DNA from: an uncultured delta proteobacterium
Lineage (GTDB): Bacteria > Desulfobacterota > Desulfomonilia > UBA1062
Reading direction: 5' to 3'
NCBI GenBank assembly: GCA_963798485.1
Contig: CAWCTR010000023.1
Span: 1-64,000, forward strand
Length of the DNA: 64,000 bases
Positions 1 through 64,000 of the stretch are shown here, one piece after another. A program made the translations under genes and the position numbers. The notes beneath the pieces are model-generated. The model had not been told where the DNA came from. It did not search any database and was given only the letters and a program-made list of their open reading frames with translations. How positions within the stretch are numbered: the stretch's first letter is position 1; each line of letters begins with the position of its first letter.

Positions 1-21
1 CAGGATGCCATATAACCTCAT
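1..21 (-). CDS. N-terminus (MRLYGIL) of a gene running off the window, probably the ABC permease of the MacAB-like pump
   Basis: The ATG at 21-19 overlaps the TGA of the ABC ATPase (ATGA coupling). Product is inferred from operon context only. Confidence 0.4.
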
Positions 22-710
22 GGGGCATCTCCTGAGCTTTCTACAAGGCCATCCTTGATGCGGACGACCCGGCCGGCGTATTGCGCCACGCCGGGATCAT
101 GGGTGACGAGGATGATAGTGATGCCGTCGTCTTTGTTGAGCTGCTGGAACATCCGGAGTAATTCCTCGCTCGTGTGCGAGTCGAGGTTTCCGGTCGGCTC
201 GTCGGCCAGGAGCAGCTCGGGATGGTTGATCAGCGCCCTGGCGATTGCTACGCGCTGCTGTTCCCCCCCGGAGAGTTGGGACGGATGATGATCGCTCCTA
301 TCTGCCAGGCCGACCTTGCGGAGGAGCTCTAAAGCGCGCTCTTTCTTTTGGTGCTCGCTCAGGTTCTCCCTCGAATAGGTGAGCGGCATCAGGACGTTCT
401 CCAATGCACTGGTGCGCGGCAGCAGGTTGAAGTTTTGGAAAACGAAACCGATTATCCGATTTCGCAGCCGGGCCTGTTCCCTGTGGGTGAGGCCGGAGAT
501 CTCCCGGCCGTCCAGCAAGTATTCTCCTGAAGTCGGGTGATCGAGGCACCCGAGGATGTGCATCAGCGTGCTCTTTCCGGAGCCGCTGGCGCCCATCAAG
601 GCCGCCAGTTCGCCGCGGCTGATGCCAAGCGACACGCCCTTGAGCACCGGCAGGTCTACCTCGCCGAGATGGTAGGTCTTGCTAATGTCGTGCAGTTCGA
701 TTAGGTCCAT
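18..710 (-). CDS. ABC transporter ATP-binding protein (MacB/LolD-type)
   Basis: Walker A GASGSGKST, FVFQNFNLL, signature LSGGEQQRVAIARAL, Walker B LLLADEPTGNLD. Start moved to MDLIEL at 710 to avoid overlap with the upstream gene. Confidence 0.92.
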   Translation of the reverse strand: MDLIELHDISKTYHLGEVDLPVLKGVSLGISRGELAALMGASGSGKSTLMHILGCLDHPTSGEYLLDGREISGLTHREQARLRNRIIGFVFQNFNLLPRTSALENVLMPLTYSRENLSEHQKKERALELLRKVGLADRSDHHPSQLSGGEQQRVAIARALINHPELLLADEPTGNLDSHTSEELLRMFQQLNKDDGITIILVTHDPGVAQYAGRVVRIKDGLVESSGDAP

Positions 711-738
711 GGGTTTCGCCGCTCCATTACCGGCTTGT

Positions 739-2076
739 TTAGCGTTCACTGCCGGAAGCCGGGGCTCTCTGGCTTTGGCCCACAGACCGTCCACGGCCGA
801 TTTGAGGCGTGAAAGGATTGCGCTCCGCGCTCGGGGCCGCTTCGGCCTCCCGCCTCCCTTCGCCTACGACCACGCGCAGGCCCTCGGTCAAACCCTTGCC
901 CTCGACCTCGGTGGATGCGCCGTCCGTCAACCCCGTGTTCACGCGGATAGGTCGTACGAACTTGCCTTGCTCGATCCAGATGGTTCCACGCGCGCTGTTA
1001 ATGTCGGAGCCGTGGTCCCGGCGCCCGGATCTTTTACGAGTGTCCGGCGCGATCTGGCTGGGCCGAGGCGACCAACTAAGCGCAGCATTCGGGACCATAA
1101 GCACACCGTGCCGGCGGCCGACCTGGAATTGGGCGTTAGCCGTCTGATAAGGCAGGAGCTTGCCGTCTTCGTTGTCGGTATCGACCGCGACGGTATACGT
1201 GACGACATTTTGCGTCATCGTAGCGTTGAGTCGAACCTGGTCGACATGTCCATGAAACACCTTGTCGGGATATGCATCCACGGTGAATGTCACCTTCTGG
1301 CCTCTGGAAATGCTGCCGATGTCGGCTTCGTTGACCGACAACCACACCTGAATATGCTTAAGGTCGCTTGCTATGAGGAACAGGCTCGGCGCGCTCAGGC
1401 TGGATACGACGGTCTGACCGATGTTAACCCTCCGGTCAATAACCACACCATCGACCGGCGACTTGATGGTACAGTAATCGAGATTGATGCGCGCGGTGTG
1501 GAGGCCGGCCTTAGCCTGTGCCACAGCCGCCTTCGCCTGCTCCACGGCGGCGATGGCCGCCGCCAGGTTGGCCTTCGCAACCTCATAATTGGCTTGGTAC
1601 TGATCGTAGGCGCTCTGCGCCAATGCATCGGATGGCCCGAGCTTCTGTGCACGGTCCCAGTCCGCCTGGGCCTGCAGCAACTTCGCCTTCATCTGGAGCA
1701 CATTGGCACCGGCGCTGATCTTGTTGGCCTCGTTCTGCTGGAGTTGGGCCTTGGCGGTTTCCAGTGCAGTAGCATAAAGTGAATCGTCAATTCTCGCCAA
1801 TACCGTTCCTGCCTCCACCACCGAACCCCAGTCGATAGGTTTCCCGCGACTATCCTTGCCAAAGGAGCTAATCACTCCTGCAACCTGTGCGCCTATGTCC
1901 ACTGAGGCAACAGGCTCGATCGTGCCTGTTGCACCGATGGTGGTCACCAGATCCCCCCGCCTTACAGGGGCCGTATGGAACACCTGCCCCTTATCCCTTC
2001 CGGACCGGTACGACCACACGCCGGCAACGGCAAGCCCGACAACAACCAGAACTACGATTACTCCTGTTCGTCGCAT
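739..2076 (-). CDS. Efflux periplasmic adaptor subunit (MacA/HlyD-family membrane fusion protein)
   Basis: N-terminal TM anchor, VRRGDL..ATGTIEP..IGAQVAG, coiled-coil hairpin, IKSPVDGVV and VNEADIG motifs; lies upstream of the ABC ATPase. Confidence 0.9.
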   Translation of the reverse strand: MRRTGVIVVLVVVGLAVAGVWSYRSGRDKGQVFHTAPVRRGDLVTTIGATGTIEPVASVDIGAQVAGVISSFGKDSRGKPIDWGSVVEAGTVLARIDDSLYATALETAKAQLQQNEANKISAGANVLQMKAKLLQAQADWDRAQKLGPSDALAQSAYDQYQANYEVAKANLAAAIAAVEQAKAAVAQAKAGLHTARINLDYCTIKSPVDGVVIDRRVNIGQTVVSSLSAPSLFLIASDLKHIQVWLSVNEADIGSISRGQKVTFTVDAYPDKVFHGHVDQVRLNATMTQNVVTYTVAVDTDNEDGKLLPYQTANAQFQVGRRHGVLMVPNAALSWSPRPSQIAPDTRKRSGRRDHGSDINSARGTIWIEQGKFVRPIRVNTGLTDGASTEVEGKGLTEGLRVVVGEGRREAEAAPSAERNPFTPQIGRGRSVGQSQRAPASGSER

Positions 2077-2153
2077 AATTCTCTCCCGTTACGATTATGG
2101 GCGTATGGATGACCGTAATACAACACAATCCATGTGGTTTTCTCTATAGTGGT

Positions 2154-2185
2154 TTAAGACGTCTGGTATATCCGAAATGTCTACA
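2154..2185 (-). promoter_or_regulatory. Putative ECF-sigma promoter TGTAGAC-N17-CGTCTTAA facing the macA-like gene
   Basis: One of six copies of the motif in the window, all intergenic and oriented toward envelope loci. Confidence 0.7.
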
Positions 2186-2220
2186 GGGATTGATTACTAC
2201 TCCCTGTGTTGTTATACAGA

Positions 2221-2252
2221 TGTAGACAAATCCATCAGTCTGGACGTCTTAA
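2221..2252 (+). promoter_or_regulatory. Putative ECF-sigma promoter TGTAGAC-N17-CGTCTTAA facing the OM-protein/lpoB operon
   Basis: Exact motif match, divergent from the copy at 2154-2185. Confidence 0.7.
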
Positions 2253-2334
2253 TAACACAAAGTGGCTCGATTTCATCTCATGCCGGCTACGTTTGAATAG
2301 TTACAAGAGAAACGATCTCACAGGAGGAAAAGAT

Positions 2335-2817
2335 ATGAAGAAGGTTATTTCGATAACATTTGTCCTGATGGTTCTTCCTATGATTTCACATGGTGCCGGG
2401 TATGTCCTTGCAGATTACGGCGATGGCGGCAAGGTCCATGCGTCAAGCTATGGGCTTGAGCTGGGCGATATATTCCTTTCCCCCTACCATCCCAATGGCG
2501 GGGCTTTCAGCCTCGGGATCGGCGCAAGCATAGCCCAGACCGATGAGAGCATACCATCCTCTCCGACAAGAACCTATAACCATGGAAATGAGCAGGAGAT
2601 CTATGCCTCATTCGGCGCCGAGATAGTGCCCGCGTTCTTCGGTGTCGCCGGGATAGGGTATACCACCCAGGATGTCCGCAAACCCGACCTCACCTTAGAC
2701 ACGGACAACAATGTCACCTGGATGCTCGGCATGCGCTATGTGGTAAAGTCCTTCGATATGGGCTTAGGCTACGATTATCGACGCGGGATTACGGCAAGCC
2801 TTGGGGTGGCCTTCTGA
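2335..2817 (+). CDS. Putative small outer-membrane beta-barrel protein
   Basis: AGGAGG RBS before ATG 2335, signal peptide, alternating amphipathic strands, C-terminal ...LGVAF with terminal Phe. Confidence 0.65.
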   Translation: MKKVISITFVLMVLPMISHGAGYVLADYGDGGKVHASSYGLELGDIFLSPYHPNGGAFSLGIGASIAQTDESIPSSPTRTYNHGNEQEIYASFGAEIVPAFFGVAGIGYTTQDVRKPDLTLDTDNNVTWMLGMRYVVKSFDMGLGYDYRRGITASLGVAF

Positions 2818-2855
2818 AAAAAGCCCTTTATTATTTATTTGTCCACAGGTAAACA

Positions 2856-4310
2856 ATGGCCACGACCTCTGCGTCTATCTACTACTATTATAGAGTGTTG
2901 AAAGGGTATAGCTTGAGAACGTTTATCTTTGTACCCGTTTTTTCGTTGAGCCTCCTGATTGCATTATCCGGATGCTCGAGCCTCCAGAACTATACCAAGC
3001 ATTCGGCACAGGCACGGGCATCGATAGCGGCAGGCAATTTCAATGGGGCACTCGCTACCTTTCCCGAAACAGCGGCCACGGGAAAGGATGAGGTCCTGAT
3101 AAGATTAGAACGGGGAATGATCCTTCAGGATGCAGGCCTCTTCGAGCAGAGCTCACATGAATTCGAGCTCGCAGACAGAGAGATCAGGGACTATCAGGAC
3201 AGGGCTGTGATTTCAGCAAGCAAGACCGCTTCCGAGGTAGGTACCCTGATTCTCAACGAACAGGTCATGTCCTATGAGGGAGAAGACTTCGAGATCATTC
3301 TCCTCCATGCGCTGAATGCCATGAACTACCTTATGAGGGGAGATCTCGAAGGGGCGCGGGTGGAGGTCAGGAACTCTTATGAGAGCCAAGGGCAACTCTC
3401 TGCAAAACATGAAAAAGAGATGCAAAAGGCCCAAGAAGACTCACATTCCTCGGACTGGGAACGGTCCTTTGACAAGGCCGACTCTCAGGGATATGCGCAG
3501 CTCAAGGACAAGGCCTCTACGGTTGCAAGCCTTTATCAGGACGCATTTGCGTCCTATATCTCGGCCCTTGTCTATGAGCTGGGTGGTGAGAGCGACGATG
3601 CCTATATCGATCTCAAGAAGGCATATCAGGCTTACCCGTCATGCCGGAGTATCCAGAGGGACCTTGTACGCCTGAGCGGGAAGATAGGTTTCAGGGAGGA
3701 TCAAGGGCAATGGGAGAAGAAGTTCGGAAGGTTCAAGGCTGTCCCGAAAGACGCGGTGGATGTGTTCGTGGTTTTCAGCTACGGCCTGGCGCCTTATAAA
3801 GTACCGCTGAATATTCCCATTCCCATCTCCCGCGGGTTTACCTTTGCCTCGCTGCCGGTGTATAGATTCAGCCCGTCGGACATCTCCGGAGGACTGGTCA
3901 CGGCAGGTGGCCTGAACGAGGAGACATCAACGGTGTTTGATGTTGATGCCGTGGCAGCAAGGAACCTCCTGGATGATTACCCCATAATTTTTGTGAAACA
4001 GGTTGCGAGGTCATATATCAAGGCCAAGGCCACAAGCCAGTTGGAGCATAATTTTGGCGATGCAGGTGCGATCCTTGGCATATTTGCCTCGGCGATAACG
4101 GAGCAGGCCGACCTCAGGGCCTGGTTGAGCCTACCCAAGCAGATCCAGGTGGCAAGACTCTTTGTGCCCAGGTCTTCGCCGGATATCTCCATAAGAAACC
4201 TGCCATATGGAAGTTCATCTACTGTGCAGATACCAAAGGGGGCATCACACATAATCGTATACTGCAGGGCCACGGAAAACGGCCTAGCCATATATACGAA
4301 ATCATTCTAG
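2856..4310 (+). CDS. COG3014-like TPR lipoprotein (start uncertain)
   Basis: Lipobox ALSGC, YEGEDFE..LHALNAMNY and EQADLRAWLSLP motifs; typically found upstream of ycfL-lpoB. Confidence 0.75.
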   Translation: MATTSASIYYYYRVLKGYSLRTFIFVPVFSLSLLIALSGCSSLQNYTKHSAQARASIAAGNFNGALATFPETAATGKDEVLIRLERGMILQDAGLFEQSSHEFELADREIRDYQDRAVISASKTASEVGTLILNEQVMSYEGEDFEIILLHALNAMNYLMRGDLEGARVEVRNSYESQGQLSAKHEKEMQKAQEDSHSSDWERSFDKADSQGYAQLKDKASTVASLYQDAFASYISALVYELGGESDDAYIDLKKAYQAYPSCRSIQRDLVRLSGKIGFREDQGQWEKKFGRFKAVPKDAVDVFVVFSYGLAPYKVPLNIPIPISRGFTFASLPVYRFSPSDISGGLVTAGGLNEETSTVFDVDAVAARNLLDDYPIIFVKQVARSYIKAKATSQLEHNFGDAGAILGIFASAITEQADLRAWLSLPKQIQVARLFVPRSSPDISIRNLPYGSSSTVQIPKGASHIIVYCRATENGLAIYTKSF

Positions 4311-4325
4311 ACAAGGAGGAACTCT

Positions 4326-4757
4326 ATGAGAAAAATAGGCGGATCTTTATTAATACTGACCTTATTCATGGTTGCCTGTGCGGGGACGGCCCCAAATATC
4401 CTCCACGTTCAGGCAGGCCCCATGGGTGTGAGTGCCAAACAGGTGGAGATCAACGATAAATTTCTTGAAAGAACAATGAGCTTCGGCGATGTGAGCATCA
4501 AGCCGCTTGATGGTGCAAACTCCTTTGAGGCCCAGGTGATGCTGAAAAATGAGAGCGACCGGGACTTGTCCTTCGAGTATCGCTTTATCTGGCATGATGC
4601 ACGAGGGTATGAGATCTCTGGTGTGACCTCATGGATACCTGCCGCGCTCGGGGGCAGAGAGTCAAAAGGGTTTCGCTCGGCCTCACCCGGTCCCAATGCG
4701 GCAGGGTTTAAACTTATGGTGCGTAACCCCCATCCTGTAACGGACACGGGGTCATAA
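4326..4757 (+). CDS. YcfL/DUF1425-family lipoprotein
   Basis: Lipobox MVAC, FEYRFIWHDARG motif, position before lpoB. Confidence 0.8.
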   Translation: MRKIGGSLLILTLFMVACAGTAPNILHVQAGPMGVSAKQVEINDKFLERTMSFGDVSIKPLDGANSFEAQVMLKNESDRDLSFEYRFIWHDARGYEISGVTSWIPAALGGRESKGFRSASPGPNAAGFKLMVRNPHPVTDTGS

Positions 4758-4782
4758 GAGACGAACAGGAGGAAAAAGAGAT

Positions 4783-5379
4783 ATGAAGAGATACATACTT
4801 TTCTTGAGTATTATTGCGCTGGTGTTGCTCACCTGGGGTTGCGCCAGCACGCCGGAGGTGACCTACGGCAACCCGGATCAGGTGGAGACGGTGAGCGCGG
4901 ATTTCGGCTCTACGGACCTGCAGATGATCGCCGAGAAGATGGTGAACTCATTGCTGGCAAGCCCGGTGCTTTCTTCCGGCAACCGGCCGGTGCTCTATGT
5001 ACAGCATGTTCGGAACAAGACGGATGAGCACATCGACACCGAATCCGTAACGGATAAAATAAAGGTGACATTGCTCAAGTCAGGCAAGGTCAGGTTTTCC
5101 GCCATCGGAGATGTGAAGGACGAGCTTGTTAACCAGCTCGAGTTCCAGGCAGGATCAGGTATGGTCAATCCCAAGACTGCAAAGTCCATCGGTAAGCTGG
5201 TCGGCGCCGACTATTTCCTCTATGGCGAGCTCGCCTCCATCAAGAAATCTGCCGGCCGGGTCAAGGATGTCTATTTCAAGTTTACCCTCAACCTGGTGAA
5301 TATCCAGACCGGCCTCATCGAATGGGCCGATGAAAAGGAGATCAGGAAACAGGCCGAGAAGCCTCTTTTGGGCGGCTGA
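4783..5379 (+). CDS. lpoB: Penicillin-binding protein activator LpoB-family lipoprotein
   Basis: Lipobox TWGC; FGSTDLQ, VRNKTDEHID, GKLVGADY and TGLIEWADEKEIRK motifs. Confidence 0.85.
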   Translation: MKRYILFLSIIALVLLTWGCASTPEVTYGNPDQVETVSADFGSTDLQMIAEKMVNSLLASPVLSSGNRPVLYVQHVRNKTDEHIDTESVTDKIKVTLLKSGKVRFSAIGDVKDELVNQLEFQAGSGMVNPKTAKSIGKLVGADYFLYGELASIKKSAGRVKDVYFKFTLNLVNIQTGLIEWADEKEIRKQAEKPLLGG

Positions 5380-5696
5380 GCCCTCCTTTAAGAATCTTCG
5401 GCCCATCAAACTCGATGATGAAGTTACACATAACTTCAATGGGAAAACTGTATCCACATGAAGGAGATAAAGATAACATCTGCATCGGCAAAGCAGGTTT
5501 GCCTTGATTCCACGAACATGAAACGGAAAGAAGGCTTTGGCGATCCTTAGATATACAGGAGGAGGGGTTCCCCCTTTCTGCCCGGACATGCCTGTATCCT
5601 GTCCATTGCAGGAAAAGAGGAAGACCCCTAAGGTGCAGATCAAAATTGCAACCCTCTTCACCCTCCATTCACTCCTTAATTGTTACCGTGCTGATC

Positions 5697-6080
5697 TTAT
5701 TCTGCAGGCTTCGCTGCCGGCGTCTCTTCTGCTTTCTTCTCTTCCATCTTAGCCGCCTTCTTCATAGCTTTCTTTCCCTTCATAACCTTGATCTTGTCAG
5801 CATTCATGGTGCCGGCAGCCAGGGTAACCTTAACCCACGCGCCCTTTTTCAGGTTAGCCATGTCTTCTGCCTTCACGGTGATGGTTTTGTCCTTTACAAC
5901 GATCGTGTTCGCTGCCATGTCGATCTTGGAGATCTTGCCCTTGATTACTTCGGCCTTTACTGCCTCAGCCTTTGCAGGCTCTGCTTTTGCTGCTGCGGGT
6001 GCTGCTGCGTCGGCTGCGAAGACCATCGAGGTGAAGCATACCAGTGCCAGTACTGCGATTAAGCTGATAACTTTTTTCAT
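5697..6080 (-). CDS. Secreted Ala/Lys-rich hypothetical protein with a small OB-like core
   Basis: GGAGG RBS, signal peptide ending VFA, KAE repeats, KGKISKID..IVVKDK..LKKGAWVKV. Confidence 0.8.
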   Translation of the reverse strand: MKKVISLIAVLALVCFTSMVFAADAAAPAAAKAEPAKAEAVKAEVIKGKISKIDMAANTIVVKDKTITVKAEDMANLKKGAWVKVTLAAGTMNADKIKVMKGKKAMKKAAKMEEKKAEETPAAKPAE

Positions 6081-6288
6081 GGTACATCCCTCCTGAGATT
6101 TTTTATTGACGTTTCTCCTATACGCCGGCGATGGTTAAACAATGATTAAAATATAATTAGAATATTCTAATTATACACAGGTGAAAGATAAGAAACTGGT
6201 GAAACAAGGGCTTTCTAAGGCCCGGCACCGATTTATTGATAGCGCTTCGTTGCTGGATCTCATCGGAATCCACCTCTAGTCCATGACC

Positions 6289-6342
6289 TTTACAAAGATT
6301 AACAATCTTCCTGTAAACGAAATAGTACCCAATACGTCTTAA
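6289..6342 (+). promoter_or_regulatory. CpxR-type box (TTTAC-N5-TTAAC), 8 bp gap, then ECF-type promoter TGTAAAC-N16-CGTCTTAA
   Basis: Same architecture as at 11906-11960 and 18916-18969. Confidence 0.7.
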
Positions 6343-6376
6343 CAAGCAGCACGGGAAGAAACCTAAAGGGGGAAAT

Positions 6377-6481
6377 ATGAAAAAAACCCTAAAGGAAGAA
6401 TGGGATAACAAAAAATGAAAAAGAGACACGGCAAGGCAGGCCATGGATCATGGAGTAACGAGCAATAGTAAGACGGATCTC
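6377..6481 (+). pseudogene. Collapsed remnant of a cpxP-like gene
   Basis: 6415-6468 encodes MKKRHGKAGHGSWSNEQ, matching the C-terminus MKKNRHHKAGHGGWSKK of 18382..18882. DNA similarity continues past the stop (TAAGACGGATCTC vs TAAGACCGATCTC). Confidence 0.7.
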
Positions 6482-6511
6482 ACAATAGAAAGATCGTGAA
6501 TAACCACACAC

Positions 6512-6588
6512 AATGACTACCTCCATAAGTAACCTATACCTCCTAATTACCTCCCTCTTGGGGAGCTGCAACAGCTCCCCGATTTTTT
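6512..6588 (+). ncRNA. Candidate small RNA, copy 1 (three ACCUCC motifs plus intrinsic terminator); 5' end uncertain
   Basis: Conserved with 11978-12055; 9-bp stem GGGGAGCTG/CAGCTCCCC at 6560-6580 followed by GA-T6. Confidence 0.5.
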
Positions 6589-6628
6589 CAAAAGAAGCGG
6601 GAGCCATGTCAGCTTAACCTACATTCGT

Positions 6629-6871
6629 ACTGAGGAGGCACAAGATCCATGAAGAATCTAAAAACCGGTGATTGGCTGTTGATTGCCGGCGAAGCAGGGT
6701 TGTTCTTCATCGTCACCATAGTCGTATGGCTTGATGAATTCATGGATTTGCCAGCCCGTTTCCTCGGGGCTACACCGAAACCCTTCAGGCCTCAGGAATA
6801 CCTCGTGGAGGCTGTCTCGATTCTCATTGTTGCAGTAGTCGCTATCACTATAACTTTTATCTCACTGCGGA
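6629..6871 (+). repeat. Duplicated segment (RBS plus first ~74 codons), copy 1
   Basis: 8 nucleotide differences over the ~223-nt coding part versus 12262-12484, counted by eye. Confidence 0.95.
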
Positions 6872-8679
6872 TATCCAGGCTGTTGCAGAAGACGATTACG
6901 ACAAGGGAACTGGAGATAAACCGACTTCGCGCCTTTGCCAAGAACACGAGTATAACGCTTCAAGGCCGGGGGCTTTCCCCCGGAATGGTGGAAGGAGTGG
7001 CGCTTGTCTACCAGTCGCCGGAAAGCGAATTAATCTCCGGGGGCCAGGCCATTGCACGTAATGATGTAAAGCCTGAGATCGACCGGCTCGACGGTGCCTT
7101 GGCGGCAGCGATCTACGAGTTGGACAACACTCAGAAACAGTACGCAGGTGACATGGCAGCTGCGGAGAGTTCTTTGCTGGACGCGCACCTGGCCATGCTC
7201 AAGGACGTCGAGTTTTGGGACAAGTGCAGGCAGCGCGTCCGTGAGGACCTGGTCAAGGTCGAGCAGGCGGTTGCGGAAGAGGTCCGGGGGCTGGCAACGA
7301 TGCTGGAGGGATTGAAGCAGGAGATCATGCGGGAGCACAGCGCCGACATCCGTGATATAGGCCGTCGGGTCTTACGGAATATCAGGAACTTCGGTGAGGT
7401 GTTGCCAAACCAACTGGTGTCTCTCCCGCCAAACACGATTCTCGTCGCAAAGGAGCTCTTGCCGTCGGATTTACTGCAAATGGATCGTACAAATCTAGCA
7501 GCCTTGGTTACGGAGCGCAACGGTCCTGCCTCACATGTCGCAATCCTGGCGCGGACCAGAAACGTTCCTGCGGTCAGCGATATCAAAGATGCCGCCACGC
7601 TGCTGGCGACCGGTGACCGTTTGCTGGTGGATGCGGAGGCCGGCACCGTCACGGTGGCGCCGACCAAAGCGCAGACGGCGCGCTTCGCAGCGCGTAGGAG
7701 TCAATATACCACGCTTGAGCCCGCCGTGGCACAGGGACCTGCCCAGAAATGTGCCACGAAGGATGGTGTCCGTATCGGGTTATTTGCGAATATCAGCAGA
7801 ACAGATGAGGCGCACCTGGTTCAAGAGTATGGGCTGGATGGTGTGGGCCTGTTCCGGTCCGAGTTTCTCTTTCTCGATGTCGGGCAGCCGCCGGACTTGG
7901 AAACGCAGCTTGCGGCCTATTCTGCGGTGGCGAAAATACTCGATCCGCGCCCTATCGTTATCCGTACTATGGATCTTGGTGGGGATAAGATCCCGTGTTT
8001 CAATCGCAGTGAAAACGACCTGGCCTTGCGGACGGGCAAACGTGGCTTGGCGTTTTCCCTGACCGAAAAGACGATGTTTCGCACCCAACTTCAAGCGATC
8101 CTCCGAGCCGCGCAAGGGGGCGATGTGCGGATCATGTTTCCCATGGTAATGGGTGTGGCGGACCTGAAAGAGGCATGCAATATGGTTGACGAGGTGGTCG
8201 AAACTGAACAACTCGCCAAGCGCCCTTCCATTGGGGCCATGATCGAGACCCCCGCCGCAGTGTTTGATATACATGAGATCGTGAAGGTCGTGGATTTTGT
8301 ATCCATCGGGACCAACGATCTCGCCCACTTCATACTGGCTATGGACCGCCAATCACAAGAATCTTCCGGCGTGCTTTCGTTCTTGCATCCATGTGTGCTG
8401 CGGGCAACGGAGCAGGTGGTACGTGCTGCCCTGAATCAGGGGGTGGGCCTAACCGTGTGCGGAGAAGCGGCAGGTAATCCGGTTACTGCTTGCCTGTTGG
8501 TGGGGATGGGTGTCAGGGATCTCAGCATGAACCCGTTTTATGCCGCGCGCGTATGCCGCGTTTTACAGCAGTTGAATCTCGAACAGATGGAAGTCGCCGT
8601 TAGGGATGCCTTAAGCGTCACAACTCCGGAGGACGTCCGGCAGATCGTTGCATCGGTACTTCGCGGAACAGAAGAGTAA
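6649..8679 (+). CDS. Phosphoenolpyruvate-protein phosphotransferase (PTS enzyme I family) with a fused N-terminal two-TM domain
   Basis: Phospho-His motif GPASHVAILAR; GVGLFRSEFLF, IRTMDLGGDK, MIETPAA, SIGTNDL and VCGEAAG motifs. First ~74 aa are shared with 12262..12735. Confidence 0.92.
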   Translation: MKNLKTGDWLLIAGEAGLFFIVTIVVWLDEFMDLPARFLGATPKPFRPQEYLVEAVSILIVAVVAITITFISLRISRLLQKTITTRELEINRLRAFAKNTSITLQGRGLSPGMVEGVALVYQSPESELISGGQAIARNDVKPEIDRLDGALAAAIYELDNTQKQYAGDMAAAESSLLDAHLAMLKDVEFWDKCRQRVREDLVKVEQAVAEEVRGLATMLEGLKQEIMREHSADIRDIGRRVLRNIRNFGEVLPNQLVSLPPNTILVAKELLPSDLLQMDRTNLAALVTERNGPASHVAILARTRNVPAVSDIKDAATLLATGDRLLVDAEAGTVTVAPTKAQTARFAARRSQYTTLEPAVAQGPAQKCATKDGVRIGLFANISRTDEAHLVQEYGLDGVGLFRSEFLFLDVGQPPDLETQLAAYSAVAKILDPRPIVIRTMDLGGDKIPCFNRSENDLALRTGKRGLAFSLTEKTMFRTQLQAILRAAQGGDVRIMFPMVMGVADLKEACNMVDEVVETEQLAKRPSIGAMIETPAAVFDIHEIVKVVDFVSIGTNDLAHFILAMDRQSQESSGVLSFLHPCVLRATEQVVRAALNQGVGLTVCGEAAGNPVTACLLVGMGVRDLSMNPFYAARVCRVLQQLNLEQMEVAVRDALSVTTPEDVRQIVASVLRGTEE

Positions 8680-8748
8680 ATCTCCTAAGACCAACTTTTC
8701 GTAACCATTAAGGTTCGTCTAAACTGATTTCGTAAGGCGAATCCTTTG

Positions 8749-9225
8749 TTATGATGTTTCTTTGCCCCTAGATACCCTTCTATTGCGATATTCCTCATAA
8801 TCAGGCACCAGGCGATCGTATTCTCCGTCCATTAAGGGAGAAGATATCATGAAATCAGCAGAGGCCCGGTTACAGGCAATGGGTATGTTCCATACCACTG
8901 CCATCCGCAGGAGGGCTTTCACATCGGGGTCATGGGGCTGCGGCTCGAGCGGGTCCCAGAAAAAGATGAGGAAATCGATCTCTCCATCTGCGATCTTGGC
9001 CCCTATCTGCTGATCACCGCCTAATGGTCCGCTTTGGAGTATTGTGACCTGGAAGCCAAGTTCCTGTTCCAGTATCTTGCCGGTAGTGCCTGTGGCATAT
9101 ATCTTATGGTGAGCCAGGAGAGTACGGTTAAATTTGGCCCATTCCACAAGGCCCTCTTTTTTGTTGTCGTGTGCCACAAGGGCGATCTTCTTATCATGAT
9201 CCATAGCGATTTTCTTATGCTCCAT
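8749..9225 (-). CDS. mgsA: Methylglyoxal synthase
   Basis: [27 protein letters not shown] and [20 protein letters not shown] motifs. Confidence 0.97.
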
Positions 9226-9287
9226 ACGAATGTATGCCCCTTTCTCTTCTGAAACTCTTTTCGGGTGGCAACCGAACGGGGGATGAT

Positions 9288-10238
9288 TTAGCCTCTGTGC
9301 CTTTCTTCCATCCCGCCTCTCCCGCCGCCTGAGGACGGTCTGATCTTTTTCCCATGAGAGGTCGAATTGCCCTTTTTGCTTCCACTAGAAGACTGGTCGG
9401 GATTTCTATTCTTGGACATCTTTTGTGTACGGGTCCCGTTAAAAATGGTTCTTTCGCCTCTCGAAACCCCCGTAGAGATAAAGTTTCCACCATGAGGAGC
9501 ACCTATGCCGGCAAAGGTTTTTCCATGGAATCTCGATACGGCATCGACACGAAAAACCCTATGCTCTCTAACATCATTGAAATGGTTGGATATAAATACC
9601 GTCCTATGATTCACGTTTACGATCCTGTGAAAGTCTTGGAGGATGAAAAATCCGGCAAACCAGAAATCGGTCCACCAGAACGGACAAGGGACCCATGAGT
9701 ACATGTAATAATAGTCGGGAGGTGGTGCGTAGTATGTCACTACCGGCGGGCCTTGATTGTAATAATAGTTGTTTACCACCGTTTGATCGGGGAATTGCTC
9801 GGGACCCGATGGGTGGGGTTGATTGGCGGCATATGACCTTATGGATAAGTTGAGACCTGCTACTGTATCCTGAAATATCTGCAGTGCCTCATTTTTGTCG
9901 TCAGGCAGCTTTTGGGCAAGTGCGGCATCACTCACTGATTTCTGTAACTCGGTGATGATGTCAGGGGTTACCGGATAATCGGCGATCCACCCATTCCGCG
10001 GTGCGATGCCGACCTCACCGAGACTGCTCTCGGCCTCAACTTCATCCTGGGTTGTCCCCAGGCCCAATGCGGCCTGCAGTTTGATCGCGAAGTCTCCTTC
10101 ACGGACCAGCTCCTGTGCTAATGGAGGCGAGGTCTGTCCAGACTGATCTGATTGTGCGTGAATCATTGCCGGCATTAAAAACATGAGATAGAGACTGACA
10201 ATAAGTGATCCCTTATACCTGAAAGGCACCCGTTTCAT
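9288..10238 (-). CDS. Secreted hypothetical protein with a Tyr/Pro/Trp-rich segment and a low-complexity basic tail
   Basis: GGAG RBS, signal peptide, long uninterrupted ORF. Confidence 0.75.
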
Positions 10239-10366
10239 TGAACTTCTCCTTTCATCTTTCGCTCTCTCTCTATTTCAATATATATTCTATGCTCTGAAAA
10301 TCGAGTATCAGTGATCAGGAGGTACTTTTAATATGGTTCATGACAACCGCTGATATTCAATCGGTA

Positions 10367-11686
10367 TTAAGAATTTCCAATCCTCCCTACGTGAGATTTT
10401 TTAATGGCCTTTTCCATTGAATTAAGCTCGGTGACCACGTCTTTGGGAAGCTGATCCTTGGCCTTAAGCGCCTGATCGATATGATACAAGCTTGCCTGAT
10501 ATTCACTGGTTTCAAAGAAGAATCTTGCATAGGAAACATGGGCCAAAGCGGGCTTTGATATCTTATCATACAGACCCCCGAGGGTGTAGTCCACACGTTG
10601 ATCCTGAGATTGGTAAGGTAGTAATACATCTATGGCTTCCTTGTACTTCCCCCCTTCCTGGAAGATATCAGCTAAGGCCATCTTGGTGGGGGCCGAGTTG
10701 GCGTAGGTTTTCAAAAGGGGGTAGGCCTCTGTTTTTCTCCCGAGAGAGTAGAGGTCAAGCCCCCTGTATTCGTTGGCAATGGGCAGGTCTATGTTCGAGA
10801 GCAAGGCAAGGGCCTGTGAGTTGTTCCCAAGTCTTGTGTGTAAAAGGCCTAAAGCGAGCGATTTGTAGGGCTCGGGCATCTGTGTCACACGGATATTGAC
10901 CTCGCCTTGCGACAGCATCAGTCCGATGACACTTGCCTCAAGAAGCCAGTAATTCTTGTCCGGTTTAGGATTGCCTGGATCAACCTTCAGAATCGCGATC
11001 CGGTTTTCCGTAAACGGGTGGGTCATGAGGTATTCCGGCATGTTCGATGATCCATTGATAGTACGGAGCCTGATGAGAAATCTCGCCATTGCCCCAGGAT
11101 CAAGTCCTGAAGCAACGAGGGTATTTTTTCCGAAGTTGTCTGCTGCATATTCATGCTCTCTGGAGTGGGCAAGCATGATGTTCTGGCTGCCCCCAACTGC
11201 TGAGGACATCACGGCTGCACCAGCCTCGGGGTTTTTTGTCGCGAGCAGGCCTCCCGCAATTATTCCCAGAATCGTGGCAATAGAGAGTGGTTTTTGAAAT
11301 TGAGAATCTTGAGGTATATGCCTCATTTGAGCATGGCCCATCTCGTGGCCAAGGACTGCTGATATTTCATCCATATCCTTTGCAACGAGAAAGATTCCAA
11401 GCTGTATGAAAATGTTACCGTCAGGGATTGTGAATGCATTTACTTCACTATCCTTGATGACATGTATCTTAAAAGAATATAACGGGTCTTTTACATGATC
11501 AGCCAAGCGGTCTGCAAGCATCTGAACCGGCCTGACGATATCCTCGTCATGAACAAGGAGATGGTTATCCTCCATCATTTTGATAAACTCATTCGCTGTC
11601 TTGGTTTCCTCTGCATATGTCATGGCCATGACAAAATGATCCGGCAGCACCATAAGCACCAGAAGAACAATCATTAGCTTTTTCAT
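10367..11686 (-). CDS. M48-family metalloprotease with TPR C-terminus (BepA/YfgC-like)
   Basis: Signal peptide; VNAFTIPDG, HEMGH, HSREHEYAAD and YLMTHP motifs; helical repeats at the C-terminus. Confidence 0.88.
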   Translation of the reverse strand: MKKLMIVLLVLMVLPDHFVMAMTYAEETKTANEFIKMMEDNHLLVHDEDIVRPVQMLADRLADHVKDPLYSFKIHVIKDSEVNAFTIPDGNIFIQLGIFLVAKDMDEISAVLGHEMGHAQMRHIPQDSQFQKPLSIATILGIIAGGLLATKNPEAGAAVMSSAVGGSQNIMLAHSREHEYAADNFGKNTLVASGLDPGAMARFLIRLRTINGSSNMPEYLMTHPFTENRIAILKVDPGNPKPDKNYWLLEASVIGLMLSQGEVNIRVTQMPEPYKSLALGLLHTRLGNNSQALALLSNIDLPIANEYRGLDLYSLGRKTEAYPLLKTYANSAPTKMALADIFQEGGKYKEAIDVLLPYQSQDQRVDYTLGGLYDKISKPALAHVSYARFFFETSEYQASLYHIDQALKAKDQLPKDVVTELNSMEKAIKKSHVGRIGNS

Positions 11687-11793
11687 GGCAATATCCTGTA
11701 CCTTCCACATTCGAATGAGCTTTATCAGCGTCCCGGCCCTTGAAGCCGTGTAAATCGTCCATCGTTCCTCTTCAGCGTCATTTCCTTTGAGTA

Positions 11794-11825
11794 TTAAGAC
11801 GTCCGGTTCGGGAGATTAGTCTACA
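11794..11825 (-). promoter_or_regulatory. Putative ECF-sigma promoter TGTAGAC-N17-CGTCTTAA facing the bepA-like gene
   Basis: Exact motif match on the minus strand. Confidence 0.7.
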
Positions 11826-11905
11826 TGACTGTTTTCAACGGAAACGAGAGAAGAGAAGTACACTGTTTTATTCCTATAGTTCAATAATTATTATCAGGTC
11901 GGGCC

Positions 11906-11960
11906 TTTACAAATTTTTACAGTCTCATTGTAAACGATACAGTACCCCCATGCGTCTTAA
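11906..11960 (+). promoter_or_regulatory. Perfect CpxR-type box (TTTAC-N5-TTTAC), 8 bp gap, then ECF-type promoter TGTAAAC-N17-CGTCTTAA
   Basis: Read directly; same phasing as at 6289 and 18969. Confidence 0.72.
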
Positions 11961-11965
11961 CAGGC

Positions 11966-12055
11966 AACAAGGAAAAAAATGACCAATTCCATACATAACC
12001 TATACCTCCTAATTACCTCCCTCTTGGGGAGCTGCAATGGCTCCCCGATTTTTTC
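11966..12055 (+). ncRNA. Candidate ~90-nt small RNA, copy 2 (ACCUCC motifs plus terminator)
   Basis: Bounded by a promoter motif and a hairpin with T-tract at 12027-12055. Stem changes versus copy 1 (CA to TG) create G-U pairs on the + strand. Confidence 0.55.
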
Positions 12056-12241
12056 AAAAGTAACGGAGGCCATATCAACATACCCTACCATCCTGGGATT
12101 CGTTCTTGGTTTGCTCCGCTTAATGGGAAAGGATGAACATCTATATGGACTTTTAAAAGGATATATCACCTTGACAGGTTTTTTTCACAAGTTCCTGTAG
12201 GTGAACCTCATATTTACCAAGTTGTCTCTCATTATAAAAGG

Positions 12242-12484
12242 ACTGAGGAGGCATAAGACCCATGAAGAATCTAAAAACCAGTGACTGGATGTTGATTGCC
12301 GGCGAAGCAGGTTTGTTCTTCATTGTCACCATAGTCGTATGGCTTGATGAATTCATGGATTTGCCAGCCCGTTTCCTCGGGGCTACACCGAAACCCTACA
12401 GGCCTCAGGAATACCTCGTGGAGGCCGTCTCGATTCTCATTGTTGCAGTAGTCGCTATCACTATAACTTTTATCGCACTGCGGA
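12242..12484 (+). repeat. Duplicated segment (RBS plus first ~74 codons), copy 2
   Basis: Near-identical to 6629-6871. Confidence 0.95.
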
Positions 12485-12735
12485 GAGTAAGGCGGGTTGA
12501 GCGATTTTTAAGGGTCTGCGCCTGGTGCAGGAAAATATGGGTGGATGGTGAATGGGTGAGTCTTGAAGAATATGCGCTGAAGATGCATTCACTGAAATCC
12601 AGCCACGGCATCTGTGAAGAGTGCGTAACCGGGCTTGAGAAAAAGAACGGGCAAAAGAGGGCTGTAAGAATTGAAGGTCTCACGGATAAACCACCTCACC
12701 ACATGCGTATGCGGTACCAGAAGCCGTTACAATAA
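12262..12735 (+). CDS. Two-TM membrane protein with a C-terminal CAWC...SHGICxxC putative Zn-binding domain
   Basis: GAGGAGG RBS, two hydrophobic helices, VCAWCRKI..W..SHGICEEC. Confidence 0.85.
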   Translation: MKNLKTSDWMLIAGEAGLFFIVTIVVWLDEFMDLPARFLGATPKPYRPQEYLVEAVSILIVAVVAITITFIALRRVRRVERFLRVCAWCRKIWVDGEWVSLEEYALKMHSLKSSHGICEECVTGLEKKNGQKRAVRIEGLTDKPPHHMRMRYQKPLQ

Positions 12736-12764
12736 GTAGACCGGTTTCAGTATATCGAGACCAC

Positions 12765-12900
12765 GTTGATGTCGACAGGGTGGATAATAAATGATCGACC
12801 AACCTAGTCGCTGGGACATTCAGGCAATCCGCACGTTTATGTTTACCTTCGAAATAGTGAGCTCGGTGTTTGACTATCTCACCTTTGGTTTTTTTGTTAT
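12765..12900 (+). pseudogene. Fragment of an Mg2+-transporting P-type ATPase (MgtA/B-like) C-terminal membrane region
   Basis: DRVD, a frameshift, then MIDQPSRWDIQAIRTFMFTFEIVSSVFDYLTFG, resembling the D.VD..P.RW..I.RFM..FG..SSIFD..TF segment of MgtA. Confidence 0.6.
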
Positions 12901-13071
12901 TCATCTTCAATGCGTACTTGACATACAAGCACCAAGTATTTCATTATCCAGGACATCGATAAGTGCGGTTATGAAGAGTAGCTATCCAGGTCTGCGAGAT
13001 GGGACTGGCACGGGGAAGTGCTTGACAATATGAATGTTTCATAGAATCTGTTTAGAAAAAGGAGGCCCACT

Positions 13072-13989
13072 TTGTTCGATGTTATTCTTCCAAGAAAGAT
13101 AAGATTTTCTCATTTCATCTTTGTGTTTAGCTTTGTATTCATTTTTTCCGGGACGGCAACCGCTGCAGATAATCAGTTATTGCCCCTTGACCTCTCATCG
13201 GTCCCTGCTGAGGTACGTAACCAGCTGCCGCTCCCTTACGGCTTATCAGTGAATTATACCTATGTGGACGAGAAGCTCGACATAAGGAAATTCGACCTCC
13301 AGCTTAACGGCTATCCAGTCCCATCAGGTCTTGTAAATCTAGGCAGTTTGAAGCAGCAGACCCAGGCTGAGACAGTCCGTATAGACGCCTGGCTGATGTC
13401 TTTTCTTGATCTTTACGGCGTCGGAGGCTTTGTCAACGGGACCGCCAATAAATTAGACATTAACATTGCTAATCAAGCACAGATTGCTTCTAATCCTTCT
13501 TATCTAGGATTCGTAGAAAACCTACCTCAAAGCATGCAAGCTATGCTATCGCCCGGTGGTTTATCTTCTGATTTATCTTCTATTGACTACCATGGGACGG
13601 TCTATGGTTTTGGGACTATGCTTGGCGGCGGATATGGACATTTCTTTTACAGCTATGATGTGAATTACACCTGGACAAATATCAATCGGCTCCAAACCGC
13701 AGTGAATACTCTGTCCCAGGAGATAAGGGTTCGATACAAGATGGATGCCTTCGGAGGCAAGGTTTCTGTTTTCACCGGAGCGTCTAATGAGGATATCAAG
13801 TCAAGGCAGTCGGGTACGTATACTTTGAATGGGACTAACCTTGAATACTCCCTAGTGGCACGGTCGGACAATCCGTGGAACGCCCTTATAGGCACAGAGG
13901 TGGAGTTCACCCCACACTGGAACCTGGCCATACAAGGTGGGTTCATCGGGAGAGACCAGATTACATCGTCACTGGGATATCGATTCTGA
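13072..13989 (+). CDS. Putative outer-membrane beta-barrel protein
   Basis: AGGAGG RBS with TTG start, signal peptide, LPYGLSVNY and RIDAWLMSFLDLYG segments, terminal ...LGYRF. Confidence 0.7.
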   Translation: MFDVILPRKIRFSHFIFVFSFVFIFSGTATAADNQLLPLDLSSVPAEVRNQLPLPYGLSVNYTYVDEKLDIRKFDLQLNGYPVPSGLVNLGSLKQQTQAETVRIDAWLMSFLDLYGVGGFVNGTANKLDINIANQAQIASNPSYLGFVENLPQSMQAMLSPGGLSSDLSSIDYHGTVYGFGTMLGGGYGHFFYSYDVNYTWTNINRLQTAVNTLSQEIRVRYKMDAFGGKVSVFTGASNEDIKSRQSGTYTLNGTNLEYSLVARSDNPWNALIGTEVEFTPHWNLAIQGGFIGRDQITSSLGYRF

Positions 13990-14013
13990 TACAGCCTTGA
14001 TAAAACATTCACA

Positions 14014-15651
14014 TCAACGGTCTTCAATACTCATCTCAATACAGGTAAGTGAGTGAGCAGGAAGCTGAATATCAAAGGCGGCTCCGCTTTCTTCACGGGT
14101 AATCCTCATGGCTTTATGGCTCTTTCTGATCTGTATCGCATTGGGTTCGGTGTAGGTATTATATTGAACAGGATCGGGATGTGACATTTCCAGATAGTTA
14201 TCGACAGAGATGACCCTGATACCCTTTAAGAGGCACGCGGCATTCACTGCAGCATCATAATGCCGATTCACCAAAAAGAGTGACAGTTTGTTGCCGGTTA
14301 GAGTTGCTGACAGATCAAGCACAGGAAGTCCCGTCTCATGAGGGATTACAGGGCAATCTACATGGCTTGAAAGGAGCATATCGCCGGCATGCTCGGTGTA
14401 TATTTTGAAGACAAGCCCGGAAGGGGTGAGGAATGTGCCCTGAGGGCTTGAGCATATTATTCCGATACAATTCACCATTTGAGAGAGGTTGGCGAGCGGC
14501 ATTTCCGGGGCGTAGCGATGAAACATGTTCAACATACTTGCCACCCATAAACCGTCTCTAAGATTATAATTGGTCTCGATCACATCGGAGTAAAAGGCAT
14601 ACCAGAGATTCCATTCATCAAATGCCAGTGCGATCTTCTTTCCCGCCGGGGAATGTGTCCTGACGTCTCTGGCGTTATCGGCCACAAAATCTTCCATATA
14701 CTTAAGAGAACCGAGAATGTCATAATAGACCTTTCGGGAACCGCTCCGTTCACGGTGAAGAAACTGGTGGAGAATATGATATCTGATCGTATAAAAGAAG
14801 CTGGGTCCATAGAGATGAACCGATAAGAAATCCATCTCCTTTCCGGCCCCTGCCAGCACAGTCCGATTGATGTCATCACGCCTCCCAAGTACAGCCATCA
14901 TGATCGGGTTGACATCATCACGCTTCCGGGAAGGCCACATGGTGCCGCATCCGATGAGTTTTATCTTCGGATCAAGGCGCCGCATGGCTTGTGCATATTC
15001 ATTGAAGGTTATTACGTATTGATCCGGGTTCATGTGTCCGGTCTCAAAAAACGAGAACATCTCATTGCCTAGCGTCCAATACTTTACTCCGTAAGGCTCT
15101 GGATGGCCGTTTTGAGTACGCACCGCTCCCCAGCGTGAGTCCTTCGGTCCATTGCAGTATTCAACCCAGGCGGCGGCCTCTTCGGCCGTGCCTGATCCTA
15201 CATTGACGGTAAGCTGAGGTTCCGCACCGACCTCTTTGCACAACTCCATAAACTCATCTGTACCGAAGTGATTATCTTCCAGCGGGCCAAGATGCTTACC
15301 CAGGAACGGGAATCTATTCCATGCCTTGTTCTTCACCATGGGTCTCCGGGCCTTCGGCCCTATCCCGTCCTGCCAATGGTACGTGTCGGCAAAACACCCT
15401 CCGGGATACCGGATCAACGGGGGGTGAATTGATTTTATGGCATCAACAAGTTCCCGGCGCACGGCGCCAAGAAACATTTCCGGTGACTCGCCTTCAGCCC
15501 AAATACCACCATTGATACACTTTCCCAGATGCTCGATGGAATGACCATACTGTGTGTGAGGCAACACATGAAGCACCTCCGGTTCTATGGTGATCGAGGC
15601 CCGCAAGGGTCTGCCTGCGATTCCCTTTCCGTAGGATCTGCTGAATGCCAT
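14014..15651 (-). CDS. Glycoside hydrolase family 51 (alpha-L-arabinofuranosidase-like)
   Basis: EHLGKCINGGIW, RYPGGCFADTYHWQDGIGP, FGTDEF, WTLGNEM (acid/base) and FDEWN (nucleophile). Confidence 0.92.
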   Translation of the reverse strand: MAFSRSYGKGIAGRPLRASITIEPEVLHVLPHTQYGHSIEHLGKCINGGIWAEGESPEMFLGAVRRELVDAIKSIHPPLIRYPGGCFADTYHWQDGIGPKARRPMVKNKAWNRFPFLGKHLGPLEDNHFGTDEFMELCKEVGAEPQLTVNVGSGTAEEAAAWVEYCNGPKDSRWGAVRTQNGHPEPYGVKYWTLGNEMFSFFETGHMNPDQYVITFNEYAQAMRRLDPKIKLIGCGTMWPSRKRDDVNPIMMAVLGRRDDINRTVLAGAGKEMDFLSVHLYGPSFFYTIRYHILHQFLHRERSGSRKVYYDILGSLKYMEDFVADNARDVRTHSPAGKKIALAFDEWNLWYAFYSDVIETNYNLRDGLWVASMLNMFHRYAPEMPLANLSQMVNCIGIICSSPQGTFLTPSGLVFKIYTEHAGDMLLSSHVDCPVIPHETGLPVLDLSATLTGNKLSLFLVNRHYDAAVNAACLLKGIRVISVDNYLEMSHPDPVQYNTYTEPNAIQIRKSHKAMRITREESGAAFDIQLPAHSLTCIEMSIEDR

Positions 15652-15655
15652 GTCC

Positions 15656-16051
15656 TTATTCTCCCGGTTGTTTTTCATTTGGGACATCTGATTTTAAGCG
15701 GGACGGCAGGTGGTTGGCCGCAAAGAAAAACCCAAAAGATATAATAAAGGTAATGAAGGCTAGTGTGTATGCGAGTGATTTTCCATGCCATAACCCGGCA
15801 ATCCAACGGGTGAACTCATCGGCAAGCACAGCCGCCTTTCCGCCATAGAGTTCCAGGTCATGTCGATATATCTTGGAATCTTGGGGCATAATCGGATAAG
15901 CTGAACCACCTACTATTTCATAGCCCAGAGCGCTGCTCAGATCATCTTCAGCAGTCTGATAAATATAGATGGCACTACCCAACCCGACAAGCAGGATAAT
16001 GGCGCTGATAAGCTTGAATAATGCACGTAGATTCTTGATGTTCCACCCCAT
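15656..16051 (-). CDS. Two-TM hypothetical membrane protein
   Basis: Two hydrophobic helices flanking SKIYRHDLELYGGK; tightly spaced in the operon after the kinase. Confidence 0.75.
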   Translation of the reverse strand: MGWNIKNLRALFKLISAIILLVGLGSAIYIYQTAEDDLSSALGYEIVGGSAYPIMPQDSKIYRHDLELYGGKAAVLADEFTRWIAGLWHGKSLAYTLAFITFIISFGFFFAANHLPSRLKSDVPNEKQPGE

Positions 16052-16064
16052 CTTATGTCTATTC

Positions 16065-17447
16065 TTACGGCATTAATGGCAACGTTATAACAATAACTAA
16101 ACCGCCATCCGTAGCATTATGGGCACTCACGTTGCCGTGGTGGAGCCTCACGGCACGTTCCGTGATGGCTAAACCAAGTCCTGATCCCCCTGTCTTTCGA
16201 TCACGGGCATCCGACACCCGGTAGAACGGATGAAACAAATAAGGGAGTTCTGATTCTAAGACCCCATCGCCATGATCATGAACCGTGATCTCGGCAAATG
16301 GTATCGTATCGTGCATGACCCGTTGGAGCATGATATCTACATCCGTGTTCTCATGGGTATAGTGGATGGCATTGCGGACAACATTCTCAATAGCCCGTCG
16401 TAGTAATTCTTCATTGCCCGATATAATGTACTCCAGACTGTCGACATGCAGTACGAGATGGCAGGAATTTTGGGCCTCAAAATTTGCATCGACGGTGATT
16501 TTTTGAGCAAGGCGCTTTAGATCAACAGGAGATGATTGTATTCCCTCGATATCGTTTTCGATGCGAGTGAGCGTGAGCACCTGGCCGATCATCTCATTGA
16601 GTAATCTCGCTTCCCTTTCAATACGGTTTAATTGGTTTTCAGCTTCCGGACCGGTCTGCCTCCGTGCAAGTTCCAGCGCTACATTGAGCCGGGCCAGTGG
16701 CGAGCGGAGTTCATGCGAGATATCACCGAGCAATTGCCGCTGTGAGGTCATGAGCGATTCGATGCGCTCTGCCATCCGGTCAAAATCTTTTGCCAGCTCG
16801 GTGAGTTCATCCTTCCTTCTTGCAGTGTCTTTGCCGATTCTTACTGACAGCTCACCTGCGGCAAACCTTCGTGTCGCCTCCCGAAGTTTTATAAGCGGTG
16901 AGGTCAGATAACGGGCAAGCCAATAACAGACCCCTCCTGACAGGAAAAGAATGATAAATATACGGAATACCAGCAAGGTAGTGTTTCCATGAAAAGGATT
17001 GAAGGCATGTCTCGGCATGATGCCGACTACTCCGAAGACATGGCCGTTTGTTGTCTTAATGGTCATCGCCAGAAGCACCCTATCATCTAAAAATAAAGAT
17101 TCGGTTTTTCCGCTTTGCCCGGCTTGACCCAGGAGGGCCTTGGCATCAGGGGCTATCGTGCGGTTAGTGATCTCTTGATTATTCTCATCGAGCACGTAAG
17201 CATCGATCCTGGAGGAGTTTTTCAATTGGTCAGTGAGTTTCGCCAAGGCTGCATGATCGCCATGTAAATGATACTCTGCAGCCATCTGACCATACAGGGA
17301 CAAAGTAACACCGATGGTGTTCTGCAAATGGTGGATCATTGGCCCTGATTGGGTCAGACGGTCAAAACTTATCAAAGTACCGACAATAAGCGTTGTTGCA
17401 ATCCAGAACCAGAGATAGATTTTTATGAAAATGTTCAGCTTTGGCAT
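16065..17447 (-). CDS. cpxA: Sensor histidine kinase, CpxA-like
   Basis: IFIKIYLWFW N-terminus, HAMP domain, H-box LLGDISHELRSPLARL, AIENVVRNA, PFYRVSDARDRKTGGSGLGLAI. Confidence 0.85.
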   Translation of the reverse strand: MPKLNIFIKIYLWFWIATTLIVGTLISFDRLTQSGPMIHHLQNTIGVTLSLYGQMAAEYHLHGDHAALAKLTDQLKNSSRIDAYVLDENNQEITNRTIAPDAKALLGQAGQSGKTESLFLDDRVLLAMTIKTTNGHVFGVVGIMPRHAFNPFHGNTTLLVFRIFIILFLSGGVCYWLARYLTSPLIKLREATRRFAAGELSVRIGKDTARRKDELTELAKDFDRMAERIESLMTSQRQLLGDISHELRSPLARLNVALELARRQTGPEAENQLNRIEREARLLNEMIGQVLTLTRIENDIEGIQSSPVDLKRLAQKITVDANFEAQNSCHLVLHVDSLEYIISGNEELLRRAIENVVRNAIHYTHENTDVDIMLQRVMHDTIPFAEITVHDHGDGVLESELPYLFHPFYRVSDARDRKTGGSGLGLAITERAVRLHHGNVSAHNATDGGLVIVITLPLMP

Positions 17448-18190
17448 GATGGTTCCTTGGAATATTCGCCTTTTGAGTCATGGTCAGGTGGAGGTGTAGG
17501 GGTATAAAGATAGCCCACACCGCGTATTGTTTTTATTCGCTCCTTACCCGATACCTCATGACCAAGCTTTTTGCGCAGCTTGCTGATGTGTACATCTATG
17601 CTGCGGTCATACGGAGAAAGTGAGCGGCCAAGTACTGCATGCATCAACTCTTCGCGCGACACGAGTCGCCCTGACTTATGTAACAATATTTCAAGAAGAC
17701 CGAATTCGACATTGGTGAGATCAATCTTTTCACCTGAGCGGATTACTTCGCGTGTTCTCATATCCATTTTCACATCACCTATAGTCAGTTCTTCAGGTAT
17801 TTGCGGCAATGTTCTCTCTTCGGGTTCCTGTTTCACCCGCCTCAGTACGGCACGTATACGTGCGAGTAATTCGCGGGGGTTGAAGGGTTTCGGCAAATAG
17901 TCATCCGCACCCATCTCTAATCCTATGATCCTGTCTACATCATCGCCACGGGCCGTCAGCATAACAACAGGCGTACTGACTCCGGCCCGAAGACGGCGCA
18001 GTACCTCAAAGCCATTTCCAACCGGCAGCATCACATCAAGCACGATAAGGTCGTAATTACCCTCAAACACCATATTAAGCCCCACTTCTCCGTCATGGGC
18101 ACACTCGAGATGAAAACCTTCCGGAGTCAGATATTCCTTGATCAATTCACACAATTCAATGTCATCATCTATTACGAGTACATGCTCCAT
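17435..18190 (-). CDS. cpxR: OmpR-family response regulator, CpxR-like
   Basis: REC domain (LDVMLP, MLTARG, GADDYLPKPF) and winged helix (YDRSIDVHISKLRKKL, IKTIRGVGY); cpxP-R-A context and CpxR-type boxes nearby. Confidence 0.85.
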   Translation of the reverse strand: MEHVLVIDDDIELCELIKEYLTPEGFHLECAHDGEVGLNMVFEGNYDLIVLDVMLPVGNGFEVLRRLRAGVSTPVVMLTARGDDVDRIIGLEMGADDYLPKPFNPRELLARIRAVLRRVKQEPEERTLPQIPEELTIGDVKMDMRTREVIRSGEKIDLTNVEFGLLEILLHKSGRLVSREELMHAVLGRSLSPYDRSIDVHISKLRKKLGHEVSGKERIKTIRGVGYLYTPTPPPDHDSKGEYSKEPSCQS

Positions 18191-18293
18191 GGAAAACTCC
18201 CTTGTCTCGTTTCTGATTCGGATCTCCAGTATATAACGAGTATATAAATTTATAATAATAACATCAGTAAAAAAGAGTCATGATGCGCTATTC

Positions 18294-18308
18294 TTTACAA
18301 AACTTTAC
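18294..18308. promoter_or_regulatory. Perfect CpxR-type box upstream of cpxR (possible autoregulation)
   Basis: TTTAC-AAAAC-TTTAC, which reads GTAAA-N5-GTAAA on the minus strand. Confidence 0.65.
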
Positions 18309-18381
18309 ACAACTAATGATTATATTAACAGTAATTCATCGATGATGTCCCACCATCACATTCCACGGGGAGAGATCGGTC

Positions 18382-18882
18382 TTACTGGTTCTGATTGTTC
18401 TTTTTACTCCAGCCACCATGACCGGCCTTGTGGTGTCTGTTTTTCTTCATCTCCTGGGACTTCACGGATAATTGTTTAAATCGATCGGGACCGAGGATGT
18501 TTCTCACCCCGAGCATATATTGCAGATGTGCGTTGTCGAGATTCCGCTTAACCGTCTCAACCTGACTGAACTGGTTATTCAGGGCTGTTCGATCAACCGG
18601 GTTTTCCTCAAGGATGCCCTCAAGTTTTAGGTGTTCCTTTTTCAGAGAGCTTGCCAGAGCCGACATTGTGTCGTGGTTCTGAGCATACAAATTATCAAGA
18701 GCCTGCTTCTCGTCGCTTGTGAGGTTCAGCGCAATAGCCAGCTTCGGCCATTGCCACCACTTGCCCATGGGCATGTCCTTTGCCTGGACCTGCACCGCAA
18801 TAAAAAAGAAGAGAGGCAGGCATAAGAGCACGCCTGAGAGAACCCTTTTTGTTTTGGTTTGTTCTGAATGGTTACCTTTCAT
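18382..18882 (-). CDS. Periplasmic CpxP/Spy-family protein
   Basis: GAGGAGG RBS, signal peptide, GKWW, LNLTSDEK and ILGPDRF (LTxxQ-like) motifs; upstream of cpxRA. Confidence 0.8.
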   Translation of the reverse strand: MKGNHSEQTKTKRVLSGVLLCLPLFFFIAVQVQAKDMPMGKWWQWPKLAIALNLTSDEKQALDNLYAQNHDTMSALASSLKKEHLKLEGILEENPVDRTALNNQFSQVETVKRNLDNAHLQYMLGVRNILGPDRFKQLSVKSQEMKKNRHHKAGHGGWSKKNNQNQ

Positions 18883-18915
18883 AGTTCCTCCTCTATAATT
18901 TTTTCAAACTGCCTA

Positions 18916-18969
18916 TTAAGACGATCTTTTTGATGCATCGTTTACAAGGGAACGGTAAATATTTGTAAA
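18916..18969 (-). promoter_or_regulatory. Perfect CpxR-type box (18955-18969), 8 bp gap, then ECF-type promoter TGTAAAC-N16-CGTCTTAA facing the cpxP-like gene
   Basis: Read directly from the sequence. Confidence 0.72.
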
Positions 18970-19125
18970 GGGCGGGATAGATTCAGTACAAGTGTGAAAA
19001 AAGCAGAGTATATACCTTTTCGTACTGAACCACAAGAACGAGTATTCAACGTGTCGAAGGAATCCCTGTCGGGGAATTCTTAGTCTGACTTGACATCCGG
19101 GCGGTTTTCCAGTTCATACAATGCT

Positions 19126-20073
19126 ATGGGTATAGATGCAGTCGTTGTCGCAGGTGATGGGCGGGCATCAAGGAAGGTGTTCAAAAAGAATAAAGCTCTG
19201 CTCGATATTGGCGGAAAGCCCATGATCAGGCATATTGTCGATACGCTGAAGGCCTGCAAACTCATCGACAATATCGTGGTGGTAGGACCCAAGGAGAAGT
19301 TCGAAGAGGTCATCGGTGAGACCGGTGTGCATATCGTTCAACAGAAGCGAAGCCTAGCCGAGAATGGCTGGGAGGGTTTTCTCCAGACCTTACCCGAATA
19401 CCGAAAGAATCCTGAGATTACCGGGGCATTAATCGATAAGTATTCACAAAAACACATCCTGTTCCTTTCAGGCGATATCCCTCTGATCTGCGTAGAGGAA
19501 CTGGAGGAGTTCATATCGGGATGCGATATGGAGCATAACGACTATGTTGCAGGTATCACCTCCGAAGAGATCTTGCGGCTGTTCGGTCCCAGAAAGGGGA
19601 GGCCCGGCATCAAGATGGCGACATTCCATACCAGGGAAGGGAATTTCAGGCAGAATAACCTCCACATGGCCCGGCCTTTTGTCCTGATGAACAGCATCGA
19701 TCTCGTGCTCAAGGTGTACGAGTTCCGTTATCAGAAAAAATTATTTAATATAGCCAGGGCCATACTGGAAATCATCAGACTAGGGCCCGGTAAGATAGGT
19801 ACGACCTTATTCCTCTACATACTCTTACAGCTATCTGCAGGCCTTTCTGCCCTCGGACTGGAATGGCTTGCCCGTGTCATAAGCTATCCCGTCTGCAGGG
19901 AAAAGATTGAGATGCTCATATCCGCCATCTTCAGCGCACGGTTCAAGATCGTGGAGACCACCATCGGCGGTGCCGCATTGGATGTGGACAACGAGAAGGA
20001 TTTCATGGTGATCTCGGTCATGTACCGCGACTGGCTGAACCAGATCAACCAGAGGATTCACCACTTGGCATAA
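19126..20073 (+). CDS. MobA-like NTP transferase family protein
   Basis: DAVVVAGDGR, NKALLDIGGKPMI, SGDIPL and LDVDNEKD motifs. Confidence 0.8.
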   Translation: MGIDAVVVAGDGRASRKVFKKNKALLDIGGKPMIRHIVDTLKACKLIDNIVVVGPKEKFEEVIGETGVHIVQQKRSLAENGWEGFLQTLPEYRKNPEITGALIDKYSQKHILFLSGDIPLICVEELEEFISGCDMEHNDYVAGITSEEILRLFGPRKGRPGIKMATFHTREGNFRQNNLHMARPFVLMNSIDLVLKVYEFRYQKKLFNIARAILEIIRLGPGKIGTTLFLYILLQLSAGLSALGLEWLARVISYPVCREKIEMLISAIFSARFKIVETTIGGAALDVDNEKDFMVISVMYRDWLNQINQRIHHLA

Positions 20074-21044
20074 TGGTCCTCGGCAAAGCCCGGAGTGTCT
20101 TTTATCCGTATCATCTCTCCTGAGTCAGTCATCAGGGCACCCTCGAACATGCCGATGAGTTGGGTGAACCGGGATGCCGCAAACCCAGTATTGATCTTCT
20201 CCCCCCTGGATGCCTCGGGACGAAAGGAAAGCTCGACCTTTTTATCGAAGGAGGTGACGAGCCAGGGTTTCATGAGGTCGTGGGCATCGAAGATGTAATT
20301 GACCGTGTCCACCTTTGTCATGGCTCCATCTATCCAAAAGGCGTTCTCCGTAAAGCTCGTCTCATTCACCCCGCAGGAGAGGTTGAGGCCGAAGGATCTG
20401 TTGTCAGGCAGTGTTGCAGCAGAGGCTGCCCAGTTCCAGCAGGTCTTCCTCCTCATGTATCCGCAGGTCCAGTCCATCAGAGCCATGGTGGAGGGTGATG
20501 AGACCTCGATCTGTCTGTGACCGACCTTGGCAAAACCGCGCACAAGGACCGGGCTTGTCTTTTGCGTGTAGACCCATCCACGGTACCCGGCCCTTGTGGA
20601 GATCCTTAGGGGTTTCGTGGCCTGAGTGTCGAGATCGAGCTGAAGCGAGATACCTTTCCCCTGTGCCGACACCCGGGAACTGTTTATATCTATGGTGAGT
20701 CCCCCGGAAGAAAAGGTGCTCAAGGGCTGCTCCGGCGCGGGCTTGATGACGGCCCCTGAAACCGAAAGTGATTTAGCTTCATACATACGCCTTGCCTTAC
20801 GGTCATACAGATAGAAAAAACCGTTTGCCAGGTATTTCAGGTCAACGACGGCCAGACCGCCGATGATCTCCGGGCCCATGATACCGATAAAATGAAACTG
20901 ATTAGCCAGGAGCCGCTTCAGGAACTTCGGCAGCCTCAGACCCATAGGTGTCTGGAGGTCATAGTCGAGGTAGTTCACGCTTTGGATGGGTTCGTCATAG
21001 ATACCCCACCCAATCCGGCCCTGATCATCAATGAGTGCTTCCAT
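20058..21044 (-). CDS. DUF2804-like protein
   Basis: W.YTQK, DWTCGYMRRKTCWNWA, LNLSCGVNE..ENAFW, C-terminal GFAEDHYAKW. Confidence 0.75.
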   Translation of the reverse strand: MEALIDDQGRIGWGIYDEPIQSVNYLDYDLQTPMGLRLPKFLKRLLANQFHFIGIMGPEIIGGLAVVDLKYLANGFFYLYDRKARRMYEAKSLSVSGAVIKPAPEQPLSTFSSGGLTIDINSSRVSAQGKGISLQLDLDTQATKPLRISTRAGYRGWVYTQKTSPVLVRGFAKVGHRQIEVSSPSTMALMDWTCGYMRRKTCWNWAASAATLPDNRSFGLNLSCGVNETSFTENAFWIDGAMTKVDTVNYIFDAHDLMKPWLVTSFDKKVELSFRPEASRGEKINTGFAASRFTQLIGMFEGALMTDSGEMIRIKDTPGFAEDHYAKW

Positions 21045-21181
21045 ACAAGTGCCCCCCTCGATAAATGTGCTGTTCTAATAATTTATAATATACGGGAAAC
21101 ACCCATGAGAATCTACTGGTGATCCTTATGAAGAATAGGAGCGGAGCGAAGAGCTAAAGTTAACGATGAAAAGGCATGACC

Positions 21182-23119
21182 CTATTTATCGAGGTAATCC
21201 TCGAAGCCGGGGGTATCAGTCGCCTTTTCAGTGCCCGTTGATACCGTCTTTGCCCCTGTGGGTGCCTTGGGCTTGTCTTTCAGGTAGTCTTCAAATCCTG
21301 GTGTATGTTCGATATTGTCTGTCTTTGTGCCTTTGGGGACGGTCTCAATCTTTGGCTGATCATCAATATAATCCTCAAATCCGGCAATATCGCCCTGATC
21401 CTGGGCCTGTCCCTTGCGCAAAGGGTCTGTCGATTGTTTTTTTTCGGGCTGCCTCAGGTCGAGCATCTTTTCGTTCTGTGCATAGGCCGTTTCAACCACG
21501 TCGGATATCTCCAGCATCTTTTTTACGACATTCCTGACAGCAATGGCCTCTCCCTTAATTTCACCAATGATCTTCTTCGCAGCAGGGCTCAGCTGTATCT
21601 CGCCTGTGAGCATATCAAGCTTTAATAAGATGGTGGTCAGCGGTGAATTAATTTCATGATTTGCCGCAATGGCCGTCTTGGTAACAGCTGCCAGCCTCCC
21701 TGCCTTCATGTTCTTGGTGATAAGCATGGCCCGTTGGATAGCCTGCGAGCTCACCTCGGCAATGGTGCGCAATAGGAGACCTTTCTGGCTGATTTCATCC
21801 GGACCCAGGTTGTCCTTCAGGAGTACCTCGATGGCGCCGATGATCTTTCCGTCCACCTTTAAGGCGGTAAAGATGATACCGCTGGACCTGGGGAAGATGC
21901 CGTTCGTCCTATCCAGCATCTCTTTTGTTGCGCTTGCAATACCTGCCTTGGTCTGAGGGGATTCACCAAGCATGAAGGATTCAGTAACCATGATACGCAG
22001 GTTGTTGAGGCGGATCAGGCACCTGGTCTTTTTGGCATCAAGGATGGCGATTGTATCGGAGGCAATGGTGTTTGTAATCTCAGAGAGCTTCAACGATGCC
22101 TGGAGGTTGCTGCTCATCTGGTTGAGGCTGGCAAGCTCCATTGTTCTGTGTTCCAGGGCCATCTTTTTCTGTTCCAGGTCAAGGCTTAGTCTGCCAAGCT
22201 GGGCATTTGCCGTCTGCAGCACCTCAAAATAGGTCTTGGGCTCGGCCGTAGGGATACCAAGCTCATCGCTGATGGCAGAGATATTGTCCTTCAAAGAGAT
22301 AGAGATATCCTGGATGTCCTGGCTGGTAAGTTTCAGTTGACGCAGCAGAGATGGATCGATGAACCCTGTCTGGATCGCGTTTATCCCAAGCCCCAGGTGG
22401 TTGGCCACCATATCGGCCACGTGGATGATGGAGCATAGTTGCTTGGTCTGTGGATCATCAGTGATGTCGATGAGGCTGTGATGGTATCCAACCGCCTTGC
22501 TGAGGTGACCGGGCAGATTCCAGCGCTCCATGAGGTATTTGCCGATGGATGCGTGATCGATGCCCACGAGGTCCTGTTCGATTTCAATGATATCCGCCCC
22601 GGCGCGATTCATGGCTTCAAATACCTCATTGTATTCGCCATGTTTACAGATGATCTGATCGGCAATAACTTTACCGAGGTCATGCAGCAAACCCGCTACA
22701 AAGGCATCCTCGGCTGAGGCCGGCAGTATTTTGCCTGCTATGGATTTTGCGCACACCGCGCATGCGATGCTGTGTTGCCAGAATTTAAAGAAGTCGAGCG
22801 CATGGCGCTGCTTTTCATTAAACATATTGATGACGCTGATAGAAAGGACAATACTCTTCAAGACATTGAAGCCGAGCAGGACTACGCCGCCGCGTATGGT
22901 GGAAATCTCCTTGATCCTCCGGTAAAATGGTGAGTTCGCAACCTTGAGCACCTTCAGTGAAAGCGCCTGGTCCTTCTCCACCAGCTCGGCGACCTGCCGT
23001 GCGCTTACGCTTGCCTCCATGGTTTTTTCCATGATTGCCGTAGCAATGGATGGCAGCGTCGGCAGCTCGCCGACATTATTGAGGAGGGTCTCAATCTGAT
23101 CAGGAGACAATTTCATCAT
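21182..23119 (-). CDS. HDOD-domain signalling protein with a HisKA-like helix and three C-terminal GFEDY repeats
   Basis: LPTLP, KDQAL..VLKVANSPFY, FWQHS and AGLLHDLGK (HDOD); NHEINSPL H-box; no HATPase domain. Confidence 0.85.
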   Translation of the reverse strand: MMKLSPDQIETLLNNVGELPTLPSIATAIMEKTMEASVSARQVAELVEKDQALSLKVLKVANSPFYRRIKEISTIRGGVVLLGFNVLKSIVLSISVINMFNEKQRHALDFFKFWQHSIACAVCAKSIAGKILPASAEDAFVAGLLHDLGKVIADQIICKHGEYNEVFEAMNRAGADIIEIEQDLVGIDHASIGKYLMERWNLPGHLSKAVGYHHSLIDITDDPQTKQLCSIIHVADMVANHLGLGINAIQTGFIDPSLLRQLKLTSQDIQDISISLKDNISAISDELGIPTAEPKTYFEVLQTANAQLGRLSLDLEQKKMALEHRTMELASLNQMSSNLQASLKLSEITNTIASDTIAILDAKKTRCLIRLNNLRIMVTESFMLGESPQTKAGIASATKEMLDRTNGIFPRSSGIIFTALKVDGKIIGAIEVLLKDNLGPDEISQKGLLLRTIAEVSSQAIQRAMLITKNMKAGRLAAVTKTAIAANHEINSPLTTILLKLDMLTGEIQLSPAAKKIIGEIKGEAIAVRNVVKKMLEISDVVETAYAQNEKMLDLRQPEKKQSTDPLRKGQAQDQGDIAGFEDYIDDQPKIETVPKGTKTDNIEHTPGFEDYLKDKPKAPTGAKTVSTGTEKATDTPGFEDYLDK

Positions 23120-23186
23120 CTCTGATCTTATCGTTCAAACGCCTTCCAATCTTGAGTAAGAACCCCTAATATGGTACTCATCAAGA

Positions 23187-24251
23187 ATGGCGCAGCATCG
23201 TGAACATACACGCAGGATTTACATCGGCGCATGTCCTGTCGGCGGCGGTTCTCCGGTCAGTATCCAATCCATGACCAATACCGCCACTACGGACGTTAGG
23301 CATACGATTGCGCAGATAGAGCAGCTCGAAAGGGCAGGATGCGACATTGTCCGCGTCAGTATCCCGGATGAAGACTCGCTCGTGGCCTTTGGCAAGATCA
23401 AGAAAGGCATCCGTATGCCTCTCATAGCCGACATTCACTTTGACCACCGGCTTGCCATCGGGGCTATTACAGAAGGGGCGGATGGTATCCGTATCAATCC
23501 CGGCAATATCGGTGGGAGAGAAAGGCTTAAGGCCGTGGCTAAGGCTTCGATCGAGCATAAAGTCCCCATCAGGGTCGGGGTCAATCTCGGCTCTCTCAAG
23601 AGGTCTCTTCTTGCAAAATATGCAGATGATCACGTGGGTGCCTTGATTGAAAACGCCCGGCAATATGTAGAGATGCTTGAGGATATGGGTGTAGAGTCCA
23701 TGAAGGTTTCCCTGAAATCTTCTGATGTCTTAGAGACCATCGATTCATACCGGAGGTTCTCCAAGGTTCAATCCTGGCCCCTCCACCTCGGGGTGACGGA
23801 GGCAGGGCCGCTGCTGTCGGGATTGATCCGCTCCTCAGTCGGTATCGGGACACTCCTTGAAGAGGGCATCGGCGATACCATCCGGATCTCGCTCTCAGCC
23901 GACCCGGTCCAGGAGGTCTTTGCCGGCAAGATCCTGCTGGAATGCCTGGGCCTCAGGAAAGAGGGGGTGCGTGTCATTGCATGCCCCACCTGCGCCAGGA
24001 GCTGCGCGGATGTGGCTGCCATTGCCTCCGAGCTGGAAGATGCCCTCAAGAACATCAGGAAACATATGGTCGTGGCGGTCATGGGGTGCGTGGTGAACGG
24101 CCCGGGAGAGGCCAGGATAGCGGATCTTGGAGTGGCATGCGATAAAAAGGGTGCGCTGCTGTTTTCTCATGGGAAACCCCTGCGACGGATCAAGACTACA
24201 GACATTGTGCAAACAATAGTGAATGAACTACACAAGGAGAATGTTTCATGA
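23187..24251 (+). CDS. ispG: (E)-4-hydroxy-3-methylbut-2-enyl-diphosphate synthase
   Basis: IQSMTNT, ADIHFD, RINPGNIG, LHLGVTEAG, CPTCAR and MGCVVNGPGE motifs. Confidence 0.97.
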   Translation: MAQHREHTRRIYIGACPVGGGSPVSIQSMTNTATTDVRHTIAQIEQLERAGCDIVRVSIPDEDSLVAFGKIKKGIRMPLIADIHFDHRLAIGAITEGADGIRINPGNIGGRERLKAVAKASIEHKVPIRVGVNLGSLKRSLLAKYADDHVGALIENARQYVEMLEDMGVESMKVSLKSSDVLETIDSYRRFSKVQSWPLHLGVTEAGPLLSGLIRSSVGIGTLLEEGIGDTIRISLSADPVQEVFAGKILLECLGLRKEGVRVIACPTCARSCADVAAIASELEDALKNIRKHMVVAVMGCVVNGPGEARIADLGVACDKKGALLFSHGKPLRRIKTTDIVQTIVNELHKENVS

Positions 24252-25987
24252 AGATGTCCTCGTTTTTTCTCCACACCCTCAAGGAAGAGCCCCGCGATGC
24301 AGAGGTCGTGAGCCACAAGCTGATGCTGAGGGCATGTATGATCAAGAAGCTTGCCTCAGGTATCTATTCGTACTTGCCCTACGGTCTGAAGGCCATCCGG
24401 AAGGTCGAGAAGATCATCCGAGAAGAGATGGACGCAGCAGGCGCCCAGGAGGTCCTGCTCCCTGCCGTCCAGCCTTCTGAAATATGGAAGGAGAGCGGCA
24501 GGTGGTCAAAGTACGGCAAGGAGCTCCTGCGGGTATCAGACCGCAAGGGTGCGGAATTCGTCATCGGGCCCACCCATGAAGAGGTCATCACCGAGATCGT
24601 GAGGGACTATGTCCATTCCTACAAGGACATCCCCTTGAACCTGTACCAGATCCAGACCAAGTTCCGCGACGAGATCAGGCCGCGCTTCGGGGTTATGAGG
24701 GCGCGGGAGTTCATCATGAAGGATGCCTATTCCTTTGATAAGGACGATCCTGATGCAGAGAAAAGCTATGAAGCCATGTTCAAGGCATATGAGAGGATCT
24801 TCGAGCGGTGCGGACTGAGGTTCAAGGCCGTGGAGGCCGATTCGGGCCCCATCGGCGGTAATTTTTCCCACGAATTCATGGTGCTGGCCGATACCGGTGA
24901 GGACGCCATCCTGAGCTGCGACTCGTGCAATTATGCTGCAAACCAGGAGAGGGCGGAGATCGCCTTGCCTGAAGACAAATCCTTCCCAAAGGGTCCTGAT
25001 GGAAAGCCGGTGGAGGTCCACACCCCTGACATCAGGACCGCCGACGAGGTGTGCGAATTCCTCCAAATTCAGCCCTCAGCGTTGATCAAGACCATGATCT
25101 ACATGACAGAGAACGGCCCTGTAGCGGCATTGGTCAGGGGCGATCACGAGGTCAACGAGGCCAAGCTGAGGCGGGCCCTGGGGTGCGAGTCAGTGGAGCT
25201 CGCAGATGAATTCGCCATAGAAAAATATACCGCGGCCCCGCGAGGGTTTGCAGGCCCTGTCGGTCTTACGGTGAAAAAGGTCGCGGACTCCTCACTCCTT
25301 AAAGGCAGCGCATATGTGACAGGGGCCAACAAGAAGGACTATCATATCAAGGATGTTTGGTTCTCACGCGATATCAAGGTCGACCTGGTGGCGGACATCC
25401 GTGCAGCCATAACAGGAGACAGCTGCCCCCGGTGTCAGGCAGGAAAACTTGAAATCATCCGGGGCATCGAGGTGGGGCATGTCTTCAAGCTCGGCACGAA
25501 GTATTCCAAGACCATGAACGCGCTGTTCCTCGATGATGACGGCCAGCCAAAGCCGCTGATCATGGGCTGCTATGGGATCGGTGTCGGCAGGACAGTGGCG
25601 GCGGCCCTTGAGCAGAACCATGATGATAACGGCATCATATTCCCCCTGGCCATTGCACCGTACCATGTGGTGGTGATTGCTATTAATGTGAATGAAGGGC
25701 CTGCCATGGAAGCGGCGACGCGCATCTATGACGGCCTCATTGCCAAGGGGTTTGATGTATTGATTGATGACAGGGATGTCAGGCCCGGCGTGAAGTTCAA
25801 GGATGCCGACCTTATCGGTGTCCCGTTACGGATAACCGTAGGGGCCAAGGATCTTGCCGGCGGTGTAGTAGAATTCAAGGACAGATCGAGTGGAAAGGTC
25901 GAGAAGATAGGAACCGATGGGATTCTCGATTATTGTGTGAAGCAGCTTGAGGTGAAGGATATTTGCGTTGACCGTACGGATAAATGA
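24248..25987 (+). CDS. proS: Proline--tRNA ligase (with editing insertion)
   Basis: GPTHEE, QTKFRDEIRPRFG, REFIMKDAYSF, GIEVGHVFKLG and MGCYGIG motifs. Confidence 0.98.
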   Translation: MKMSSFFLHTLKEEPRDAEVVSHKLMLRACMIKKLASGIYSYLPYGLKAIRKVEKIIREEMDAAGAQEVLLPAVQPSEIWKESGRWSKYGKELLRVSDRKGAEFVIGPTHEEVITEIVRDYVHSYKDIPLNLYQIQTKFRDEIRPRFGVMRAREFIMKDAYSFDKDDPDAEKSYEAMFKAYERIFERCGLRFKAVEADSGPIGGNFSHEFMVLADTGEDAILSCDSCNYAANQERAEIALPEDKSFPKGPDGKPVEVHTPDIRTADEVCEFLQIQPSALIKTMIYMTENGPVAALVRGDHEVNEAKLRRALGCESVELADEFAIEKYTAAPRGFAGPVGLTVKKVADSSLLKGSAYVTGANKKDYHIKDVWFSRDIKVDLVADIRAAITGDSCPRCQAGKLEIIRGIEVGHVFKLGTKYSKTMNALFLDDDGQPKPLIMGCYGIGVGRTVAAALEQNHDDNGIIFPLAIAPYHVVVIAINVNEGPAMEAATRIYDGLIAKGFDVLIDDRDVRPGVKFKDADLIGVPLRITVGAKDLAGGVVEFKDRSSGKVEKIGTDGILDYCVKQLEVKDICVDRTDK

Positions 25988-28091
25988 CATCCTCGATGAG
26001 GTATCCGCATACGCCCCGGAAGCGGAAAAGCGTCTGATCGAGAAGGCCTATGTCTTTTCCGCCCGGGTTCATCAAGGGCAAACGAGGCTCTCCGGCGAAC
26101 CATACCTCAACCATCCCCTTGAAGTGGCCTTCATGGCCGGACAGATGCATCTTGACACAACGGCCATAGTCGCTTCTCTCCTCCATGACACCGTCGAGGA
26201 CAGCCTCATCACCATAGAAGAGATTAAGGCGGGATTCGGCGATGAGGCGGCACAGGTAGTTGACGGACTCACCAAGATCAGTAAGATGAATTTCCGCTCG
26301 GTGGAAGAACAGCAGGCAGAGAACTTTCGCAAGATGATCCTCGCCATGAGCAAGGACTTAAGGGTTCTTCTCATAAAGCTGGTGGACCGCCTCCATAATA
26401 TGCGAACCCTGGAATACCATAAACGCGAATCACAGATCAGGATCGCACAGGAGACCCTTGATATCTATGCCCCCTTGGCCAACAGGCTCGGTATCCATTG
26501 GCTCCAGGTGGAGCTGGAAGAGTTCAGTCTGAAATACCTGGAACCGGATGATTACCGGATCTTGAAGGCCACATTGGACTCGATAGCCAAAGAGAAAGAT
26601 GAATATATCAAAGAAGTTATAAGACAGATTCAAGCCAAGATCACCGAAGCGGGGATCAAGGCGGAGCTCAAAGGCAGGATAAAACATATCTACAGTGTCT
26701 ATCAGAAGCTCAAACGCCAAGGTATCTCGTTAGAGAATATTTATGATGTCCTCGGGGTACGGGTTCTCGTAACAACAGTGGGTGAGTGTTATGAAACCCT
26801 GGGCATTATCCACTCCATGTGGAAGCCTATCCAGCAGAGGATCAAGGACTTCATCGCCATGCCCAAGCCGAATAAATACCAATCCCTGCATACTACGGTA
26901 TTCGGCCCGGGTGGGGAGAGGATTGAGATCCAGATCAGGACCTTCGAGATGGATTTTATTGCCAATGAAGGGATCGCTGCACACTGGCTCTATAAAGATT
27001 ACTCCAAGCTGAAGGATCAACCCAGGTTCAAGGATCAGCAAGGACATGAGCTATCCTGGCTCAGACGTTTGCTCGAATCACAAAAGGAGCTCAAAGACCC
27101 GCATGAGTTTCTTCAAAGTGTAAAACTCGATCTCTACCCGGAAGATGTCTTTGTCTTCACACCCAGAGGCGAAGTGCTTCAGTTCCCCATGGGAGCGACT
27201 CCCCTTGATTTTGCCTACAGCGTCCATACGCAGCTTGGAAACCAGTGTGCCGGGGCCAAGGTAAACGGTCAGATAGTAAAGTTGAATTACGAACTGAAAA
27301 GCGGAGATGTCATCGAGATCCTCCGGTCTCCGAAACAGCACCCAAGCAAGGACTGGCTGAGGATAGCCAAGACATCGAGGGCAAGAAACAAGATCCAGAC
27401 ATGGTTGAGGACCCAGGAGCGTGAGCAAAGTATCGCCCTTGGCAGGGAGATGCTCGAAAAGAAGTTAAAAAGCCATCATGTCGCGAAAGATATCGATCTT
27501 GAATTCCTTGCAAAAGAGTTCTCGTTTAAGACCACTGAAGATCTTTACGCCTCGATCGGTTTCGGGAGAACCTCGGTTAACCAGGTCATCCACAAGATCA
27601 TGCCCGAGGAGCAGAAGAAGGAGCATAAAGAGGTTACGCCAAAGAAAAGGCAGGTGGGCTCCAGCGTCGTGGTCAAGGGTGTCGAAAACCTGCTTGTCCG
27701 ATATGCCCGCTGCTGCAGGCCCATCCCCGGCGATGAAATCATAGGTTTCATCACACGTGGTAGAGGGATCACGGTTCACCGCATGAATTGCCCCTATGCA
27801 AGCGAAATCGACTCCCAGAGACTTATCCCCGTGGAATGGGATTCCGGAATCAGCGAAAGCCATGAGATAGAGTTCTCAGTCATCTGCGAAGATAAACCAG
27901 GCATGCTTGGTTCAATAACAGCAATCCTGGGGGTAAAAAACATCAACATCACCAAGCTGAACGCCTCCTCCCTTCCGGATGGGAATTCCAGGTGCGTGTT
28001 CAGGGTGCTTGTTAAGGATCTCCGTGAGCTTGAAAAACTTTCCACAGATATCAGAAAACTCAAAGGGGTAGCCGCCATTGAGCGGGTGTAA
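25968..28091 (+). CDS. spoT: Bifunctional (p)ppGpp synthetase/hydrolase (RelA/SpoT long RSH)
   Basis: HD hydrolase LLHDTVED, synthetase YQSLHTT and EIQIRT, plus TGS, CC and ACT domains. Confidence 0.93.
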   Translation: MTVRINDILDEVSAYAPEAEKRLIEKAYVFSARVHQGQTRLSGEPYLNHPLEVAFMAGQMHLDTTAIVASLLHDTVEDSLITIEEIKAGFGDEAAQVVDGLTKISKMNFRSVEEQQAENFRKMILAMSKDLRVLLIKLVDRLHNMRTLEYHKRESQIRIAQETLDIYAPLANRLGIHWLQVELEEFSLKYLEPDDYRILKATLDSIAKEKDEYIKEVIRQIQAKITEAGIKAELKGRIKHIYSVYQKLKRQGISLENIYDVLGVRVLVTTVGECYETLGIIHSMWKPIQQRIKDFIAMPKPNKYQSLHTTVFGPGGERIEIQIRTFEMDFIANEGIAAHWLYKDYSKLKDQPRFKDQQGHELSWLRRLLESQKELKDPHEFLQSVKLDLYPEDVFVFTPRGEVLQFPMGATPLDFAYSVHTQLGNQCAGAKVNGQIVKLNYELKSGDVIEILRSPKQHPSKDWLRIAKTSRARNKIQTWLRTQEREQSIALGREMLEKKLKSHHVAKDIDLEFLAKEFSFKTTEDLYASIGFGRTSVNQVIHKIMPEEQKKEHKEVTPKKRQVGSSVVVKGVENLLVRYARCCRPIPGDEIIGFITRGRGITVHRMNCPYASEIDSQRLIPVEWDSGISESHEIEFSVICEDKPGMLGSITAILGVKNINITKLNASSLPDGNSRCVFRVLVKDLRELEKLSTDIRKLKGVAAIERV

Positions 28092-28146
28092 TGCTGCGAA
28101 GCCGCTCTTTTTCAAAGATAAAGGATATTTCTGCTGTGGTGTTTCC

Positions 28147-28614
28147 CTAAAGAGAAGACCTGATTTTTTCTAATAATTCCCGCTCAATAACATTCTTGGA
28201 TATGCACTTTTGCCACTTCTGGGTGACATTTGTATCATATGCCTCGATATTGGCAGTGATCTTTACCTGTGTGCTCATGTCATTAATTGGGGTGAGCGTG
28301 ATGGTCAGCGAATAGCCCACCTGGGTATAGAGACCCAGCCTGAGCTCAGGTTTTTCAGCGATATTCAGCAGGTCCTGGTGGGCATGTGCCCCTGCGGAAT
28401 AATTCGCGAAGAGGGTTATTATCTCGCCTTTTTCCTTATTGATGTCCTTTATGGTTAAGGATTTCTTCTCCAACACCTTCAAGGTCACATCCCATACCTT
28501 ATCGAACCGGCCGAGAAAGAAAGAGGTGTCATCCACCATGGGAACAGGAGGTTGTGCAGTAGCACATCCCATGAGGATTATGAGGAGGACTAAAATTGGG
28601 TATCGGTTGATCAT
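28147..28614 (-). CDS. Hypothetical lipoprotein
   Basis: GGAG RBS before ATG 28614; lipobox LMGC. Confidence 0.75.
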   Translation of the reverse strand: MINRYPILVLLIILMGCATAQPPVPMVDDTSFFLGRFDKVWDVTLKVLEKKSLTIKDINKEKGEIITLFANYSAGAHAHQDLLNIAEKPELRLGLYTQVGYSLTITLTPINDMSTQVKITANIEAYDTNVTQKWQKCISKNVIERELLEKIRSSL

Positions 28615-28815
28615 AACACAGCTCCGCATTACATATCAGTTGTCATATTCTTAAATTTACCATTAGCATGTATTTTTATAAAGGTGAATATGGAATTATT
28701 CTAAGGATGTTAATGACAACAGCAGATAGCTACCCTTCAAAGGCTTTACACACCTCTTACTCATGAGACTTTCAAAGTTAACAGGATCAGGCGGAAGGCC
28801 GCGGGAAGGCCCTTA

Positions 28816-29010
28816 TCATGCGGCATGTTTCTGGATCTTATTTGATTTTATGCACTGTGTGCATACCCTTATGCTCTTAACGCCCTGGGCTGTGTCTACC
28901 CGCACCTTCTGGAGATTTGGAAGCCAGACCTTCTTGGACTTGTTCTGTGCATGGGAAACATTATGCCCTGTCTGAGAACCTTTTCCACAAATATCACACC
29001 GTCTTGACAT
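28816..29010 (-). CDS. rpmB: 50S ribosomal protein L28 (four-Cys, zinc-binding type)
   Basis: [31 protein letters not shown]. Confidence 0.97.
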
Positions 29011-29059
29011 GGATGCCTACTCTCTTTCTTCTCTTTTAATTATGAAAAATTAGTTCAAG

Positions 29060-29145
29060 TGGTGCCGAAGCCGGGATTTGAACCCGGACGGGAGTTACCC
29101 ACCACCCCCTCAAGATGGCGTGTCTGCCAATTCCACCACTTCGGC
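29060..29145 (-). tRNA. tRNA-Leu(GAG)
   Basis: Cloverleaf GCCGAAG...CTTCGGC-A-CCA, anticodon loop TT-GAG-GG, long variable arm, TTCAAAT T-loop. Confidence 0.95.
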
Positions 29146-29325
29146 AGTATAACGGAAGTCTTTAATAACAGCCAAAGACACCCCTGTCAATATGGAAATT
29201 GCCGGACATTTTTGCTTATTATAACAGGCCGCTTTTGATTGATTCTTTTTTAAAAACATGTTATTATAATAAATTGCGAGAGGTGTCCCACATTGCACTT
29301 GACAGAGAGGGCATCAACAACTACC

Positions 29326-29344
29326 TATAACGATAATCATTATC
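29326..29344 (+). promoter_or_regulatory. Fur/PerR-family box upstream of dfx
   Basis: TATAACGATAATCATTATC matches 17/19 positions of the classical Fur consensus GATAATGATAATCATTATC; TTGACA at 29299-29304. Confidence 0.7.
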
Positions 29345-29370
29345 AATAGTATAGAGAGGAGGAATGAATC

Positions 29371-29745
29371 ATGGCGAGCAGGCTTGAGGTATATAAGTGT
29401 GAGGTGTGTGGAAATATTGTTGAAGTTCTCCACGAGGGCAAAGGGGAGCTTGTATGCTGCGGCCAACCCATGAAGCTCTATAAGGAAAACACGGTTGATG
29501 CGGCAAAGGAAAAGCATGTCCCGGTTATTGAAAAGACTGCCAAAGGCTTCAAGGTCAAAGTCGGCAGTGTTACCCATCCTATGGAGGAGAAACATTATAT
29601 CGAATGGATCGAACTCCTTGCTGATGGCGTGGCCTACAGAAAATTCTTGAAACCCGGCGATGCCCCTGAAGCAGAGTTCTGTCTTGATGCAGTCCAGGTG
29701 ACAGCAAGGGAATATTGCAATCTCCATGGACTCTGGAAGGCTTAA
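29371..29745 (+). CDS. dfx: Desulfoferrodoxin (2Fe superoxide reductase)
   Basis: [34 protein letters not shown] and YCNLHGLW motifs. Confidence 0.97.
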
Positions 29746-29810
29746 AGTTAATATTGAAAGCCGATTAAGTTTCGAGTTAAGAATTGAAAAAAGGTAAAAG
29801 GAGTTCAAAA

Positions 29811-31019
29811 GTGTCCGGCATATTCAAACCCATTCAAATCAGCGATAAGGTATACTGGGTTGGTGCGGTGGATTGGACGATCCGTGATTTCCACGGATAC
29901 ACTACCAAGCGGGGCAGCACCTATAATGCATATCTCGTACTGGCTGATAAAGTAACGCTCATCGATACGGTAAAGGCCCCCTTCAAGGATGAGATGCTTG
30001 CCCGTATTGCCGGGCTTATTGACCCGAAAGAGATTGATTATATCATTTCAAACCATTCCGAGATGGACCATTCAGGTTGTCTCCCTCAGGTAATGGATGA
30101 GGTGAATCCGGAGAAGGTCTTTGCCTCGCAGATGGGTGTCAAGGCCCTTCATGATCACTTCACCATAGATGATGAGATCATACCGGTTAAAGATGGTGAA
30201 AAACTGAACCTTGGGAACATGAACATCACCTTCATGGAAACCCGCATGCTCCATTGGCCTGACAGTATGTTCAGTTACCTGCATGAGGATAAGCTCCTCT
30301 TCTCCCAGGATGCCTTTGGTATGCATCTGGCCACGACTGAGCGTTTTGCAGATGAAATCAAAAAGGATATTATAGAGTACGAGGCCGCTACGTATTACGG
30401 CAATATCCTGCTCCCCTATTCTCCGCTGGTTTTAAAGTTATTAGACAAGGTTGCCGCATCCAACCTGGACATCCGGATCGTTACGCCCGATCATGGTCCG
30501 GTCTGGAGGAAGGATCTTCCCTGGATACTCGGCCTGTACAAAACCTGGGCAGAGCAGAAACCCACCGATAAGGCCGTTATTGTCTACCAGACCATGTGGC
30601 ATAGCACCGAGCATATGGCCAGGGCAGTTGAGGAGGGGCTTTTGTCAGGGGGCTCGCGCGTGAAGATGATGTCCATGAGTGCGTTTCATCGCAGCGACGT
30701 GGCATACGAGGTCCTCGATGCCGGCGCGCTCATTGCAGGATCCCCTACGCTCAACAACAACTTATTACCCGCAATGGCGGATGTCCTCACCTACCTGAAA
30801 GGATTAAGGCCGGTAAATCTTGTCGGCGCTGCATTCGGTTCCTATGGATGGAGCGGTGAGTCACCCAAGCAGGTTCACGACATCCTTTCAGACATGAAGG
30901 TCGATCTCGTAAGCGATCCCATCAAGGCGAAGTATGTGCCGGATAAGGACACCATGCTGAAATGTTTTGAACTTGGTAAGGGTGTTGCGGAGATATTGAA
31001 AAAGCCGGCTAAAAACTAA
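29811..31019 (+). CDS. fprA: Flavodiiron protein (FprA/ROO-type A-type flavoprotein)
   Basis: [36 protein letters not shown] and flavodoxin AFGSYGWSG motifs; AGGAG RBS with GTG start. Confidence 0.93.
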
Positions 31020-31039
31020 AAGAAAACTCCCTGGAGGTT

Positions 31040-31201
31040 ATGATGCAGAAATATGTTTGTGGTATTTGCGGTTATGTATATGACCCAGCAAAAGGCGATT
31101 CTGAAGCGGATATCCCTGCCGGGACGCCCTTTGACAAGCTGCCCGACGATTGGACCTGTCCGGTATGCGGAGCGGGCAAGGGTGAGTTCTCGCCCGAGTG
31201 A
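31040..31201 (+). CDS. Rubredoxin (53 aa; absent from the ORF track)
   Basis: GGAGG RBS; translated by hand as [53 protein letters not shown]. Confidence 0.97.
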
Positions 31202-32061
31202 TGCCATCAAAACTGATAAGACGTACATTCGCTCAGAAGGGCAGTCTCCTGGAAAGACTCTATGCTGACTACAACAGGCCTGGGTTTATCCACCCGGACC
31301 CCCTTGAATTCCTTCAGCTATACCCACAGACCATTGATCGGGAGATCGTCGCCTTTATTGCTTCTTCGCTGGCCTATGGCAGGGTTGCCCAGATTTTAAA
31401 AAGTGTTTCCAGCATACTCGATAAGATGGTTCCTTCTCCGAGTACATTTCTTGAGAGCGCCTCACGGGTATCCCTTGAGAAAGAATTCTCCTGTTTTAAG
31501 CATCGGTTCACCACGAGTGAAGAGATAGTGGATTTTCTTATAGCCATTCAGAAGGTAATCAAGGTCAATGGGTCACTTCACCACTGCTTCCTGATGCGTT
31601 ATGATTGTAAGGATCATGATATTACCCGTTCTCTTGAGTTGTTCGTACAAGAGATAAAGGCACATCTGAGCATGAAGGAGAACAGCCTTCTCCCCTGTCC
31701 GGAGAAGGGGAGTGCATGCAAAAGGCTCCATCTCTTTTTGCGATGGATGGTGCGTAGTGATGCAGTGGACCCTGGCGGATGGGATGATATTTCACCCGCA
31801 AAGCTCATTGTTCCGCTGGATGTTCATATGCACAGGATCTGCATGGCCCTTGGCATGACCTCACGCAAACCCGCCGACCTCAATACGGCCCTTGAGATAA
31901 CGCAAGGCTTCCGTGCTTACGCGCCTGATGACCCGGTAAAATATGATTTTGCCCTCACCAGGATCGGCATAAGAAATGATATCGATCTGAAGGAAATAAT
32001 CGAATATAACTATACAGATCAGGGGAAAATGAATTCTATGGGAGGAGTTTGCAATGGATGA
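31201..32061 (+). CDS. TIGR02757-like protein (HhH-GPD/endonuclease III-related)
   Basis: IHPDP, LAYGRV.QI, SACKRL.LFLRWMVR, PLDVH and DPVKYDFAL motifs. Confidence 0.85.
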   Translation: MPSKLIRRTFAQKGSLLERLYADYNRPGFIHPDPLEFLQLYPQTIDREIVAFIASSLAYGRVAQILKSVSSILDKMVPSPSTFLESASRVSLEKEFSCFKHRFTTSEEIVDFLIAIQKVIKVNGSLHHCFLMRYDCKDHDITRSLELFVQEIKAHLSMKENSLLPCPEKGSACKRLHLFLRWMVRSDAVDPGGWDDISPAKLIVPLDVHMHRICMALGMTSRKPADLNTALEITQGFRAYAPDDPVKYDFALTRIGIRNDIDLKEIIEYNYTDQGKMNSMGGVCNG

Positions 32062-32551
32062 GAAGATCAAGGATGCCATACATCAGGCATACACCGGTGA
32101 ATCGAAGGCCGGCCTCAGGCTCAAGGTCTTTGCAGAAAAGGCGGATCAGGAAGGCTATCCCCAGCTTGCTAAGCTCTTTCGTGTAATATCTTTCTCTGAA
32201 GAACTCCATGGCAAGAGGGCCTTGAGGCTGATGAAAGAAATCAAGAGCACTGAGGAAAACCTTGCCGAGAGTTTCGAGTCGGAAACAAGGGTTGCAGGTG
32301 TAGCATACGACAGCTTCATTAAATATGCCGAAGAGGTGGATGATAAGGCAGCCTCTCTTTACTTCAGCCAGTCCCGCGATGTGGAAGAGATCCATGCCAA
32401 GCTCTATAAAGAGGCCATGGACCATGTTCTCGAGGAAAGGCAGACTACTTATTATGTCTGCGATATCTGTGGATATGTCTCCGACGGGGTTCTGCCTGAA
32501 GAATGTCCGGTCTGCGGGGCCAAGAAAGACAGGTTTGTGACTTTCGAATAG
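32054..32551 (+). CDS. Rubrerythrin-family protein
   Basis: GESKA, EELHG, VEEIHA and a C-terminal CDICGY..CPVCGA rubredoxin domain. Confidence 0.92.
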   Translation: MDEKIKDAIHQAYTGESKAGLRLKVFAEKADQEGYPQLAKLFRVISFSEELHGKRALRLMKEIKSTEENLAESFESETRVAGVAYDSFIKYAEEVDDKAASLYFSQSRDVEEIHAKLYKEAMDHVLEERQTTYYVCDICGYVSDGVLPEECPVCGAKKDRFVTFE

Positions 32552-32564
32552 AAGTGATAACCGA

Positions 32565-33356
32565 TCAGGTAGTGGGCATGGTGGTGAATACCCCCCTCGG
32601 GTCCACTTCGGTCCTTAAGAGCTTCAGGGTGTCGTCCGGGATCACTGGTGTCTGAGGGATCTCGCCCTCGGGCTTCAGGAGTTCGAACCCGGTGAACTGC
32701 TGGGTAAAGTCAAGAGTCCACCCGGGCAGCAGCGACTTGACCCTCATGCGCTTGGTCACCGGTTCAAAGTCGAACTCGCCGCACTGGGAGATGACCATTG
32801 CAGGGCCGTTGCCTATGAGGCCGGCCTCCTTCCGGGAGTTTCCTCCTTTCAGATAACCCACCGAGGTCATGAAATCGACGTTCTTGACGAACTTGTCCGG
32901 AGTCTGGACACCTACCAGGACCAGGTTATCGGAGAGTGATGCGAGGTCGTTGTTGCCGCCGGAGCCGGTCATGCGGACCTTGGGGTGGAGGAGGTCGGTC
33001 CCGATCTGGTGGGTGTTCACGTTGCCGTACATATCCACCTGGGCAAAGCCCAAAAAGGCGATGTCGATATAGCCGTTGTAGCACTGGGCAAAGGAATAGG
33101 CCATCTCCATGACGGCAGGTGCCTTGCGCCAGGTGAACGGGCAGCCCACGGACCAGGGCATGTCGCCTTCTATGGGGTCCTGGCCGCCTGATTCATAGAC
33201 CATGGTGATGTCCGGGGCATGGGTCCTCTTTGCCAGGATTGCCGCCACCATGGGGATTCCGGTGCCGATATAGACGATCTTATGGTCGTGGATCTGTTTT
33301 GCAAGGATGTATGCGAGCATCTCCAGCGGGTTGGCAGGTGCGTTCACGTCTTTCAT
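32565..33356 (-). CDS. CoA-transferase subunit B (glutaconate CoA-transferase-like)
   Basis: GTGIP, YESG (catalytic Glu), AQVDMYGNVN and GSGGNND motifs. Confidence 0.88.
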   Translation of the reverse strand: MKDVNAPANPLEMLAYILAKQIHDHKIVYIGTGIPMVAAILAKRTHAPDITMVYESGGQDPIEGDMPWSVGCPFTWRKAPAVMEMAYSFAQCYNGYIDIAFLGFAQVDMYGNVNTHQIGTDLLHPKVRMTGSGGNNDLASLSDNLVLVGVQTPDKFVKNVDFMTSVGYLKGGNSRKEAGLIGNGPAMVISQCGEFDFEPVTKRMRVKSLLPGWTLDFTQQFTGFELLKPEGEIPQTPVIPDDTLKLLRTEVDPRGVFTTMPTT

Positions 33357-33371
33357 AGTGCCCTCCAGTCT

Positions 33372-34460
33372 TTAGTAATAAAGCCCGGAATCGTGTGTCC
33401 GGGTGTATTCTTCGTATGAGAAGTCGATGTCCTCGTGGTCGCCCTCGGCGGCCTTGGTCTGGATCCTTGCCTCGGCGATCCACTTGGCCCCGCCCAGCTT
33501 GTCCACGAACTCGAACTGGTCCTTAACGCCGTGGACCCATTCATCAAAGAATACCTTGAGGTTTTCGTCGCTGGAGCAGCCCAGCCTGATCAGTTTCTCC
33601 CACCACTGGCGGGACCAGTAGTAATAGCCGGGCATATTACCGGGGACTGCCCCGAAGGGCATCTCCACCACGGCATCCGCATAGAAGAACGGGATGATAG
33701 TCCCTTTTCTGCTGCGGATGTCGGACTCGGGCACGATCTCTTCGGCCGTGATGATGAGCTTTCGTGCCGCAGAGGAGGTTGCCACATCATTGACCGTGGG
33801 GCCATAGATGTATGCGTTGCCGTACTTGTCCGCAACCTGGCAGTGGATGATGGAGACATCCGGATAGAGCGCCGGGATGAAGACAACCGGATCCGGGTCT
33901 TTCTTCAGAGGGTTCTGCACGACTTGGATGTACGGATTATATTTGACTATGTCCGAGCCGAGCATCTGCTTGCTGAAGATACCGGGCGTGCCGAGCTGGG
34001 CTGCCTTGAGCCCAAGGGCCACGCCCCCATGGCTCCACTCTGAAAGGATCTTCACCCTGCCTGCCCTGAGCATGCGGTCGTAGTTCCGGTCAATACCCCG
34101 CATCTCTACGCCCACGTAGGAATTGTGCGAGTAATCGACGTTGTTGTTGAAGATCATGAAACTGTGGTTCGTGTTCGGCGCACCGATGCACTGCAGGTTC
34201 TTCTTTCCCTGGCGCATGATCTCCCAATAGGCCTGGTGGGGTGTCCTGACATAGGCAAACCCGGAATCGGTCATGACATCGCCGTCGGTCACAAAGGTTG
34301 CGATCGCATCTTTGAGTGACATCCTCTTGTCAACCTTTGCGTGTTCCTTTTTAAGATGGGCTTCCCGGGCCGATTCGAAGTCCACGAGTCTATCGAGGAT
34401 GCTTGTGTCTTCGATCTTGAGATTATTGAGAGCCTCTTGGTTATACTGAAATGAACTCAT
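33372..34460 (-). CDS. CoA-transferase subunit A (glutaconate CoA-transferase-like)
   Basis: MSLKDAI..VTDGD, EWSHG, LGSD, PDVSIIH.Q.AD.YGNA and IITAEEIV motifs. Confidence 0.88.
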   Translation of the reverse strand: MSSFQYNQEALNNLKIEDTSILDRLVDFESAREAHLKKEHAKVDKRMSLKDAIATFVTDGDVMTDSGFAYVRTPHQAYWEIMRQGKKNLQCIGAPNTNHSFMIFNNNVDYSHNSYVGVEMRGIDRNYDRMLRAGRVKILSEWSHGGVALGLKAAQLGTPGIFSKQMLGSDIVKYNPYIQVVQNPLKKDPDPVVFIPALYPDVSIIHCQVADKYGNAYIYGPTVNDVATSSAARKLIITAEEIVPESDIRSRKGTIIPFFYADAVVEMPFGAVPGNMPGYYYWSRQWWEKLIRLGCSSDENLKVFFDEWVHGVKDQFEFVDKLGGAKWIAEARIQTKAAEGDHEDIDFSYEEYTRTHDSGLYY

Positions 34461-34502
34461 GTACTATTACCCCCTTGGTTTCCCTATAGTCTTTATAGAC
34501 AA

Positions 34503-34518
34503 AGCGAAAACTATGCCA
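34503..34518 (-). promoter_or_regulatory. Putative sigma54 (-24/-12) promoter for the CoA-transferase operon
   Basis: TGGCATAGTTTTCGCT has correct GG-N10-GC spacing, ~43 bp upstream of the start. Confidence 0.55.
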
Positions 34519-34644
34519 TGAGGCTTCGTAGTTGGAAATATACAGTAACTGCCAAGTAATGTTTCGATTTATTTCTATTAAAGATAGTTGAGAGATACCG
34601 GAGATGCAAGGTATTCCCTTCGTGCCAGAGGGCATCAGACCATA

Positions 34645-35988
34645 TTATGGTGCTTGCCCCATAATATCGCCCATAGCAGGATTATTTTTCTTGATGGCCT
34701 GCCTGAAACTCAACAGGTTACCAAGGAACCCCCACTGGCGATACTCAGGTGTTTGTGTTGTGGAAACCAGGAAGGACAGCGAGAATTTTTGGGCGTCCCC
34801 CTTCTTCTCAATATATATCGTACGCCAGAGGATGCTCATCTCAGACGATGACCCATCCGAGGCGCCTTCGGCAATACTGAGAACCGGACCCCAGACCCGT
34901 GAAAATCCATCATCGAAAAAGAGGGGTAAGAGGCAGGGGAGGTGCCACTCACTGTGCTCGCCTTCCTGGAGGGTGTAAAGGAATGGCCAGAGGATCACCC
35001 TCTTGGATGTCTGTCCATCTGAGGCCGTCTTGTTTGTAAACCAGTCCATCAGGAGTATGGTGAGAGTCTCTTCATCAGAGCCGGTGTCTTCTTCGTGCCA
35101 CGAACCCTTGTACCACAGGGGCCATAAGAGATATTCCTTGGAATAGGTCCTGCCATCAGACTTCGTCCAGTATAACGGGAAGAACTTGATCTCTTCATAT
35201 GCCCCTGTAGCTATGCGGAAAATGGGCCAGGGGAAATCCACGCTCATATGGTGAGCCAGGTCGTCTCGGTTGTAGTTGAAGAAAGGCCAGAGGATGGATA
35301 TATTCCGGTAAGTGGGTCCCCGGTCATACCGGAACAAAGGCAGGATGGCATCCATTTTATGGTTATCCGGGCCTCTTGACTCTTGGATGAACGGCCAGAG
35401 AAGATATTGGGATTGCGAATCTTCCGATTTCTCCCATCCGTAGAGGGGAAAGACCCTGAAGAGCCTCCCCTGGCTGTAGGAAAAAACGGGCCAGAGAAAG
35501 GTGTAGGTGGTCTTCTCATCGAGGGTTGTATCGGCATAGAGCGGCAGGAGGAAGAAGCGGGCCCTTGTATAGCCGAACCGGTGATACATGGTTCCATAGA
35601 CAGGAAATATACCCCAATAGGAGGTGTCTTTATATCTCCCATAAAATACAGGGAAGATTTCTGTGTGCTCCTGGTCCTCCTGTTCCTTCTGATCAGTATG
35701 CCTGTAGAGGGGAAAGAAGAGGCCGCGCTCTTTTGAAAAACTGCCGAGGGGATAGAGGATGTCCACCTCCGAAGTATCTCTGTCCATGTAGTAAAAAGGT
35801 CTTATTGCCCTTATATGGTCAGAGAATTCAAGGACAGGGCCAAAACCGCGGAATGTGTGCTCACCACCTTGTGATTCGTATGAAAAAAAGGGATCGGCAT
35901 CGACCTGGCCGGCATATACCGGCAAAGATAAGAGGGGGGGCACGAATAAGAGGAGACTCAAGCAACGAAAAAACAGCCTGTGGTTCAT
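34645..35988 (-). CDS. Secreted/outer-membrane protein built from repeated aromatic-Pro (F/W-P-L/F-Y/F) units
   Basis: Signal peptide plus more than a dozen repeats such as FFPLY, IFPVF, LWPVF, LWPFI and LWPLW. Confidence 0.75.
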   Translation of the reverse strand: MNHRLFFRCLSLLLFVPPLLSLPVYAGQVDADPFFSYESQGGEHTFRGFGPVLEFSDHIRAIRPFYYMDRDTSEVDILYPLGSFSKERGLFFPLYRHTDQKEQEDQEHTEIFPVFYGRYKDTSYWGIFPVYGTMYHRFGYTRARFFLLPLYADTTLDEKTTYTFLWPVFSYSQGRLFRVFPLYGWEKSEDSQSQYLLWPFIQESRGPDNHKMDAILPLFRYDRGPTYRNISILWPFFNYNRDDLAHHMSVDFPWPIFRIATGAYEEIKFFPLYWTKSDGRTYSKEYLLWPLWYKGSWHEEDTGSDEETLTILLMDWFTNKTASDGQTSKRVILWPFLYTLQEGEHSEWHLPCLLPLFFDDGFSRVWGPVLSIAEGASDGSSSEMSILWRTIYIEKKGDAQKFSLSFLVSTTQTPEYRQWGFLGNLLSFRQAIKKNNPAMGDIMGQAP

Positions 35989-35992
35989 TCTA

Positions 35993-37018
35993 TTACCAGA
36001 CGAGGCCTAAGATCGTCCCCATAACGGTGATCGGCGTTTGTTCCTCGATGCCTTGGGCCGCACGGTTTGCACTATGGAGGGTCTCTTTCAGGCTCACATA
36101 AACCTCGTCATCTTTTATAAGATGCCCGATGGTTCCCCTGCCTGATGCAATATCATCGGTGATCACCTTCAGGTTCTTCGTTGTTTCAGCAAGGTCGTAA
36201 TAGAGAGTGTTGTCATTCATGAGCATGCCCAGAGTGCCGTTTCCATTCATCCTGTCCATCAGCAGTTGGGCCGACTCCATGAAATCCACCATAGAATTGT
36301 AGAGCGATTCGTCAGTGACAAGCTTTCCCAGCGATCCCTGACCGGAGCTGATGGTACTGACCATTTCGTCGATATTCTTGCTTGTACTCGTAAGGTTATG
36401 GGAGACCACGGTAAAATTCTCGGTGAGATCCTTCATGTTTGACAGGATGTCCGTGATGTTTTCTTTATTCTCAGCTACAAGGGATGAGGTGTTCGCACTC
36501 AGATCGCGCAGGTTGACTACGATATCCTTCATTACTTCAGGATCACCAAAGGCCTCATTGAGTGATGCACTCAATTCAGTGAGGTTACGGGCAAGCTCGC
36601 CGACCTGTATGAGCAGCGTGTCCATCGACGGCGGAACCTTTGTCCTGGCCAGGTTTCCTCCGGGATCAACAAGATTCTTGGATACCCCGGGCGTTAAGAT
36701 GATTATCTTATCCCCCAGCACGCCCTTTGTCCCGATGGAGGCCGTAGAGTCGATGGGGAGTTTTATATCCTCATCGAGTGCAACGGAAACTACTGCCGAG
36801 TAATCCTTGTTCAGAGAGATCCCCGTCACCTTGCCGACCTGCACCCCTGCCAGTTCGAGGATGGAGGAGACTTTAAGTCCTTCAACCGTGGAGAATGACA
36901 TGGTGATCGGGTATGTCCCTTTCTTCGTCAGGTTCAATTCCCCGATCTTCACGGAGAGGACTAAGAAGATGATAAGGATAAAGACAACAAAGATACCGAC
37001 CCTTGCTTCGTTGCTCAT
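35993..37018 (-). CDS. MlaD/MCE-family protein with a long helical extension
   Basis: EARVGIFV TM segment, GLKVS..LAGVQVGKV, GVLGDK.I.LTPG, repeated G.GTLG.L..D..LY. Confidence 0.9.
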   Translation of the reverse strand: MSNEARVGIFVVFILIIFLVLSVKIGELNLTKKGTYPITMSFSTVEGLKVSSILELAGVQVGKVTGISLNKDYSAVVSVALDEDIKLPIDSTASIGTKGVLGDKIIILTPGVSKNLVDPGGNLARTKVPPSMDTLLIQVGELARNLTELSASLNEAFGDPEVMKDIVVNLRDLSANTSSLVAENKENITDILSNMKDLTENFTVVSHNLTSTSKNIDEMVSTISSGQGSLGKLVTDESLYNSMVDFMESAQLLMDRMNGNGTLGMLMNDNTLYYDLAETTKNLKVITDDIASGRGTIGHLIKDDEVYVSLKETLHSANRAAQGIEEQTPITVMGTILGLVW

Positions 37019-38631
37019 GGAAGAATCCTTTTCTTGAGCTCATCACTGTCTTTTTTGTCCTTCTTGATGAGTAGGTTGATCTTCTCCTTTAAGGCGTTGT
37101 TCACTGACCGGTTAAGGATAGACGACTTGAGGTAATAGTCAAGGGCCTTGTCCGTCTGGCCTAAGCCTTTGAGGATATCTCCCATATGCTCATTCACGAT
37201 AGGGTCGTCTTTCAAGGTCTTCAGTACCGTTTCCATCTTCACAAGCGCTTCTGCAGGCTTGCCCATTTTAAAGAGCACCCATGCCATGGAATCGAGGATG
37301 AAGGGATCATCAGGCTTCATCTCAAGGGCATCCTTGATCATGGAATATGCTTTATCCAGGTTCACACCACGGTCCGCCCATACATAACCGATAAAGTTCA
37401 AGGCAATGGGGTCTTGCGGATCCTTTTCGAGTAGATTCTCGGCTATTTTTAACCCTTCATCCTTCCTGCCCATTGTATCCAGTTCGGTTGCGAGCTGATA
37501 GCCGATTTCGTTGCAGGTACCGAGATCTGCGTAGTCTTTCCACGCAGATTCCAGCAGGACCACCGCCTGGTCGGTTTTGTTCATACTCTTGAGGATGGAG
37601 GACTTGAGCATGGTGATGTCGCACCCCAACCTTCCTGTAACAGGTATCTCCTTGAGTATGTTCAGCGCATCCTCGTACTTTTCAAGGCCTGCATAACCCA
37701 GCGCTAGGTAGTACTTGTCATCGTCGGTTATCTCTTTCAGGCCTTTGATGAGTATCAGGGCATCCTCAAACATACCTTCCTGGAGTTCGAGGATAATGAG
37801 CTTTCGCAGGAGCAGGCCGTCCGGGGCCACCTCAATGAGTGACTTCAGGTGGGTTATGGCGTCTTTGTAGCGCTTGTGATCGATATAAAAATCAACCAAG
37901 GCAAGATGCGCCTCATTAGAGAACGGGTCTACATCTAAAAGCTTGCGATAGGTTTCTTCCGCCTGTGCCTGTTCGCCCAGGAGATTCTGAATCCGGGCAA
38001 GGTCGATATATGCAGGTACGAAGTCAAGCCGTGCATCGATGGCCTTTTTTAGGTTTTCCTTGGCGCAGGTGAAGTCCCGAGCCCCCATACATGCCTTGGA
38101 TAGGGTGTAATAAATGATGCTGTCATCACCCTTGCCGATCAGACCCTTGAGGGTGGCCTGGGCCTGCTTGAAGTCACCAGTGATGATCTGAAGATTGGCA
38201 AGAAACAGTCTGATCTGGGTGTTATCAGGGTATTTCTTGACAAGGGCCTCGGTATCTTGGATTGCCAGTTGCCAGTTGCCGTCTTTGGCGTAGATCCTGG
38301 TCCTCATCTCCAGGGCGTCACCGATATACGTTCCCTCATCGATAACCTTCTTCAGCGAGGCAAGGGCTGTAGCGCTATCTTCCAAGATGAAGTAGATCCT
38401 GGCCTTTGCGAGCCAGGCAAAGGGATCTTCAAGGCGTGAATACAGCTCTAACGCCTTTAACCAATTCCCCTGATTCTCCTCATACCTTCCGAGCATCATG
38501 ATGAGGTTCTTATCCTGTACTGTCTCATAGGGTGATTTCTCGACAACAGGGGCATGGGCGCATCCAAGGAGCAAGCCAAGAAGCACTATTGCAACAGCGG
38601 ATCTAATGTGAAACAGAGAATACAATGTCAA
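37015..38631 (-). CDS. TPR-repeat lipoprotein
   Basis: Lipobox LLGC; ALNFIGY.WAD, ILDSMAWVLF and EHMGD TPR motifs. Confidence 0.85.
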   Translation of the reverse strand: MTLYSLFHIRSAVAIVLLGLLLGCAHAPVVEKSPYETVQDKNLIMMLGRYEENQGNWLKALELYSRLEDPFAWLAKARIYFILEDSATALASLKKVIDEGTYIGDALEMRTRIYAKDGNWQLAIQDTEALVKKYPDNTQIRLFLANLQIITGDFKQAQATLKGLIGKGDDSIIYYTLSKACMGARDFTCAKENLKKAIDARLDFVPAYIDLARIQNLLGEQAQAEETYRKLLDVDPFSNEAHLALVDFYIDHKRYKDAITHLKSLIEVAPDGLLLRKLIILELQEGMFEDALILIKGLKEITDDDKYYLALGYAGLEKYEDALNILKEIPVTGRLGCDITMLKSSILKSMNKTDQAVVLLESAWKDYADLGTCNEIGYQLATELDTMGRKDEGLKIAENLLEKDPQDPIALNFIGYVWADRGVNLDKAYSMIKDALEMKPDDPFILDSMAWVLFKMGKPAEALVKMETVLKTLKDDPIVNEHMGDILKGLGQTDKALDYYLKSSILNRSVNNALKEKINLLIKKDKKDSDELKKRILP

Positions 38632-39259
38632 ACATCTCCTTTAGGGTCTTTCCAGGATCACCAGCGCCAAAGATACTTGATCCGGCTACTATATTATCTA
38701 CACCCATCCGTGTAAGATTGGCTATATTATCCTTATTAATCCCGCCGTCCACCTGCAATTGAATCGTCCGTCCCGTAATCATTGTTCTCGTATCTGCGAT
38801 CTTGGGTATCACCTCATCGATGAAGGCCTGCCCGCCGAACCCAGGGTTTACACTCATAATAAGAACCAGGTCGATGTCATTCAGGCAATGTCTGATGGTG
38901 TCCAGAGGGGTGGAGGGATTCAAGGCAACGCCTGATTTCAGACCTCTTACCCTGATCATGCTTAATGTCCGCTGGAGGTGCCTTGTGGCCTCTACATGCA
39001 CCGTTATGCCGTCAGCGCCTGCCTCGATGAAGTCGTCGATGTACCTTTCAGGGTCCATGATCATGAGGTGGCAGTCAAGGAATGCCTTTGTAGTCTTGCG
39101 GATGCCCCTTACTACGACAGGCCCGATGGTGATATTCGGGACAAAAATACCGTCCATTACATCCACATGGATCCACTGCGCCCCGGCATCCACAACGGTA
39201 TTGATGTCGCGCCCCAGGTTCGAGAAGTCGGCTGAGAGAATTGATGGTGCAATGATCAT
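38603..39259 (-). CDS. rpe: Ribulose-phosphate 3-epimerase
   Basis: APSILSADF, HVDVMDG.FVPN, MSVNPGFGGQ and VDGG motifs. Confidence 0.97.
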   Translation of the reverse strand: MIIAPSILSADFSNLGRDINTVVDAGAQWIHVDVMDGIFVPNITIGPVVVRGIRKTTKAFLDCHLMIMDPERYIDDFIEAGADGITVHVEATRHLQRTLSMIRVRGLKSGVALNPSTPLDTIRHCLNDIDLVLIMSVNPGFGGQAFIDEVIPKIADTRTMITGRTIQLQVDGGINKDNIANLTRMGVDNIVAGSSIFGAGDPGKTLKEMFDIVFSVSH

Positions 39260-40197
39260 AGTGCTTCCTTATGCCCCAATATTGCTTTGTCGGCCTTCAA
39301 TCCGCACGAAAAAGCGGGTGCATCAAGGGCCTTCTTCCCTTCGAGTTGAAGAATTTTTGGGATTATATACCCTCCACGGCACGCAATCTTCACCCCGGAT
39401 TTTTCCTTCAGGAGCGTCCCATACAGAATACCATGATCTTCTATCTCGTAAGACCCGCTCATGATCTTTAGCATCTTCCCCTCCAGGTACGTGTAAGCGC
39501 ATGGCCACGGGACAAGCCCCCGGATCATGTTATGAATGAACCTCGGATCCCTACCCCAGTCGATCATGCCTTCTTCCTTGGTGAGCATGGGGGCATATGT
39601 TGAGCGTGCATGGTCTTGTTGGACCGGCCTTATCTTTTCCTCTTCAATAAGTGCAAGGGTTTCCACGAGCTTGAAGGCCCCAAGGGCGCTCAGCCTAAGG
39701 GATAAGCGCTCTGCATCGTCTGTGGCATTTATGGGGATACTCGCCTGCAAATAAACCGGTCCGGAATCCATGCCCTCATCGATCTGCATGATGCTGATGC
39801 CGGTGGTCGTATACCCTGCCATGATGGCCCGGTTGATGGGGGATGAACCCCGGAGGTCGGGCAACAGTGAGGCATGGATATTGAGAAAACCTATTCTCGG
39901 GATAATAAGCATATCAGTCGGGATCATCTTCCCATATGCCACAACGATCACCGCATCGAGCTTCGAGGCTGCAAAAAGGTCTTTGATCTCAATGTTGTTT
40001 TTGAGTGCCTGGGGCTGATACACCTTCAAGCCGACCTTTTGGGCCAGCTCCTTTACAGGAGGGCTCTGCAGGTGCATTCCCCTTCCTTTGGGTTTATCGG
40101 GCTGGGTGATGACGAATGCAAGGTCATGCCTGGATTCCAACAGGGCCGAGAGGGTTGGTACGGAAAAAACCGGGGTGCCCATGAAGGCAAGTCTCAT
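39256..40197 (-). CDS. fmt: Methionyl-tRNA formyltransferase
   Basis: FMGTP.F, TQPDKPKGRG, VVAYG, NIHASLLP and GMDSG motifs. Confidence 0.97.
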   Translation of the reverse strand: MRLAFMGTPVFSVPTLSALLESRHDLAFVITQPDKPKGRGMHLQSPPVKELAQKVGLKVYQPQALKNNIEIKDLFAASKLDAVIVVAYGKMIPTDMLIIPRIGFLNIHASLLPDLRGSSPINRAIMAGYTTTGISIMQIDEGMDSGPVYLQASIPINATDDAERLSLRLSALGAFKLVETLALIEEEKIRPVQQDHARSTYAPMLTKEEGMIDWGRDPRFIHNMIRGLVPWPCAYTYLEGKMLKIMSGSYEIEDHGILYGTLLKEKSGVKIACRGGYIIPKILQLEGKKALDAPAFSCGLKADKAILGHKEAL

Positions 40198-40694
40198 AGT
40201 GTGCCCTTTTTCCTCTTCTTCAGATAGAGGGCCCGTTTCAGCGATGAGGCGTAATCCAAGATGACCTTTCCATTGAGGTGGTCGATTTCATGCTGAAATA
40301 TCCGTGCAAGAAACCCTTCCGCCTCTATGCTGATCTCGTTGCCCTTGAGGTTTACACCCTTGACCAGTATCCTTTCAGCCCTCTTCACATCCACCGAGAC
40401 CTCGGGAACGCTCAGACACATCTCACTGTCCTCTACAGATCCCTCCTGCTCCACTATTACAGGGTTCACCATGACCAGGAGACTATTGGATTCCTTTTTC
40501 GCCGTGGGGTCAACCATGATGAGGCGCTTGGAGCACCCTACCTGGGGGGCGGCAAGACCCACGCCGGGGGCTTTGTACAGGGCCTCTATCATATCGTCCA
40601 CAAGCATCATGATGTCGAGGTCGATATTTTCGATCGTTACAGCCTTGGTCTTCAGGGCGGGTTCAGGGTAGATAAGGATCTCTTTACGCGGCAT
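40194..40694 (-). CDS. def: Peptide deformylase
   Basis: GVGLAAPQVG, E.CLSVP and QHEIDHLNG motifs. Confidence 0.97.
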   Translation of the reverse strand: MPRKEILIYPEPALKTKAVTIENIDLDIMMLVDDMIEALYKAPGVGLAAPQVGCSKRLIMVDPTAKKESNSLLVMVNPVIVEQEGSVEDSEMCLSVPEVSVDVKRAERILVKGVNLKGNEISIEAEGFLARIFQHEIDHLNGKVILDYASSLKRALYLKKRKKGTL

Positions 40695-40702
40695 ATGAAA
40701 TT

Positions 40703-40731
40703 AACATAGTTCCATTGATCTATGCTGTCAA
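40703..40731 (-). promoter_or_regulatory. Sigma70-type promoter TTGACA-N17-TATGTT, 8 nt before the def ATG
   Basis: Read directly; no SD sequence between the promoter and the start. Confidence 0.6.
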
Positions 40732-40892
40732 GAAATTGCATTTCCTTGAGGTTTTCCTGAATCGGGGAAGAGCGGCGGGTTTCTGTAGGTGAGGTATTGC
40801 CTGCATGTATTGTTATGCCTGCAGGCCTTGCACACCTCCAGGGCGACCTTGGGCCTGCTCTTTCGTTTCAGGCATATCAGATAGACCATCAT
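40728..40892 (-). CDS. Small four-cysteine protein (54 aa; absent from the ORF track)
   Basis: ATGA overlap with the aroE stop; MMVYLICLKRKSRPKVALEVCKACRHNNTCRQYLTYRNPPLFPDSGKPQGNAIS. Confidence 0.6.
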   Translation of the reverse strand: MMVYLICLKRKSRPKVALEVCKACRHNNTCRQYLTYRNPPLFPDSGKPQGNAIS

Positions 40893-41704
40893 GGCAGGCT
40901 ATACCCTAATGCTGCAAAGGCGTCATCCAAATGTTTCTTCGGGAGTTCAATGCCTGTGAGAAGCTCGAAATTTCTGCTGGTCTGGTGATAGAGCATGGCG
41001 TGGCCGCCGATGGGCTCAAACTTATGATGAACAGCCGCCTCGGACAGTGCGGTGGGCCTCACGATGGTCTCCAGAATGCGCGTACCTTGCGCAAACCCGG
41101 ACAAGTCGAGCCCGAGGGGAATCTGATCCGCTATGGGAGTTGCCTGCACGACGAGCCCGACTTCGGAAAGGGGCTCTCCTTCATATATGCGTACCGGGCT
41201 GCCGGCAAAGAGGCTGCACAGGCGCAATGCCCCCTCGCGCGAGCGGTTCATTATAAGCACCTGCTTCGCGCCGGAATGCAGCAGTGCATCCACAATAGCA
41301 CGCGCTGCACCCCCTGCGCCGATCATCAGGCATATGGCGTCTTGGACATTTCCCAGGGCCGCTACCGCACCCGCTCCGTCAGTATTGTAGCCGGACAATT
41401 GCCCGGCTTCATTCCTCACCACCGTATTTACCACGCCGATCCGGGAGGAAACCTCACACAGGCTGTCCACGAGGGCAGCCACGGCCTCCTTGTGCGGTAT
41501 GGTCACATTGAACCCGCCAAGGTTGCACCACCCTGAGAATGACCTTATTGTCTCCGGTAGAGAGCCGGGCAGGATGTCGTGGCTTATGTAGGCCATATCG
41601 AGGCCCATGGCATTGAAGATGTGGTTGTAGATGACAGGGGCCGTAACATGCATGGATGGGTGGGCGAGGATGGTGTAGACCTTAGTACTGCCTGTAATAA
41701 CCAC
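40889..41704 (-). CDS. aroE: Shikimate dehydrogenase family protein
   Basis: GFNVTIPHK, VNTV, GYNTDG, GAGGAARA and NRS motifs. Confidence 0.85.
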   Translation of the reverse strand: MVITGSTKVYTILAHPSMHVTAPVIYNHIFNAMGLDMAYISHDILPGSLPETIRSFSGWCNLGGFNVTIPHKEAVAALVDSLCEVSSRIGVVNTVVRNEAGQLSGYNTDGAGAVAALGNVQDAICLMIGAGGAARAIVDALLHSGAKQVLIMNRSREGALRLCSLFAGSPVRIYEGEPLSEVGLVVQATPIADQIPLGLDLSGFAQGTRILETIVRPTALSEAAVHHKFEPIGGHAMLYHQTSRNFELLTGIELPKKHLDDAFAALGYSLP

Positions 41705-41705
41705 G

Positions 41706-42521
41706 CTACTGCCTTTTTTCCTTTGCCTTATCAGTGATGCATGAGAGGATCTCGCCTGCGCCGCCCTGGATGAGGAAATCCGAGACCTCGTTTGTAAGCG
41801 GGGTGGGCTCACGGTTTATCTCGATGACATGGCAGTCGCCCTTTGGGACAAGGCCCCCCATCCCTCTGAACATGGAATGCATACCCTTGGCCACGATAGG
41901 CAGTGACGCAGCAGGCTCGATCTGGGCCGAGGTCCCGATGACGAGCATCAAATCGCATTCCTGGGCGTGCTGGAAGGATTCCCTCAATGCCCCCTGGGGG
42001 ATTGCCTCGCCGAAAAATACGGCATCGGGCTTGAGTACCCCGCCGCATTCGCACAGGGGAGGCAGGCATGTGCTATTCGCAATGATCTCCAGGAGCTGTT
42101 CGTAGCCGTACTTATGGCCGCACTTCAGACATTTGAAAATAAGCATGTTTCCATGGAACTCGATGACATTTCTGCTGCCCGCCTTCTGATGGAGGTTGTC
42201 GATATTCTGGGTGATGACAACCTTGATGATCCCCATTTGTTCCAGGGCGGAAAGCGCCAGGTGGCCCTTGTTGGGTTTCGCGTCCCACAACGACATCGCG
42301 CCCGAGGTGTTCATCTCGATCAGACACTTCCAGACCACGTCCGGTTCGGCTATAAAGCGTGCGTAGAAAAAAAGCGTCGGATCATAACGCTCCCAGATAC
42401 CGCCTTCAGACCTGAAGTCAGGAACGCCTGATTCGGTTGATATCCCTGCACCGGTGAGGACCACCGCATATTTTGCCCTGACAAGCAGGTCAGCAGCCTT
42501 CTCGATGAGGGAAAAATCCAT
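41706..42521 (-). CDS. cobB: NAD-dependent protein deacylase (sirtuin)
   Basis: TGAGISTESGVPDFRS, ITQNIDNLH, EFHGN, Zn cysteines, KPDAVFFGE and IGTSA motifs. Confidence 0.9.
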   Translation of the reverse strand: MDFSLIEKAADLLVRAKYAVVLTGAGISTESGVPDFRSEGGIWERYDPTLFFYARFIAEPDVVWKCLIEMNTSGAMSLWDAKPNKGHLALSALEQMGIIKVVITQNIDNLHQKAGSRNVIEFHGNMLIFKCLKCGHKYGYEQLLEIIANSTCLPPLCECGGVLKPDAVFFGEAIPQGALRESFQHAQECDLMLVIGTSAQIEPAASLPIVAKGMHSMFRGMGGLVPKGDCHVIEINREPTPLTNEVSDFLIQGGAGEILSCITDKAKEKRQ

Positions 42522-42592
42522 GCATTGAGCTTTACCAGAGCATGTCTGGGAGGTCAAGGCGGATGCATGCTGCTTGAAGTGACATCATCGTG

Positions 42593-43192
42593 CTATTTGA
42601 TGGCCCTTGTTGCCTTGACGGAGGGGTTCTTGAACAGGTCGTCACTGATGCCCTTGTTGAAACGGTATGAGCTCAAGGTGATGTCGCTCGTATTGCCCAG
42701 GGCATCTTTCAGCAGGATGCGCTCTATGAGGTTGTCATCGTTCACCCATACCGATATGGAGCCGGTGCCGGTCTTGGGCATGAGGATCAGGTGGTCGTTC
42801 GTATTGCTAACCGTGTAATGCTCCTCGATCGAGTTCAGGCCGGTAAAGAACCCCAGGATGTTCTGGGCAGCGATCTCGTTCGGGATCTCCTGGACCTGTG
42901 AGGTGCCTTCTTCCGGCAGGATGACCAGCACGGTCTGGCCCTTGAGGATGAGGATCTGCTTCTCAGGGGCCGTTACATCCATCCTGACCCCTGAAGTGCG
43001 TTTATAGGAAACCTTGCCGGCGAAATGGACCGTCTTGTTGGCGATTACCTGGAAGGTCTCCTGCTTGAAAAGGGCCGTGAAGTCCTGTATCTTGGCATAG
43101 CGCTTCTGGACTTTTATAAGCTCCACCCCCTGTGCCGTGCCGGTGATGAATAACAGGAGAAATACGAATATCAGACTATTCTTCCATTTCAT
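42593..43192 (-). CDS. lolA: Outer-membrane lipoprotein carrier LolA-family protein
   Basis: Signal peptide, DFTALFKQ, D.LGN.S.I.LS and F.F motifs; ftsK-lolA synteny. Confidence 0.8.
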   Translation of the reverse strand: MKWKNSLIFVFLLLFITGTAQGVELIKVQKRYAKIQDFTALFKQETFQVIANKTVHFAGKVSYKRTSGVRMDVTAPEKQILILKGQTVLVILPEEGTSQVQEIPNEIAAQNILGFFTGLNSIEEHYTVSNTNDHLILMPKTGTGSISVWVNDDNLIERILLKDALGNTSDITLSSYRFNKGISDDLFKNPSVKATRAIK

Positions 43193-45392
43193 GTGCATAT
43201 GATTTAACCAATACCTTTCGTGGTTTGCCTGCAGCATCCGCAGGGCCTAAGACGCCCTCGGTCTCCATCTGCTCGATGATCCTGGCCGCACGGTTGTACC
43301 CAACCCGGAACCGCCGCTGGATCAGCGAGATGGATGCGCTGCCCTTGTTGGTTACGAATTCCAATGCCTCGTCATAGACCGGGTCGGATTCTTCGTCCAG
43401 TCCGTTCGAATCAGAATCTTCCCTTGCCAGTTGTTCGATCTGGGTGTCGAGCTCCTTGATGTAGTCCGGGCCTTTCTGCTCACGAATGAACTCGATCACC
43501 TTGTCCAGCTCCTCCTCAGAGACATAGGCCCCATGAACACGCTTCAGGTTTGAGGTGCCAGGCAGGAGGAAGAGCATGTCGCCAAGGCCTAAAAGCTGAT
43601 CAGCCCCCGAGGAGTCAAGGATGGTGCGGGAATCGATCTTGGATGAGACCCGAAACGAGATGCGTGAAGGGAAGTTGGACTTGATCAGGCCGGTTATGAC
43701 ATCAACCGAAGGTCTCTGGGTGGCGACGATCATATAGATGCCGGCGGCCCTGGCCATCTGGGCCAGGCGTGCAATAAATACCTCCACCTCACGGTTGATC
43801 ATCATGAGGTCCGCCATCTCGTCGATGACGACCACGATCTTGGGCAACAACCCGTCTTCGGAACCTTCCGTGTTCAGCGTGGCCAGGGTGGTTTTCGCAT
43901 CGGGATTCTCTTTCTTGACCTTTTTATTGTACGAGTCGAGGCCCTTCATTCCATGCTCTTTGAAGATCATATAACGCTGCTCCATCTCGCTGACCGCCCA
44001 CTTGAGGACAGGCAGGGCCTCCCTCGGGTCAATGACAACCGGGTGCAGGAGGTGCGGGATGCCTTCATAGTGCGAGAGCTCGATGCGCTTGGGGTCTATC
44101 ATGATGAATTTGAGCTCGGATGGGTTATTCTTATACAGGAGTGAGAGGATCATGGTGTTCAGGCCGACGCTTTTACCGGTGCCTGTAGCGCCTGCAATGA
44201 GAAGGTGAGGCATCTTGGCAAGATTGGTCACCACGGGAACACCTTCGATATCCGTACCCAGGGCCAGGGTCAAAGGCGCGTTCGATGCGGTGAACTCCTT
44301 GCTGGCCAGGATCCTCCGCAGACTCACGAGCTCCCGGGAGCGGTTGGGTATCTCTATGCCCACGGCATTCTTGCCGGGTATAGGGGCCACTACCCGCACC
44401 GGCGCCGCCTTGAGCGCCATGGCAAGGTCATCAGCCAGGGAAACGATCTTGTTGATTTTAATACCGGGTGCGGGGGTGAACTCGTACATAGTGATAACCG
44501 GACCCGGCTTGATCTCAAGGATCTCCCCATCCACGCCGAAGTCCTTGAGCTTGGACAGGATCAGTGAGGCGTTTGCCTTGAGCTCTTTTTCCGTGATGGT
44601 CCGGCTTTTCGAGGGCGGGTTGTTGAGCAAAGAAATCGGGGGGATCTGGTAATTATCAATAAAGTCCAACGTAGCCTGTTTGGGGATCTCTGCCACATCA
44701 GGACCCTCGTGCTCCATCATGGTGATCCGCGGCTCTTTACCGGAGGGTTCTTTATCGGGCCTGGACTTGAGCAAGGCCTTCTTGGACGGCCTTGTCTCCG
44801 GAGTGCGCTCAACTATGCCGCGCTTGATCTTGACAAGCCGCCGGCCTTTAATGAGCTCAATAAAGTCACGGACCCCGCGTACAGGCGAAGACATGTCATA
44901 ACCCATCATGATCCCGCCTGCAAGGAGCATGAGCAGCAGCATCAGCGAGCCCCAGCGGTTGAGGTAGTCCATCAGAGAATCCCCGATGATCTTGCCGATG
45001 GCGCCCCCTGCCTTGATAGTGGTAGAGAACAGCTTCAGCTCGCCTAAAAAGATGTGGAGAAGACCCAGCACCGCGAACATGATAATGGCGGTGCTTGCGA
45101 AGTGCAGCCAGTTTATGGGGCGCTTCCTTATGCAGTAGCGCCAGGCATAGTCCACCAGGAAGATGGGCAAGGCAAAGGCCCACACCCCGAGGATGATGTA
45201 GAGGCCATCTGCTATATAGGAACCGACAAAACCCATCCAGTTATGGAAGGTATCGGTGTGTTTAGACAAGGTAAAGCCGGGGTCGGTAGGGGAATAAGAG
45301 ATGAGGGCAAGCAGGAAAAATATGGCGGCAAAGATCAGGAACAATCCTGTGATATGTACAGGTATGGTGCTCGCACGTTCCCTTTTTGCCAT
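43176..45392 (-). CDS. ftsK: DNA translocase FtsK
   Basis: 4-TM N-terminus, PHLLIAGATGTGKS, IDEMADLM, ATQRPSVDVITG, gamma domain GYNRAAR. Confidence 0.97.
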   Translation of the reverse strand: MAKRERASTIPVHITGLFLIFAAIFFLLALISYSPTDPGFTLSKHTDTFHNWMGFVGSYIADGLYIILGVWAFALPIFLVDYAWRYCIRKRPINWLHFASTAIIMFAVLGLLHIFLGELKLFSTTIKAGGAIGKIIGDSLMDYLNRWGSLMLLLMLLAGGIMMGYDMSSPVRGVRDFIELIKGRRLVKIKRGIVERTPETRPSKKALLKSRPDKEPSGKEPRITMMEHEGPDVAEIPKQATLDFIDNYQIPPISLLNNPPSKSRTITEKELKANASLILSKLKDFGVDGEILEIKPGPVITMYEFTPAPGIKINKIVSLADDLAMALKAAPVRVVAPIPGKNAVGIEIPNRSRELVSLRRILASKEFTASNAPLTLALGTDIEGVPVVTNLAKMPHLLIAGATGTGKSVGLNTMILSLLYKNNPSELKFIMIDPKRIELSHYEGIPHLLHPVVIDPREALPVLKWAVSEMEQRYMIFKEHGMKGLDSYNKKVKKENPDAKTTLATLNTEGSEDGLLPKIVVVIDEMADLMMINREVEVFIARLAQMARAAGIYMIVATQRPSVDVITGLIKSNFPSRISFRVSSKIDSRTILDSSGADQLLGLGDMLFLLPGTSNLKRVHGAYVSEEELDKVIEFIREQKGPDYIKELDTQIEQLAREDSDSNGLDEESDPVYDEALEFVTNKGSASISLIQRRFRVGYNRAARIIEQMETEGVLGPADAAGKPRKVLVKSYAHEMEE

Positions 45393-45539
45393 GGATGAAC
45401 CTTCCTTACATCAGCACCCTTGTCGGTGACACCCGTTCAGTTATCAATACGTAAAGAATAGATGAAAAATACATTCTTTGTAACGTCCATACCAGAAATC
45501 CCAAAGAAATCAACCCTGCGATAAGGGGATATCCGGCAA

Positions 45540-47156
45540 CTACATCTCCATGATGATGGGGATTACCATAGGTTTTTTCCCGAGCCTTGCTTTGAGGCTG
45601 GTGCCCAGCGATTCCCGCATGCGGTTCTGGATCACCTGGGTGTCCGTGTTTTTCCCGAGGAAAGATTCCAAGATAGTAAGGGCATTCTTCCGTATCTCGT
45701 CCATGATCTCCTGTTCCATGCTCGCAGGCACTACTCCTTTGCACATGATATCAGGCCCCAATGCCACCTCATGCTTGACCGAGTCGATCACGACAAATAC
45801 GATAACAAGCCCGCCTTCTGAGATGTGCCTGCGATCCCTCAGCACCACATCCCCGATGTCACCGGTAAGCTCGCCGTCCACAAAACACTTTCCATGCGGG
45901 GCTTCGCCGGTAATCTCCATGCCGGTCTCCGTCAATGACCAGATCTGTCCGGGCCGTGCAAATATTATCTGTGGGTCCGTATGAAGCGAGTTCTCCACCA
46001 GGCCTGCCAATGATTTCATGTGTCGCAGCTCGCCATGGACGGGCATGATGATCTGTGGATTGAGCAGCCGCACCGCCTCTATGAGCTCACCTTGGGTGGC
46101 ATGGCCTGTTGCATGAACGTCTGCAATGTCAGGATAATAAACCCGTGCGCCATAGTCGATGAGCTGGTCGATACATCGGGAAATGGCGATCTCATTGCCC
46201 GGGATGATCCTGGCCGAGATGATCACGCTGTCCGATGATTTCACCTTGAACTTGTGCCACCCCCTGGCGATAAGGGACAGCACGGAATATACCTCCCCCT
46301 GGGTGCCCGTGCAGATGATCATGAGCCTGCTTCTATCGATGGCGAGGATCTCTTCGGGCTTGATGAAATCTCTGGAATCGAACTCCACGATGCCGAGGTC
46401 GGCGGCGATATCCACCACCTGGTTCATGCTCCTGCCGATAATGGTGACCCTTCTGTTGTTCTTGACGGCAAGCTCATAGAGCATCTGGATACGCCTCACA
46501 TGGCTGGAAAAGGTGGAGACGATAACTGCCCCTTGCGTGTTTTTAATGATGGATTCTATGCTGGAGAAAACTGTTCCTTCGTCCGAGCACCTGGGGTCGA
46601 GCTCCGCATTGGTGCTCTCACAGATGAAGAGCTTGACCGGGCCTTCCATGGTGCGGAACTCGGACGGCATATCTTTAAAGTCTCCGGAATGGATAATGCG
46701 GCCCTGGGGTGTGAGCATGTTCAGGGAGTAACACCCGATAGTGGAGTGGCGAACCTCTAAGAATTCTATTTCCATGCCTGCCAGGCTGATCTTTTGCCCT
46801 GCATGGACGGCGATGAGCTTGAGATGGCCGTCCATGTCATACTCCTTGAGCTTGCGCTTTGCCAGCTCCAGCGTGAAGGGGTGGCTGTAGACAGGGATAG
46901 GGGCCTCTTTCAGGAGATATGGCAGGGCGCCGATGTGGTCTTCATGCCCGTGTGTAAGGAGAATCCCGTCAAAGGCCTCCTGGTTTTCCACAACATACGA
47001 GAAATCCGGGATGATCTGATCGATGCCCGTGAGGTTGTACTTGGGAAACATGATCCCCGCATCCACCAAAATGGACCCTGCGCCGGTCTCGATGACCATG
47101 GAGTTTAGCCCGAATTCCCTGACACCGCCTAAGGGGATCACCTTGACCGTGTTCAT
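45540..47156 (-). CDS. rnj: Ribonuclease J
   Basis: PLGGVREFGLN, THGHEDHIG, HSGDFK, GTQGE, VHATGH and PVHGE motifs. Confidence 0.93.
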   Translation of the reverse strand: MNTVKVIPLGGVREFGLNSMVIETGAGSILVDAGIMFPKYNLTGIDQIIPDFSYVVENQEAFDGILLTHGHEDHIGALPYLLKEAPIPVYSHPFTLELAKRKLKEYDMDGHLKLIAVHAGQKISLAGMEIEFLEVRHSTIGCYSLNMLTPQGRIIHSGDFKDMPSEFRTMEGPVKLFICESTNAELDPRCSDEGTVFSSIESIIKNTQGAVIVSTFSSHVRRIQMLYELAVKNNRRVTIIGRSMNQVVDIAADLGIVEFDSRDFIKPEEILAIDRSRLMIICTGTQGEVYSVLSLIARGWHKFKVKSSDSVIISARIIPGNEIAISRCIDQLIDYGARVYYPDIADVHATGHATQGELIEAVRLLNPQIIMPVHGELRHMKSLAGLVENSLHTDPQIIFARPGQIWSLTETGMEITGEAPHGKCFVDGELTGDIGDVVLRDRRHISEGGLVIVFVVIDSVKHEVALGPDIMCKGVVPASMEQEIMDEIRKNALTILESFLGKNTDTQVIQNRMRESLGTSLKARLGKKPMVIPIIMEM

Positions 47157-48415
47157 AGAATCCCCCCGGCTAGCCTTTGTATTTGTGTACGCAATTCGCT
47201 GGATGCGGATTCGATGTCGTCCCTGGTTTGCCTCGGGATGGGTATATGTGCAAACTTTATGGGTTTGCCGACAGCGATCTTTACGGGAGAAAGCTTGATT
47301 GCCGATGTCCAGCGGGGCATAAGGCTGTATGCACCCGATATGCCCACAGGGATAACGGGCGTATCCAGGGCAAGGATAAGCCGGATCGCTCCGGTGCGTA
47401 GCGGCAGCATCTCCCCGTCCCATGTACGCTCGCCCTCGGGGAATATACCAAGGATATGGCCATGCCGGACCACCCGAATTGCGTTACGGATAGTCAGAAC
47501 ATCGATGGTATACCTCCTCACCGGGAAGGACCCCGCATGTCGCAGGAACCACTTCATGAGGCAATGGCGGTACTCAGAATTTTTAGCCATATACCATATG
47601 TCGCGTCTTGTTAAGAAACCGAGGATAACAGAGTCGAGAAAAGATGTATGGTTGGGCGCGACAATGGCTGCCCCCTTGGAGGGTATGTTCTCAAGGCCTG
47701 TGATAGTAACCGACAAGAGGGCCTTGAGAATAGGTCGGGCAATGGGCTTCAGCACCATGGAAAGCATGCTCTTATCCCTTGGGTACCACCTTCTTTCAGG
47801 CGCACGCAGCCTTTGATGGCCTGGCGCCTTTGACGGGTTTTCCCTGAAGGAGCCCTTGAAACGGACCCTGGGGTAGAATTCCACTATCTCCCTGGGGGCA
47901 TGATGTTTTTTCAGCGCCTTCTGGATGAGGTCTTCCCACTTCTTGCCCGATTCATGGAGAAAATCAAAAAACAGGGGACCGTGTTCACGGCTGACGACGA
48001 TAACGGTATTCGACTCAATGGTAACACCCATGAGTGCAGTAAAAGGCACATCAATGCTGCTGGTGACACCCGAAAAGCTCAAGGCGTCTTCTTTGAGGAA
48101 CAGGGTGCCGGTATCTACGGGCACCCTTGTGAAACGGTAGGCAGTAATGCCTGCATACCCTTTATACATACCATCCTGAGACTCACGCGAAAGCCTGACC
48201 CGGCGGCTTTTCATAATGACGCCTGAAAAGGCTTGGGGCAGCTCAAAGGCTTGGATCTTTGTATACCAGTGAGAAATCGGCCGGATTTCCCCTTCCATGG
48301 AGGCGAGGAAACGTGTTGTGAGCCTGAAGTCCACATGACAGGATACGCAATGATTCTGATCCAGCCAATCAAATGCACCACATTGAGGGCACCTATAGAG
48401 CAGATCATTAATCAT
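47153..48415 (-). CDS. Lysophospholipid acyltransferase (PlsC-like) with an N-terminal Cys-containing extension
   Basis: NHTSFLD, FPVRR and FPEGER motifs; N-terminal CPQC..CVSC. Confidence 0.85.
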   Translation of the reverse strand: MINDLLYRCPQCGAFDWLDQNHCVSCHVDFRLTTRFLASMEGEIRPISHWYTKIQAFELPQAFSGVIMKSRRVRLSRESQDGMYKGYAGITAYRFTRVPVDTGTLFLKEDALSFSGVTSSIDVPFTALMGVTIESNTVIVVSREHGPLFFDFLHESGKKWEDLIQKALKKHHAPREIVEFYPRVRFKGSFRENPSKAPGHQRLRAPERRWYPRDKSMLSMVLKPIARPILKALLSVTITGLENIPSKGAAIVAPNHTSFLDSVILGFLTRRDIWYMAKNSEYRHCLMKWFLRHAGSFPVRRYTIDVLTIRNAIRVVRHGHILGIFPEGERTWDGEMLPLRTGAIRLILALDTPVIPVGISGAYSLMPRWTSAIKLSPVKIAVGKPIKFAHIPIPRQTRDDIESASSELRTQIQRLAGGIL

Positions 48416-48522
48416 CGGCTAGGCAGTATAACCGAGTTTGATAGACTTGTACACCTCTTCCATGGGTCGGTTAATACCCTTTTCTAAAGGATTTATGCTG
48501 ATGAACGGCAGATAGTTACTTC

Positions 48523-48843
48523 TTAGTCTTCGGTGTTCATGAGGTCGTTAAGCATATCATCACGTGTTTTGATTGCATTCAGCACGGACTCGAACCCTGT
48601 TTTCGAGAGCATCATGTCGGTAAATTCCTTTGCTATGTCAACGTTTGACTCCATATGTCCATCGGAGTTCACGGCGGCGGGCTCGTCGGACCTGCTCGTG
48701 GCATCGTCCACAGTGCCGTCTTTTGATGGTGTAATAGTGGACCTGATAGCTTTGTAGTCAGGCGTGTTCATGTTCGCCACATTGGAAGAGGCATTGGCCT
48801 GAAGGATCTCTTGTGCCCTCAATGAGGATAAGAGTATGGACAT
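48523..48843 (-). CDS. Small flagellar basal-body rod (FlgB/FlgC-like) domain protein
   Basis: SSNVANMNTPDYK and SNVDIAKEF motifs. Confidence 0.75.
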   Translation of the reverse strand: MSILLSSLRAQEILQANASSNVANMNTPDYKAIRSTITPSKDGTVDDATSRSDEPAAVNSDGHMESNVDIAKEFTDMMLSKTGFESVLNAIKTRDDMLNDLMNTED

Positions 48844-48894
48844 AATTATTCTCTCCCTTGCCCACTTATCGGAGAAATGGCTATAATCTTGAAT

Positions 48895-50397
48895 ATGACA
48901 AAACCCGGATTCCTACAAAAACTCATTATGACCTATGTGGTCTTTGTGGCGGTCCTTCTCGGGATAACGTTAGTGCTCTTTGTGGTCTCATCACGGGTCA
49001 GCACTCTGAGCACAAAGATCTACCTTATTGATTATAAGAAAAAAGAGATCACCGACAAGCTCATTGCCAACCTTATCTCCATTGAGGAAACCGGCAAGCA
49101 ATATATGCTCCTCCAGAACGATGCCTATCGCTCCATAATGGAGCAGCAGGAAAAGGACATCTCCAGGGCATGGGATAATCTCAACACGAAAGGCATGTAC
49201 TACGATGAGCCCGAGCGGAATATGGTGGAAAACGGCAAGGGTTTGTGGATGGCCTATGTAAGCAGATTCCATACCCAGCTCAAAGGGCTTCCCAATAGCC
49301 CAAAAGATCTTGAGAAGCTCTTTACCCGCAACAGCTCAGAGATAGACGGCATCGTGGGTATTGCCCGGTATGTGAACAATGAGGCGGTAGACCGGTTGCG
49401 GATGCACATTGCCTATTTGAAGGACCTTGGGGATCAGATCATGCTATGGACATGGTGGGTGCTTGCAGTTTCGCTGAGCATCGGTCTCATCGTACCTGTC
49501 CTCATATACCGGAGCGTCAACAGGGACCTCAATCGCATCATGGGCGGCATCAAACACATCGCAGATGGTGATTTCGATCATCGTATCTCCCTTGACAGCA
49601 AGCACGAGCTGGGCCAACTTGCCGAATCATTCAATAATATGGCGTTACGCCTCAAAGAGCTTGATACGATGAAATCCGAGTTTATTTCAGTCGTGTCGCA
49701 CGAGCTGAAGACACCGCTGACCTCCATGAAGGAGGCGGCAAGCCTGCTGCTGGAGGGCCTGGCCGGTGATCTCTCCGATAGGCAGAAGAGGCTTGTAGAG
49801 ATCATGGGACAAGGTATCAAGAGGCTTTTACATACTGTCTCCGAACTACTGGATATGTCACGGATAGAAAGCGGCATGGTCAGGTTGCATATGGAACTTC
49901 ATGACATGAACTCGGTAGTAACTTCATTCATATCCGAGATCAACCCCATTGCCGATATCAGCGGTGTGGAGATCAGGGTGGCGTATACCCAGGAAGACTG
50001 CACGGTCATGGTGGACTGGAACAAGATCCTGCAGGTCTTGACAAACCTCACGCACAATGCAATCAAATACTCACCCGAAGGCTCTGTAATAGAGATCAGG
50101 ATAAGGAACTCTGACGGAAATATCATCACTGAGATCGAGGACCATGGCAAGGGAATACCCGAAGAGGACCTGCCCCGTATCTTTGAGAAGTTCTACCAGT
50201 CGAGATACACAAGGGGCCACGGCGGCATAGGGCTCGGTCTTGCGATCTCAAGGGGGATCGTTGATGCACATGGAGGAACGGTGTATGCACAAAGCAGCGA
50301 GGGAAAGGGGAGTATCTTTTCTTTTAGCCTTCCTGTTACTCATGACAATGCTTCTCTTCCAGGGATGCGCGACGGAGATTCTGAGCACCAAGATTGA
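48895..50397 (+). CDS. HAMP sensor histidine kinase (GlrK/QseE-like)
   Basis: Two TMs, HAMP domain, VSHELKTPL, NLTHNAIKY, GIGLGLAIS; start placed after TATAAT at 48882. Confidence 0.9.
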   Translation: MTKPGFLQKLIMTYVVFVAVLLGITLVLFVVSSRVSTLSTKIYLIDYKKKEITDKLIANLISIEETGKQYMLLQNDAYRSIMEQQEKDISRAWDNLNTKGMYYDEPERNMVENGKGLWMAYVSRFHTQLKGLPNSPKDLEKLFTRNSSEIDGIVGIARYVNNEAVDRLRMHIAYLKDLGDQIMLWTWWVLAVSLSIGLIVPVLIYRSVNRDLNRIMGGIKHIADGDFDHRISLDSKHELGQLAESFNNMALRLKELDTMKSEFISVVSHELKTPLTSMKEAASLLLEGLAGDLSDRQKRLVEIMGQGIKRLLHTVSELLDMSRIESGMVRLHMELHDMNSVVTSFISEINPIADISGVEIRVAYTQEDCTVMVDWNKILQVLTNLTHNAIKYSPEGSVIEIRIRNSDGNIITEIEDHGKGIPEEDLPRIFEKFYQSRYTRGHGGIGLGLAISRGIVDAHGGTVYAQSSEGKGSIFSFSLPVTHDNASLPGMRDGDSEHQD

Positions 50398-50851
50398 TAC
50401 TGCTGAGAAGAGTCTTTCTGAAGGAAAGGTCTCCGATGAGGATCTCAAGTCAATGAATCCTCTATTACCTCCCTCACTGGTTGCCCGCCACAAGATTGCC
50501 CTCATCATGGATTCAATCATTAAGGGTGAATATGCCTTCAGCGTCATGAAGACCGACCTGGAAGAGATCAGGGGTAAAACATTCGTGCCTGATTACCTAA
50601 AGGTAGAGGCAGGCTACCTGCTGACCCTCATTGAGCGTATGGAGACCCTTCAGAAGTCTGCTGCAAAGGCAAAGGAATATGCAAAGGAAAGTGAAGAACT
50701 TCGGCGGAGCCTTGAGCAGGCAAGGAAAGAAAATGAGGGCTTGAAAAAGGATATCGAGGACATTAAAAAAGAGATTGAGCTGCTGAGTTACAAGCTGAAA
50801 AAACTCGAAGAGATCCATCTCGAGTCTGTCAAGCGCCGAGGAAAGCAATGA
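50285..50851 (+). CDS. Coiled-coil lipoprotein (QseG-like)
   Basis: GGAGGA RBS, lipobox FQGC, long coiled coil ending KLKKLEEI; lies between the kinase and the sigma54 regulator. Confidence 0.7.
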   Translation: MHKAARERGVSFLLAFLLLMTMLLFQGCATEILSTKIDTAEKSLSEGKVSDEDLKSMNPLLPPSLVARHKIALIMDSIIKGEYAFSVMKTDLEEIRGKTFVPDYLKVEAGYLLTLIERMETLQKSAAKAKEYAKESEELRRSLEQARKENEGLKKDIEDIKKEIELLSYKLKKLEEIHLESVKRRGKQ

Positions 50852-52218
50852 ACCCAAAACACAAGATCCTCATCATTGATGACGAGCCGGACATTGTAGA
50901 GGTCCTGGTTGCGAGGCTTGAAGCGATGGGGTTCCATGCCGTGGGATATACCAAGGCCGGTAAGGCCCTGGATGAGCTCAAGAAGGACAATTTCAGCGTC
51001 CTGATCACAGACCTCAAGATGCCTGAAATGGATGGTATGGATGTCCTCAAGGAGGCCAAGAAGATCGACCCGGATATCGAGGTCATCATCTTTACAGCGT
51101 ATGGTTCCATTGAGGGTGCGGTGCAGGCCATTAAGGAAGGGGCGCATGACTACCTTGTGAAGCCTTTCGAGGCCATCGAGTTGGTGGCCAAGATCGAGAA
51201 GGCAATAGAAAAGCGCAGGCTCAAGCAACGGGTCCGTTACCTGGAGCAGGAGATTGGAGACGGCATCGAGCAGCATATTTATGCCGAAAGCCCTGCCATG
51301 AAGAAGGTTCTGGCCCTGGTCCGCCAGGTAAGCTCATCGGACGCCACTGTGCTTGTTCTTGGCGAGTCAGGCACAGGCAAGGAGCTTGTTACCAGGATGC
51401 TCCACTATGAGAGTAAAAGGCGTGAGGGCAAGCTTGTTATCATGGACTGCGGGGCCACCCCGCACACCCTTATCGAGGCCGAGCTGTTCGGTTATGGGCG
51501 CGGCGCATTTACCGGGGCGGTAAAAGATAAGCGCGGTATCATTGAGGAGGCCGACGGAGGGACGCTTTTCCTTGACGAGATCGGCAACATTTCAACCGAT
51601 ATGCAGACACGTCTCTTGAGGGTGCTGGAATCAGGTGAGTTCAGGCGATTGGGCGAGATCAACCAGAAACATGTAAACATCCGGGTGATAGCCGCCACCA
51701 ATGTGGATCTCAAGGCTAAGGTGGAAAGTGGAGAGTTTCGGGAAGATCTCTTTTACCGGCTTAAGGTCTTCACCATAAACATCCCGCCTCTAAGAGACAG
51801 GAAGGAAGATATCATCGGGCTGGCCCAGGTCTTCCTTACGGAATTCAGCAATAAAACCGGCAAGACCGTTACCGGCTTCAGCAGGGAAGCCATGGACATG
51901 CTTCTTTCCCATACGTGGCCGGGTAATGTCAGAGAGCTCAAGAACATCATCCAGTCCGCAGTTGTGCTCAGCAAGGGGCCTATCATAACCCCGGACGAGA
52001 TCCTACCGTCGGGTATGTTTGACCGCACATCGGCTGTTTCAGCCTCTGAAGAGGGGCTCAACCCCATTGAAGCCCATGAGAAGGCTATGCTTATCCAGGC
52101 GCTGAAAAAGTCCAACTGGGTCCAGAAAGACGCCGCCCAGATCCTCAGCATATCCAGGCGGGTTATGCATTACAAGATCAGGAAGTATAATATCCTCAAT
52201 GAGAAAGAGCAGGCATAG
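50848..52218 (+). CDS. Sigma54-dependent response regulator (NtrC family, GlrR/QseF-like)
   Basis: REC domain, GESGTGKE, GAFTGA, LFLDEIG, FREDLFYRL, WPGNVREL and a Fis HTH. Confidence 0.95.
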   Translation: MNPKHKILIIDDEPDIVEVLVARLEAMGFHAVGYTKAGKALDELKKDNFSVLITDLKMPEMDGMDVLKEAKKIDPDIEVIIFTAYGSIEGAVQAIKEGAHDYLVKPFEAIELVAKIEKAIEKRRLKQRVRYLEQEIGDGIEQHIYAESPAMKKVLALVRQVSSSDATVLVLGESGTGKELVTRMLHYESKRREGKLVIMDCGATPHTLIEAELFGYGRGAFTGAVKDKRGIIEEADGGTLFLDEIGNISTDMQTRLLRVLESGEFRRLGEINQKHVNIRVIAATNVDLKAKVESGEFREDLFYRLKVFTINIPPLRDRKEDIIGLAQVFLTEFSNKTGKTVTGFSREAMDMLLSHTWPGNVRELKNIIQSAVVLSKGPIITPDEILPSGMFDRTSAVSASEEGLNPIEAHEKAMLIQALKKSNWVQKDAAQILSISRRVMHYKIRKYNILNEKEQA

Positions 52219-52279
52219 TTAAAACCGCCTTCTCAAAAGAATTGTATCATAACTGATTTTCATATATAAAGTGACCATC

Positions 52280-53104
52280 ATGGATACGAACAAAGCGAGA
52301 ACCTTGTTCGTCGTCATAGTCACTGTTGTCTTTCTCATATCCCTTGGTACCTGTAATACCCTCCATGCGGACACAGCGGATGCCCCGGAGAAATCCAAGA
52401 TATTGAAGATCGTCATTGATCCCGGCCATGGGGGAAAGGCCCCGGGTGGTATAGGACCGCATGGCGAGAAGGAGAAGGATATCACCCTTGAGGTGGGCAA
52501 GATCCTTGCGAAACGTCTGGGCGATGAAGGCGTCGAGGTCTTCCTTACGAGGGATGATGATACCTATATCCCGCTTGAAGATCGGACGGCCTTTGCCAAT
52601 AAGCACAACGCGGACCTCTTTGTATCCATCCATGTGAATGCGACTGATGCGAGGTACAGGGATGGGGTTGAGACATATTTTTTGAACCTGACTACCGATG
52701 CCTCGTCCAATAAGGTGGCTGAGCGTGAGAACGCCATGTCTTCCTCGTCCATGCAAGGCATTCAGCTCATCATCAAGGACCTCATGCTGAATGCCAAAAT
52801 CAATGAATCATCGAGGTTCGCCACATTCACCCAGAACGCCATTATCTCTTCTCTGAGAAAGACAGGTTATACCGGGAAAGACCTGGGCGTTAAACAGGCG
52901 CCCTTCTATGTGCTTATGGGCGCGCAGATGCCGGCCATTCTGATAGAGATCGGCTTTATTACCAACCCTGCCGATTGTATGCTCCTGCATAATAATGCAC
53001 ACCTGGAAACCATCGTTGACGGCATCATGGGCGGCATCAAGACCTTTGCGGCAAATTCAACCTATGTTTATAACAACGGAAATCATGAAGATGAAGGGCC
53101 TTAA
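52280..53104 (+). CDS. N-acetylmuramoyl-L-alanine amidase (Amidase_3), short form
   Basis: IDPGHGG, EKDITL, FVSIHVN and LIEIGF motifs. Confidence 0.92.
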   Translation: MDTNKARTLFVVIVTVVFLISLGTCNTLHADTADAPEKSKILKIVIDPGHGGKAPGGIGPHGEKEKDITLEVGKILAKRLGDEGVEVFLTRDDDTYIPLEDRTAFANKHNADLFVSIHVNATDARYRDGVETYFLNLTTDASSNKVAERENAMSSSSMQGIQLIIKDLMLNAKINESSRFATFTQNAIISSLRKTGYTGKDLGVKQAPFYVLMGAQMPAILIEIGFITNPADCMLLHNNAHLETIVDGIMGGIKTFAANSTYVYNNGNHEDEGP

Positions 53105-53151
53105 GATTATCGCAGGTATATACCTATGTAATGATGATTAATCTGCATCAC

Positions 53152-53464
53152 TTATGCCGCCTCATTGTAAGGGTGCACATCCTTTTTGAGCTTGTCGCTG
53201 AGTTTGTCTTTTGCGACTTCAAGATCATAGTGTGTCTGCATGTTCATCCAGCTCTGGGCATCAATGCCGAAGAACTTAGCAAACCGCAAAGCAGTATCGG
53301 CGGTGATAGCACGCTTGCCGGCTACTATTTCACCGATGCGCCTCTGTGGCACACCTATTGACTTTGCAAGTCGGTACTGGGTTATACCCATCGGCTTCAA
53401 GAAAATCTTCCATAAGGATCTCGCCGGGGTGGATAGGGGGCATTGCCCTCTTTGTCGTCTTCAT
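53152..53464 (-). pseudogene. higA: Second HigA-family antitoxin, frameshifted
   Basis: MKTTKRAMPPIHPGEILMEDF in one frame joins LKPMGITQYRLA...ITADTALR in another; extra base in the A4 run at 53402-53405. Confidence 0.8.
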
Positions 53465-53489
53465 GCTGGTTCTCCTTTCTGCCCGAATA

Positions 53490-53795
53490 TCATGCTGCAT
53501 TCCGTGAACGTACTTCTTTATCGATTCGAGGTCCCAGCTCTCGTTGAGCAACTTTTAAATCATAGGCTGTTTGTAGGTTGAGCCAGAATTCAGGTGTGGT
53601 CCCAAAATAGTTGGCAAGGCGTAATGCTGTGTCCGGGGTAATTGCACGGTGCTCGTTCATGATAGCATAAATACGGGGCGCGGGCACTTTAAGCTGAAGC
53701 GCCAAGGCATGAGCGCTCATTCCAAGAGGCACAAGAAATTCCTCTCGGAGAATTTCTCCCGGATGAATGGGGCGCATGTTATTCTTAATATTCAT
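53490..53795 (-). CDS. higA: HigA-family antitoxin
   Basis: HPGEILREEFL, RAITPDTALRL and FWLNLQTAYDL motifs. Confidence 0.93.
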   Translation of the reverse strand: MNIKNNMRPIHPGEILREEFLVPLGMSAHALALQLKVPAPRIYAIMNEHRAITPDTALRLANYFGTTPEFWLNLQTAYDLKVAQRELGPRIDKEVRSRNAA

Positions 53796-53805
53796 ATCTC
53801 ACTCC

Positions 53806-54084
53806 TTAGTGGTAATCGACTATCTCCACATCCAATACTTCTCCCTCATCAAACCTAAAGCACATCCGCCACTGGTCGTTTATTCTGATGCTCCATTGTC
53901 CCTTGCGGTTTCCCTTTAGTGCTTCCAAGCGGTTCCCGGGTGGACTTTTCAGATCCTTTAAGGAAATGGCGGAGTCCAGCATTTGCAATTTACGTTCGGC
54001 TATTGCAGAGAACGCCTTGAATCGTCTTGGGGTACGGCCTTCGAACAGTGCTTGCGTGTCCTTGCAGCGAAACGTCCTTATCAC
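53806..54084 (-). CDS. higB: HigB/RelE-family toxin
   Basis: MIRTF..KDT, PPGNRLEALKGNRKGQWSIRINDQWR, C-terminal VEIVDYH. Confidence 0.93.
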   Translation of the reverse strand: MIRTFRCKDTQALFEGRTPRRFKAFSAIAERKLQMLDSAISLKDLKSPPGNRLEALKGNRKGQWSIRINDQWRMCFRFDEGEVLDVEIVDYH

Positions 54085-54131
54085 ACAAGATGTGTAAAAC
54101 GCGTAGCATTAAACGTCAAGCGTTATATACA

Positions 54132-55595
54132 CTGGAGTTTCCTGAGTTTTATCACTGAACAGTAGATAACCTATTGAAATAAAGTAAGAAGCTTATTTTA
54201 TCAAGATAACAACGTCTAAGCGTAAAAGATTCCTGAGATTCACCGGCTGATATGGTAGAAAGTAGCTCACATACAGGAGATGGAGACGATATGGCCGGGA
54301 ACTCCAGGATAGCAGCGGATATAAAAGGGCAGATAACGAGATTCTCAGGAATCATTTCCAAGGGATTACCCAAGTCGAAGCAGAAGCTCATTCGAGAGAT
54401 GGTGTATGGGATACAGGCCGGGAAGGATATCAAGTTGTCCAGTGTGAGTCGTAGCCTGAATGAGGCCATACCCCTGATCAAGACGGAGGACCGGTTATCG
54501 AGGAATCTGGATGATCGGGATTTTACGGATGCGATCAACCATGAGATATGCCGCCTTGGGAGCACGAAGGTGCTTGATGATATGGTGATAGCCATAGATC
54601 CTGGAGATATCCGTAAGAAGTATGCCTCGAAGATGGAGTGTCTCTGCAAGGTACATGATGGAAGTGAACATGAGATTGGTGAGGGGTACTGGCTCTGCAA
54701 AGGGGTGGCCGCGGACATTGAGCATAAGAAGGTGATACCGTTGTACCTGGAGGCATATTCGCAGGAAGCCGAGGATTTCAAGAGCGAGAACGATCAGCTC
54801 TTCAAAGTGATCGACACCGTGAGCGCCCATGTGGGGAGCAAAGGTATCTATGCCATCGACCGCGGAGGGGACAGGGGTAAGCTCTATGACAAATTTCTTG
54901 AAAAGGGGAAGGCGAAGCGGTTTGTGATCCGTCTTAAGAAGAACAGAGATCTCATCCATAAAGGCGTCAAAAAGAATTGTCACTTTCTTGCCACGGCCTT
55001 GCCCTGTCCGCATGAAGCGGTCATGATCAAGTATGAGGAAGGGAAAGAACGCCAGGCAAGCGTTTTCTACAATGCCGTGGTGGTGAAACTACCCGGCCAT
55101 GATGCTCCGTTGTTTCTCGTGGTGGCGAAAGGGTTCGGCAAGGAGCCGATGATGCTTTTGACAAGCTGCCCGGTTCACCTGAAGGACCGCGAGACCATCT
55201 GGAGAATCATTGAGATATACCTCACCCGCTGGAAATGCGATGAATCCTTCAGGTACATCAAGCAGTGCTACAATCTTGAAGATATCCGGGTGCGCCATTA
55301 CACCAGTATCCGGAACATGGTGGTCCTTGTCCTTGCCGTCAGCTATTTCGCGGCAGTATATTTAGGGGATAACCTGAGACTCAAAATGCTGGTTGAGAGA
55401 GTGTATATCGTATCCAAGAGGTTCTTCGGCATCCCCACCTTTTTCAATTATGCCATCGCTGATGGGCTCTATAAGCTCCTCTTCTCCGATAAAACCGGAT
55501 TCAACAAGACGGCAAAACCAAAATATCCCGAGTTCCAACTGTGCTTCAGCTTCCTGGAGTGAGTGGGGTTAATTTGAAAACTCAGGAAACTCCAG
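54132..55595 (+). mobile_element. IS4-family insertion sequence (1464 bp)
   Basis: Perfect 19-bp terminal inverted repeats CTGGAGTTTCCTGAGTTTT (54132-54150 and 55577-55595). Flanks TTATATACA and GTATATACA give a 9-bp target duplication with one mismatch. Confidence 0.92.
54291..55562 (+). CDS. DDE transposase (IS4-like)
   Basis: IAIDPGD, AIDRGGD and YLTRWKCDESFRYIK (YREK-like) motifs. Confidence 0.9.
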   Translation: MAGNSRIAADIKGQITRFSGIISKGLPKSKQKLIREMVYGIQAGKDIKLSSVSRSLNEAIPLIKTEDRLSRNLDDRDFTDAINHEICRLGSTKVLDDMVIAIDPGDIRKKYASKMECLCKVHDGSEHEIGEGYWLCKGVAADIEHKKVIPLYLEAYSQEAEDFKSENDQLFKVIDTVSAHVGSKGIYAIDRGGDRGKLYDKFLEKGKAKRFVIRLKKNRDLIHKGVKKNCHFLATALPCPHEAVMIKYEEGKERQASVFYNAVVVKLPGHDAPLFLVVAKGFGKEPMMLLTSCPVHLKDRETIWRIIEIYLTRWKCDESFRYIKQCYNLEDIRVRHYTSIRNMVVLVLAVSYFAAVYLGDNLRLKMLVERVYIVSKRFFGIPTFFNYAIADGLYKLLFSDKTGFNKTAKPKYPEFQLCFSFLE

Positions 55596-55620
55596 GTATA
55601 TACAATAAGTATTATGATAA

Positions 55621-55695
55621 TGGTGGAGGTGGAGAGATTTGAACTCTCGACCCTCGCATTGCGAACGCGATGCTCTCCCACTGAGCTACACCCCC
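55621..55695 (-). tRNA. tRNA-Ala(CGC)
   Basis: Acceptor GGGGGTG/CACCTCC with G3-U70, anticodon loop TT-CGC-AA, encoded CCA. Confidence 0.95.
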
Positions 55696-55729
55696 ACTCG
55701 GGTCTTTTTTACGTGTACTAGATGGACGA

Positions 55730-58378
55730 CTATTCGTCAACCCTGTGATTCTTCATGTTCCCCGGTTCATCAAGGCGTTTTTTTGCAAACGCGATAGCCT
55801 GCTTGAAGTCTTTGATCTCGTTGTTGAGGCCTTTGTCGCGGATGAGCCTTAACGTGTCGCCCAGGAGCTTGCTTTTCTTGAACCCGAGGGCTATCAGGTC
55901 CTTGCCCGTGACCGGCGGTTTGTATGAGCGCCATGAGGTGATGAACGAAGAGATCATCTCTTTTATCTCCACGCCCTTGGTCTTGGACATTGCATAGAGC
56001 ATCTCCTCCAGAGAGGCCTTTTCCAGAACCTTGACCACGGAAGAGGGCGACTTCTTCCGGAGCATGACCAGCTCCTTCAGGATCGCGTTCACCCTGGTCC
56101 TGGCAGTCAAAATGTTCCGCACGTTCTCATCGGTGAGCCCGAGCCTGCCGCAAATTGCAATGATCTTCTTGGGCTTCATATGTTCCACCAGGGCCAGCAG
56201 GTAGATGAACCACGGGCGGTAGTCCTCATGGGTGTAAAGCAGATTGAACCAGGAGATAGTCTGCTTTACCCTGGCAAAATCTTCCTTGATGGCGGTATTG
56301 AACACGATGTCCGGGTGGATGGCGGTAAGAACATCCAACTCGCGAAGCCGTTCAAGGCTTACAAGCGGGTCGTCCTCCGAGAGGATCTGCCTTATCTCGT
56401 GCGAGATGCGCCTGCCCGGTATGTTGCTCAACAGCCCTGACCTCACCGCGGCATGCACCAGAGAGAGCGTCTGTTTGCCCAGCGCAAACCCATAGCGCTT
56501 CTCAAAGCGTACTGCCCTGAAGATGCGAGAAGGGTCCTCCACAAAGCTGAGCGCATGCAGCACCCTGATATGCCTTTCTTTGATGTCCCTCTGGGCGCCG
56601 AAGAAGTCGATGAGCTCGCCGAAGCGCTGGGGATTGAGGCACACGGCCATAGTGTTGATGGTGAAGTCGCGGCGGTAAAGATCGAGCTTGAGGGTGGACT
56701 GCTCCACTATTGGGTACCCGCCCGGATGTTTATAGTATTCAAGCCTGGCCGTGGCCACATCAATATGGGTGCCGTCTGAGAGGGTAATTACTGCGGTCTT
56801 ATACTTTTCATGCACGGCGCAGCGTGCCCCCAAGGACTGTGTGAGGGTCTTCGCAAAGGCGATGCCGTCGCCCTCCACTACCAGATCGATATCCAGATTG
56901 TTGATCCTCAGCAGCATGTCGCGCACGATCCCGCCCACCAGGTAGATGTTGAATCCCATGGATGCCGCGAGTGTTCCCGCCTGATGCAGCAACATGTTCA
57001 CCTGCCTTGGCAGCCGGTCCTCCAGGAGGGACTGTATGTTCTTTTTCTGCGTTGTCCGGTAATCGACACCTTCCGCCCGGACCATCTTATCATGCATGAT
57101 CCTCATGAGGTCGGTACGGGTTATCACCCCGATGGCCTTGCGGTCTTCCACCACCGGCAGCAGTCGCTGGTTGCCGTCGATGATCAACGTTCGTATCTCC
57201 GAAACCGGTGCGTCGGGCCTGATGAATTTGATATCCCGGAGCATATAGTCTTTGACATTGGCTTCTCCCAGGTCGTGGCCTTGGGCCCGGCTCACCACCT
57301 GCCTGGTGACAACGCCCACCACCCGTTCATCCTTTGACTGAACGATGGCTGCATTGATGTTGTACCGGTTGAGCATAGTGCTCGCCTCATCCATGGTGGC
57401 ATCCATCTTCAATGCAATGACAGGGAAGGTCATGATGTCGCGCGCCGTGATCCTGGGCCTGGTCTCCTTCTTAATGAGGTTCACCAGCATGCTTTCAACG
57501 TTGTCCAGAGAGCTTTCTTTGATGGATGCGGCAGCGGCCGTGGCATGTCCCCCACCGCCGAAACCGGCCGCCACTTCAGCGGCATTGATTTGCGGCACCG
57601 TGCTGCGCGCCACCAGGTAGATGCGCTCGGCCATAAGACCGAGCGCGAACATGGCATCCACCTCGAACATACCCCTGAGCTTATGCACGAGCATGGCGAA
57701 ATCCTCCACATAGCCTGTGGATTCGGAGCGGGTGAACAGCACGTCAATGCCTCCGACGTGGAAGATATAGGCGTTCTTTATGAGCTGATCCAACACGTCC
57801 ACCTGCTCGGGGTTGAGCTCACGGGCGAGCGTATGCGAGACGGCCTTCAGGTCGGCGCCCCAACGGAGGAGATCCGCCAGGGCCGTAGCGTCTTCGGGCC
57901 TGGTGGAGGGGAACAGCAAGGCGCCGGTGTCCTCGAAGATCCCCATGGCCAGGATGGTGGCCTCTTCCGGCGTGGGTGTTATGCCGTTTTCCTTGAGGAT
58001 CTCCACCATAAGCGCGCTGTTGGAGCCGTATTCCCTGCAATGCTCGTTTGCAACCACGATATCGTCGCCGGAAGGCGGGTGATGGTCATAGATGATCACC
58101 TCCACCCCGTCCTTCCCGATGATGCCGGCAAAATCGCCGATGCGAGAGAGCTGCCTGGTATCCACGATAACAAGCCTCGTCACCTTGTTCACCAAGACGG
58201 ATTTCAGCTTGACGATTACGGCAGAGACCTCAGGGGATGCCTGCATAAGGTAGTCCCTCAGGTTCTTCTCCTGGGCGCCGGGAAAGACAAGGATGGCGCC
58301 TGTATGGAGTTTTCTGGCAGCGAGCATCGAGGCAAATGCATCGAAATCCGCTTGGATGTGGGAGGTGATGACCTCCAA
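55730..58378 (-). CDS. tRNA nucleotidyltransferase with DHH, DHHA1 and CBS domains
   Basis: H..ADFD, YDHH, tandem CBS domains, LVGGIVRD, DIDL, DLYRRDFTIN and SFVEDP.RIFR motifs. Confidence 0.9.
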   Translation of the reverse strand: MEVITSHIQADFDAFASMLAARKLHTGAILVFPGAQEKNLRDYLMQASPEVSAVIVKLKSVLVNKVTRLVIVDTRQLSRIGDFAGIIGKDGVEVIIYDHHPPSGDDIVVANEHCREYGSNSALMVEILKENGITPTPEEATILAMGIFEDTGALLFPSTRPEDATALADLLRWGADLKAVSHTLARELNPEQVDVLDQLIKNAYIFHVGGIDVLFTRSESTGYVEDFAMLVHKLRGMFEVDAMFALGLMAERIYLVARSTVPQINAAEVAAGFGGGGHATAAAASIKESSLDNVESMLVNLIKKETRPRITARDIMTFPVIALKMDATMDEASTMLNRYNINAAIVQSKDERVVGVVTRQVVSRAQGHDLGEANVKDYMLRDIKFIRPDAPVSEIRTLIIDGNQRLLPVVEDRKAIGVITRTDLMRIMHDKMVRAEGVDYRTTQKKNIQSLLEDRLPRQVNMLLHQAGTLAASMGFNIYLVGGIVRDMLLRINNLDIDLVVEGDGIAFAKTLTQSLGARCAVHEKYKTAVITLSDGTHIDVATARLEYYKHPGGYPIVEQSTLKLDLYRRDFTINTMAVCLNPQRFGELIDFFGAQRDIKERHIRVLHALSFVEDPSRIFRAVRFEKRYGFALGKQTLSLVHAAVRSGLLSNIPGRRISHEIRQILSEDDPLVSLERLRELDVLTAIHPDIVFNTAIKEDFARVKQTISWFNLLYTHEDYRPWFIYLLALVEHMKPKKIIAICGRLGLTDENVRNILTARTRVNAILKELVMLRKKSPSSVVKVLEKASLEEMLYAMSKTKGVEIKEMISSFITSWRSYKPPVTGKDLIALGFKKSKLLGDTLRLIRDKGLNNEIKDFKQAIAFAKKRLDEPGNMKNHRVDE

Positions 58379-58382
58379 AAGT

Positions 58383-59267
58383 CTACCCCCTTGGGTGATA
58401 CCGCTCGTGAACCTCTTTGAGCCTGGTGGAAGAGAGGTGCGTATAAATCTGCGTGGTGGAGATATCCGCATGGCCAAGCATCATCTGCACCGACCTTAAG
58501 TCCGCACCGCCGCCCAGCAGGTGGGTGGCGAACGAATGCCTGAGCATATGGGGGGATATCTGTTTAAATATGCCCGCCCTCGATGCATACCTCTTGATGG
58601 AATACCAGAAGTTCTGCCTGGTCATGGCGCCCCCCCTCCTCGAGCAGAAGAGGATGTCCGTGGGCTTCTTGACCATATAAGGCCTTGTGTTTTTAAGATA
58701 ATCGTTAACCCAGCGCTGTGCGCTCTCACCCATGGGGACAAGGCGTTCTTTGTCACCCTTGCCCCTGCAGATGAGATAGCCTACATGAAGGTTGAGGTGG
58801 TGGAGTTTAAGGCCGATAAGCTCGCTTACGCGGAGTCCTGTGGCATAGAGAACCTCGAGCATGGCCTTGTCCCTGATACCCAAAGGTGTGCCCACATCAG
58901 GGCTTGCCATGAGCCTTTTCACCTCGTCTATACTCAATACCTCGGGCAGGTACAAACCTTGTTTCGGAGATGCAAGGTCCCGGGTGGGATCAGCGGCTAT
59001 GATCTCTTCTTCGATAAGGAACCGGTAGAATTGCCTGATGGTGGAGAGCCTGCGTCTGATGCTTGTGCCCTTAAGCCCTTTTTCCTTGCAGCGTGAGGTA
59101 TATTCCTCAAGGTCGGCCCCGCTCACCGAAAGCTCGGTGATACCCTTTTCGTCAAGGAAGGTTTTAAGGGCCTCAAGGTCCGCCGCATAGGACGAAACCG
59201 TATTTTCAGGAGAAGATCGTTCGGCGATGAGGTACTCCAGGAAGGAGTCGATCAGCGCATGGCTCAT
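58383..59267 (-). CDS. xerD: Site-specific tyrosine recombinase XerD
   Basis: LYATGLRVSEL, GKGDKERLVP, MTRQNFW, SPHMLRHSFATHLL and LGHADISTTQIYTH motifs. Confidence 0.95.
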   Translation of the reverse strand: MSHALIDSFLEYLIAERSSPENTVSSYAADLEALKTFLDEKGITELSVSGADLEEYTSRCKEKGLKGTSIRRRLSTIRQFYRFLIEEEIIAADPTRDLASPKQGLYLPEVLSIDEVKRLMASPDVGTPLGIRDKAMLEVLYATGLRVSELIGLKLHHLNLHVGYLICRGKGDKERLVPMGESAQRWVNDYLKNTRPYMVKKPTDILFCSRRGGAMTRQNFWYSIKRYASRAGIFKQISPHMLRHSFATHLLGGGADLRSVQMMLGHADISTTQIYTHLSSTRLKEVHERYHPRG

Positions 59268-59950
59268 CTCTTGGTGATCTTGGCGTGCAGCCCCGAAGCA
59301 GCAAGGTCATTCAGGGCCGGCTCAGAACTCTTGCGGTTGGGGTAAGCCCCTGAGAGTACCCGGTATGCCGAGTCGGATTCCTTCATGATATAGGTCGCTA
59401 CACCAACACCGCGAAGCTTATCCGCCGTTTTTTGGGCCTGATCCCTGTCGGGCAATACGCCCAGCTCGATAGTATAAGGTACGCTCGATCCGATAAAGGA
59501 TTCGGTATCAATGACGCCAGTGTCCTGAAGATCCTTCATCCGCTTTATAGCTTCATTGTCTGAAGAGAAGGCCCCTACGTCGATACGATACCAGATGCCG
59601 GTAGGACCCAGATCGATCTTGGTGATGAACACACCATCGAGCTTCCGGTACTTCTGTTTGTACTGGGCAATGGCATCCTTTTTGGTCTGCCAGGATGATA
59701 TGTGGATGGTATACGGGTAAAAGGCGGATTTTTTGAATTGAGGAACCGCCGGAGTCGGCGTCTTATCAAGAGGGGCCGGTTCAGCGCTTTGTGCCGGTTC
59801 AGGCGCAGACATCTTTTCGGCCGCAGCCGGAGGTTGCTCTTTTTGCTGGTTCCGATCGATCTGCTTCGTAATCACATTACTCAGCCCGTAGTCGGCGAAG
59901 AGCGGCAAGGACACCAAAAGGAACACCACAAACAACATCAGGCGTTTCAA
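59264..59950 (-). CDS. Secreted SPOR-domain protein
   Basis: Signal peptide, Pro-rich linker, two SPOR-like repeats (YTIH..S, WYRIDVGAF, YRVLSGAY). Confidence 0.8.
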   Translation of the reverse strand: MKRLMLFVVFLLVSLPLFADYGLSNVITKQIDRNQQKEQPPAAAEKMSAPEPAQSAEPAPLDKTPTPAVPQFKKSAFYPYTIHISSWQTKKDAIAQYKQKYRKLDGVFITKIDLGPTGIWYRIDVGAFSSDNEAIKRMKDLQDTGVIDTESFIGSSVPYTIELGVLPDRDQAQKTADKLRGVGVATYIMKESDSAYRVLSGAYPNRKSSEPALNDLAASGLHAKITKR

Positions 59951-61701
59951 TGTTTCCTCCTGTTATATGCGTAGGTGGTGTTCATTATATACCTGTTGAT
60001 CCCCTTTGCAATACCATCAATAAGGGTAGCCTGGTGGGCATCACTCTGAAGGAGTGAAGAATCATCATTGTTGGTAATAAAGCCCAGTTCGCACAGGATG
60101 GAAGGCATCTGCGCCCCAAGCAGGACATAGAAAGGCGCCTGCTTCACGCCGAAGTCCTTACCCTGATAACCGTTCGTGAGAACCGAGGATATGAGGCTCT
60201 TTTGAACACAATTGGCAAAACGTGATGATTCGTTGATCTTGGAATTGAGCATGAGATCGTTGATGATGAGCTGCAGGTCGCTGATGGATTTTGATGTGGT
60301 CGCGTTTTCACGGGCAGCCACCTCGATGGCCGATGAGTCTGTGGTAAGGTTCAAAAAATAGGTTTCTATGCCCTGGGCCGCAGTATCACCGGAGGCATTG
60401 ATGTGGATGGATACAAACAGGTCGGCCCGTTTCTTGTTGGCAAAGGCCGTGCGCTCCTCCAGGGTAAGAAATACATCACTGTCCCTGGTGAGATAGACTT
60501 CGAACCCTTCGAGCCGGAGCCTGCGTGCGAGAGACTTGGCTATGGCAAGGGTCAAATCCTTTTCCTGTAGTCCTCCAGGCCCTTTAGCCCCCGGGTCTTT
60601 GCCGCCATGCCCCGCATCAACGACGATCCTACTGACCTTGAGTGAGAGCTGTGCTGCAATAGAGGGCACATCATCGCTCATCTGTGATTTAGACCACTTG
60701 GGGACCTTCTTAAATCCGCTCTCAGCCCTGATCGGGCTCTTCTTGACCTCCACTTCGCCTGAGGTCTTTGAAGACTCCTGCACCGGGTGTATGGAGGCTA
60801 TTTTTGTCGCTGCGCCGACCTTGCTGATATCCACTACGAGCCGCGACGGGTCATCAAGAGGGAAGGCATGGTAGGAAAACTTCTGTGCAAGATCAAGAAC
60901 AACCCTCACCTTTGTCTTCTGGAACTGGGAGACCCGGATCGTAGTGAGAATGCCGTCATTCACTGTTGTCTTGAAGGGGATATCCGGAGATACCTTTGCA
61001 TTATCCAATTCGATCACCACCCGGTGGGGTTTGCTTGCCTTGGAATCCGCAGGCAGGGCAAAGGTGTTGAACGAGACGTTCTGATCGAAGTTGATGACAA
61101 CGCGTGTGTAGTCCTTATCCGACCATTGGCGGACAGTCTTCAGCTCGCCGAGGCCTTCCTTCGATACGCCTGTGACGTTCTTCTTTTCAATATTCAATGA
61201 GTTCAACTGCTCCCGGGCGAGCTGAGACATGTCCCCGTCAGGATACTGCGTAATGACCTTCTGATACAGGGCGTAGGCCTTCTGTTTGGAACTCAACTGA
61301 AAATTATAGATCTGGGCGGCCTGGTAGAGGGAATCATCGGCAAGCGGACTTCCCGGGTATTCTTCGGCGATTGCCAGGTAGGTGTCTACGGCATGGTCCA
61401 GATCTTTGGGGTTTGAGGAGAACCTATTGAGACCTTGATAGAGCTTGGCGGCCTTGAACTTGGCCTTGGGGGCAAAGCTTGAATGGGGGTATTTTTTCGC
61501 CACATTCTGATACTTGTGGATGACCGCCATCCAGCTTACCCTGTCCTTCTTTTTGTCCGTATCCCGATGAAGGTCTATGGCGGCTGAATTCGCGCTCTGA
61601 AATGCCTCTGCCGCGCTTGTTGCGGCAGGCAGAGGGCCGGGAAGGGCTAAAACAATCACAATAAGGAACAGTGGGAATGCTGCTAACCCTGTTTTTCGCA
61701 T
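59947..61701 (-). CDS. N-acetylmuramoyl-L-alanine amidase with TPR and AMIN domains (AmiC-like)
   Basis: YP.S..A TPR repeats, YTRVVI and VRVVLDL AMIN segments, VDAGHGGKDPGA, FVSIHIN and LCELGF. Confidence 0.92.
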   Translation of the reverse strand: MRKTGLAAFPLFLIVIVLALPGPLPAATSAAEAFQSANSAAIDLHRDTDKKKDRVSWMAVIHKYQNVAKKYPHSSFAPKAKFKAAKLYQGLNRFSSNPKDLDHAVDTYLAIAEEYPGSPLADDSLYQAAQIYNFQLSSKQKAYALYQKVITQYPDGDMSQLAREQLNSLNIEKKNVTGVSKEGLGELKTVRQWSDKDYTRVVINFDQNVSFNTFALPADSKASKPHRVVIELDNAKVSPDIPFKTTVNDGILTTIRVSQFQKTKVRVVLDLAQKFSYHAFPLDDPSRLVVDISKVGAATKIASIHPVQESSKTSGEVEVKKSPIRAESGFKKVPKWSKSQMSDDVPSIAAQLSLKVSRIVVDAGHGGKDPGAKGPGGLQEKDLTLAIAKSLARRLRLEGFEVYLTRDSDVFLTLEERTAFANKKRADLFVSIHINASGDTAAQGIETYFLNLTTDSSAIEVAARENATTSKSISDLQLIINDLMLNSKINESSRFANCVQKSLISSVLTNGYQGKDFGVKQAPFYVLLGAQMPSILCELGFITNNDDSSLLQSDAHQATLIDGIAKGINRYIMNTTYAYNRRKH

Positions 61702-61806
61702 GATGTAATCCCTTACGTCCTTGAGCAAGTAATCCATTACTTTTTTAGTTGTTTATCTACAAAAAACACCCTGTAATGCCGGTATCGGATATATGGTCAA
61801 AAAATC

Positions 61807-62571
61807 TTAACATTTTTTTATATTCAATAAAGACCATAGCACGGATAGCCCCTTAAGAATAAGGTTGTTATCTATTCTGTACGTCCCGGGAAGCCACTTT
61901 GCAATCATGCCGGAAGTCCCTCCCGTGAGAACGACAACGGGTTTTACCTTGTTTTGCCGGCCCATCATCTCCACAACCTTTCGGATCATGCATGCATGAC
62001 CCATGACAATCCCTGAGCGCACACATGCTTCAGTGGATGTCCCGATGAGCTCGCCCGTGAAAAGATCATCGAGCCTTGGAAGCCCCGGGGCCGCTGATAT
62101 CAGGCCTTGATAGGCGCTTTTTATGCCCGGTGCTATCATGCCGCCCTTGAAGACACCATCTTCGGATACATAATCGATGGTAGTGGCGGTGCCCATATCT
62201 ATAACGATCAGCGGCCTGTGGTTTTTCCTGTACAGGTGAAAGGCCGCAGCAGCGCATACAAGCCTGTCCATACCCAAGGTCTCTTTTGTATCATAGCTTA
62301 CTGCTATGCCCATAGGTGTATTCACATCCACGAGCATGGGGGAAGCGCCAGTCGATTCCTCAAATTCTTTTATAATGATCTTAGCCGCAGCACTACGGAC
62401 GCTCACCATGACAGCCGAGTCGGGCATTGCATTGCGAAGATCAGGGACATGGGCGAGAAAGGCCGATCCCTTGAGGCACTCTTCTGTAGGCACGCGAAAT
62501 ACATCCTTGAGATCGCCGCCCTCGAAAATGCCAACCGTAATGTTCGTGTTGCCGATATCGATGGCAAGCAT
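61807..62571 (-). CDS. coaX: Type III pantothenate kinase
   Basis: LAIDIGNTN, LGMDR, IDMGTATT, GGMIAPG and LTGG motifs. Confidence 0.95.
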   Translation of the reverse strand: MLAIDIGNTNITVGIFEGGDLKDVFRVPTEECLKGSAFLAHVPDLRNAMPDSAVMVSVRSAAAKIIIKEFEESTGASPMLVDVNTPMGIAVSYDTKETLGMDRLVCAAAAFHLYRKNHRPLIVIDMGTATTIDYVSEDGVFKGGMIAPGIKSAYQGLISAAPGLPRLDDLFTGELIGTSTEACVRSGIVMGHACMIRKVVEMMGRQNKVKPVVVLTGGTSGMIAKWLPGTYRIDNNLILKGLSVLWSLLNIKKC

Positions 62572-62612
62572 GGCCTTTGTCTAGACCTTATTTCCCAGCG
62601 GATCAAGGACTA

Positions 62613-63380
62613 TTATTGAGCTTCTCCGCCCGCTTTTCTTTGAAAGGCCTTGAGTATCCGCACTGCAGCGGCCGCAGCCCCCACGGAGTTGCCGATGTTC
62701 ATGACCATGACGCCGGGCACACAGCACTGGAGCATAGTGGCAAGGGCCGCCTCACCGAGGCCTCCATGGCCGTAGCCGACCGGTGTGGGGACCGCGATGA
62801 TGGGCAGTTCTGTGAGCGAGGCCATGAGTGTGGGCAGCACTCCGTCCATGCCCGCAAAGACGATGAGTACATCAGCGTCCTTTGCCTTTTTAAGGCCGAG
62901 AAGCGGCCTATGCATGCCTGATGCGCCCACATCGAAGGCCCTGATGAGATCGACGCCGAGTTCCTCCAAAATGAGCGCGCTCTCCTGCGCGAATGGGACA
63001 TCCGCAGTGCCTGCGGTGATGACACCTATGCGTCCGGGTATTTTCTGAGACACAAGACCATGCCTCTTGATGAGCAGGAGTCTCCCGGCCTTTTTTACCT
63101 CGGCTCGTGCAAACTGATGCCTTATGTGTATTTCTTTTTCTTCATCTATGACAGAGACAAACACATGCCCATTCTTATCAAAGAGGCCCTTTGCTATGGC
63201 GATCACCTGCTCGGTGGTCTTGCCCTCGGCAAAGATCACTTCCGGAAAGCCGATGCGCGCTGTGCGGTGAAGATCCAGAAGGAAGTCTTCGCCCCCCTCG
63301 TAGAGCATGCGCATGAGCTTTTCCTGGGCTTCTTCCGCGCTGAGTTCGCCCCTTTTATATGCATCGAGCAGATCTTTCAT
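62613..63380 (-). CDS. larB: Nickel-pincer cofactor biosynthesis carboxylase/hydrolase
   Basis: R.GFPEVIFAEGKT, TAGTAD, DVGASG.HR, AGMDG.LP, AVPTPVGYG and NIGN motifs. Confidence 0.92.
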   Translation of the reverse strand: MKDLLDAYKRGELSAEEAQEKLMRMLYEGGEDFLLDLHRTARIGFPEVIFAEGKTTEQVIAIAKGLFDKNGHVFVSVIDEEKEIHIRHQFARAEVKKAGRLLLIKRHGLVSQKIPGRIGVITAGTADVPFAQESALILEELGVDLIRAFDVGASGMHRPLLGLKKAKDADVLIVFAGMDGVLPTLMASLTELPIIAVPTPVGYGHGGLGEAALATMLQCCVPGVMVMNIGNSVGAAAAAVRILKAFQRKAGGEAQ

Positions 63381-63398
63381 AGTTCACTCCCAAAAAGG

Positions 63399-64000
63399 TC
63401 ATGTCTTGATATTTTCTTCACGCATGAGCCGTTCTATCTCGCGGCGAAGGGCGGCCATCGTTATACCTCTGGTGCGGGATATCTCGTGCAGATCGCGGTA
63501 TTCAGGCTTGAACCGCAGTGTGCCGTCAGGCAGGACCACCTCTTTGATGCCGACCTCGCCATAGAGGGTGGCAATCCTGTACTCCCGGCGCGGAAGGACC
63601 CGCCGATCAACAGCGTGGTACCTTACCCCTATGGTGGATGTATGCACAAGAAAGGCCTGAAGCACATCCTCAAGCCGTGTGCAATCGCATAAGGCGGACA
63701 TAGTAAATCCCGGTCTGCCTTGCCTCATAATCCTAGGGGATATGCCTGCATCGCGGGCCCCGGCGGCCATAATATAATCAAGGGCTGCCACGGCGTCTTC
63801 GGGCATCATGTCGTCAATATCCGCTTCAATGTGGTATATAAGACAAACGTCTTTCTCCTGGTTTACCTGACCCAGGATGGTCCTGCAGAGGTTCGGCCAG
63901 TTCTCGAACCTTCTGGAGCCGCACCCATAGCCCACTGACTTGATAATAAACTCGGTTGGCGGCCGTCCCTTTTCTGCCAGGGCCTTGAGCACCGCAGCCC
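63399..64000 (-). CDS. larC: Nickel-pincer cofactor nickel insertase, C-terminal part (5' end outside window)
   Basis: GYGCG, PNLCR, EADIDDM.PE, GRPG, TSTIGVR and KPEYRD motifs. Confidence 0.9.
   Translation of the reverse strand, partial: AAVLKALAEKGRPPTEFIIKSVGYGCGSRRFENWPNLCRTILGQVNQEKDVCLIYHIEADIDDMMPEDAVAALDYIMAAGARDAGISPRIMRQGRPGFTMSALCDCTRLEDVLQAFLVHTSTIGVRYHAVDRRVLPRREYRIATLYGEVGIKEVVLPDGTLRFKPEYRDLHEISRTRGITMAALRREIERLMREENIKT

Follow-up and report, generated by a model that had tools for sequence, protein, structure and literature searches.

In Escherichia coli, sigmaE (ECF02) governs an autoregulated envelope regulon that includes chaperones and a BepA-like protease, bepA being one of its targets, and ECF02 promoters read GAACTT/TCAAA. 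ECF holoenzymes are usually regarded as activator-independent. The cases of co-activation that we found in the literature are single promoters: degP, a target of both sigmaE and CpxR, for which one study suggests that induction by CpxR depends on sigmaE (PMC2731931), and P2 of Mycobacterium tuberculosis sigE, an ECF promoter described as needing both SigE and the phosphorylated response regulator MprA (PMC11173970). Among the classified ECF groups, ECF111 and ECF281s2 are described with the ECF gene followed by a single-membrane-helix anti-sigma factor and, at position +2, an LTXXQ/heavy-metal-resistance protein, with predicted autoregulation (Casas-Pastor et al. 2021, PMC7826278); the supplement of that work gives TGAAAC/CGTCTAAT as the ECF116 promoter and TGTAACAAA/TCGTCAT as that of ECF120.

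The window analysed here is the whole stretch of 64,000 nucleotides from an uncultured Desulfomonilia bacterium (genome G000). Six intergenic repeats resembling an ECF promoter had been predicted in it. All six are present with the coordinates and strands listed below, each ends in CGTCTTAA, and independent ORF calling in the window agrees that all are intergenic; a seventh, degenerate site (2848-2879, plus strand) was absent from the earlier list, and its counterpart in a related genome, G002, is a perfect motif match.

2154..2185, minus strand: class I ECF promoter motif TGTAGAC-N17-CGTCTTAA, upstream of a MacA/HlyD-like gene (739-2076) and an ABC ATPase gene (18-710)
2221..2252, plus strand: class I ECF promoter motif TGTAGAC-N17-CGTCTTAA, upstream of the gene for an exported 160-aa protein (2335-2817)
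2848..2879, plus strand: degenerate seventh site GGTAAAC-N17-CGTCTATC, 5' of a lipoprotein-like ORF (2856-4310), a DUF1425 gene (4326-4757) and an LpoB gene (4783-5379)
6312..6342, plus strand: class II (boxed) ECF promoter motif TGTAAAC-N16-CGTCTTAA, 16-bp spacer
11794..11825, minus strand: class I ECF promoter motif TGTAGAC-N17-CGTCTTAA, upstream of an M48 (BepA-like) protease gene (10367-11710)
11929..11960, plus strand: boxed ECF promoter motif TGTAAAC-N17-CGTCTTAA, whose 17-bp spacer is the sole exception among 14 boxed sites
18916..18946, minus strand: class II (boxed) ECF promoter motif TGTAAAC-N16-CGTCTTAA, 16-bp spacer, upstream of a Spy-like gene

We read these repeats as promoters that would be recognized by one particular ECF sigma factor and would drive mostly exported, envelope-related proteins, and on the sequence evidence we put the probability of this reading at roughly 80%. 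Within the window CGTCTTAA occurs seven times, as compared with a mean of 0.87 in 100 shuffles, the seventh copy (54930) having no -35 and lying inside a 436-aa ORF that is transposase-like by sequence reading, a context in which it recurs six times in the genome. The full motif occurs six times, as compared with none in 200 dinucleotide shuffles, a comparison affected by the post hoc definition of the motif after the window sites were known; spacer length therefore provides the fairer test. Throughout G000 the TGTARAC/CGTC core is separated by 17 bp at 29 sites and by 16 bp at 3 (32 strict sites), as compared with 0-7 sites at each of 20 other lengths and about 1.4 expected per length, and so narrow a spacing between a -35 and a -10 is what an autoregulated ECF promoter should display. 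Twenty-seven of the 32 strict sites are intergenic (5 of 26 for other spacers), and 23 of 27 have a same-strand ORF start within ~210 bp, oriented as promoters of those genes. In 14 genomes of the same genus there are 109 N17 matches and 18 N20 controls; the respective counts in 23 genomes of the other family, where the sigma orthologue was not found, are 75 and 86 (leaving out G043, whose 34 matches are mostly one repeat). A matrix built from 27 sites at relatives' ECF loci returned 27 matches above 21 bits in G000, 25 of them intergenic, and none in two shuffled genomes. Two claims of the original prediction need amending: the repeats do share a promoter motif, but the regulon is genome-wide and not local to this cluster, and the 8-nt -10 element is invariant in the six window sites but reduces to CGTC across the genome.

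The sigma factor in question is likely the product of G000:C16:13728-14333, whose operon encodes, in order, the ECF protein, an HxxxCxxC protein with a single membrane helix and a Spy-like protein. Among the six ECF-sized sigma genes of the genome the motif lies upstream of this one only (0 of 5 others). It is found on the sense strand, no more than 600 bp upstream, in 24 of 24 orthologues of the family, with the middle of the spacer divergent, and on the opposite strand within 600 bp upstream of none of the 24; it likewise precedes 7 of 9 further close ECF loci, two of which are near-duplicates of loci in the earlier count, and none of 71 unrelated ones. Two close orthologous loci (L182 and L185) have no motif within 600 bp and count against the assignment. 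The original prediction had expected the motif in front of an ECF sigma gene itself and one such factor, encoded elsewhere, to control envelope genes; both expectations are supported, the latter by spacer specificity, the motif at the C16 operon, its conservation among orthologues and the mostly exported targets.

The C16 sigma factor has 201 aa and contains the sigma2 and sigma4 domains only (PF04542 and PF08281); its profile finds SigW as best PDB match (E 8e-30), and its NCBIfam scores are far below the cut-offs. The +1 protein has the features of a ZAS anti-sigma factor, namely HxxxCxxC and one membrane helix, the latter judged by eye. HxxxCxxC is invariant in 20 aligned +1 proteins, which were themselves chosen by that motif, and is visible in further +1 ORFs of ECF loci; Pfam zf-HC2 matches 1 of the 20, weakly. 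The neighbourhood is shared with ECF111 and ECF281 as they are described (a one-helix anti-sigma factor, with a zinc finger in ECF281, then an LTXXQ or Metal_resist protein). Their promoters, TTGAACCT/GTCTAAA and GGAACTT/GTCTAA, differ from TGTARAC/CGTC, which speaks against membership in either group, as far as these group descriptions allow. With Bacillus subtilis SigX (ECF116), SigW and SigV and with Bacteroidetes ECF120 the motif shares a CGT-type -10 and a -35 ending in AAC, whereas the -35 here is the 7-mer TGTA[A/G]AC and the phyla, the anti-sigma factor and the +2 gene differ. The searchable ECF group descriptions do not name the TGTARAC/CGTC motif. As to the proposed analogy with sigmaE, it stands for the role alone, an autoregulated envelope regulon: the promoter differs, the best RpoE score (TIGR02939) is 69.7 bits as compared with a cut-off of 236, which argues against assignment to ECF02, and a ZAS-type anti-sigma factor and a Spy-like neighbour are found here in place of RseA/RseB.

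Sixteen of 23 first ORFs (4 of the 27 sites, having no ORF, are omitted) begin with a hydrophobic stretch, as compared with 22% of 3342 genes, in agreement with the predicted enrichment upstream of envelope genes. Several targets are cytoplasmic (DUF6982, FMN reductase), which counts against the envelope reading, and the first genes downstream of those strict sites that were examined include neither bamA nor degP. The 160-aa exported protein, which has no Pfam match and is barrel-like by inspection only, also lies beneath the motif in G002, G003 and G013. The gene originally called cpxP-like does belong to the Spy/CpxP family and is better described as Spy-like and paralogous to the third gene in the ECF operon itself.

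18382..18882, minus strand: periplasmic protein of the Spy/CpxP family (PF13801), sharing 40% identity with the product of the ECF operon's third gene

It is highly probable, in our view, that the membrane anti-sigma factor lets go of the sigma factor in response to an envelope signal, and that the freed sigma would transcribe its own operon and some 25-27 other promoters, serving Spy-like chaperones, TolC-like and MacA-like efflux parts, the M48 protease and lipoproteins. An uncultured anaerobic lineage would thereby gain an envelope-stress sigma factor together with its promoter code and a list of its targets.

A second class of promoter, overlooked in the original prediction, comprises the sites at 6312, 11929 and 18946, which carry a box resembling the CpxR consensus GTAAA-N4-8-GTAAA (PMC5063474) in reversed orientation, next to a CpxRA-like pair of genes.

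6289..6304, plus strand: TTTACA-N4-TTAACA, a direct repeat of the CpxR type in reversed orientation, lying 7 bp 5' of the -35
11906..11921, plus strand: TTTACA-N4-TTTACA, a direct repeat of the CpxR type in reversed orientation, lying 7 bp 5' of the -35
18954..18969, minus strand: TTTACA-N4-TTTACC, a direct repeat of the CpxR type in reversed orientation, lying 7 bp 5' of the -35
16065..17447, minus strand: CpxA-like histidine kinase; its best NCBIfam matches are to CpxA models, with scores under the cut-offs
17435..18190, minus strand: CpxR-like response regulator of the OmpR family, the candidate for binding the box
18294..18309, minus strand: the same box, reading GTAAA-N5-GTAAA on the sense strand, in front of the regulator gene; conserved at the orthologous loci (4 of 4)

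As in CpxRA neighbourhoods, an OmpR-family regulator and a HAMP kinase stand beside a Spy/CpxP-family gene, and in 4 of 4 genomes the box precedes both the regulator gene and the Spy-like gene, as expected of a regulator acting on its own locus. The recognition helix is similar to that of E. coli CpxR (4uht). All scores fall below the curated NCBIfam cut-offs (CpxR 233 vs 341; CpxA 268 vs 486 and 343 vs 800), at which orthology to enterobacterial CpxR and CpxA is rejected; the regulator scores about equally on OmpR and RstA models, and G000 encodes five OmpR-family regulators, which also counts against this reading.

Thirteen of the 14 boxed sites have a 16-bp spacer; in the four CpxR-bearing genomes the box accompanies 13 of 19 N16 sites as compared with 1 of 58 N17 sites, and it is found at 0 of 40 sites examined in other genomes. 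Boxed promoters and an orthologue of the regulator (87-100% identical) co-occur in the same 4 of 37 genomes, and four of the five top box scores in G000 fall in the window. Because the boxed promoters share one ancestor and moved as a package, neither the 13:1 spacer association nor the 4/4 co-occurrence represents independent events. Six N16 sites in the CpxR-bearing genomes have no box, and the ECF promoter of G013 itself is likewise N16 and unboxed, so a 16-bp spacer alone does not silence a promoter.

From this arrangement we lean, if only slightly, towards class II being AND-gate promoters that need the ECF sigma factor together with the CpxR-like protein. With a similar, narrowly positive degree of confidence, the 16-bp spacer would weaken initiation by the ECF holoenzyme alone, and the CpxR-like protein, once phosphorylated and bound at a distance of 30 nt 5' of the -10, would recruit that holoenzyme, probably via the alpha C-terminal domain, such that both stress sensors would be needed. 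Architecture V of Salmonella PhoP promoters, as described, likewise has a reversed OmpR-family box 30 nt upstream of the -10, and where the PhoP box lies clear of the -35 it appears to work through the alpha C-terminal domain (PMC3335776); those promoters, unlike class II, depend on sigma70 and a second box.

That natural activating geometry counts against an alternative that is quite conceivable, if on balance doubtful: the ECF reading may be right while the box is not activating, being instead a repressor site, an element serving the divergent gene or baggage of a duplicated spy-cassette promoter, with the 16-bp spacer as a founder effect. All boxed promoters do form one family, and the boxes are sense-oriented for divergent genes (5697-6080, the M48 protease gene and 19090-20073); the distance from box to promoter, however, is constant whatever gene lies upstream. 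Since the boxed -35, TGTAAAC, itself holds a GTAAA half-site, the regulator could occlude it, and partial boxes exist at C17:306309 and G013 L095. On the other hand, half-sites, -35 and CGTC are nearly invariant over the 13 N16 boxed sites while the spacer middle and upstream flank are ~30-60% conserved, a contrast that is partly circular given that the sites were chosen by motif and box score.

It is improbable that the class II sites depend on sigma70, with TTTACA serving as the -35 and the CpxR-like regulator as activator, and that their ECF-like elements are vestigial. A consensus scan does find TTAACA-16-AATAGT at 6299 and TTTACA-16-TACAGT at 11916, but sigma70-like matches are as frequent in the region as chance predicts (21 vs 21.4), and the five boxed sites with a sigma70-type -10 all belong to the deleted-cassette family, the other 9 of 14 having no acceptable one. 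TGTAAAC and CGTC are moreover retained in all 14, which is true by selection. If the AND-gate reading is correct, it would involve an entire class of promoters with an unvarying box geometry and a spacer shortened by one base, as opposed to the one gene degP, and the gate would sit on copies of a chaperone cassette, the sigma factor's own promoter being unboxed, as opposed to sigE P2, where the gated promoter is that of the sigma gene. It would represent a compact case of two stress systems possibly wired into one promoter. Synthetic ECF circuits could then use the AND gate as it stands, and the case would illustrate how regulons expand through promoter capture.

Two of the boxed promoters are followed by what remains of a spy-like cassette.

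6377..6468, plus strand: spy/cpxP-like ORF remnant, with the start and last 17 codons retained, the body deleted and the frame shifted
6512..6590, plus strand: 3' UTR of a spy-like cassette, candidate sRNA copy 1, unstructured and CU-rich with ACCUCC repeats; intrinsic terminator stem at 6558-6582
11978..12054, plus strand: similar 3' UTR and terminator (stem 12024-12048), candidate sRNA copy 2; entire spy-like ORF deleted, predicted transcript ~90 nt

Both loci, predicted earlier as copies of an sRNA, the first with a cpxP remnant, are by sequence comparison deleted spy-like genes; the sRNA part of that prediction is more tentative. We regard it as possible, though unlikely, that the deleted cassettes at 6312 and 11929 encode a functional, Hfq-dependent sRNA of the CpxQ type, whose ACCUCC repeats would block ribosome-binding sites and which serial deletion would have freed from a spy-like mRNA. 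CpxQ of E. coli is reported to derive from the cpxP 3' UTR (PMC9438474), and the present loci resemble it in having the conserved 3' UTR and terminator of a Spy/CpxP-family gene, a Cpx-type box and a host genome that encodes Hfq; they differ in that the ORF is deleted rather than processed away, and Rfam gives no credible match in positions 1-22000. The sRNA segment is unstructured ahead of a strong terminator (z -4.4 for copy 1 and -2.2 for copy 2). Four different deletion forms in three genomes retain the promoter and the last ~80 nt, but these loci were located by searching for those same two elements, the forms may represent nested decay of one pseudogene, and each element also occurs without the other (the 3' element at G002:C2:388828, G007:C2 and G011:C38). 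Furthermore, the ACCUCC repeats differ between the copies and the best-pairing targets have no envelope theme. It is rather speculative that, in this Desulfomonilia lineage, a copy of the promoter of an ungrouped ECF sigma factor has become a transferable switch with two inputs, made up of the reversed CpxR box, a 7-bp gap, the ECF -35 and a spacer cut to 16 bp, which is copied before new genes and moves between species with the CpxRA-like system, and that some copies shed the Spy-like coding sequence to leave a free-standing CpxQ-like sRNA. Such copies would show a 3' UTR sRNA on its way to being an independent gene.

The regulon would have grown by duplication of the spy-like cassette, promoters being retained and the ORF deleted or replaced, and the G002/G003/G004 lineage may have been the lateral source of the CpxRA module and boxed promoters in the window. 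The region appears to have been acquired horizontally, and its mosaic could partly be an assembly artefact because G000 is 6.96% contaminated. Several homology blocks to G002 and G003 stop at or within motif copies (2204/2208, 11938-11942, 11978), and many copies are duplicated together with their flanks, as would be the case if the motif were a recombination or insertion site of mobile cassettes rather than a promoter. We consider this very improbable, as the sense-strand placement at all 24 ECF orthologues with divergent spacers, the occurrence in Desulfobacteria-type loci without shared flanks and the bipartite 17-bp geometry are those of ECF promoters, and recombination between paralogous promoters accounts for the breakpoints. 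The six window sites are non-independent, many being duplicated spy-cassette promoters: by flank similarity those at 6312, 11929 and 18946 form one family, the site at 2185 resembles the spy-paralogue promoters C4:441532 and C8:185822, and that at 11825 resembles C9:97508.

All six TGTARAC-type sites of the original prediction are present in the window where it had placed them. The octamer CGTCTTAA occurs there seven times against 0.87 expected, and the full motif was found 0 times in 200 shuffles. The six sites, each named by one of its end coordinates, and the seventh octamer are as follows.

2185, minus strand: TGTARAC-type site, 17-bp spacer
2221, plus strand: TGTARAC-type site, 17-bp spacer
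6312, plus strand: TGTARAC-type site, 16-bp spacer, boxed
11825, minus strand: TGTARAC-type site, 17-bp spacer
11929, plus strand: TGTARAC-type site, 17-bp spacer, boxed
18946, minus strand: TGTARAC-type site, 16-bp spacer, boxed
54930: seventh copy of the octamer, in a transposase-like ORF (54252-55562), without a -35

Here, boxed (class II) promoters are those with a reversed CpxR-type box upstream. The octamer at 54930 was rejected as a promoter because the -35 is missing and the octamer lies within repeated coding sequence, the same context occurring six times in the genome. All six sites came up again in a matrix scan, along with a seventh at 2848. Six of 27 sites fall within 17 kb, for which there were 0 such cases in 5000 random placements, and much of this clustering is due to duplication. 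By flank similarity, the 27 intergenic sites make up 15 families, with the three boxed sites forming one group and site 2185 clustering with spy-paralogue promoters.

The proposal of a local cluster under one ECF sigma factor stands as far as a single candidate sigma is concerned, but the motif is found genome-wide and is not confined to the cluster. In the source genome (G000, of which C23:1-64000 is the window), TGTARAC-N(k)-CGTC occurs 29 times with k=17 and three times with k=16, compared with 0-7 times for each of 20 other lengths; given about 1.4 expected, the N17 form is not at background frequency. With our own ORF caller, 27 of the 32 N16/N17 sites are intergenic, as against 5 of 26 at other spacers, and a matrix built from 27 sites at the ECF loci of relatives returned 27 matches above 21 bits (25 of them intergenic) and none in two shuffled genomes. 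Across 14 genomes of the same genus the N17 pattern has 109 matches versus 18 for an N20 control; among 23 genomes of another family it shows no excess (75 versus 86 for the control), one genome, G043, having been excluded because its 34 matches are mostly one repeat. In G043, in which no sigma orthologue was detected, roughly 30 near-identical dispersed repeats fit the N17 pattern; they are probably an unrelated repeat element.

The source genome has 12 sigma-70 region-2 matches, six of them ECF-sized, and of these six genes C16:13728-14333 alone is preceded by the motif, at -94, so that the motif does precede an ECF sigma gene itself, as had been envisaged. The closest titled relative of this sigma factor, 74% identical, carries the label Desulfomonilia, which puts the host within or close to that class. 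Its orthologues turned up in 24 of the 61 genomes and, at E<=1e-25, in none of the other family. In every one of the 24 the strict motif stands upstream on the sense strand, no more than 600 bp away: within 210 bp in 22, and ahead of an intervening small ORF in the other two. The spacer is N17 in 23 cases and N16 in one; its middle varies freely, and past CGTC the bases vary too. The motif also precedes seven of nine further close loci (all except L182 and L185; two of the nine are near-duplicates of loci already counted); of 71 unrelated ECF loci, none has it. A plasmid search with the C16 sigma factor returned only matches below 40% identity among the 10 listed. The mining of upstream motifs is described as an accepted route to ECF promoters (PMC7776599), and we infer that the C16 sigma factor would read the TGTARAC/CGTC motif.

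The sigma gene belongs to a conserved three-gene operon (L013, G000:C16:12725-14333), in which it is followed by genes for a 170-aa ZAS-type membrane protein (HxxxCxxC, one hydrophobic helix, an acidic, DDFLDF-like tail at its end) and a 147-aa Spy-like protein with a GxWW-type motif; a DUF4382-like lipoprotein gene is often next downstream. This Spy-like protein could, by analogy with CnrX, do the sensing for the anti-sigma. In two relatives (L034 in G020, L036 in G015) a gene for a small exported protein separates the promoter from the ECF gene.

Spy-like paralogues are among the first genes behind the sites: on C8, on C14, at 18382 in the window and, as a broken copy, on C4. Others include two TolC-like proteins, a MacA-like adaptor plus its ABC ATPase, an M48 protease that scores 147 bits (BepA cut-off 570), DUF4382 lipoproteins (one checked against Pfam, three look-alikes), an OmpH-like ORF and several small exported proteins; some targets, DUF6982 and an FMN reductase, are cytoplasmic. 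A hydrophobic N-terminal stretch is present in 16 of 23 first ORFs (the 27 sites minus four without an ORF) compared with 22% of 3342 genes, and for several targets the motif is found in three to five genomes. The suggested analogy to a sigmaE regulon thus holds for the envelope-related role, the targets being mostly exported, but not for ECF02 membership, against which an RpoE-type profile test speaks. Neither TGTAAAC nor TGTAGAC turned up in a term search of the PMC7826278 supplement text on ECF groups that took in all 20 CGTC passages there; ECF111 and ECF281s2, by their descriptions in the same source, have the gene order seen here but a different promoter. TGTARAC/CGTC is likely to be an ECF promoter and regulon without an earlier name in the sources searched. 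As a system it is of a known type, seen here in a new lineage, and its variant class of promoters may take in a CpxRA-like signal. Among the papers listed in one literature search none named Desulfobacterota, and PMC8103513 and PMC12802237 contribute nothing decisive.

A unit of two tandem ECF promoters is duplicated at G000:C4:246101/245577 and C4:174667/174132; in it a DUF6982 gene precedes a DUF4382-like lipoprotein gene. A further DUF6982-like copy, at C7:423624, is truncated. A weak site, TGTAGAC-N17-CGTATAAT, is located at G000:C21:57980(+), right before an LptF/LptG permease gene.

The box at 6312, 11929 and 18946, TTTACA-N4-TTWAC(A/C), ends 7 bp ahead of the -35 and is the CpxR consensus GTAAA-N4-8-GTAAA (as given in PMC5063474) in reverse orientation. 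G000, G002, G003 and G004 together have 77 strict sites; 13 of the 19 with N16 are boxed, and one of the 58 with N17. Elsewhere, none of 40 examined sites has the box (29 of the 38 N17 matches there were scored), and no boxed promoter was found in 400 other genomes of the phylum. The boxed pattern co-occurs in the same four of 37 genomes with an orthologue (87-100% identical) of the window's CpxR-like regulator (17435-18190, minus strand), the sole additional match being 45% identical, and in all four the regulator gene is itself preceded by a box. Four of the top five box scores in the source genome lie inside the window, and 9 of 12 distinct metagenome matches share the box-promoter geometry. 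Plain TTTAC-N5-TTWAC is not enriched genome-wide (11 versus 5-19 at other spacings); it is informative by its position only.

We put at roughly 55% the reading that the boxed sites would act as an AND gate for the ECF sigma factor and the CpxR-like regulator. The box could instead act otherwise than as an AND-gate activator, and since a GTAAA half-site sits within the -35, repression is possible. Further points against the AND gate are the common ancestry of the boxed promoters, a spacer rule that is imperfect (one boxed site is N17, and N16 sites without a box exist, including G013's sigma promoter), the presence of five OmpR-family regulators in the source genome and CpxR/CpxA profile scores that fall below threshold. 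On the side of the AND gate, the box ends 30 nt ahead of the -10, a distance at which natural reversed PhoP boxes occur (PMC3335776), and joint control of a single promoter by an ECF factor and a response regulator is described for M. tuberculosis sigE P2 (PMC11173970) and E. coli degP (PMC2731931).

A strong intergenic CpxR-type box with no ECF promoter behind it, at G000:C14:162116, is possibly a further target of the regulator. At L046 (G002:C22:36402), L048 and L042, boxed promoters are joined to other ORFs with spy-like starts (MKG/MKA...), the L046 ORF having a receiver-like domain; these fusions represent promoter capture under way.

In both ProS and ECF trees G000 falls beside G007 and G011; grouping the four CpxR-bearing genomes as a clade is rejected (p-AU 0.0025 and 8e-6). 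Horizontal gain of the region is the simplest reading, with loss in three relatives or an assembly chimera as possible alternatives. Scattered blocks in window positions 1-19100 match G002/G003, mostly at 84-94%, and positions 19100-28100 match G007 at 90% and G002/G003 at 80%. The closest relative changes sharply at about 19100, from G002/G003 on the left to G007/G011 on the right, which marks either an island boundary or an assembly chimera.

The loci behind 6312 and 11929, originally proposed to encode an sRNA, are both spy-like cassettes that have lost their ORF; G003 keeps a full-length copy. Four deletion forms retain the boxed promoter and the final ~80 nt, an unstructured ACCUCC-rich stretch followed by a terminator. 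Conservation of promoter and 3' end agrees with the sRNA claim, but an Rfam match and a target theme do not materialize: Rfam gave only two sub-threshold eukaryotic matches in 1-22000, and when the CU-rich segment was scanned for duplexes with 3342 start regions, no envelope theme emerged. CpxQ is a precedent for an sRNA from a cpxP 3' UTR (PMC9438474), and Hfq is present in the source genome (PF17209; the Pfam LSM model misses bacterial Hfq). That the deleted cassettes would yield a functional sRNA nevertheless seems doubtful to us, as the 3' element is also found without the promoter and the promoter without the element, and the locus search was biased towards both. A 73-aa ORF at 11979-12200 was not accepted as a gene, since it reads through the terminator.

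At 6299-6326 and 11916-11943 the boxed promoter coincides in part with a sigma70-like -35/-10 pair. This pair is present in five of five deleted-cassette copies and in 0 of the other nine boxed sites, and could supply the short RNA with a basal level of transcription. A membrane segment (MKNLKT...) is present twice, at 6649-8679 and 12262-12735, and an atlas search with the latter matched hypothetical proteins throughout. Both copies stand downstream of a spy-remnant terminator; one forms a 157-aa protein whose C-terminus has a CxxC...HxxCxxC motif, and the other is fused to a PEP-utilising (PtsI-like) enzyme.

Follow-up and report, generated by a model that had tools for sequence, protein, structure and literature searches.

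The window, by which we mean the whole 64,000-nucleotide stretch analyzed here, carries 2 copies of a C/U-rich element that ends in a terminator hairpin, and our best reading of the sequence is that these copies may belong to a stress sRNA family that is specific to this lineage and resembles CpxQ in its origin and the cuckoo/CcsR RNAs in its motif. On balance we lean towards the overall scenario in which tails of cpxP-like genes that lost their coding sequence (CDS), together with stand-alone units, are transcribed as stress sRNAs that pair with Shine-Dalgarno (SD) regions, the window copies being the Cpx-type members. That the duplicated block is a relic of a Spy/CpxP-like gene, namely its distal 3'UTR together with its Rho-independent terminator, is close to certain, and the units of the family are probably made as small RNAs; anti-SD repression in trans is put forward tentatively. 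The architecture is like that of base-pairing sRNAs: a stress promoter and a short body are followed by an unpaired stretch rich in C and U and by a strong hairpin and its U-tail. The C/U-rich stretch resembles the 3' end of 16S rRNA. The features discussed below are collected in Table 1.

Table 1. Positions, strands and main characteristics of the window features (R1 and R2 are the covariance models described in the text).
Feature	Position	Strand	Characteristics
Cpx-type promoter, copy 1	6289-6341	+	TTTAC-N5-TTAAC box and TGTAAAC-N16-CGTCTTA; homologous to the G003 cpxP-like promoter (reference 54-128)
Spy/CpxP-like CDS relic, copy 1	6378-6468	+	First ~13 codons fused out of frame with the last ~17 at ~6415; TAG at 6466-6468
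Proximal 3'UTR relic, copy 1	6469-6511	+	From alignment
C/U-rich tail, copy 1	6512-6559	+	CCTCC at 6520-6524, 6539-6543 and 6550-6554; matched by R1 and R2
Intrinsic terminator, copy 1	6560-6588	+	Hairpin 6560-6580, then GA and T6 (6583-6588)
PtsI-type PEP-utilising enzyme fused to an N-terminal membrane segment	6649-8679	+	Pfam and NCBIfam; TIGR01417, 406 bits
Cpx-type promoter, copy 2	11906-11959	+	TTTAC-N5-TTTAC box and TGTAAAC-N17-CGTCTTA
Predicted primary transcript, copy 2	11966-12054	+	~89 nt; deletion junction at ~11978/9
Copy 2 elements		+	CCTCC at 12005-12009 and 12016-12020; hairpin 12026-12046; T6 12049-12054
GGAGG just 3' of the copy 2 terminator	12065-12069	+	Complementary to the tail; copy 1 counterpart GGGAG at 6599-6603
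Possible own promoter of 12262-12735	12202-12227	+	TGAACC-N15-GTCTC, by eye; conserved in G003:C1 and G013
157-aa membrane protein, no known family	12262-12735	+	Paralogue of the N-terminus of 6649-8679
Cpx-like two-component system	16065-18190	-	OmpR/CpxR-type regulator 17435-18190; CpxA-like kinase 16065-17447
Intact Spy/CpxP-like gene	18382-18882	-	Pfam Metal_resist above cut-off; 3' end without tail or hairpin
Cpx-type promoter, third copy	18919-18969	-	Before the intact cpxP-like gene

The 34-base block TAACCTATACCTCCTAATTACCTCCCTCTTGGGG is identical at 6530-6563 and 11996-12029. Identity extends past the block through AGCTGCAA and then resumes through GCTCCCCGATTTTTTCAAAAG, for a total of 63 out of 65 bases. 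The sole break between the copies is found at the top of the stem, with CA in copy 1 (6572-6573) and TG in copy 2 (12038-12039), and the hairpin of the 2 copies reads GGGGAGCTG-CAA-(CA/TG)GCTCCCC. With TG, the 2 top stem pairs of copy 2 become U-G and G-U, which happens on the + strand only. As in Rho-independent terminators, a 9-bp G+C-rich stem (GGGGAGCTG / CAGCTCCCC in copy 1, loop CAA) is followed on the transcribed strand by 2 bases (GA) and T6. The original prediction, made from the letters of the window, had described the duplicated block, the hairpin with GA-T6 and the strand-specific G-U pairs, and all of this was confirmed; the extent of the duplication had been understated. Pairwise alignment showed that the unit was duplicated as a whole, comprising the promoter-like module, the block with its tail and a paralogous downstream gene, and copy 1 has a third CCTCC. 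Between these modules the copies are separated by large gaps or deletions, not by point changes.

BLAST of a 95-nt query against the window's own genome (G000; 4.3 Mb, 32 contigs) gave only 2 long matches (E 7e-44 and 6e-28) and 1 additional, hairpin-only match on contig C7; the identity between the copies exceeds chance. Rfam at gathering thresholds found 1 tRNA and nothing else in the whole window. In E-value mode the only hits for the 2 copies were to SNORA1 (E 3.1) and HTH-XRE (E 5.4), at chance level and on the opposite strand, a miss that the original prediction had counted as support for novelty.

Related genomes point to the source of the block. The block's direct upstream neighbor in G003:C1, G013:C370, G004:C53 and G002:C22 is an intact cpxP-like CDS. 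In these relatives the gene has 157-168 codons, is located between a Cpx-type promoter and the block, ends 20-45 nt before the block and encodes a signal-peptide protein with LTxxQ-type motifs. At all 4 intact loci, the block is thus placed as CpxQ is, in the 3'UTR of a cpxP/spy-family gene whose terminator it uses. A profile of 5 cpxP-like members searched against the PDB found Spy at E 5e-8 and, more weakly, ZraP, and the LTXXQ match of the G003 protein fell just below the cut-off.

We mapped the deletions on the intact G003:C1 locus as reference, where the promoter occupies positions ~54-128 and the distal tail positions 661-738. Copy 1 is missing 182-563, while copy 2 retains 27-128 and is missing 129-660, which corresponds to the ribosome site, the entire CDS and the proximal UTR. 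The G002:C2 relic is missing 181-506 and the 2 relics of G003:C6 (a and b) are missing 138-509. In each case, the promoter and the distal tail were spared. Because some of the end points nearly coincide, the 4 deletions may go back to a single ancestral deletion that was eroded further in nested steps, and not to 4 independent events.

The window also holds an intact Spy/CpxP-like gene next to a Cpx-like two-component system. With respect to G004:C53, the 3' region of this gene (18290-18420, minus strand) is shortened by ~95 nt, with loss of the C/U tail and of most of the hairpin. The genome has 4 Spy/CpxP-like paralogues in all (C23, C16, C8 and C14), 3 besides the window's, and none of them is at a match of the models described below. 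With their best NCBIfam matches, to CpxA, OmpR and CpxR, the 2 two-component genes beside the window's cpxP-like gene stay under the equivalog cut-offs, and "cpxP-like" and "Cpx-like" are used here as names, with no orthology meant to be claimed.

A TTTAC-N5-TTTAC-type repeat is common to the relics and to the cpxP-like gene adjoining the CpxAR-like genes, as judged by motif match. This direct repeat is the reverse complement of GTAAA-N5-GTAAA, which we take to be the CpxR box. A pattern scan found the full module, TTTAC-N5-TT(T/A)AC followed by TGTAAAC-N16/17-CGTCTTA, exactly 3 times in the 4.3-Mb genome, always in the window. The core TGTAAAC-N15-18-CGTCTTA occurs 10 times genome-wide against an estimated ~0.1 expected by chance and therefore is, at the level of motifs, a real promoter class with an ECF-like shape. 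The "CpxR/ECF promoter" originally proposed before copy 2 is reasonable at this same level, and it is found before the local Spy/CpxP-like gene as well. Starting from the Cpx-type promoter, the predicted RNA is ~242 nt for copy 1 and ~89 nt for copy 2, in agreement with the ~90 nt first suggested, the copy 2 start (11966) being placed according to the -10-like CGTCTTA. Seven core sites lie outside the window (C4:246101, C4:245577, C4:174132, C7:423624, C8:170615, C17:306309 and C24:37623 of G000). Four of them precede lipoprotein-like ORFs of ~610-640 aa, 3 with very similar N-termini, and 2 precede similar smaller ORFs; judging from these ORFs, the extra sites resemble a regulon under a single ECF-type sigma factor.

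We then considered the distribution of the element in other genomes. R1, a covariance model built from 14 copies, gave 29 matches in 13 of the 52 genomes of the bacterial family (genus g1 9/14, g2 1/1, g11 2/5) and none in the 70 genomes of the sister family, that is 13/122 across the class. R2, a model of the 48-nt 3' module alone, matched in 13 of the 15 genomes of the genus, G000 included; E-values of both models are rough. The resulting 33 units all fall within one family of the class Desulfomonilia, and G000 has 5 of them, the 2 in the window plus C7:470771-470823, C17:217889-217936 and C30:46437-46484, found with R2. The newly found units do not adjoin cpxP-like genes. They are short (~56-67 nt) and stand-alone, and their 3' module consists of A(C/U)CUCC(U/C)CUU, the hairpin GGGAGCUGCAAnGGCUCCC and U6-8. 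No co-oriented ORF (at least 40 codons, with an SD) was found within 320 nt downstream of 17 of the 33 units, and one sigma32-type stand-alone locus keeps its synteny in 5 genomes, where it is flanked by opposite-strand genes. We rejected a REP- or MITE-like mobile repeat, considering that there are 1-5 copies per genome and that stand-alone loci are syntenic across species.

Metagenome contigs contained 117 stretches with the bare hairpin pattern. Among the 80 listed, 69 were distinct; 21 of these had a T-run, and the motif was present at most 16 nt upstream in 15 of the 21, compared to 6 of the 48 without a T-run. These 15 stretches are evident homologues, which extend the family and are no independent test of it.

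Promoters of the units were called as motif matches in all cases, with what we assume to be the sigma32 and sigma54 consensus sequences, and the sigma32 pattern was loosened after its strict version matched one site. By regular expression, sigma32-like CTTGAAA-N13-16-CCnnAT was found in 13 of the 33 units, always at a spacing that fits a 56-67-nt RNA; the Cpx-type core was found in 5 and sigma54-like TGGCAC-N5-(T/G)TGC in 1. The same expressions found no promoter within 320 nt in 14 units, 4 of which are intact cpxP-like 3'UTRs. By eye, sigma32-like variants were recognized in G010:C198, G015 and G050, and TGGCAC-N5-ATGCA in G011:C226 and G007:C5:72393; the rest are 3 cpxP relics without a Cpx promoter (2 behind a small membrane-protein ORF) and 2 unclear cases. 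The CTTGAAA-type motif also precedes hsp20a, clpB and dnaK in G000 (regular expression) and hsp20b (by eye), and an RpoH-like sigma gene is present in the genome (275 bits, below the 323 cut-off). An hsp20 gene lies directly behind this rpoH-like gene on C22. At the groES genes of G000 (C20:53249-53527 and C20:96318-96593), the place of the sigma32-like motif is taken by an inverted repeat, TTAGCACTC-N9-GAGTGCTAA, presumably of the CIRCE type.

The original prediction saw the element as the repressive arm of the local envelope-stress regulon. The restriction to one regulon does not hold: because most members are behind sigma32-like or sigma54-like promoters, the family is not specific to the Cpx-type regulon. 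An undescribed stress sRNA family, as envisaged, is the best reading of this conserved, multi-copy, terminator-ended element, which has a pyrimidine-rich CUCC stretch and relatives that have their own promoters; its origin as a cpxP-like 3'UTR had been missed.

Some individual units deserve a description. L022 and L015 (G002:C2:388830 and G007:C2:141091) are cpxP-relic tails without a Cpx promoter, located ~60 nt behind a 48-codon hydrophobic ORF (MLWTIAVIL...), which we presume to be lmo0937-like. Both tails have lost every exact CCUCC, and at these loci the module may be the 3'UTR of another small gene. The sigma54-like unit of G000 (C30:46437-46560, minus strand) has 2 CCUCC stretches and is followed, 34 nt on, by a 490-aa ORF preceded by AAGGAGG and GGGGGAG; its G011 and G007 counterparts have no co-oriented ORF.

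Conservation of the hairpin was analyzed on the 29-match alignment, in which 95.2% of the cells are paired and 7 of the 9 pairs change on both sides, figures that are supportive and not a probability, given the close kinship of the genomes and an alignment that had been fitted to the model. None of 500 shuffles reached the observed paired fraction, double-change pair count or covariation score, and in slid registers the paired fraction drops to 48-66%. The loop bases GCAA are invariant in 27/27 aligned units (alignment A6, columns 25-28; window 12034-12037 and 6568-6571) despite the covarying stem, and this invariance is unexplained by termination alone. Upstream of the hairpin, the CUCC-type motif nearest to it has a median predicted unpaired probability of 0.97, with at least 0.7 in 21 of the 28 distinct units; one unit has no motif. 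The predicted fold of copy 2 consists of an open stretch and the terminator. In the proximal 3'UTR we saw no conserved structure, as G003:C1, when compared by eye, does not retain the small hairpin of copy 1.

The best surviving alternative is that the copies are neutral relics, that is, terminators and decaying 3'UTRs of pseudogenised cpxP-like paralogues that were recently duplicated and only terminate transcription. Comparison of 6 close cpx-type copies (without G003:C6b, which nearly duplicates C6a) is in line with such decay, as the mean pairwise identity reached 0.96 in the hairpin, against 0.79 in the tail before it, 0.76 in the proximal UTR and 0.75 in the relic CDS, so that CDS remnants are about as conserved as the tail. 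Moreover, the starts of the flanking paralogous genes are also nearly identical between the window copies, and the CCUCC motifs drift. The first ACCUCCU is degenerate in G002:C2a, G003:C6a/b, G002:C2b, G007:C2 and G011:C38, with forms such as ACCGCA, UUCCUCA, AUUUCC and ACUUCC in several copies, and the second motif is degenerate in G002:C2b, G007:C2, G004 and G002:C22; at least 1 exact CCUCC is kept in 10 of the 12 cpx-type copies and none in the other 2. Deeper comparison shows a different picture, since in 3 divergent intact loci (G003:C1, G013 and G004:C53) conservation is highest in the tail and hairpin, with 0.79-0.87 versus 0.34-0.78 for the CDS in 30-column windows. The preferential conservation of the ACCUCC motifs that had been expected therefore holds at the depth of the family and for the terminator-proximal motif, and fails among the close copies (tail 0.79 versus relic CDS 0.75). 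Simple decay also does not account for stand-alone occurrences of the same module at a constant spacing from stress-type promoters of its own, for 4 different deletions that all spared promoter and tail, or for the invariant GCAA loop within a covarying stem. Taken together, we judge the neutral explanation unlikely.

We asked whether the element could instead act in cis on the downstream genes. In this second alternative, transcripts from the Cpx promoter mostly stop at the hairpin, regulated read-through reaches the membrane-protein gene and the anti-SD stretch may mask the downstream SD. The first ~100 codons are common to the 2 downstream genes of the window (6649-8679 and 12262-12735). 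A gene for the 157-aa MKNLK..DW membrane protein is found downstream of 8 of the 12 cpx-type units, which fits a leader, and it lies behind cpxP-like genes or relics in several genomes of the genus. Copy 1 is the most favorable case: the T-run ends 60 nt before the start codon at 6649, the TGAACC-N15-GTCTC is deleted and no promoter motif is seen between, and because of this arrangement its terminator may also act as a leader element. Copy 2 and most other units conserve this promoter-like TGAACC-N15-GTCTC between tail and gene, against an attenuator. In predicted read-through folds, the GGAGG and GGGAG that follow the terminators pair with the tail; however, shuffled sequences fold as well as the copy 2 read-through form (z = 0.22) and in the copy 1 fold the downstream SD is unpaired with the tail. 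An antiterminator made of the tail and the 5' arm of the hairpin was rejected by eye as too weak, with 4 bp against the 9-bp G+C stem. Further arguments against an attenuator are the entire gene present between promoter and tail at the intact loci, the convergent orientation of the nearest downstream gene in G004:C53 and G002:C22, and the units that lack a co-oriented downstream ORF (17/33). The 5' attenuator mentioned originally as an alternative is thus retained in part for copy 1 and abandoned for the family, which is mostly without downstream genes; as a general explanation it appears improbable, somewhat more so than neutral decay.

Small proteins encoded across the element (73 aa at 11979-12200 on the + strand; 70 and 72 aa on the - strand) are hardly credible, even if a similar 76-aa ORF is open in G002:C2, as there is no Pfam match, the 73-aa ORF crosses the strong terminator, and it is only ~30 codons long in copy 1 and G003:C1 and absent from the stand-alone units.

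Envelope genes abound near the copies (window 2856-5379 and 10367-11710), including DUF1425 (4326-4757), LpoB (4783-5379) and, on the minus strand, a BepA-like M48 peptidase (10367-11710).

Returning to the stress sRNA reading, we propose the following model. Under envelope stress, copy 2 would give a primary transcript of ~89 nt directly from its Cpx-type promoter, and copy 1 an RNA of ~242 nt, perhaps trimmed by RNase E/G as CpxQ is from the cpxP mRNA; intact mRNAs might be trimmed likewise. Hfq would bind at the hairpin and U-tail and stabilize the RNAs, and the genome does encode both cofactors, hfq (74 bits, above the cut-off) and RNase E/G (465 bits). The 16S-like CCUCC stretch would then pair with SD regions and reduce translation during stress, and the window copies would act as the envelope-stress (Cpx-type) members of the family. 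CCUCC is complementary to any strong SD and is therefore a generic seed without target discrimination. The neighboring genes with GGAGG ribosome-binding sites, listed as possible targets in the original prediction, provide no evidence for this reason.

A more far-reaching version sees in the window an mRNA turning into an sRNA gene. Successive deletions would have removed the cpxP-like CDS and kept promoter and tail, the intact cpxP-like gene would have lost its tail, and the protein and RNA arms would now occupy separate loci, with a module of 16S anti-SD mimic and GCAA loop placed behind Cpx-type/ECF-like, sigma32 and sigma54 inputs to produce generic translation dampers. We regard this version in full as rather doubtful.

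Several known systems can be compared with these units. MicA, RybB and MicL are sigmaE-dependent envelope-stress sRNAs with specific 5' seeds, and MicL derives from within the 3' part of a gene. Like them, the window copies would be a terminator-ended small-RNA arm of an envelope-stress regulon, with an origin at a gene's 3' end as in MicL; they share no sequence relation with the 3 RNAs.

According to PMC9438474, CpxQ is an sRNA that comes from cpxP's 3'UTR in Enterobacterales, and the cpxP/CpxQ locus is best conserved at its 3' end. As with CpxQ, the element here occupies the 3' end of a gene of the Spy/CpxP family, uses the terminator of that gene and has a CpxAR-like system adjoining; the 3' end being best conserved in deep comparison and the presence of Hfq and RNase E/G genes are also shared. 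Unlike CpxQ, the units show no detectable sequence relation to it (as judged by the Rfam search), belong to another phylum of Desulfobacterota type and have a generic CCUCC stretch as seed. Furthermore, the parental CDS is gone in the window, so copy 2 would be a primary transcript and not a processing product, and the 3' module appears to serve sigma32-like and sigma54-like units as well.

The CcsR/cuckoo RNAs of Alphaproteobacteria (ar14, NfeR) are described in PMC8034643 as multi-copy stress sRNAs with anti-SD CCUCC-type motifs and RpoH-type promoters, found in the 3'UTR or 5'UTR of a small gene or stand-alone, and prone to duplication and rearrangement. The motif type, the multiple copies, the putative heat-shock-type promoters, the occurrence both in a 3'UTR and stand-alone and the tendency of the loci to be duplicated and rearranged are points in common with that description. 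In contrast to the cuckoo RNAs, whose CCUCCUCCC motif is located in hairpin loops, twice per RNA, in the same source, the motif here is linear, predicted unpaired and positioned 0-3 nt before the terminator, outside any loop. Where cuckoo RNAs have an RpoH-type promoter, 13 of our 33 units are sigma32-like and the 2 window copies carry a Cpx-type promoter instead. No ar14-type match was found by Rfam in the whole window or in the 2 copies, no DUF1127 gene (neighbor of the cuckoo CIN1 subgroup) is among the window neighbors, and the lineage is different from Alphaproteobacteria. Judged by the Rfam search, the linear motif and the lineage, the units are members of neither the CpxQ nor the cuckoo/CcsR family. 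In the part of the Desulfomonilia literature covered, titles and abstract beginnings revealed no sRNA work.

Three aspects would be new: a single 3' module apparently wired to 3 promoter classes, a deletion series that seems to leave an sRNA-sized promoter-plus-tail unit (copy 2), and a putative separation, within one genome, of a tail-less cpxP-like gene from CDS-less tails. As a practical yield, 2 covariance models and 33 loci are now available for sRNA annotation in this uncultured lineage. If the proposed reading is true, a Cpx-like envelope-stress response far outside Enterobacterales would possess a non-coding arm, and the idea that the 3' ends of cpxP/spy-type genes are a breeding ground of regulators would become testable in a second phylum. 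The loci would also represent a natural deletion series from a 3'UTR-derived sRNA to a free-standing gene, and the family would be a case of one seed-plus-terminator module reused under different stress sigma factors.
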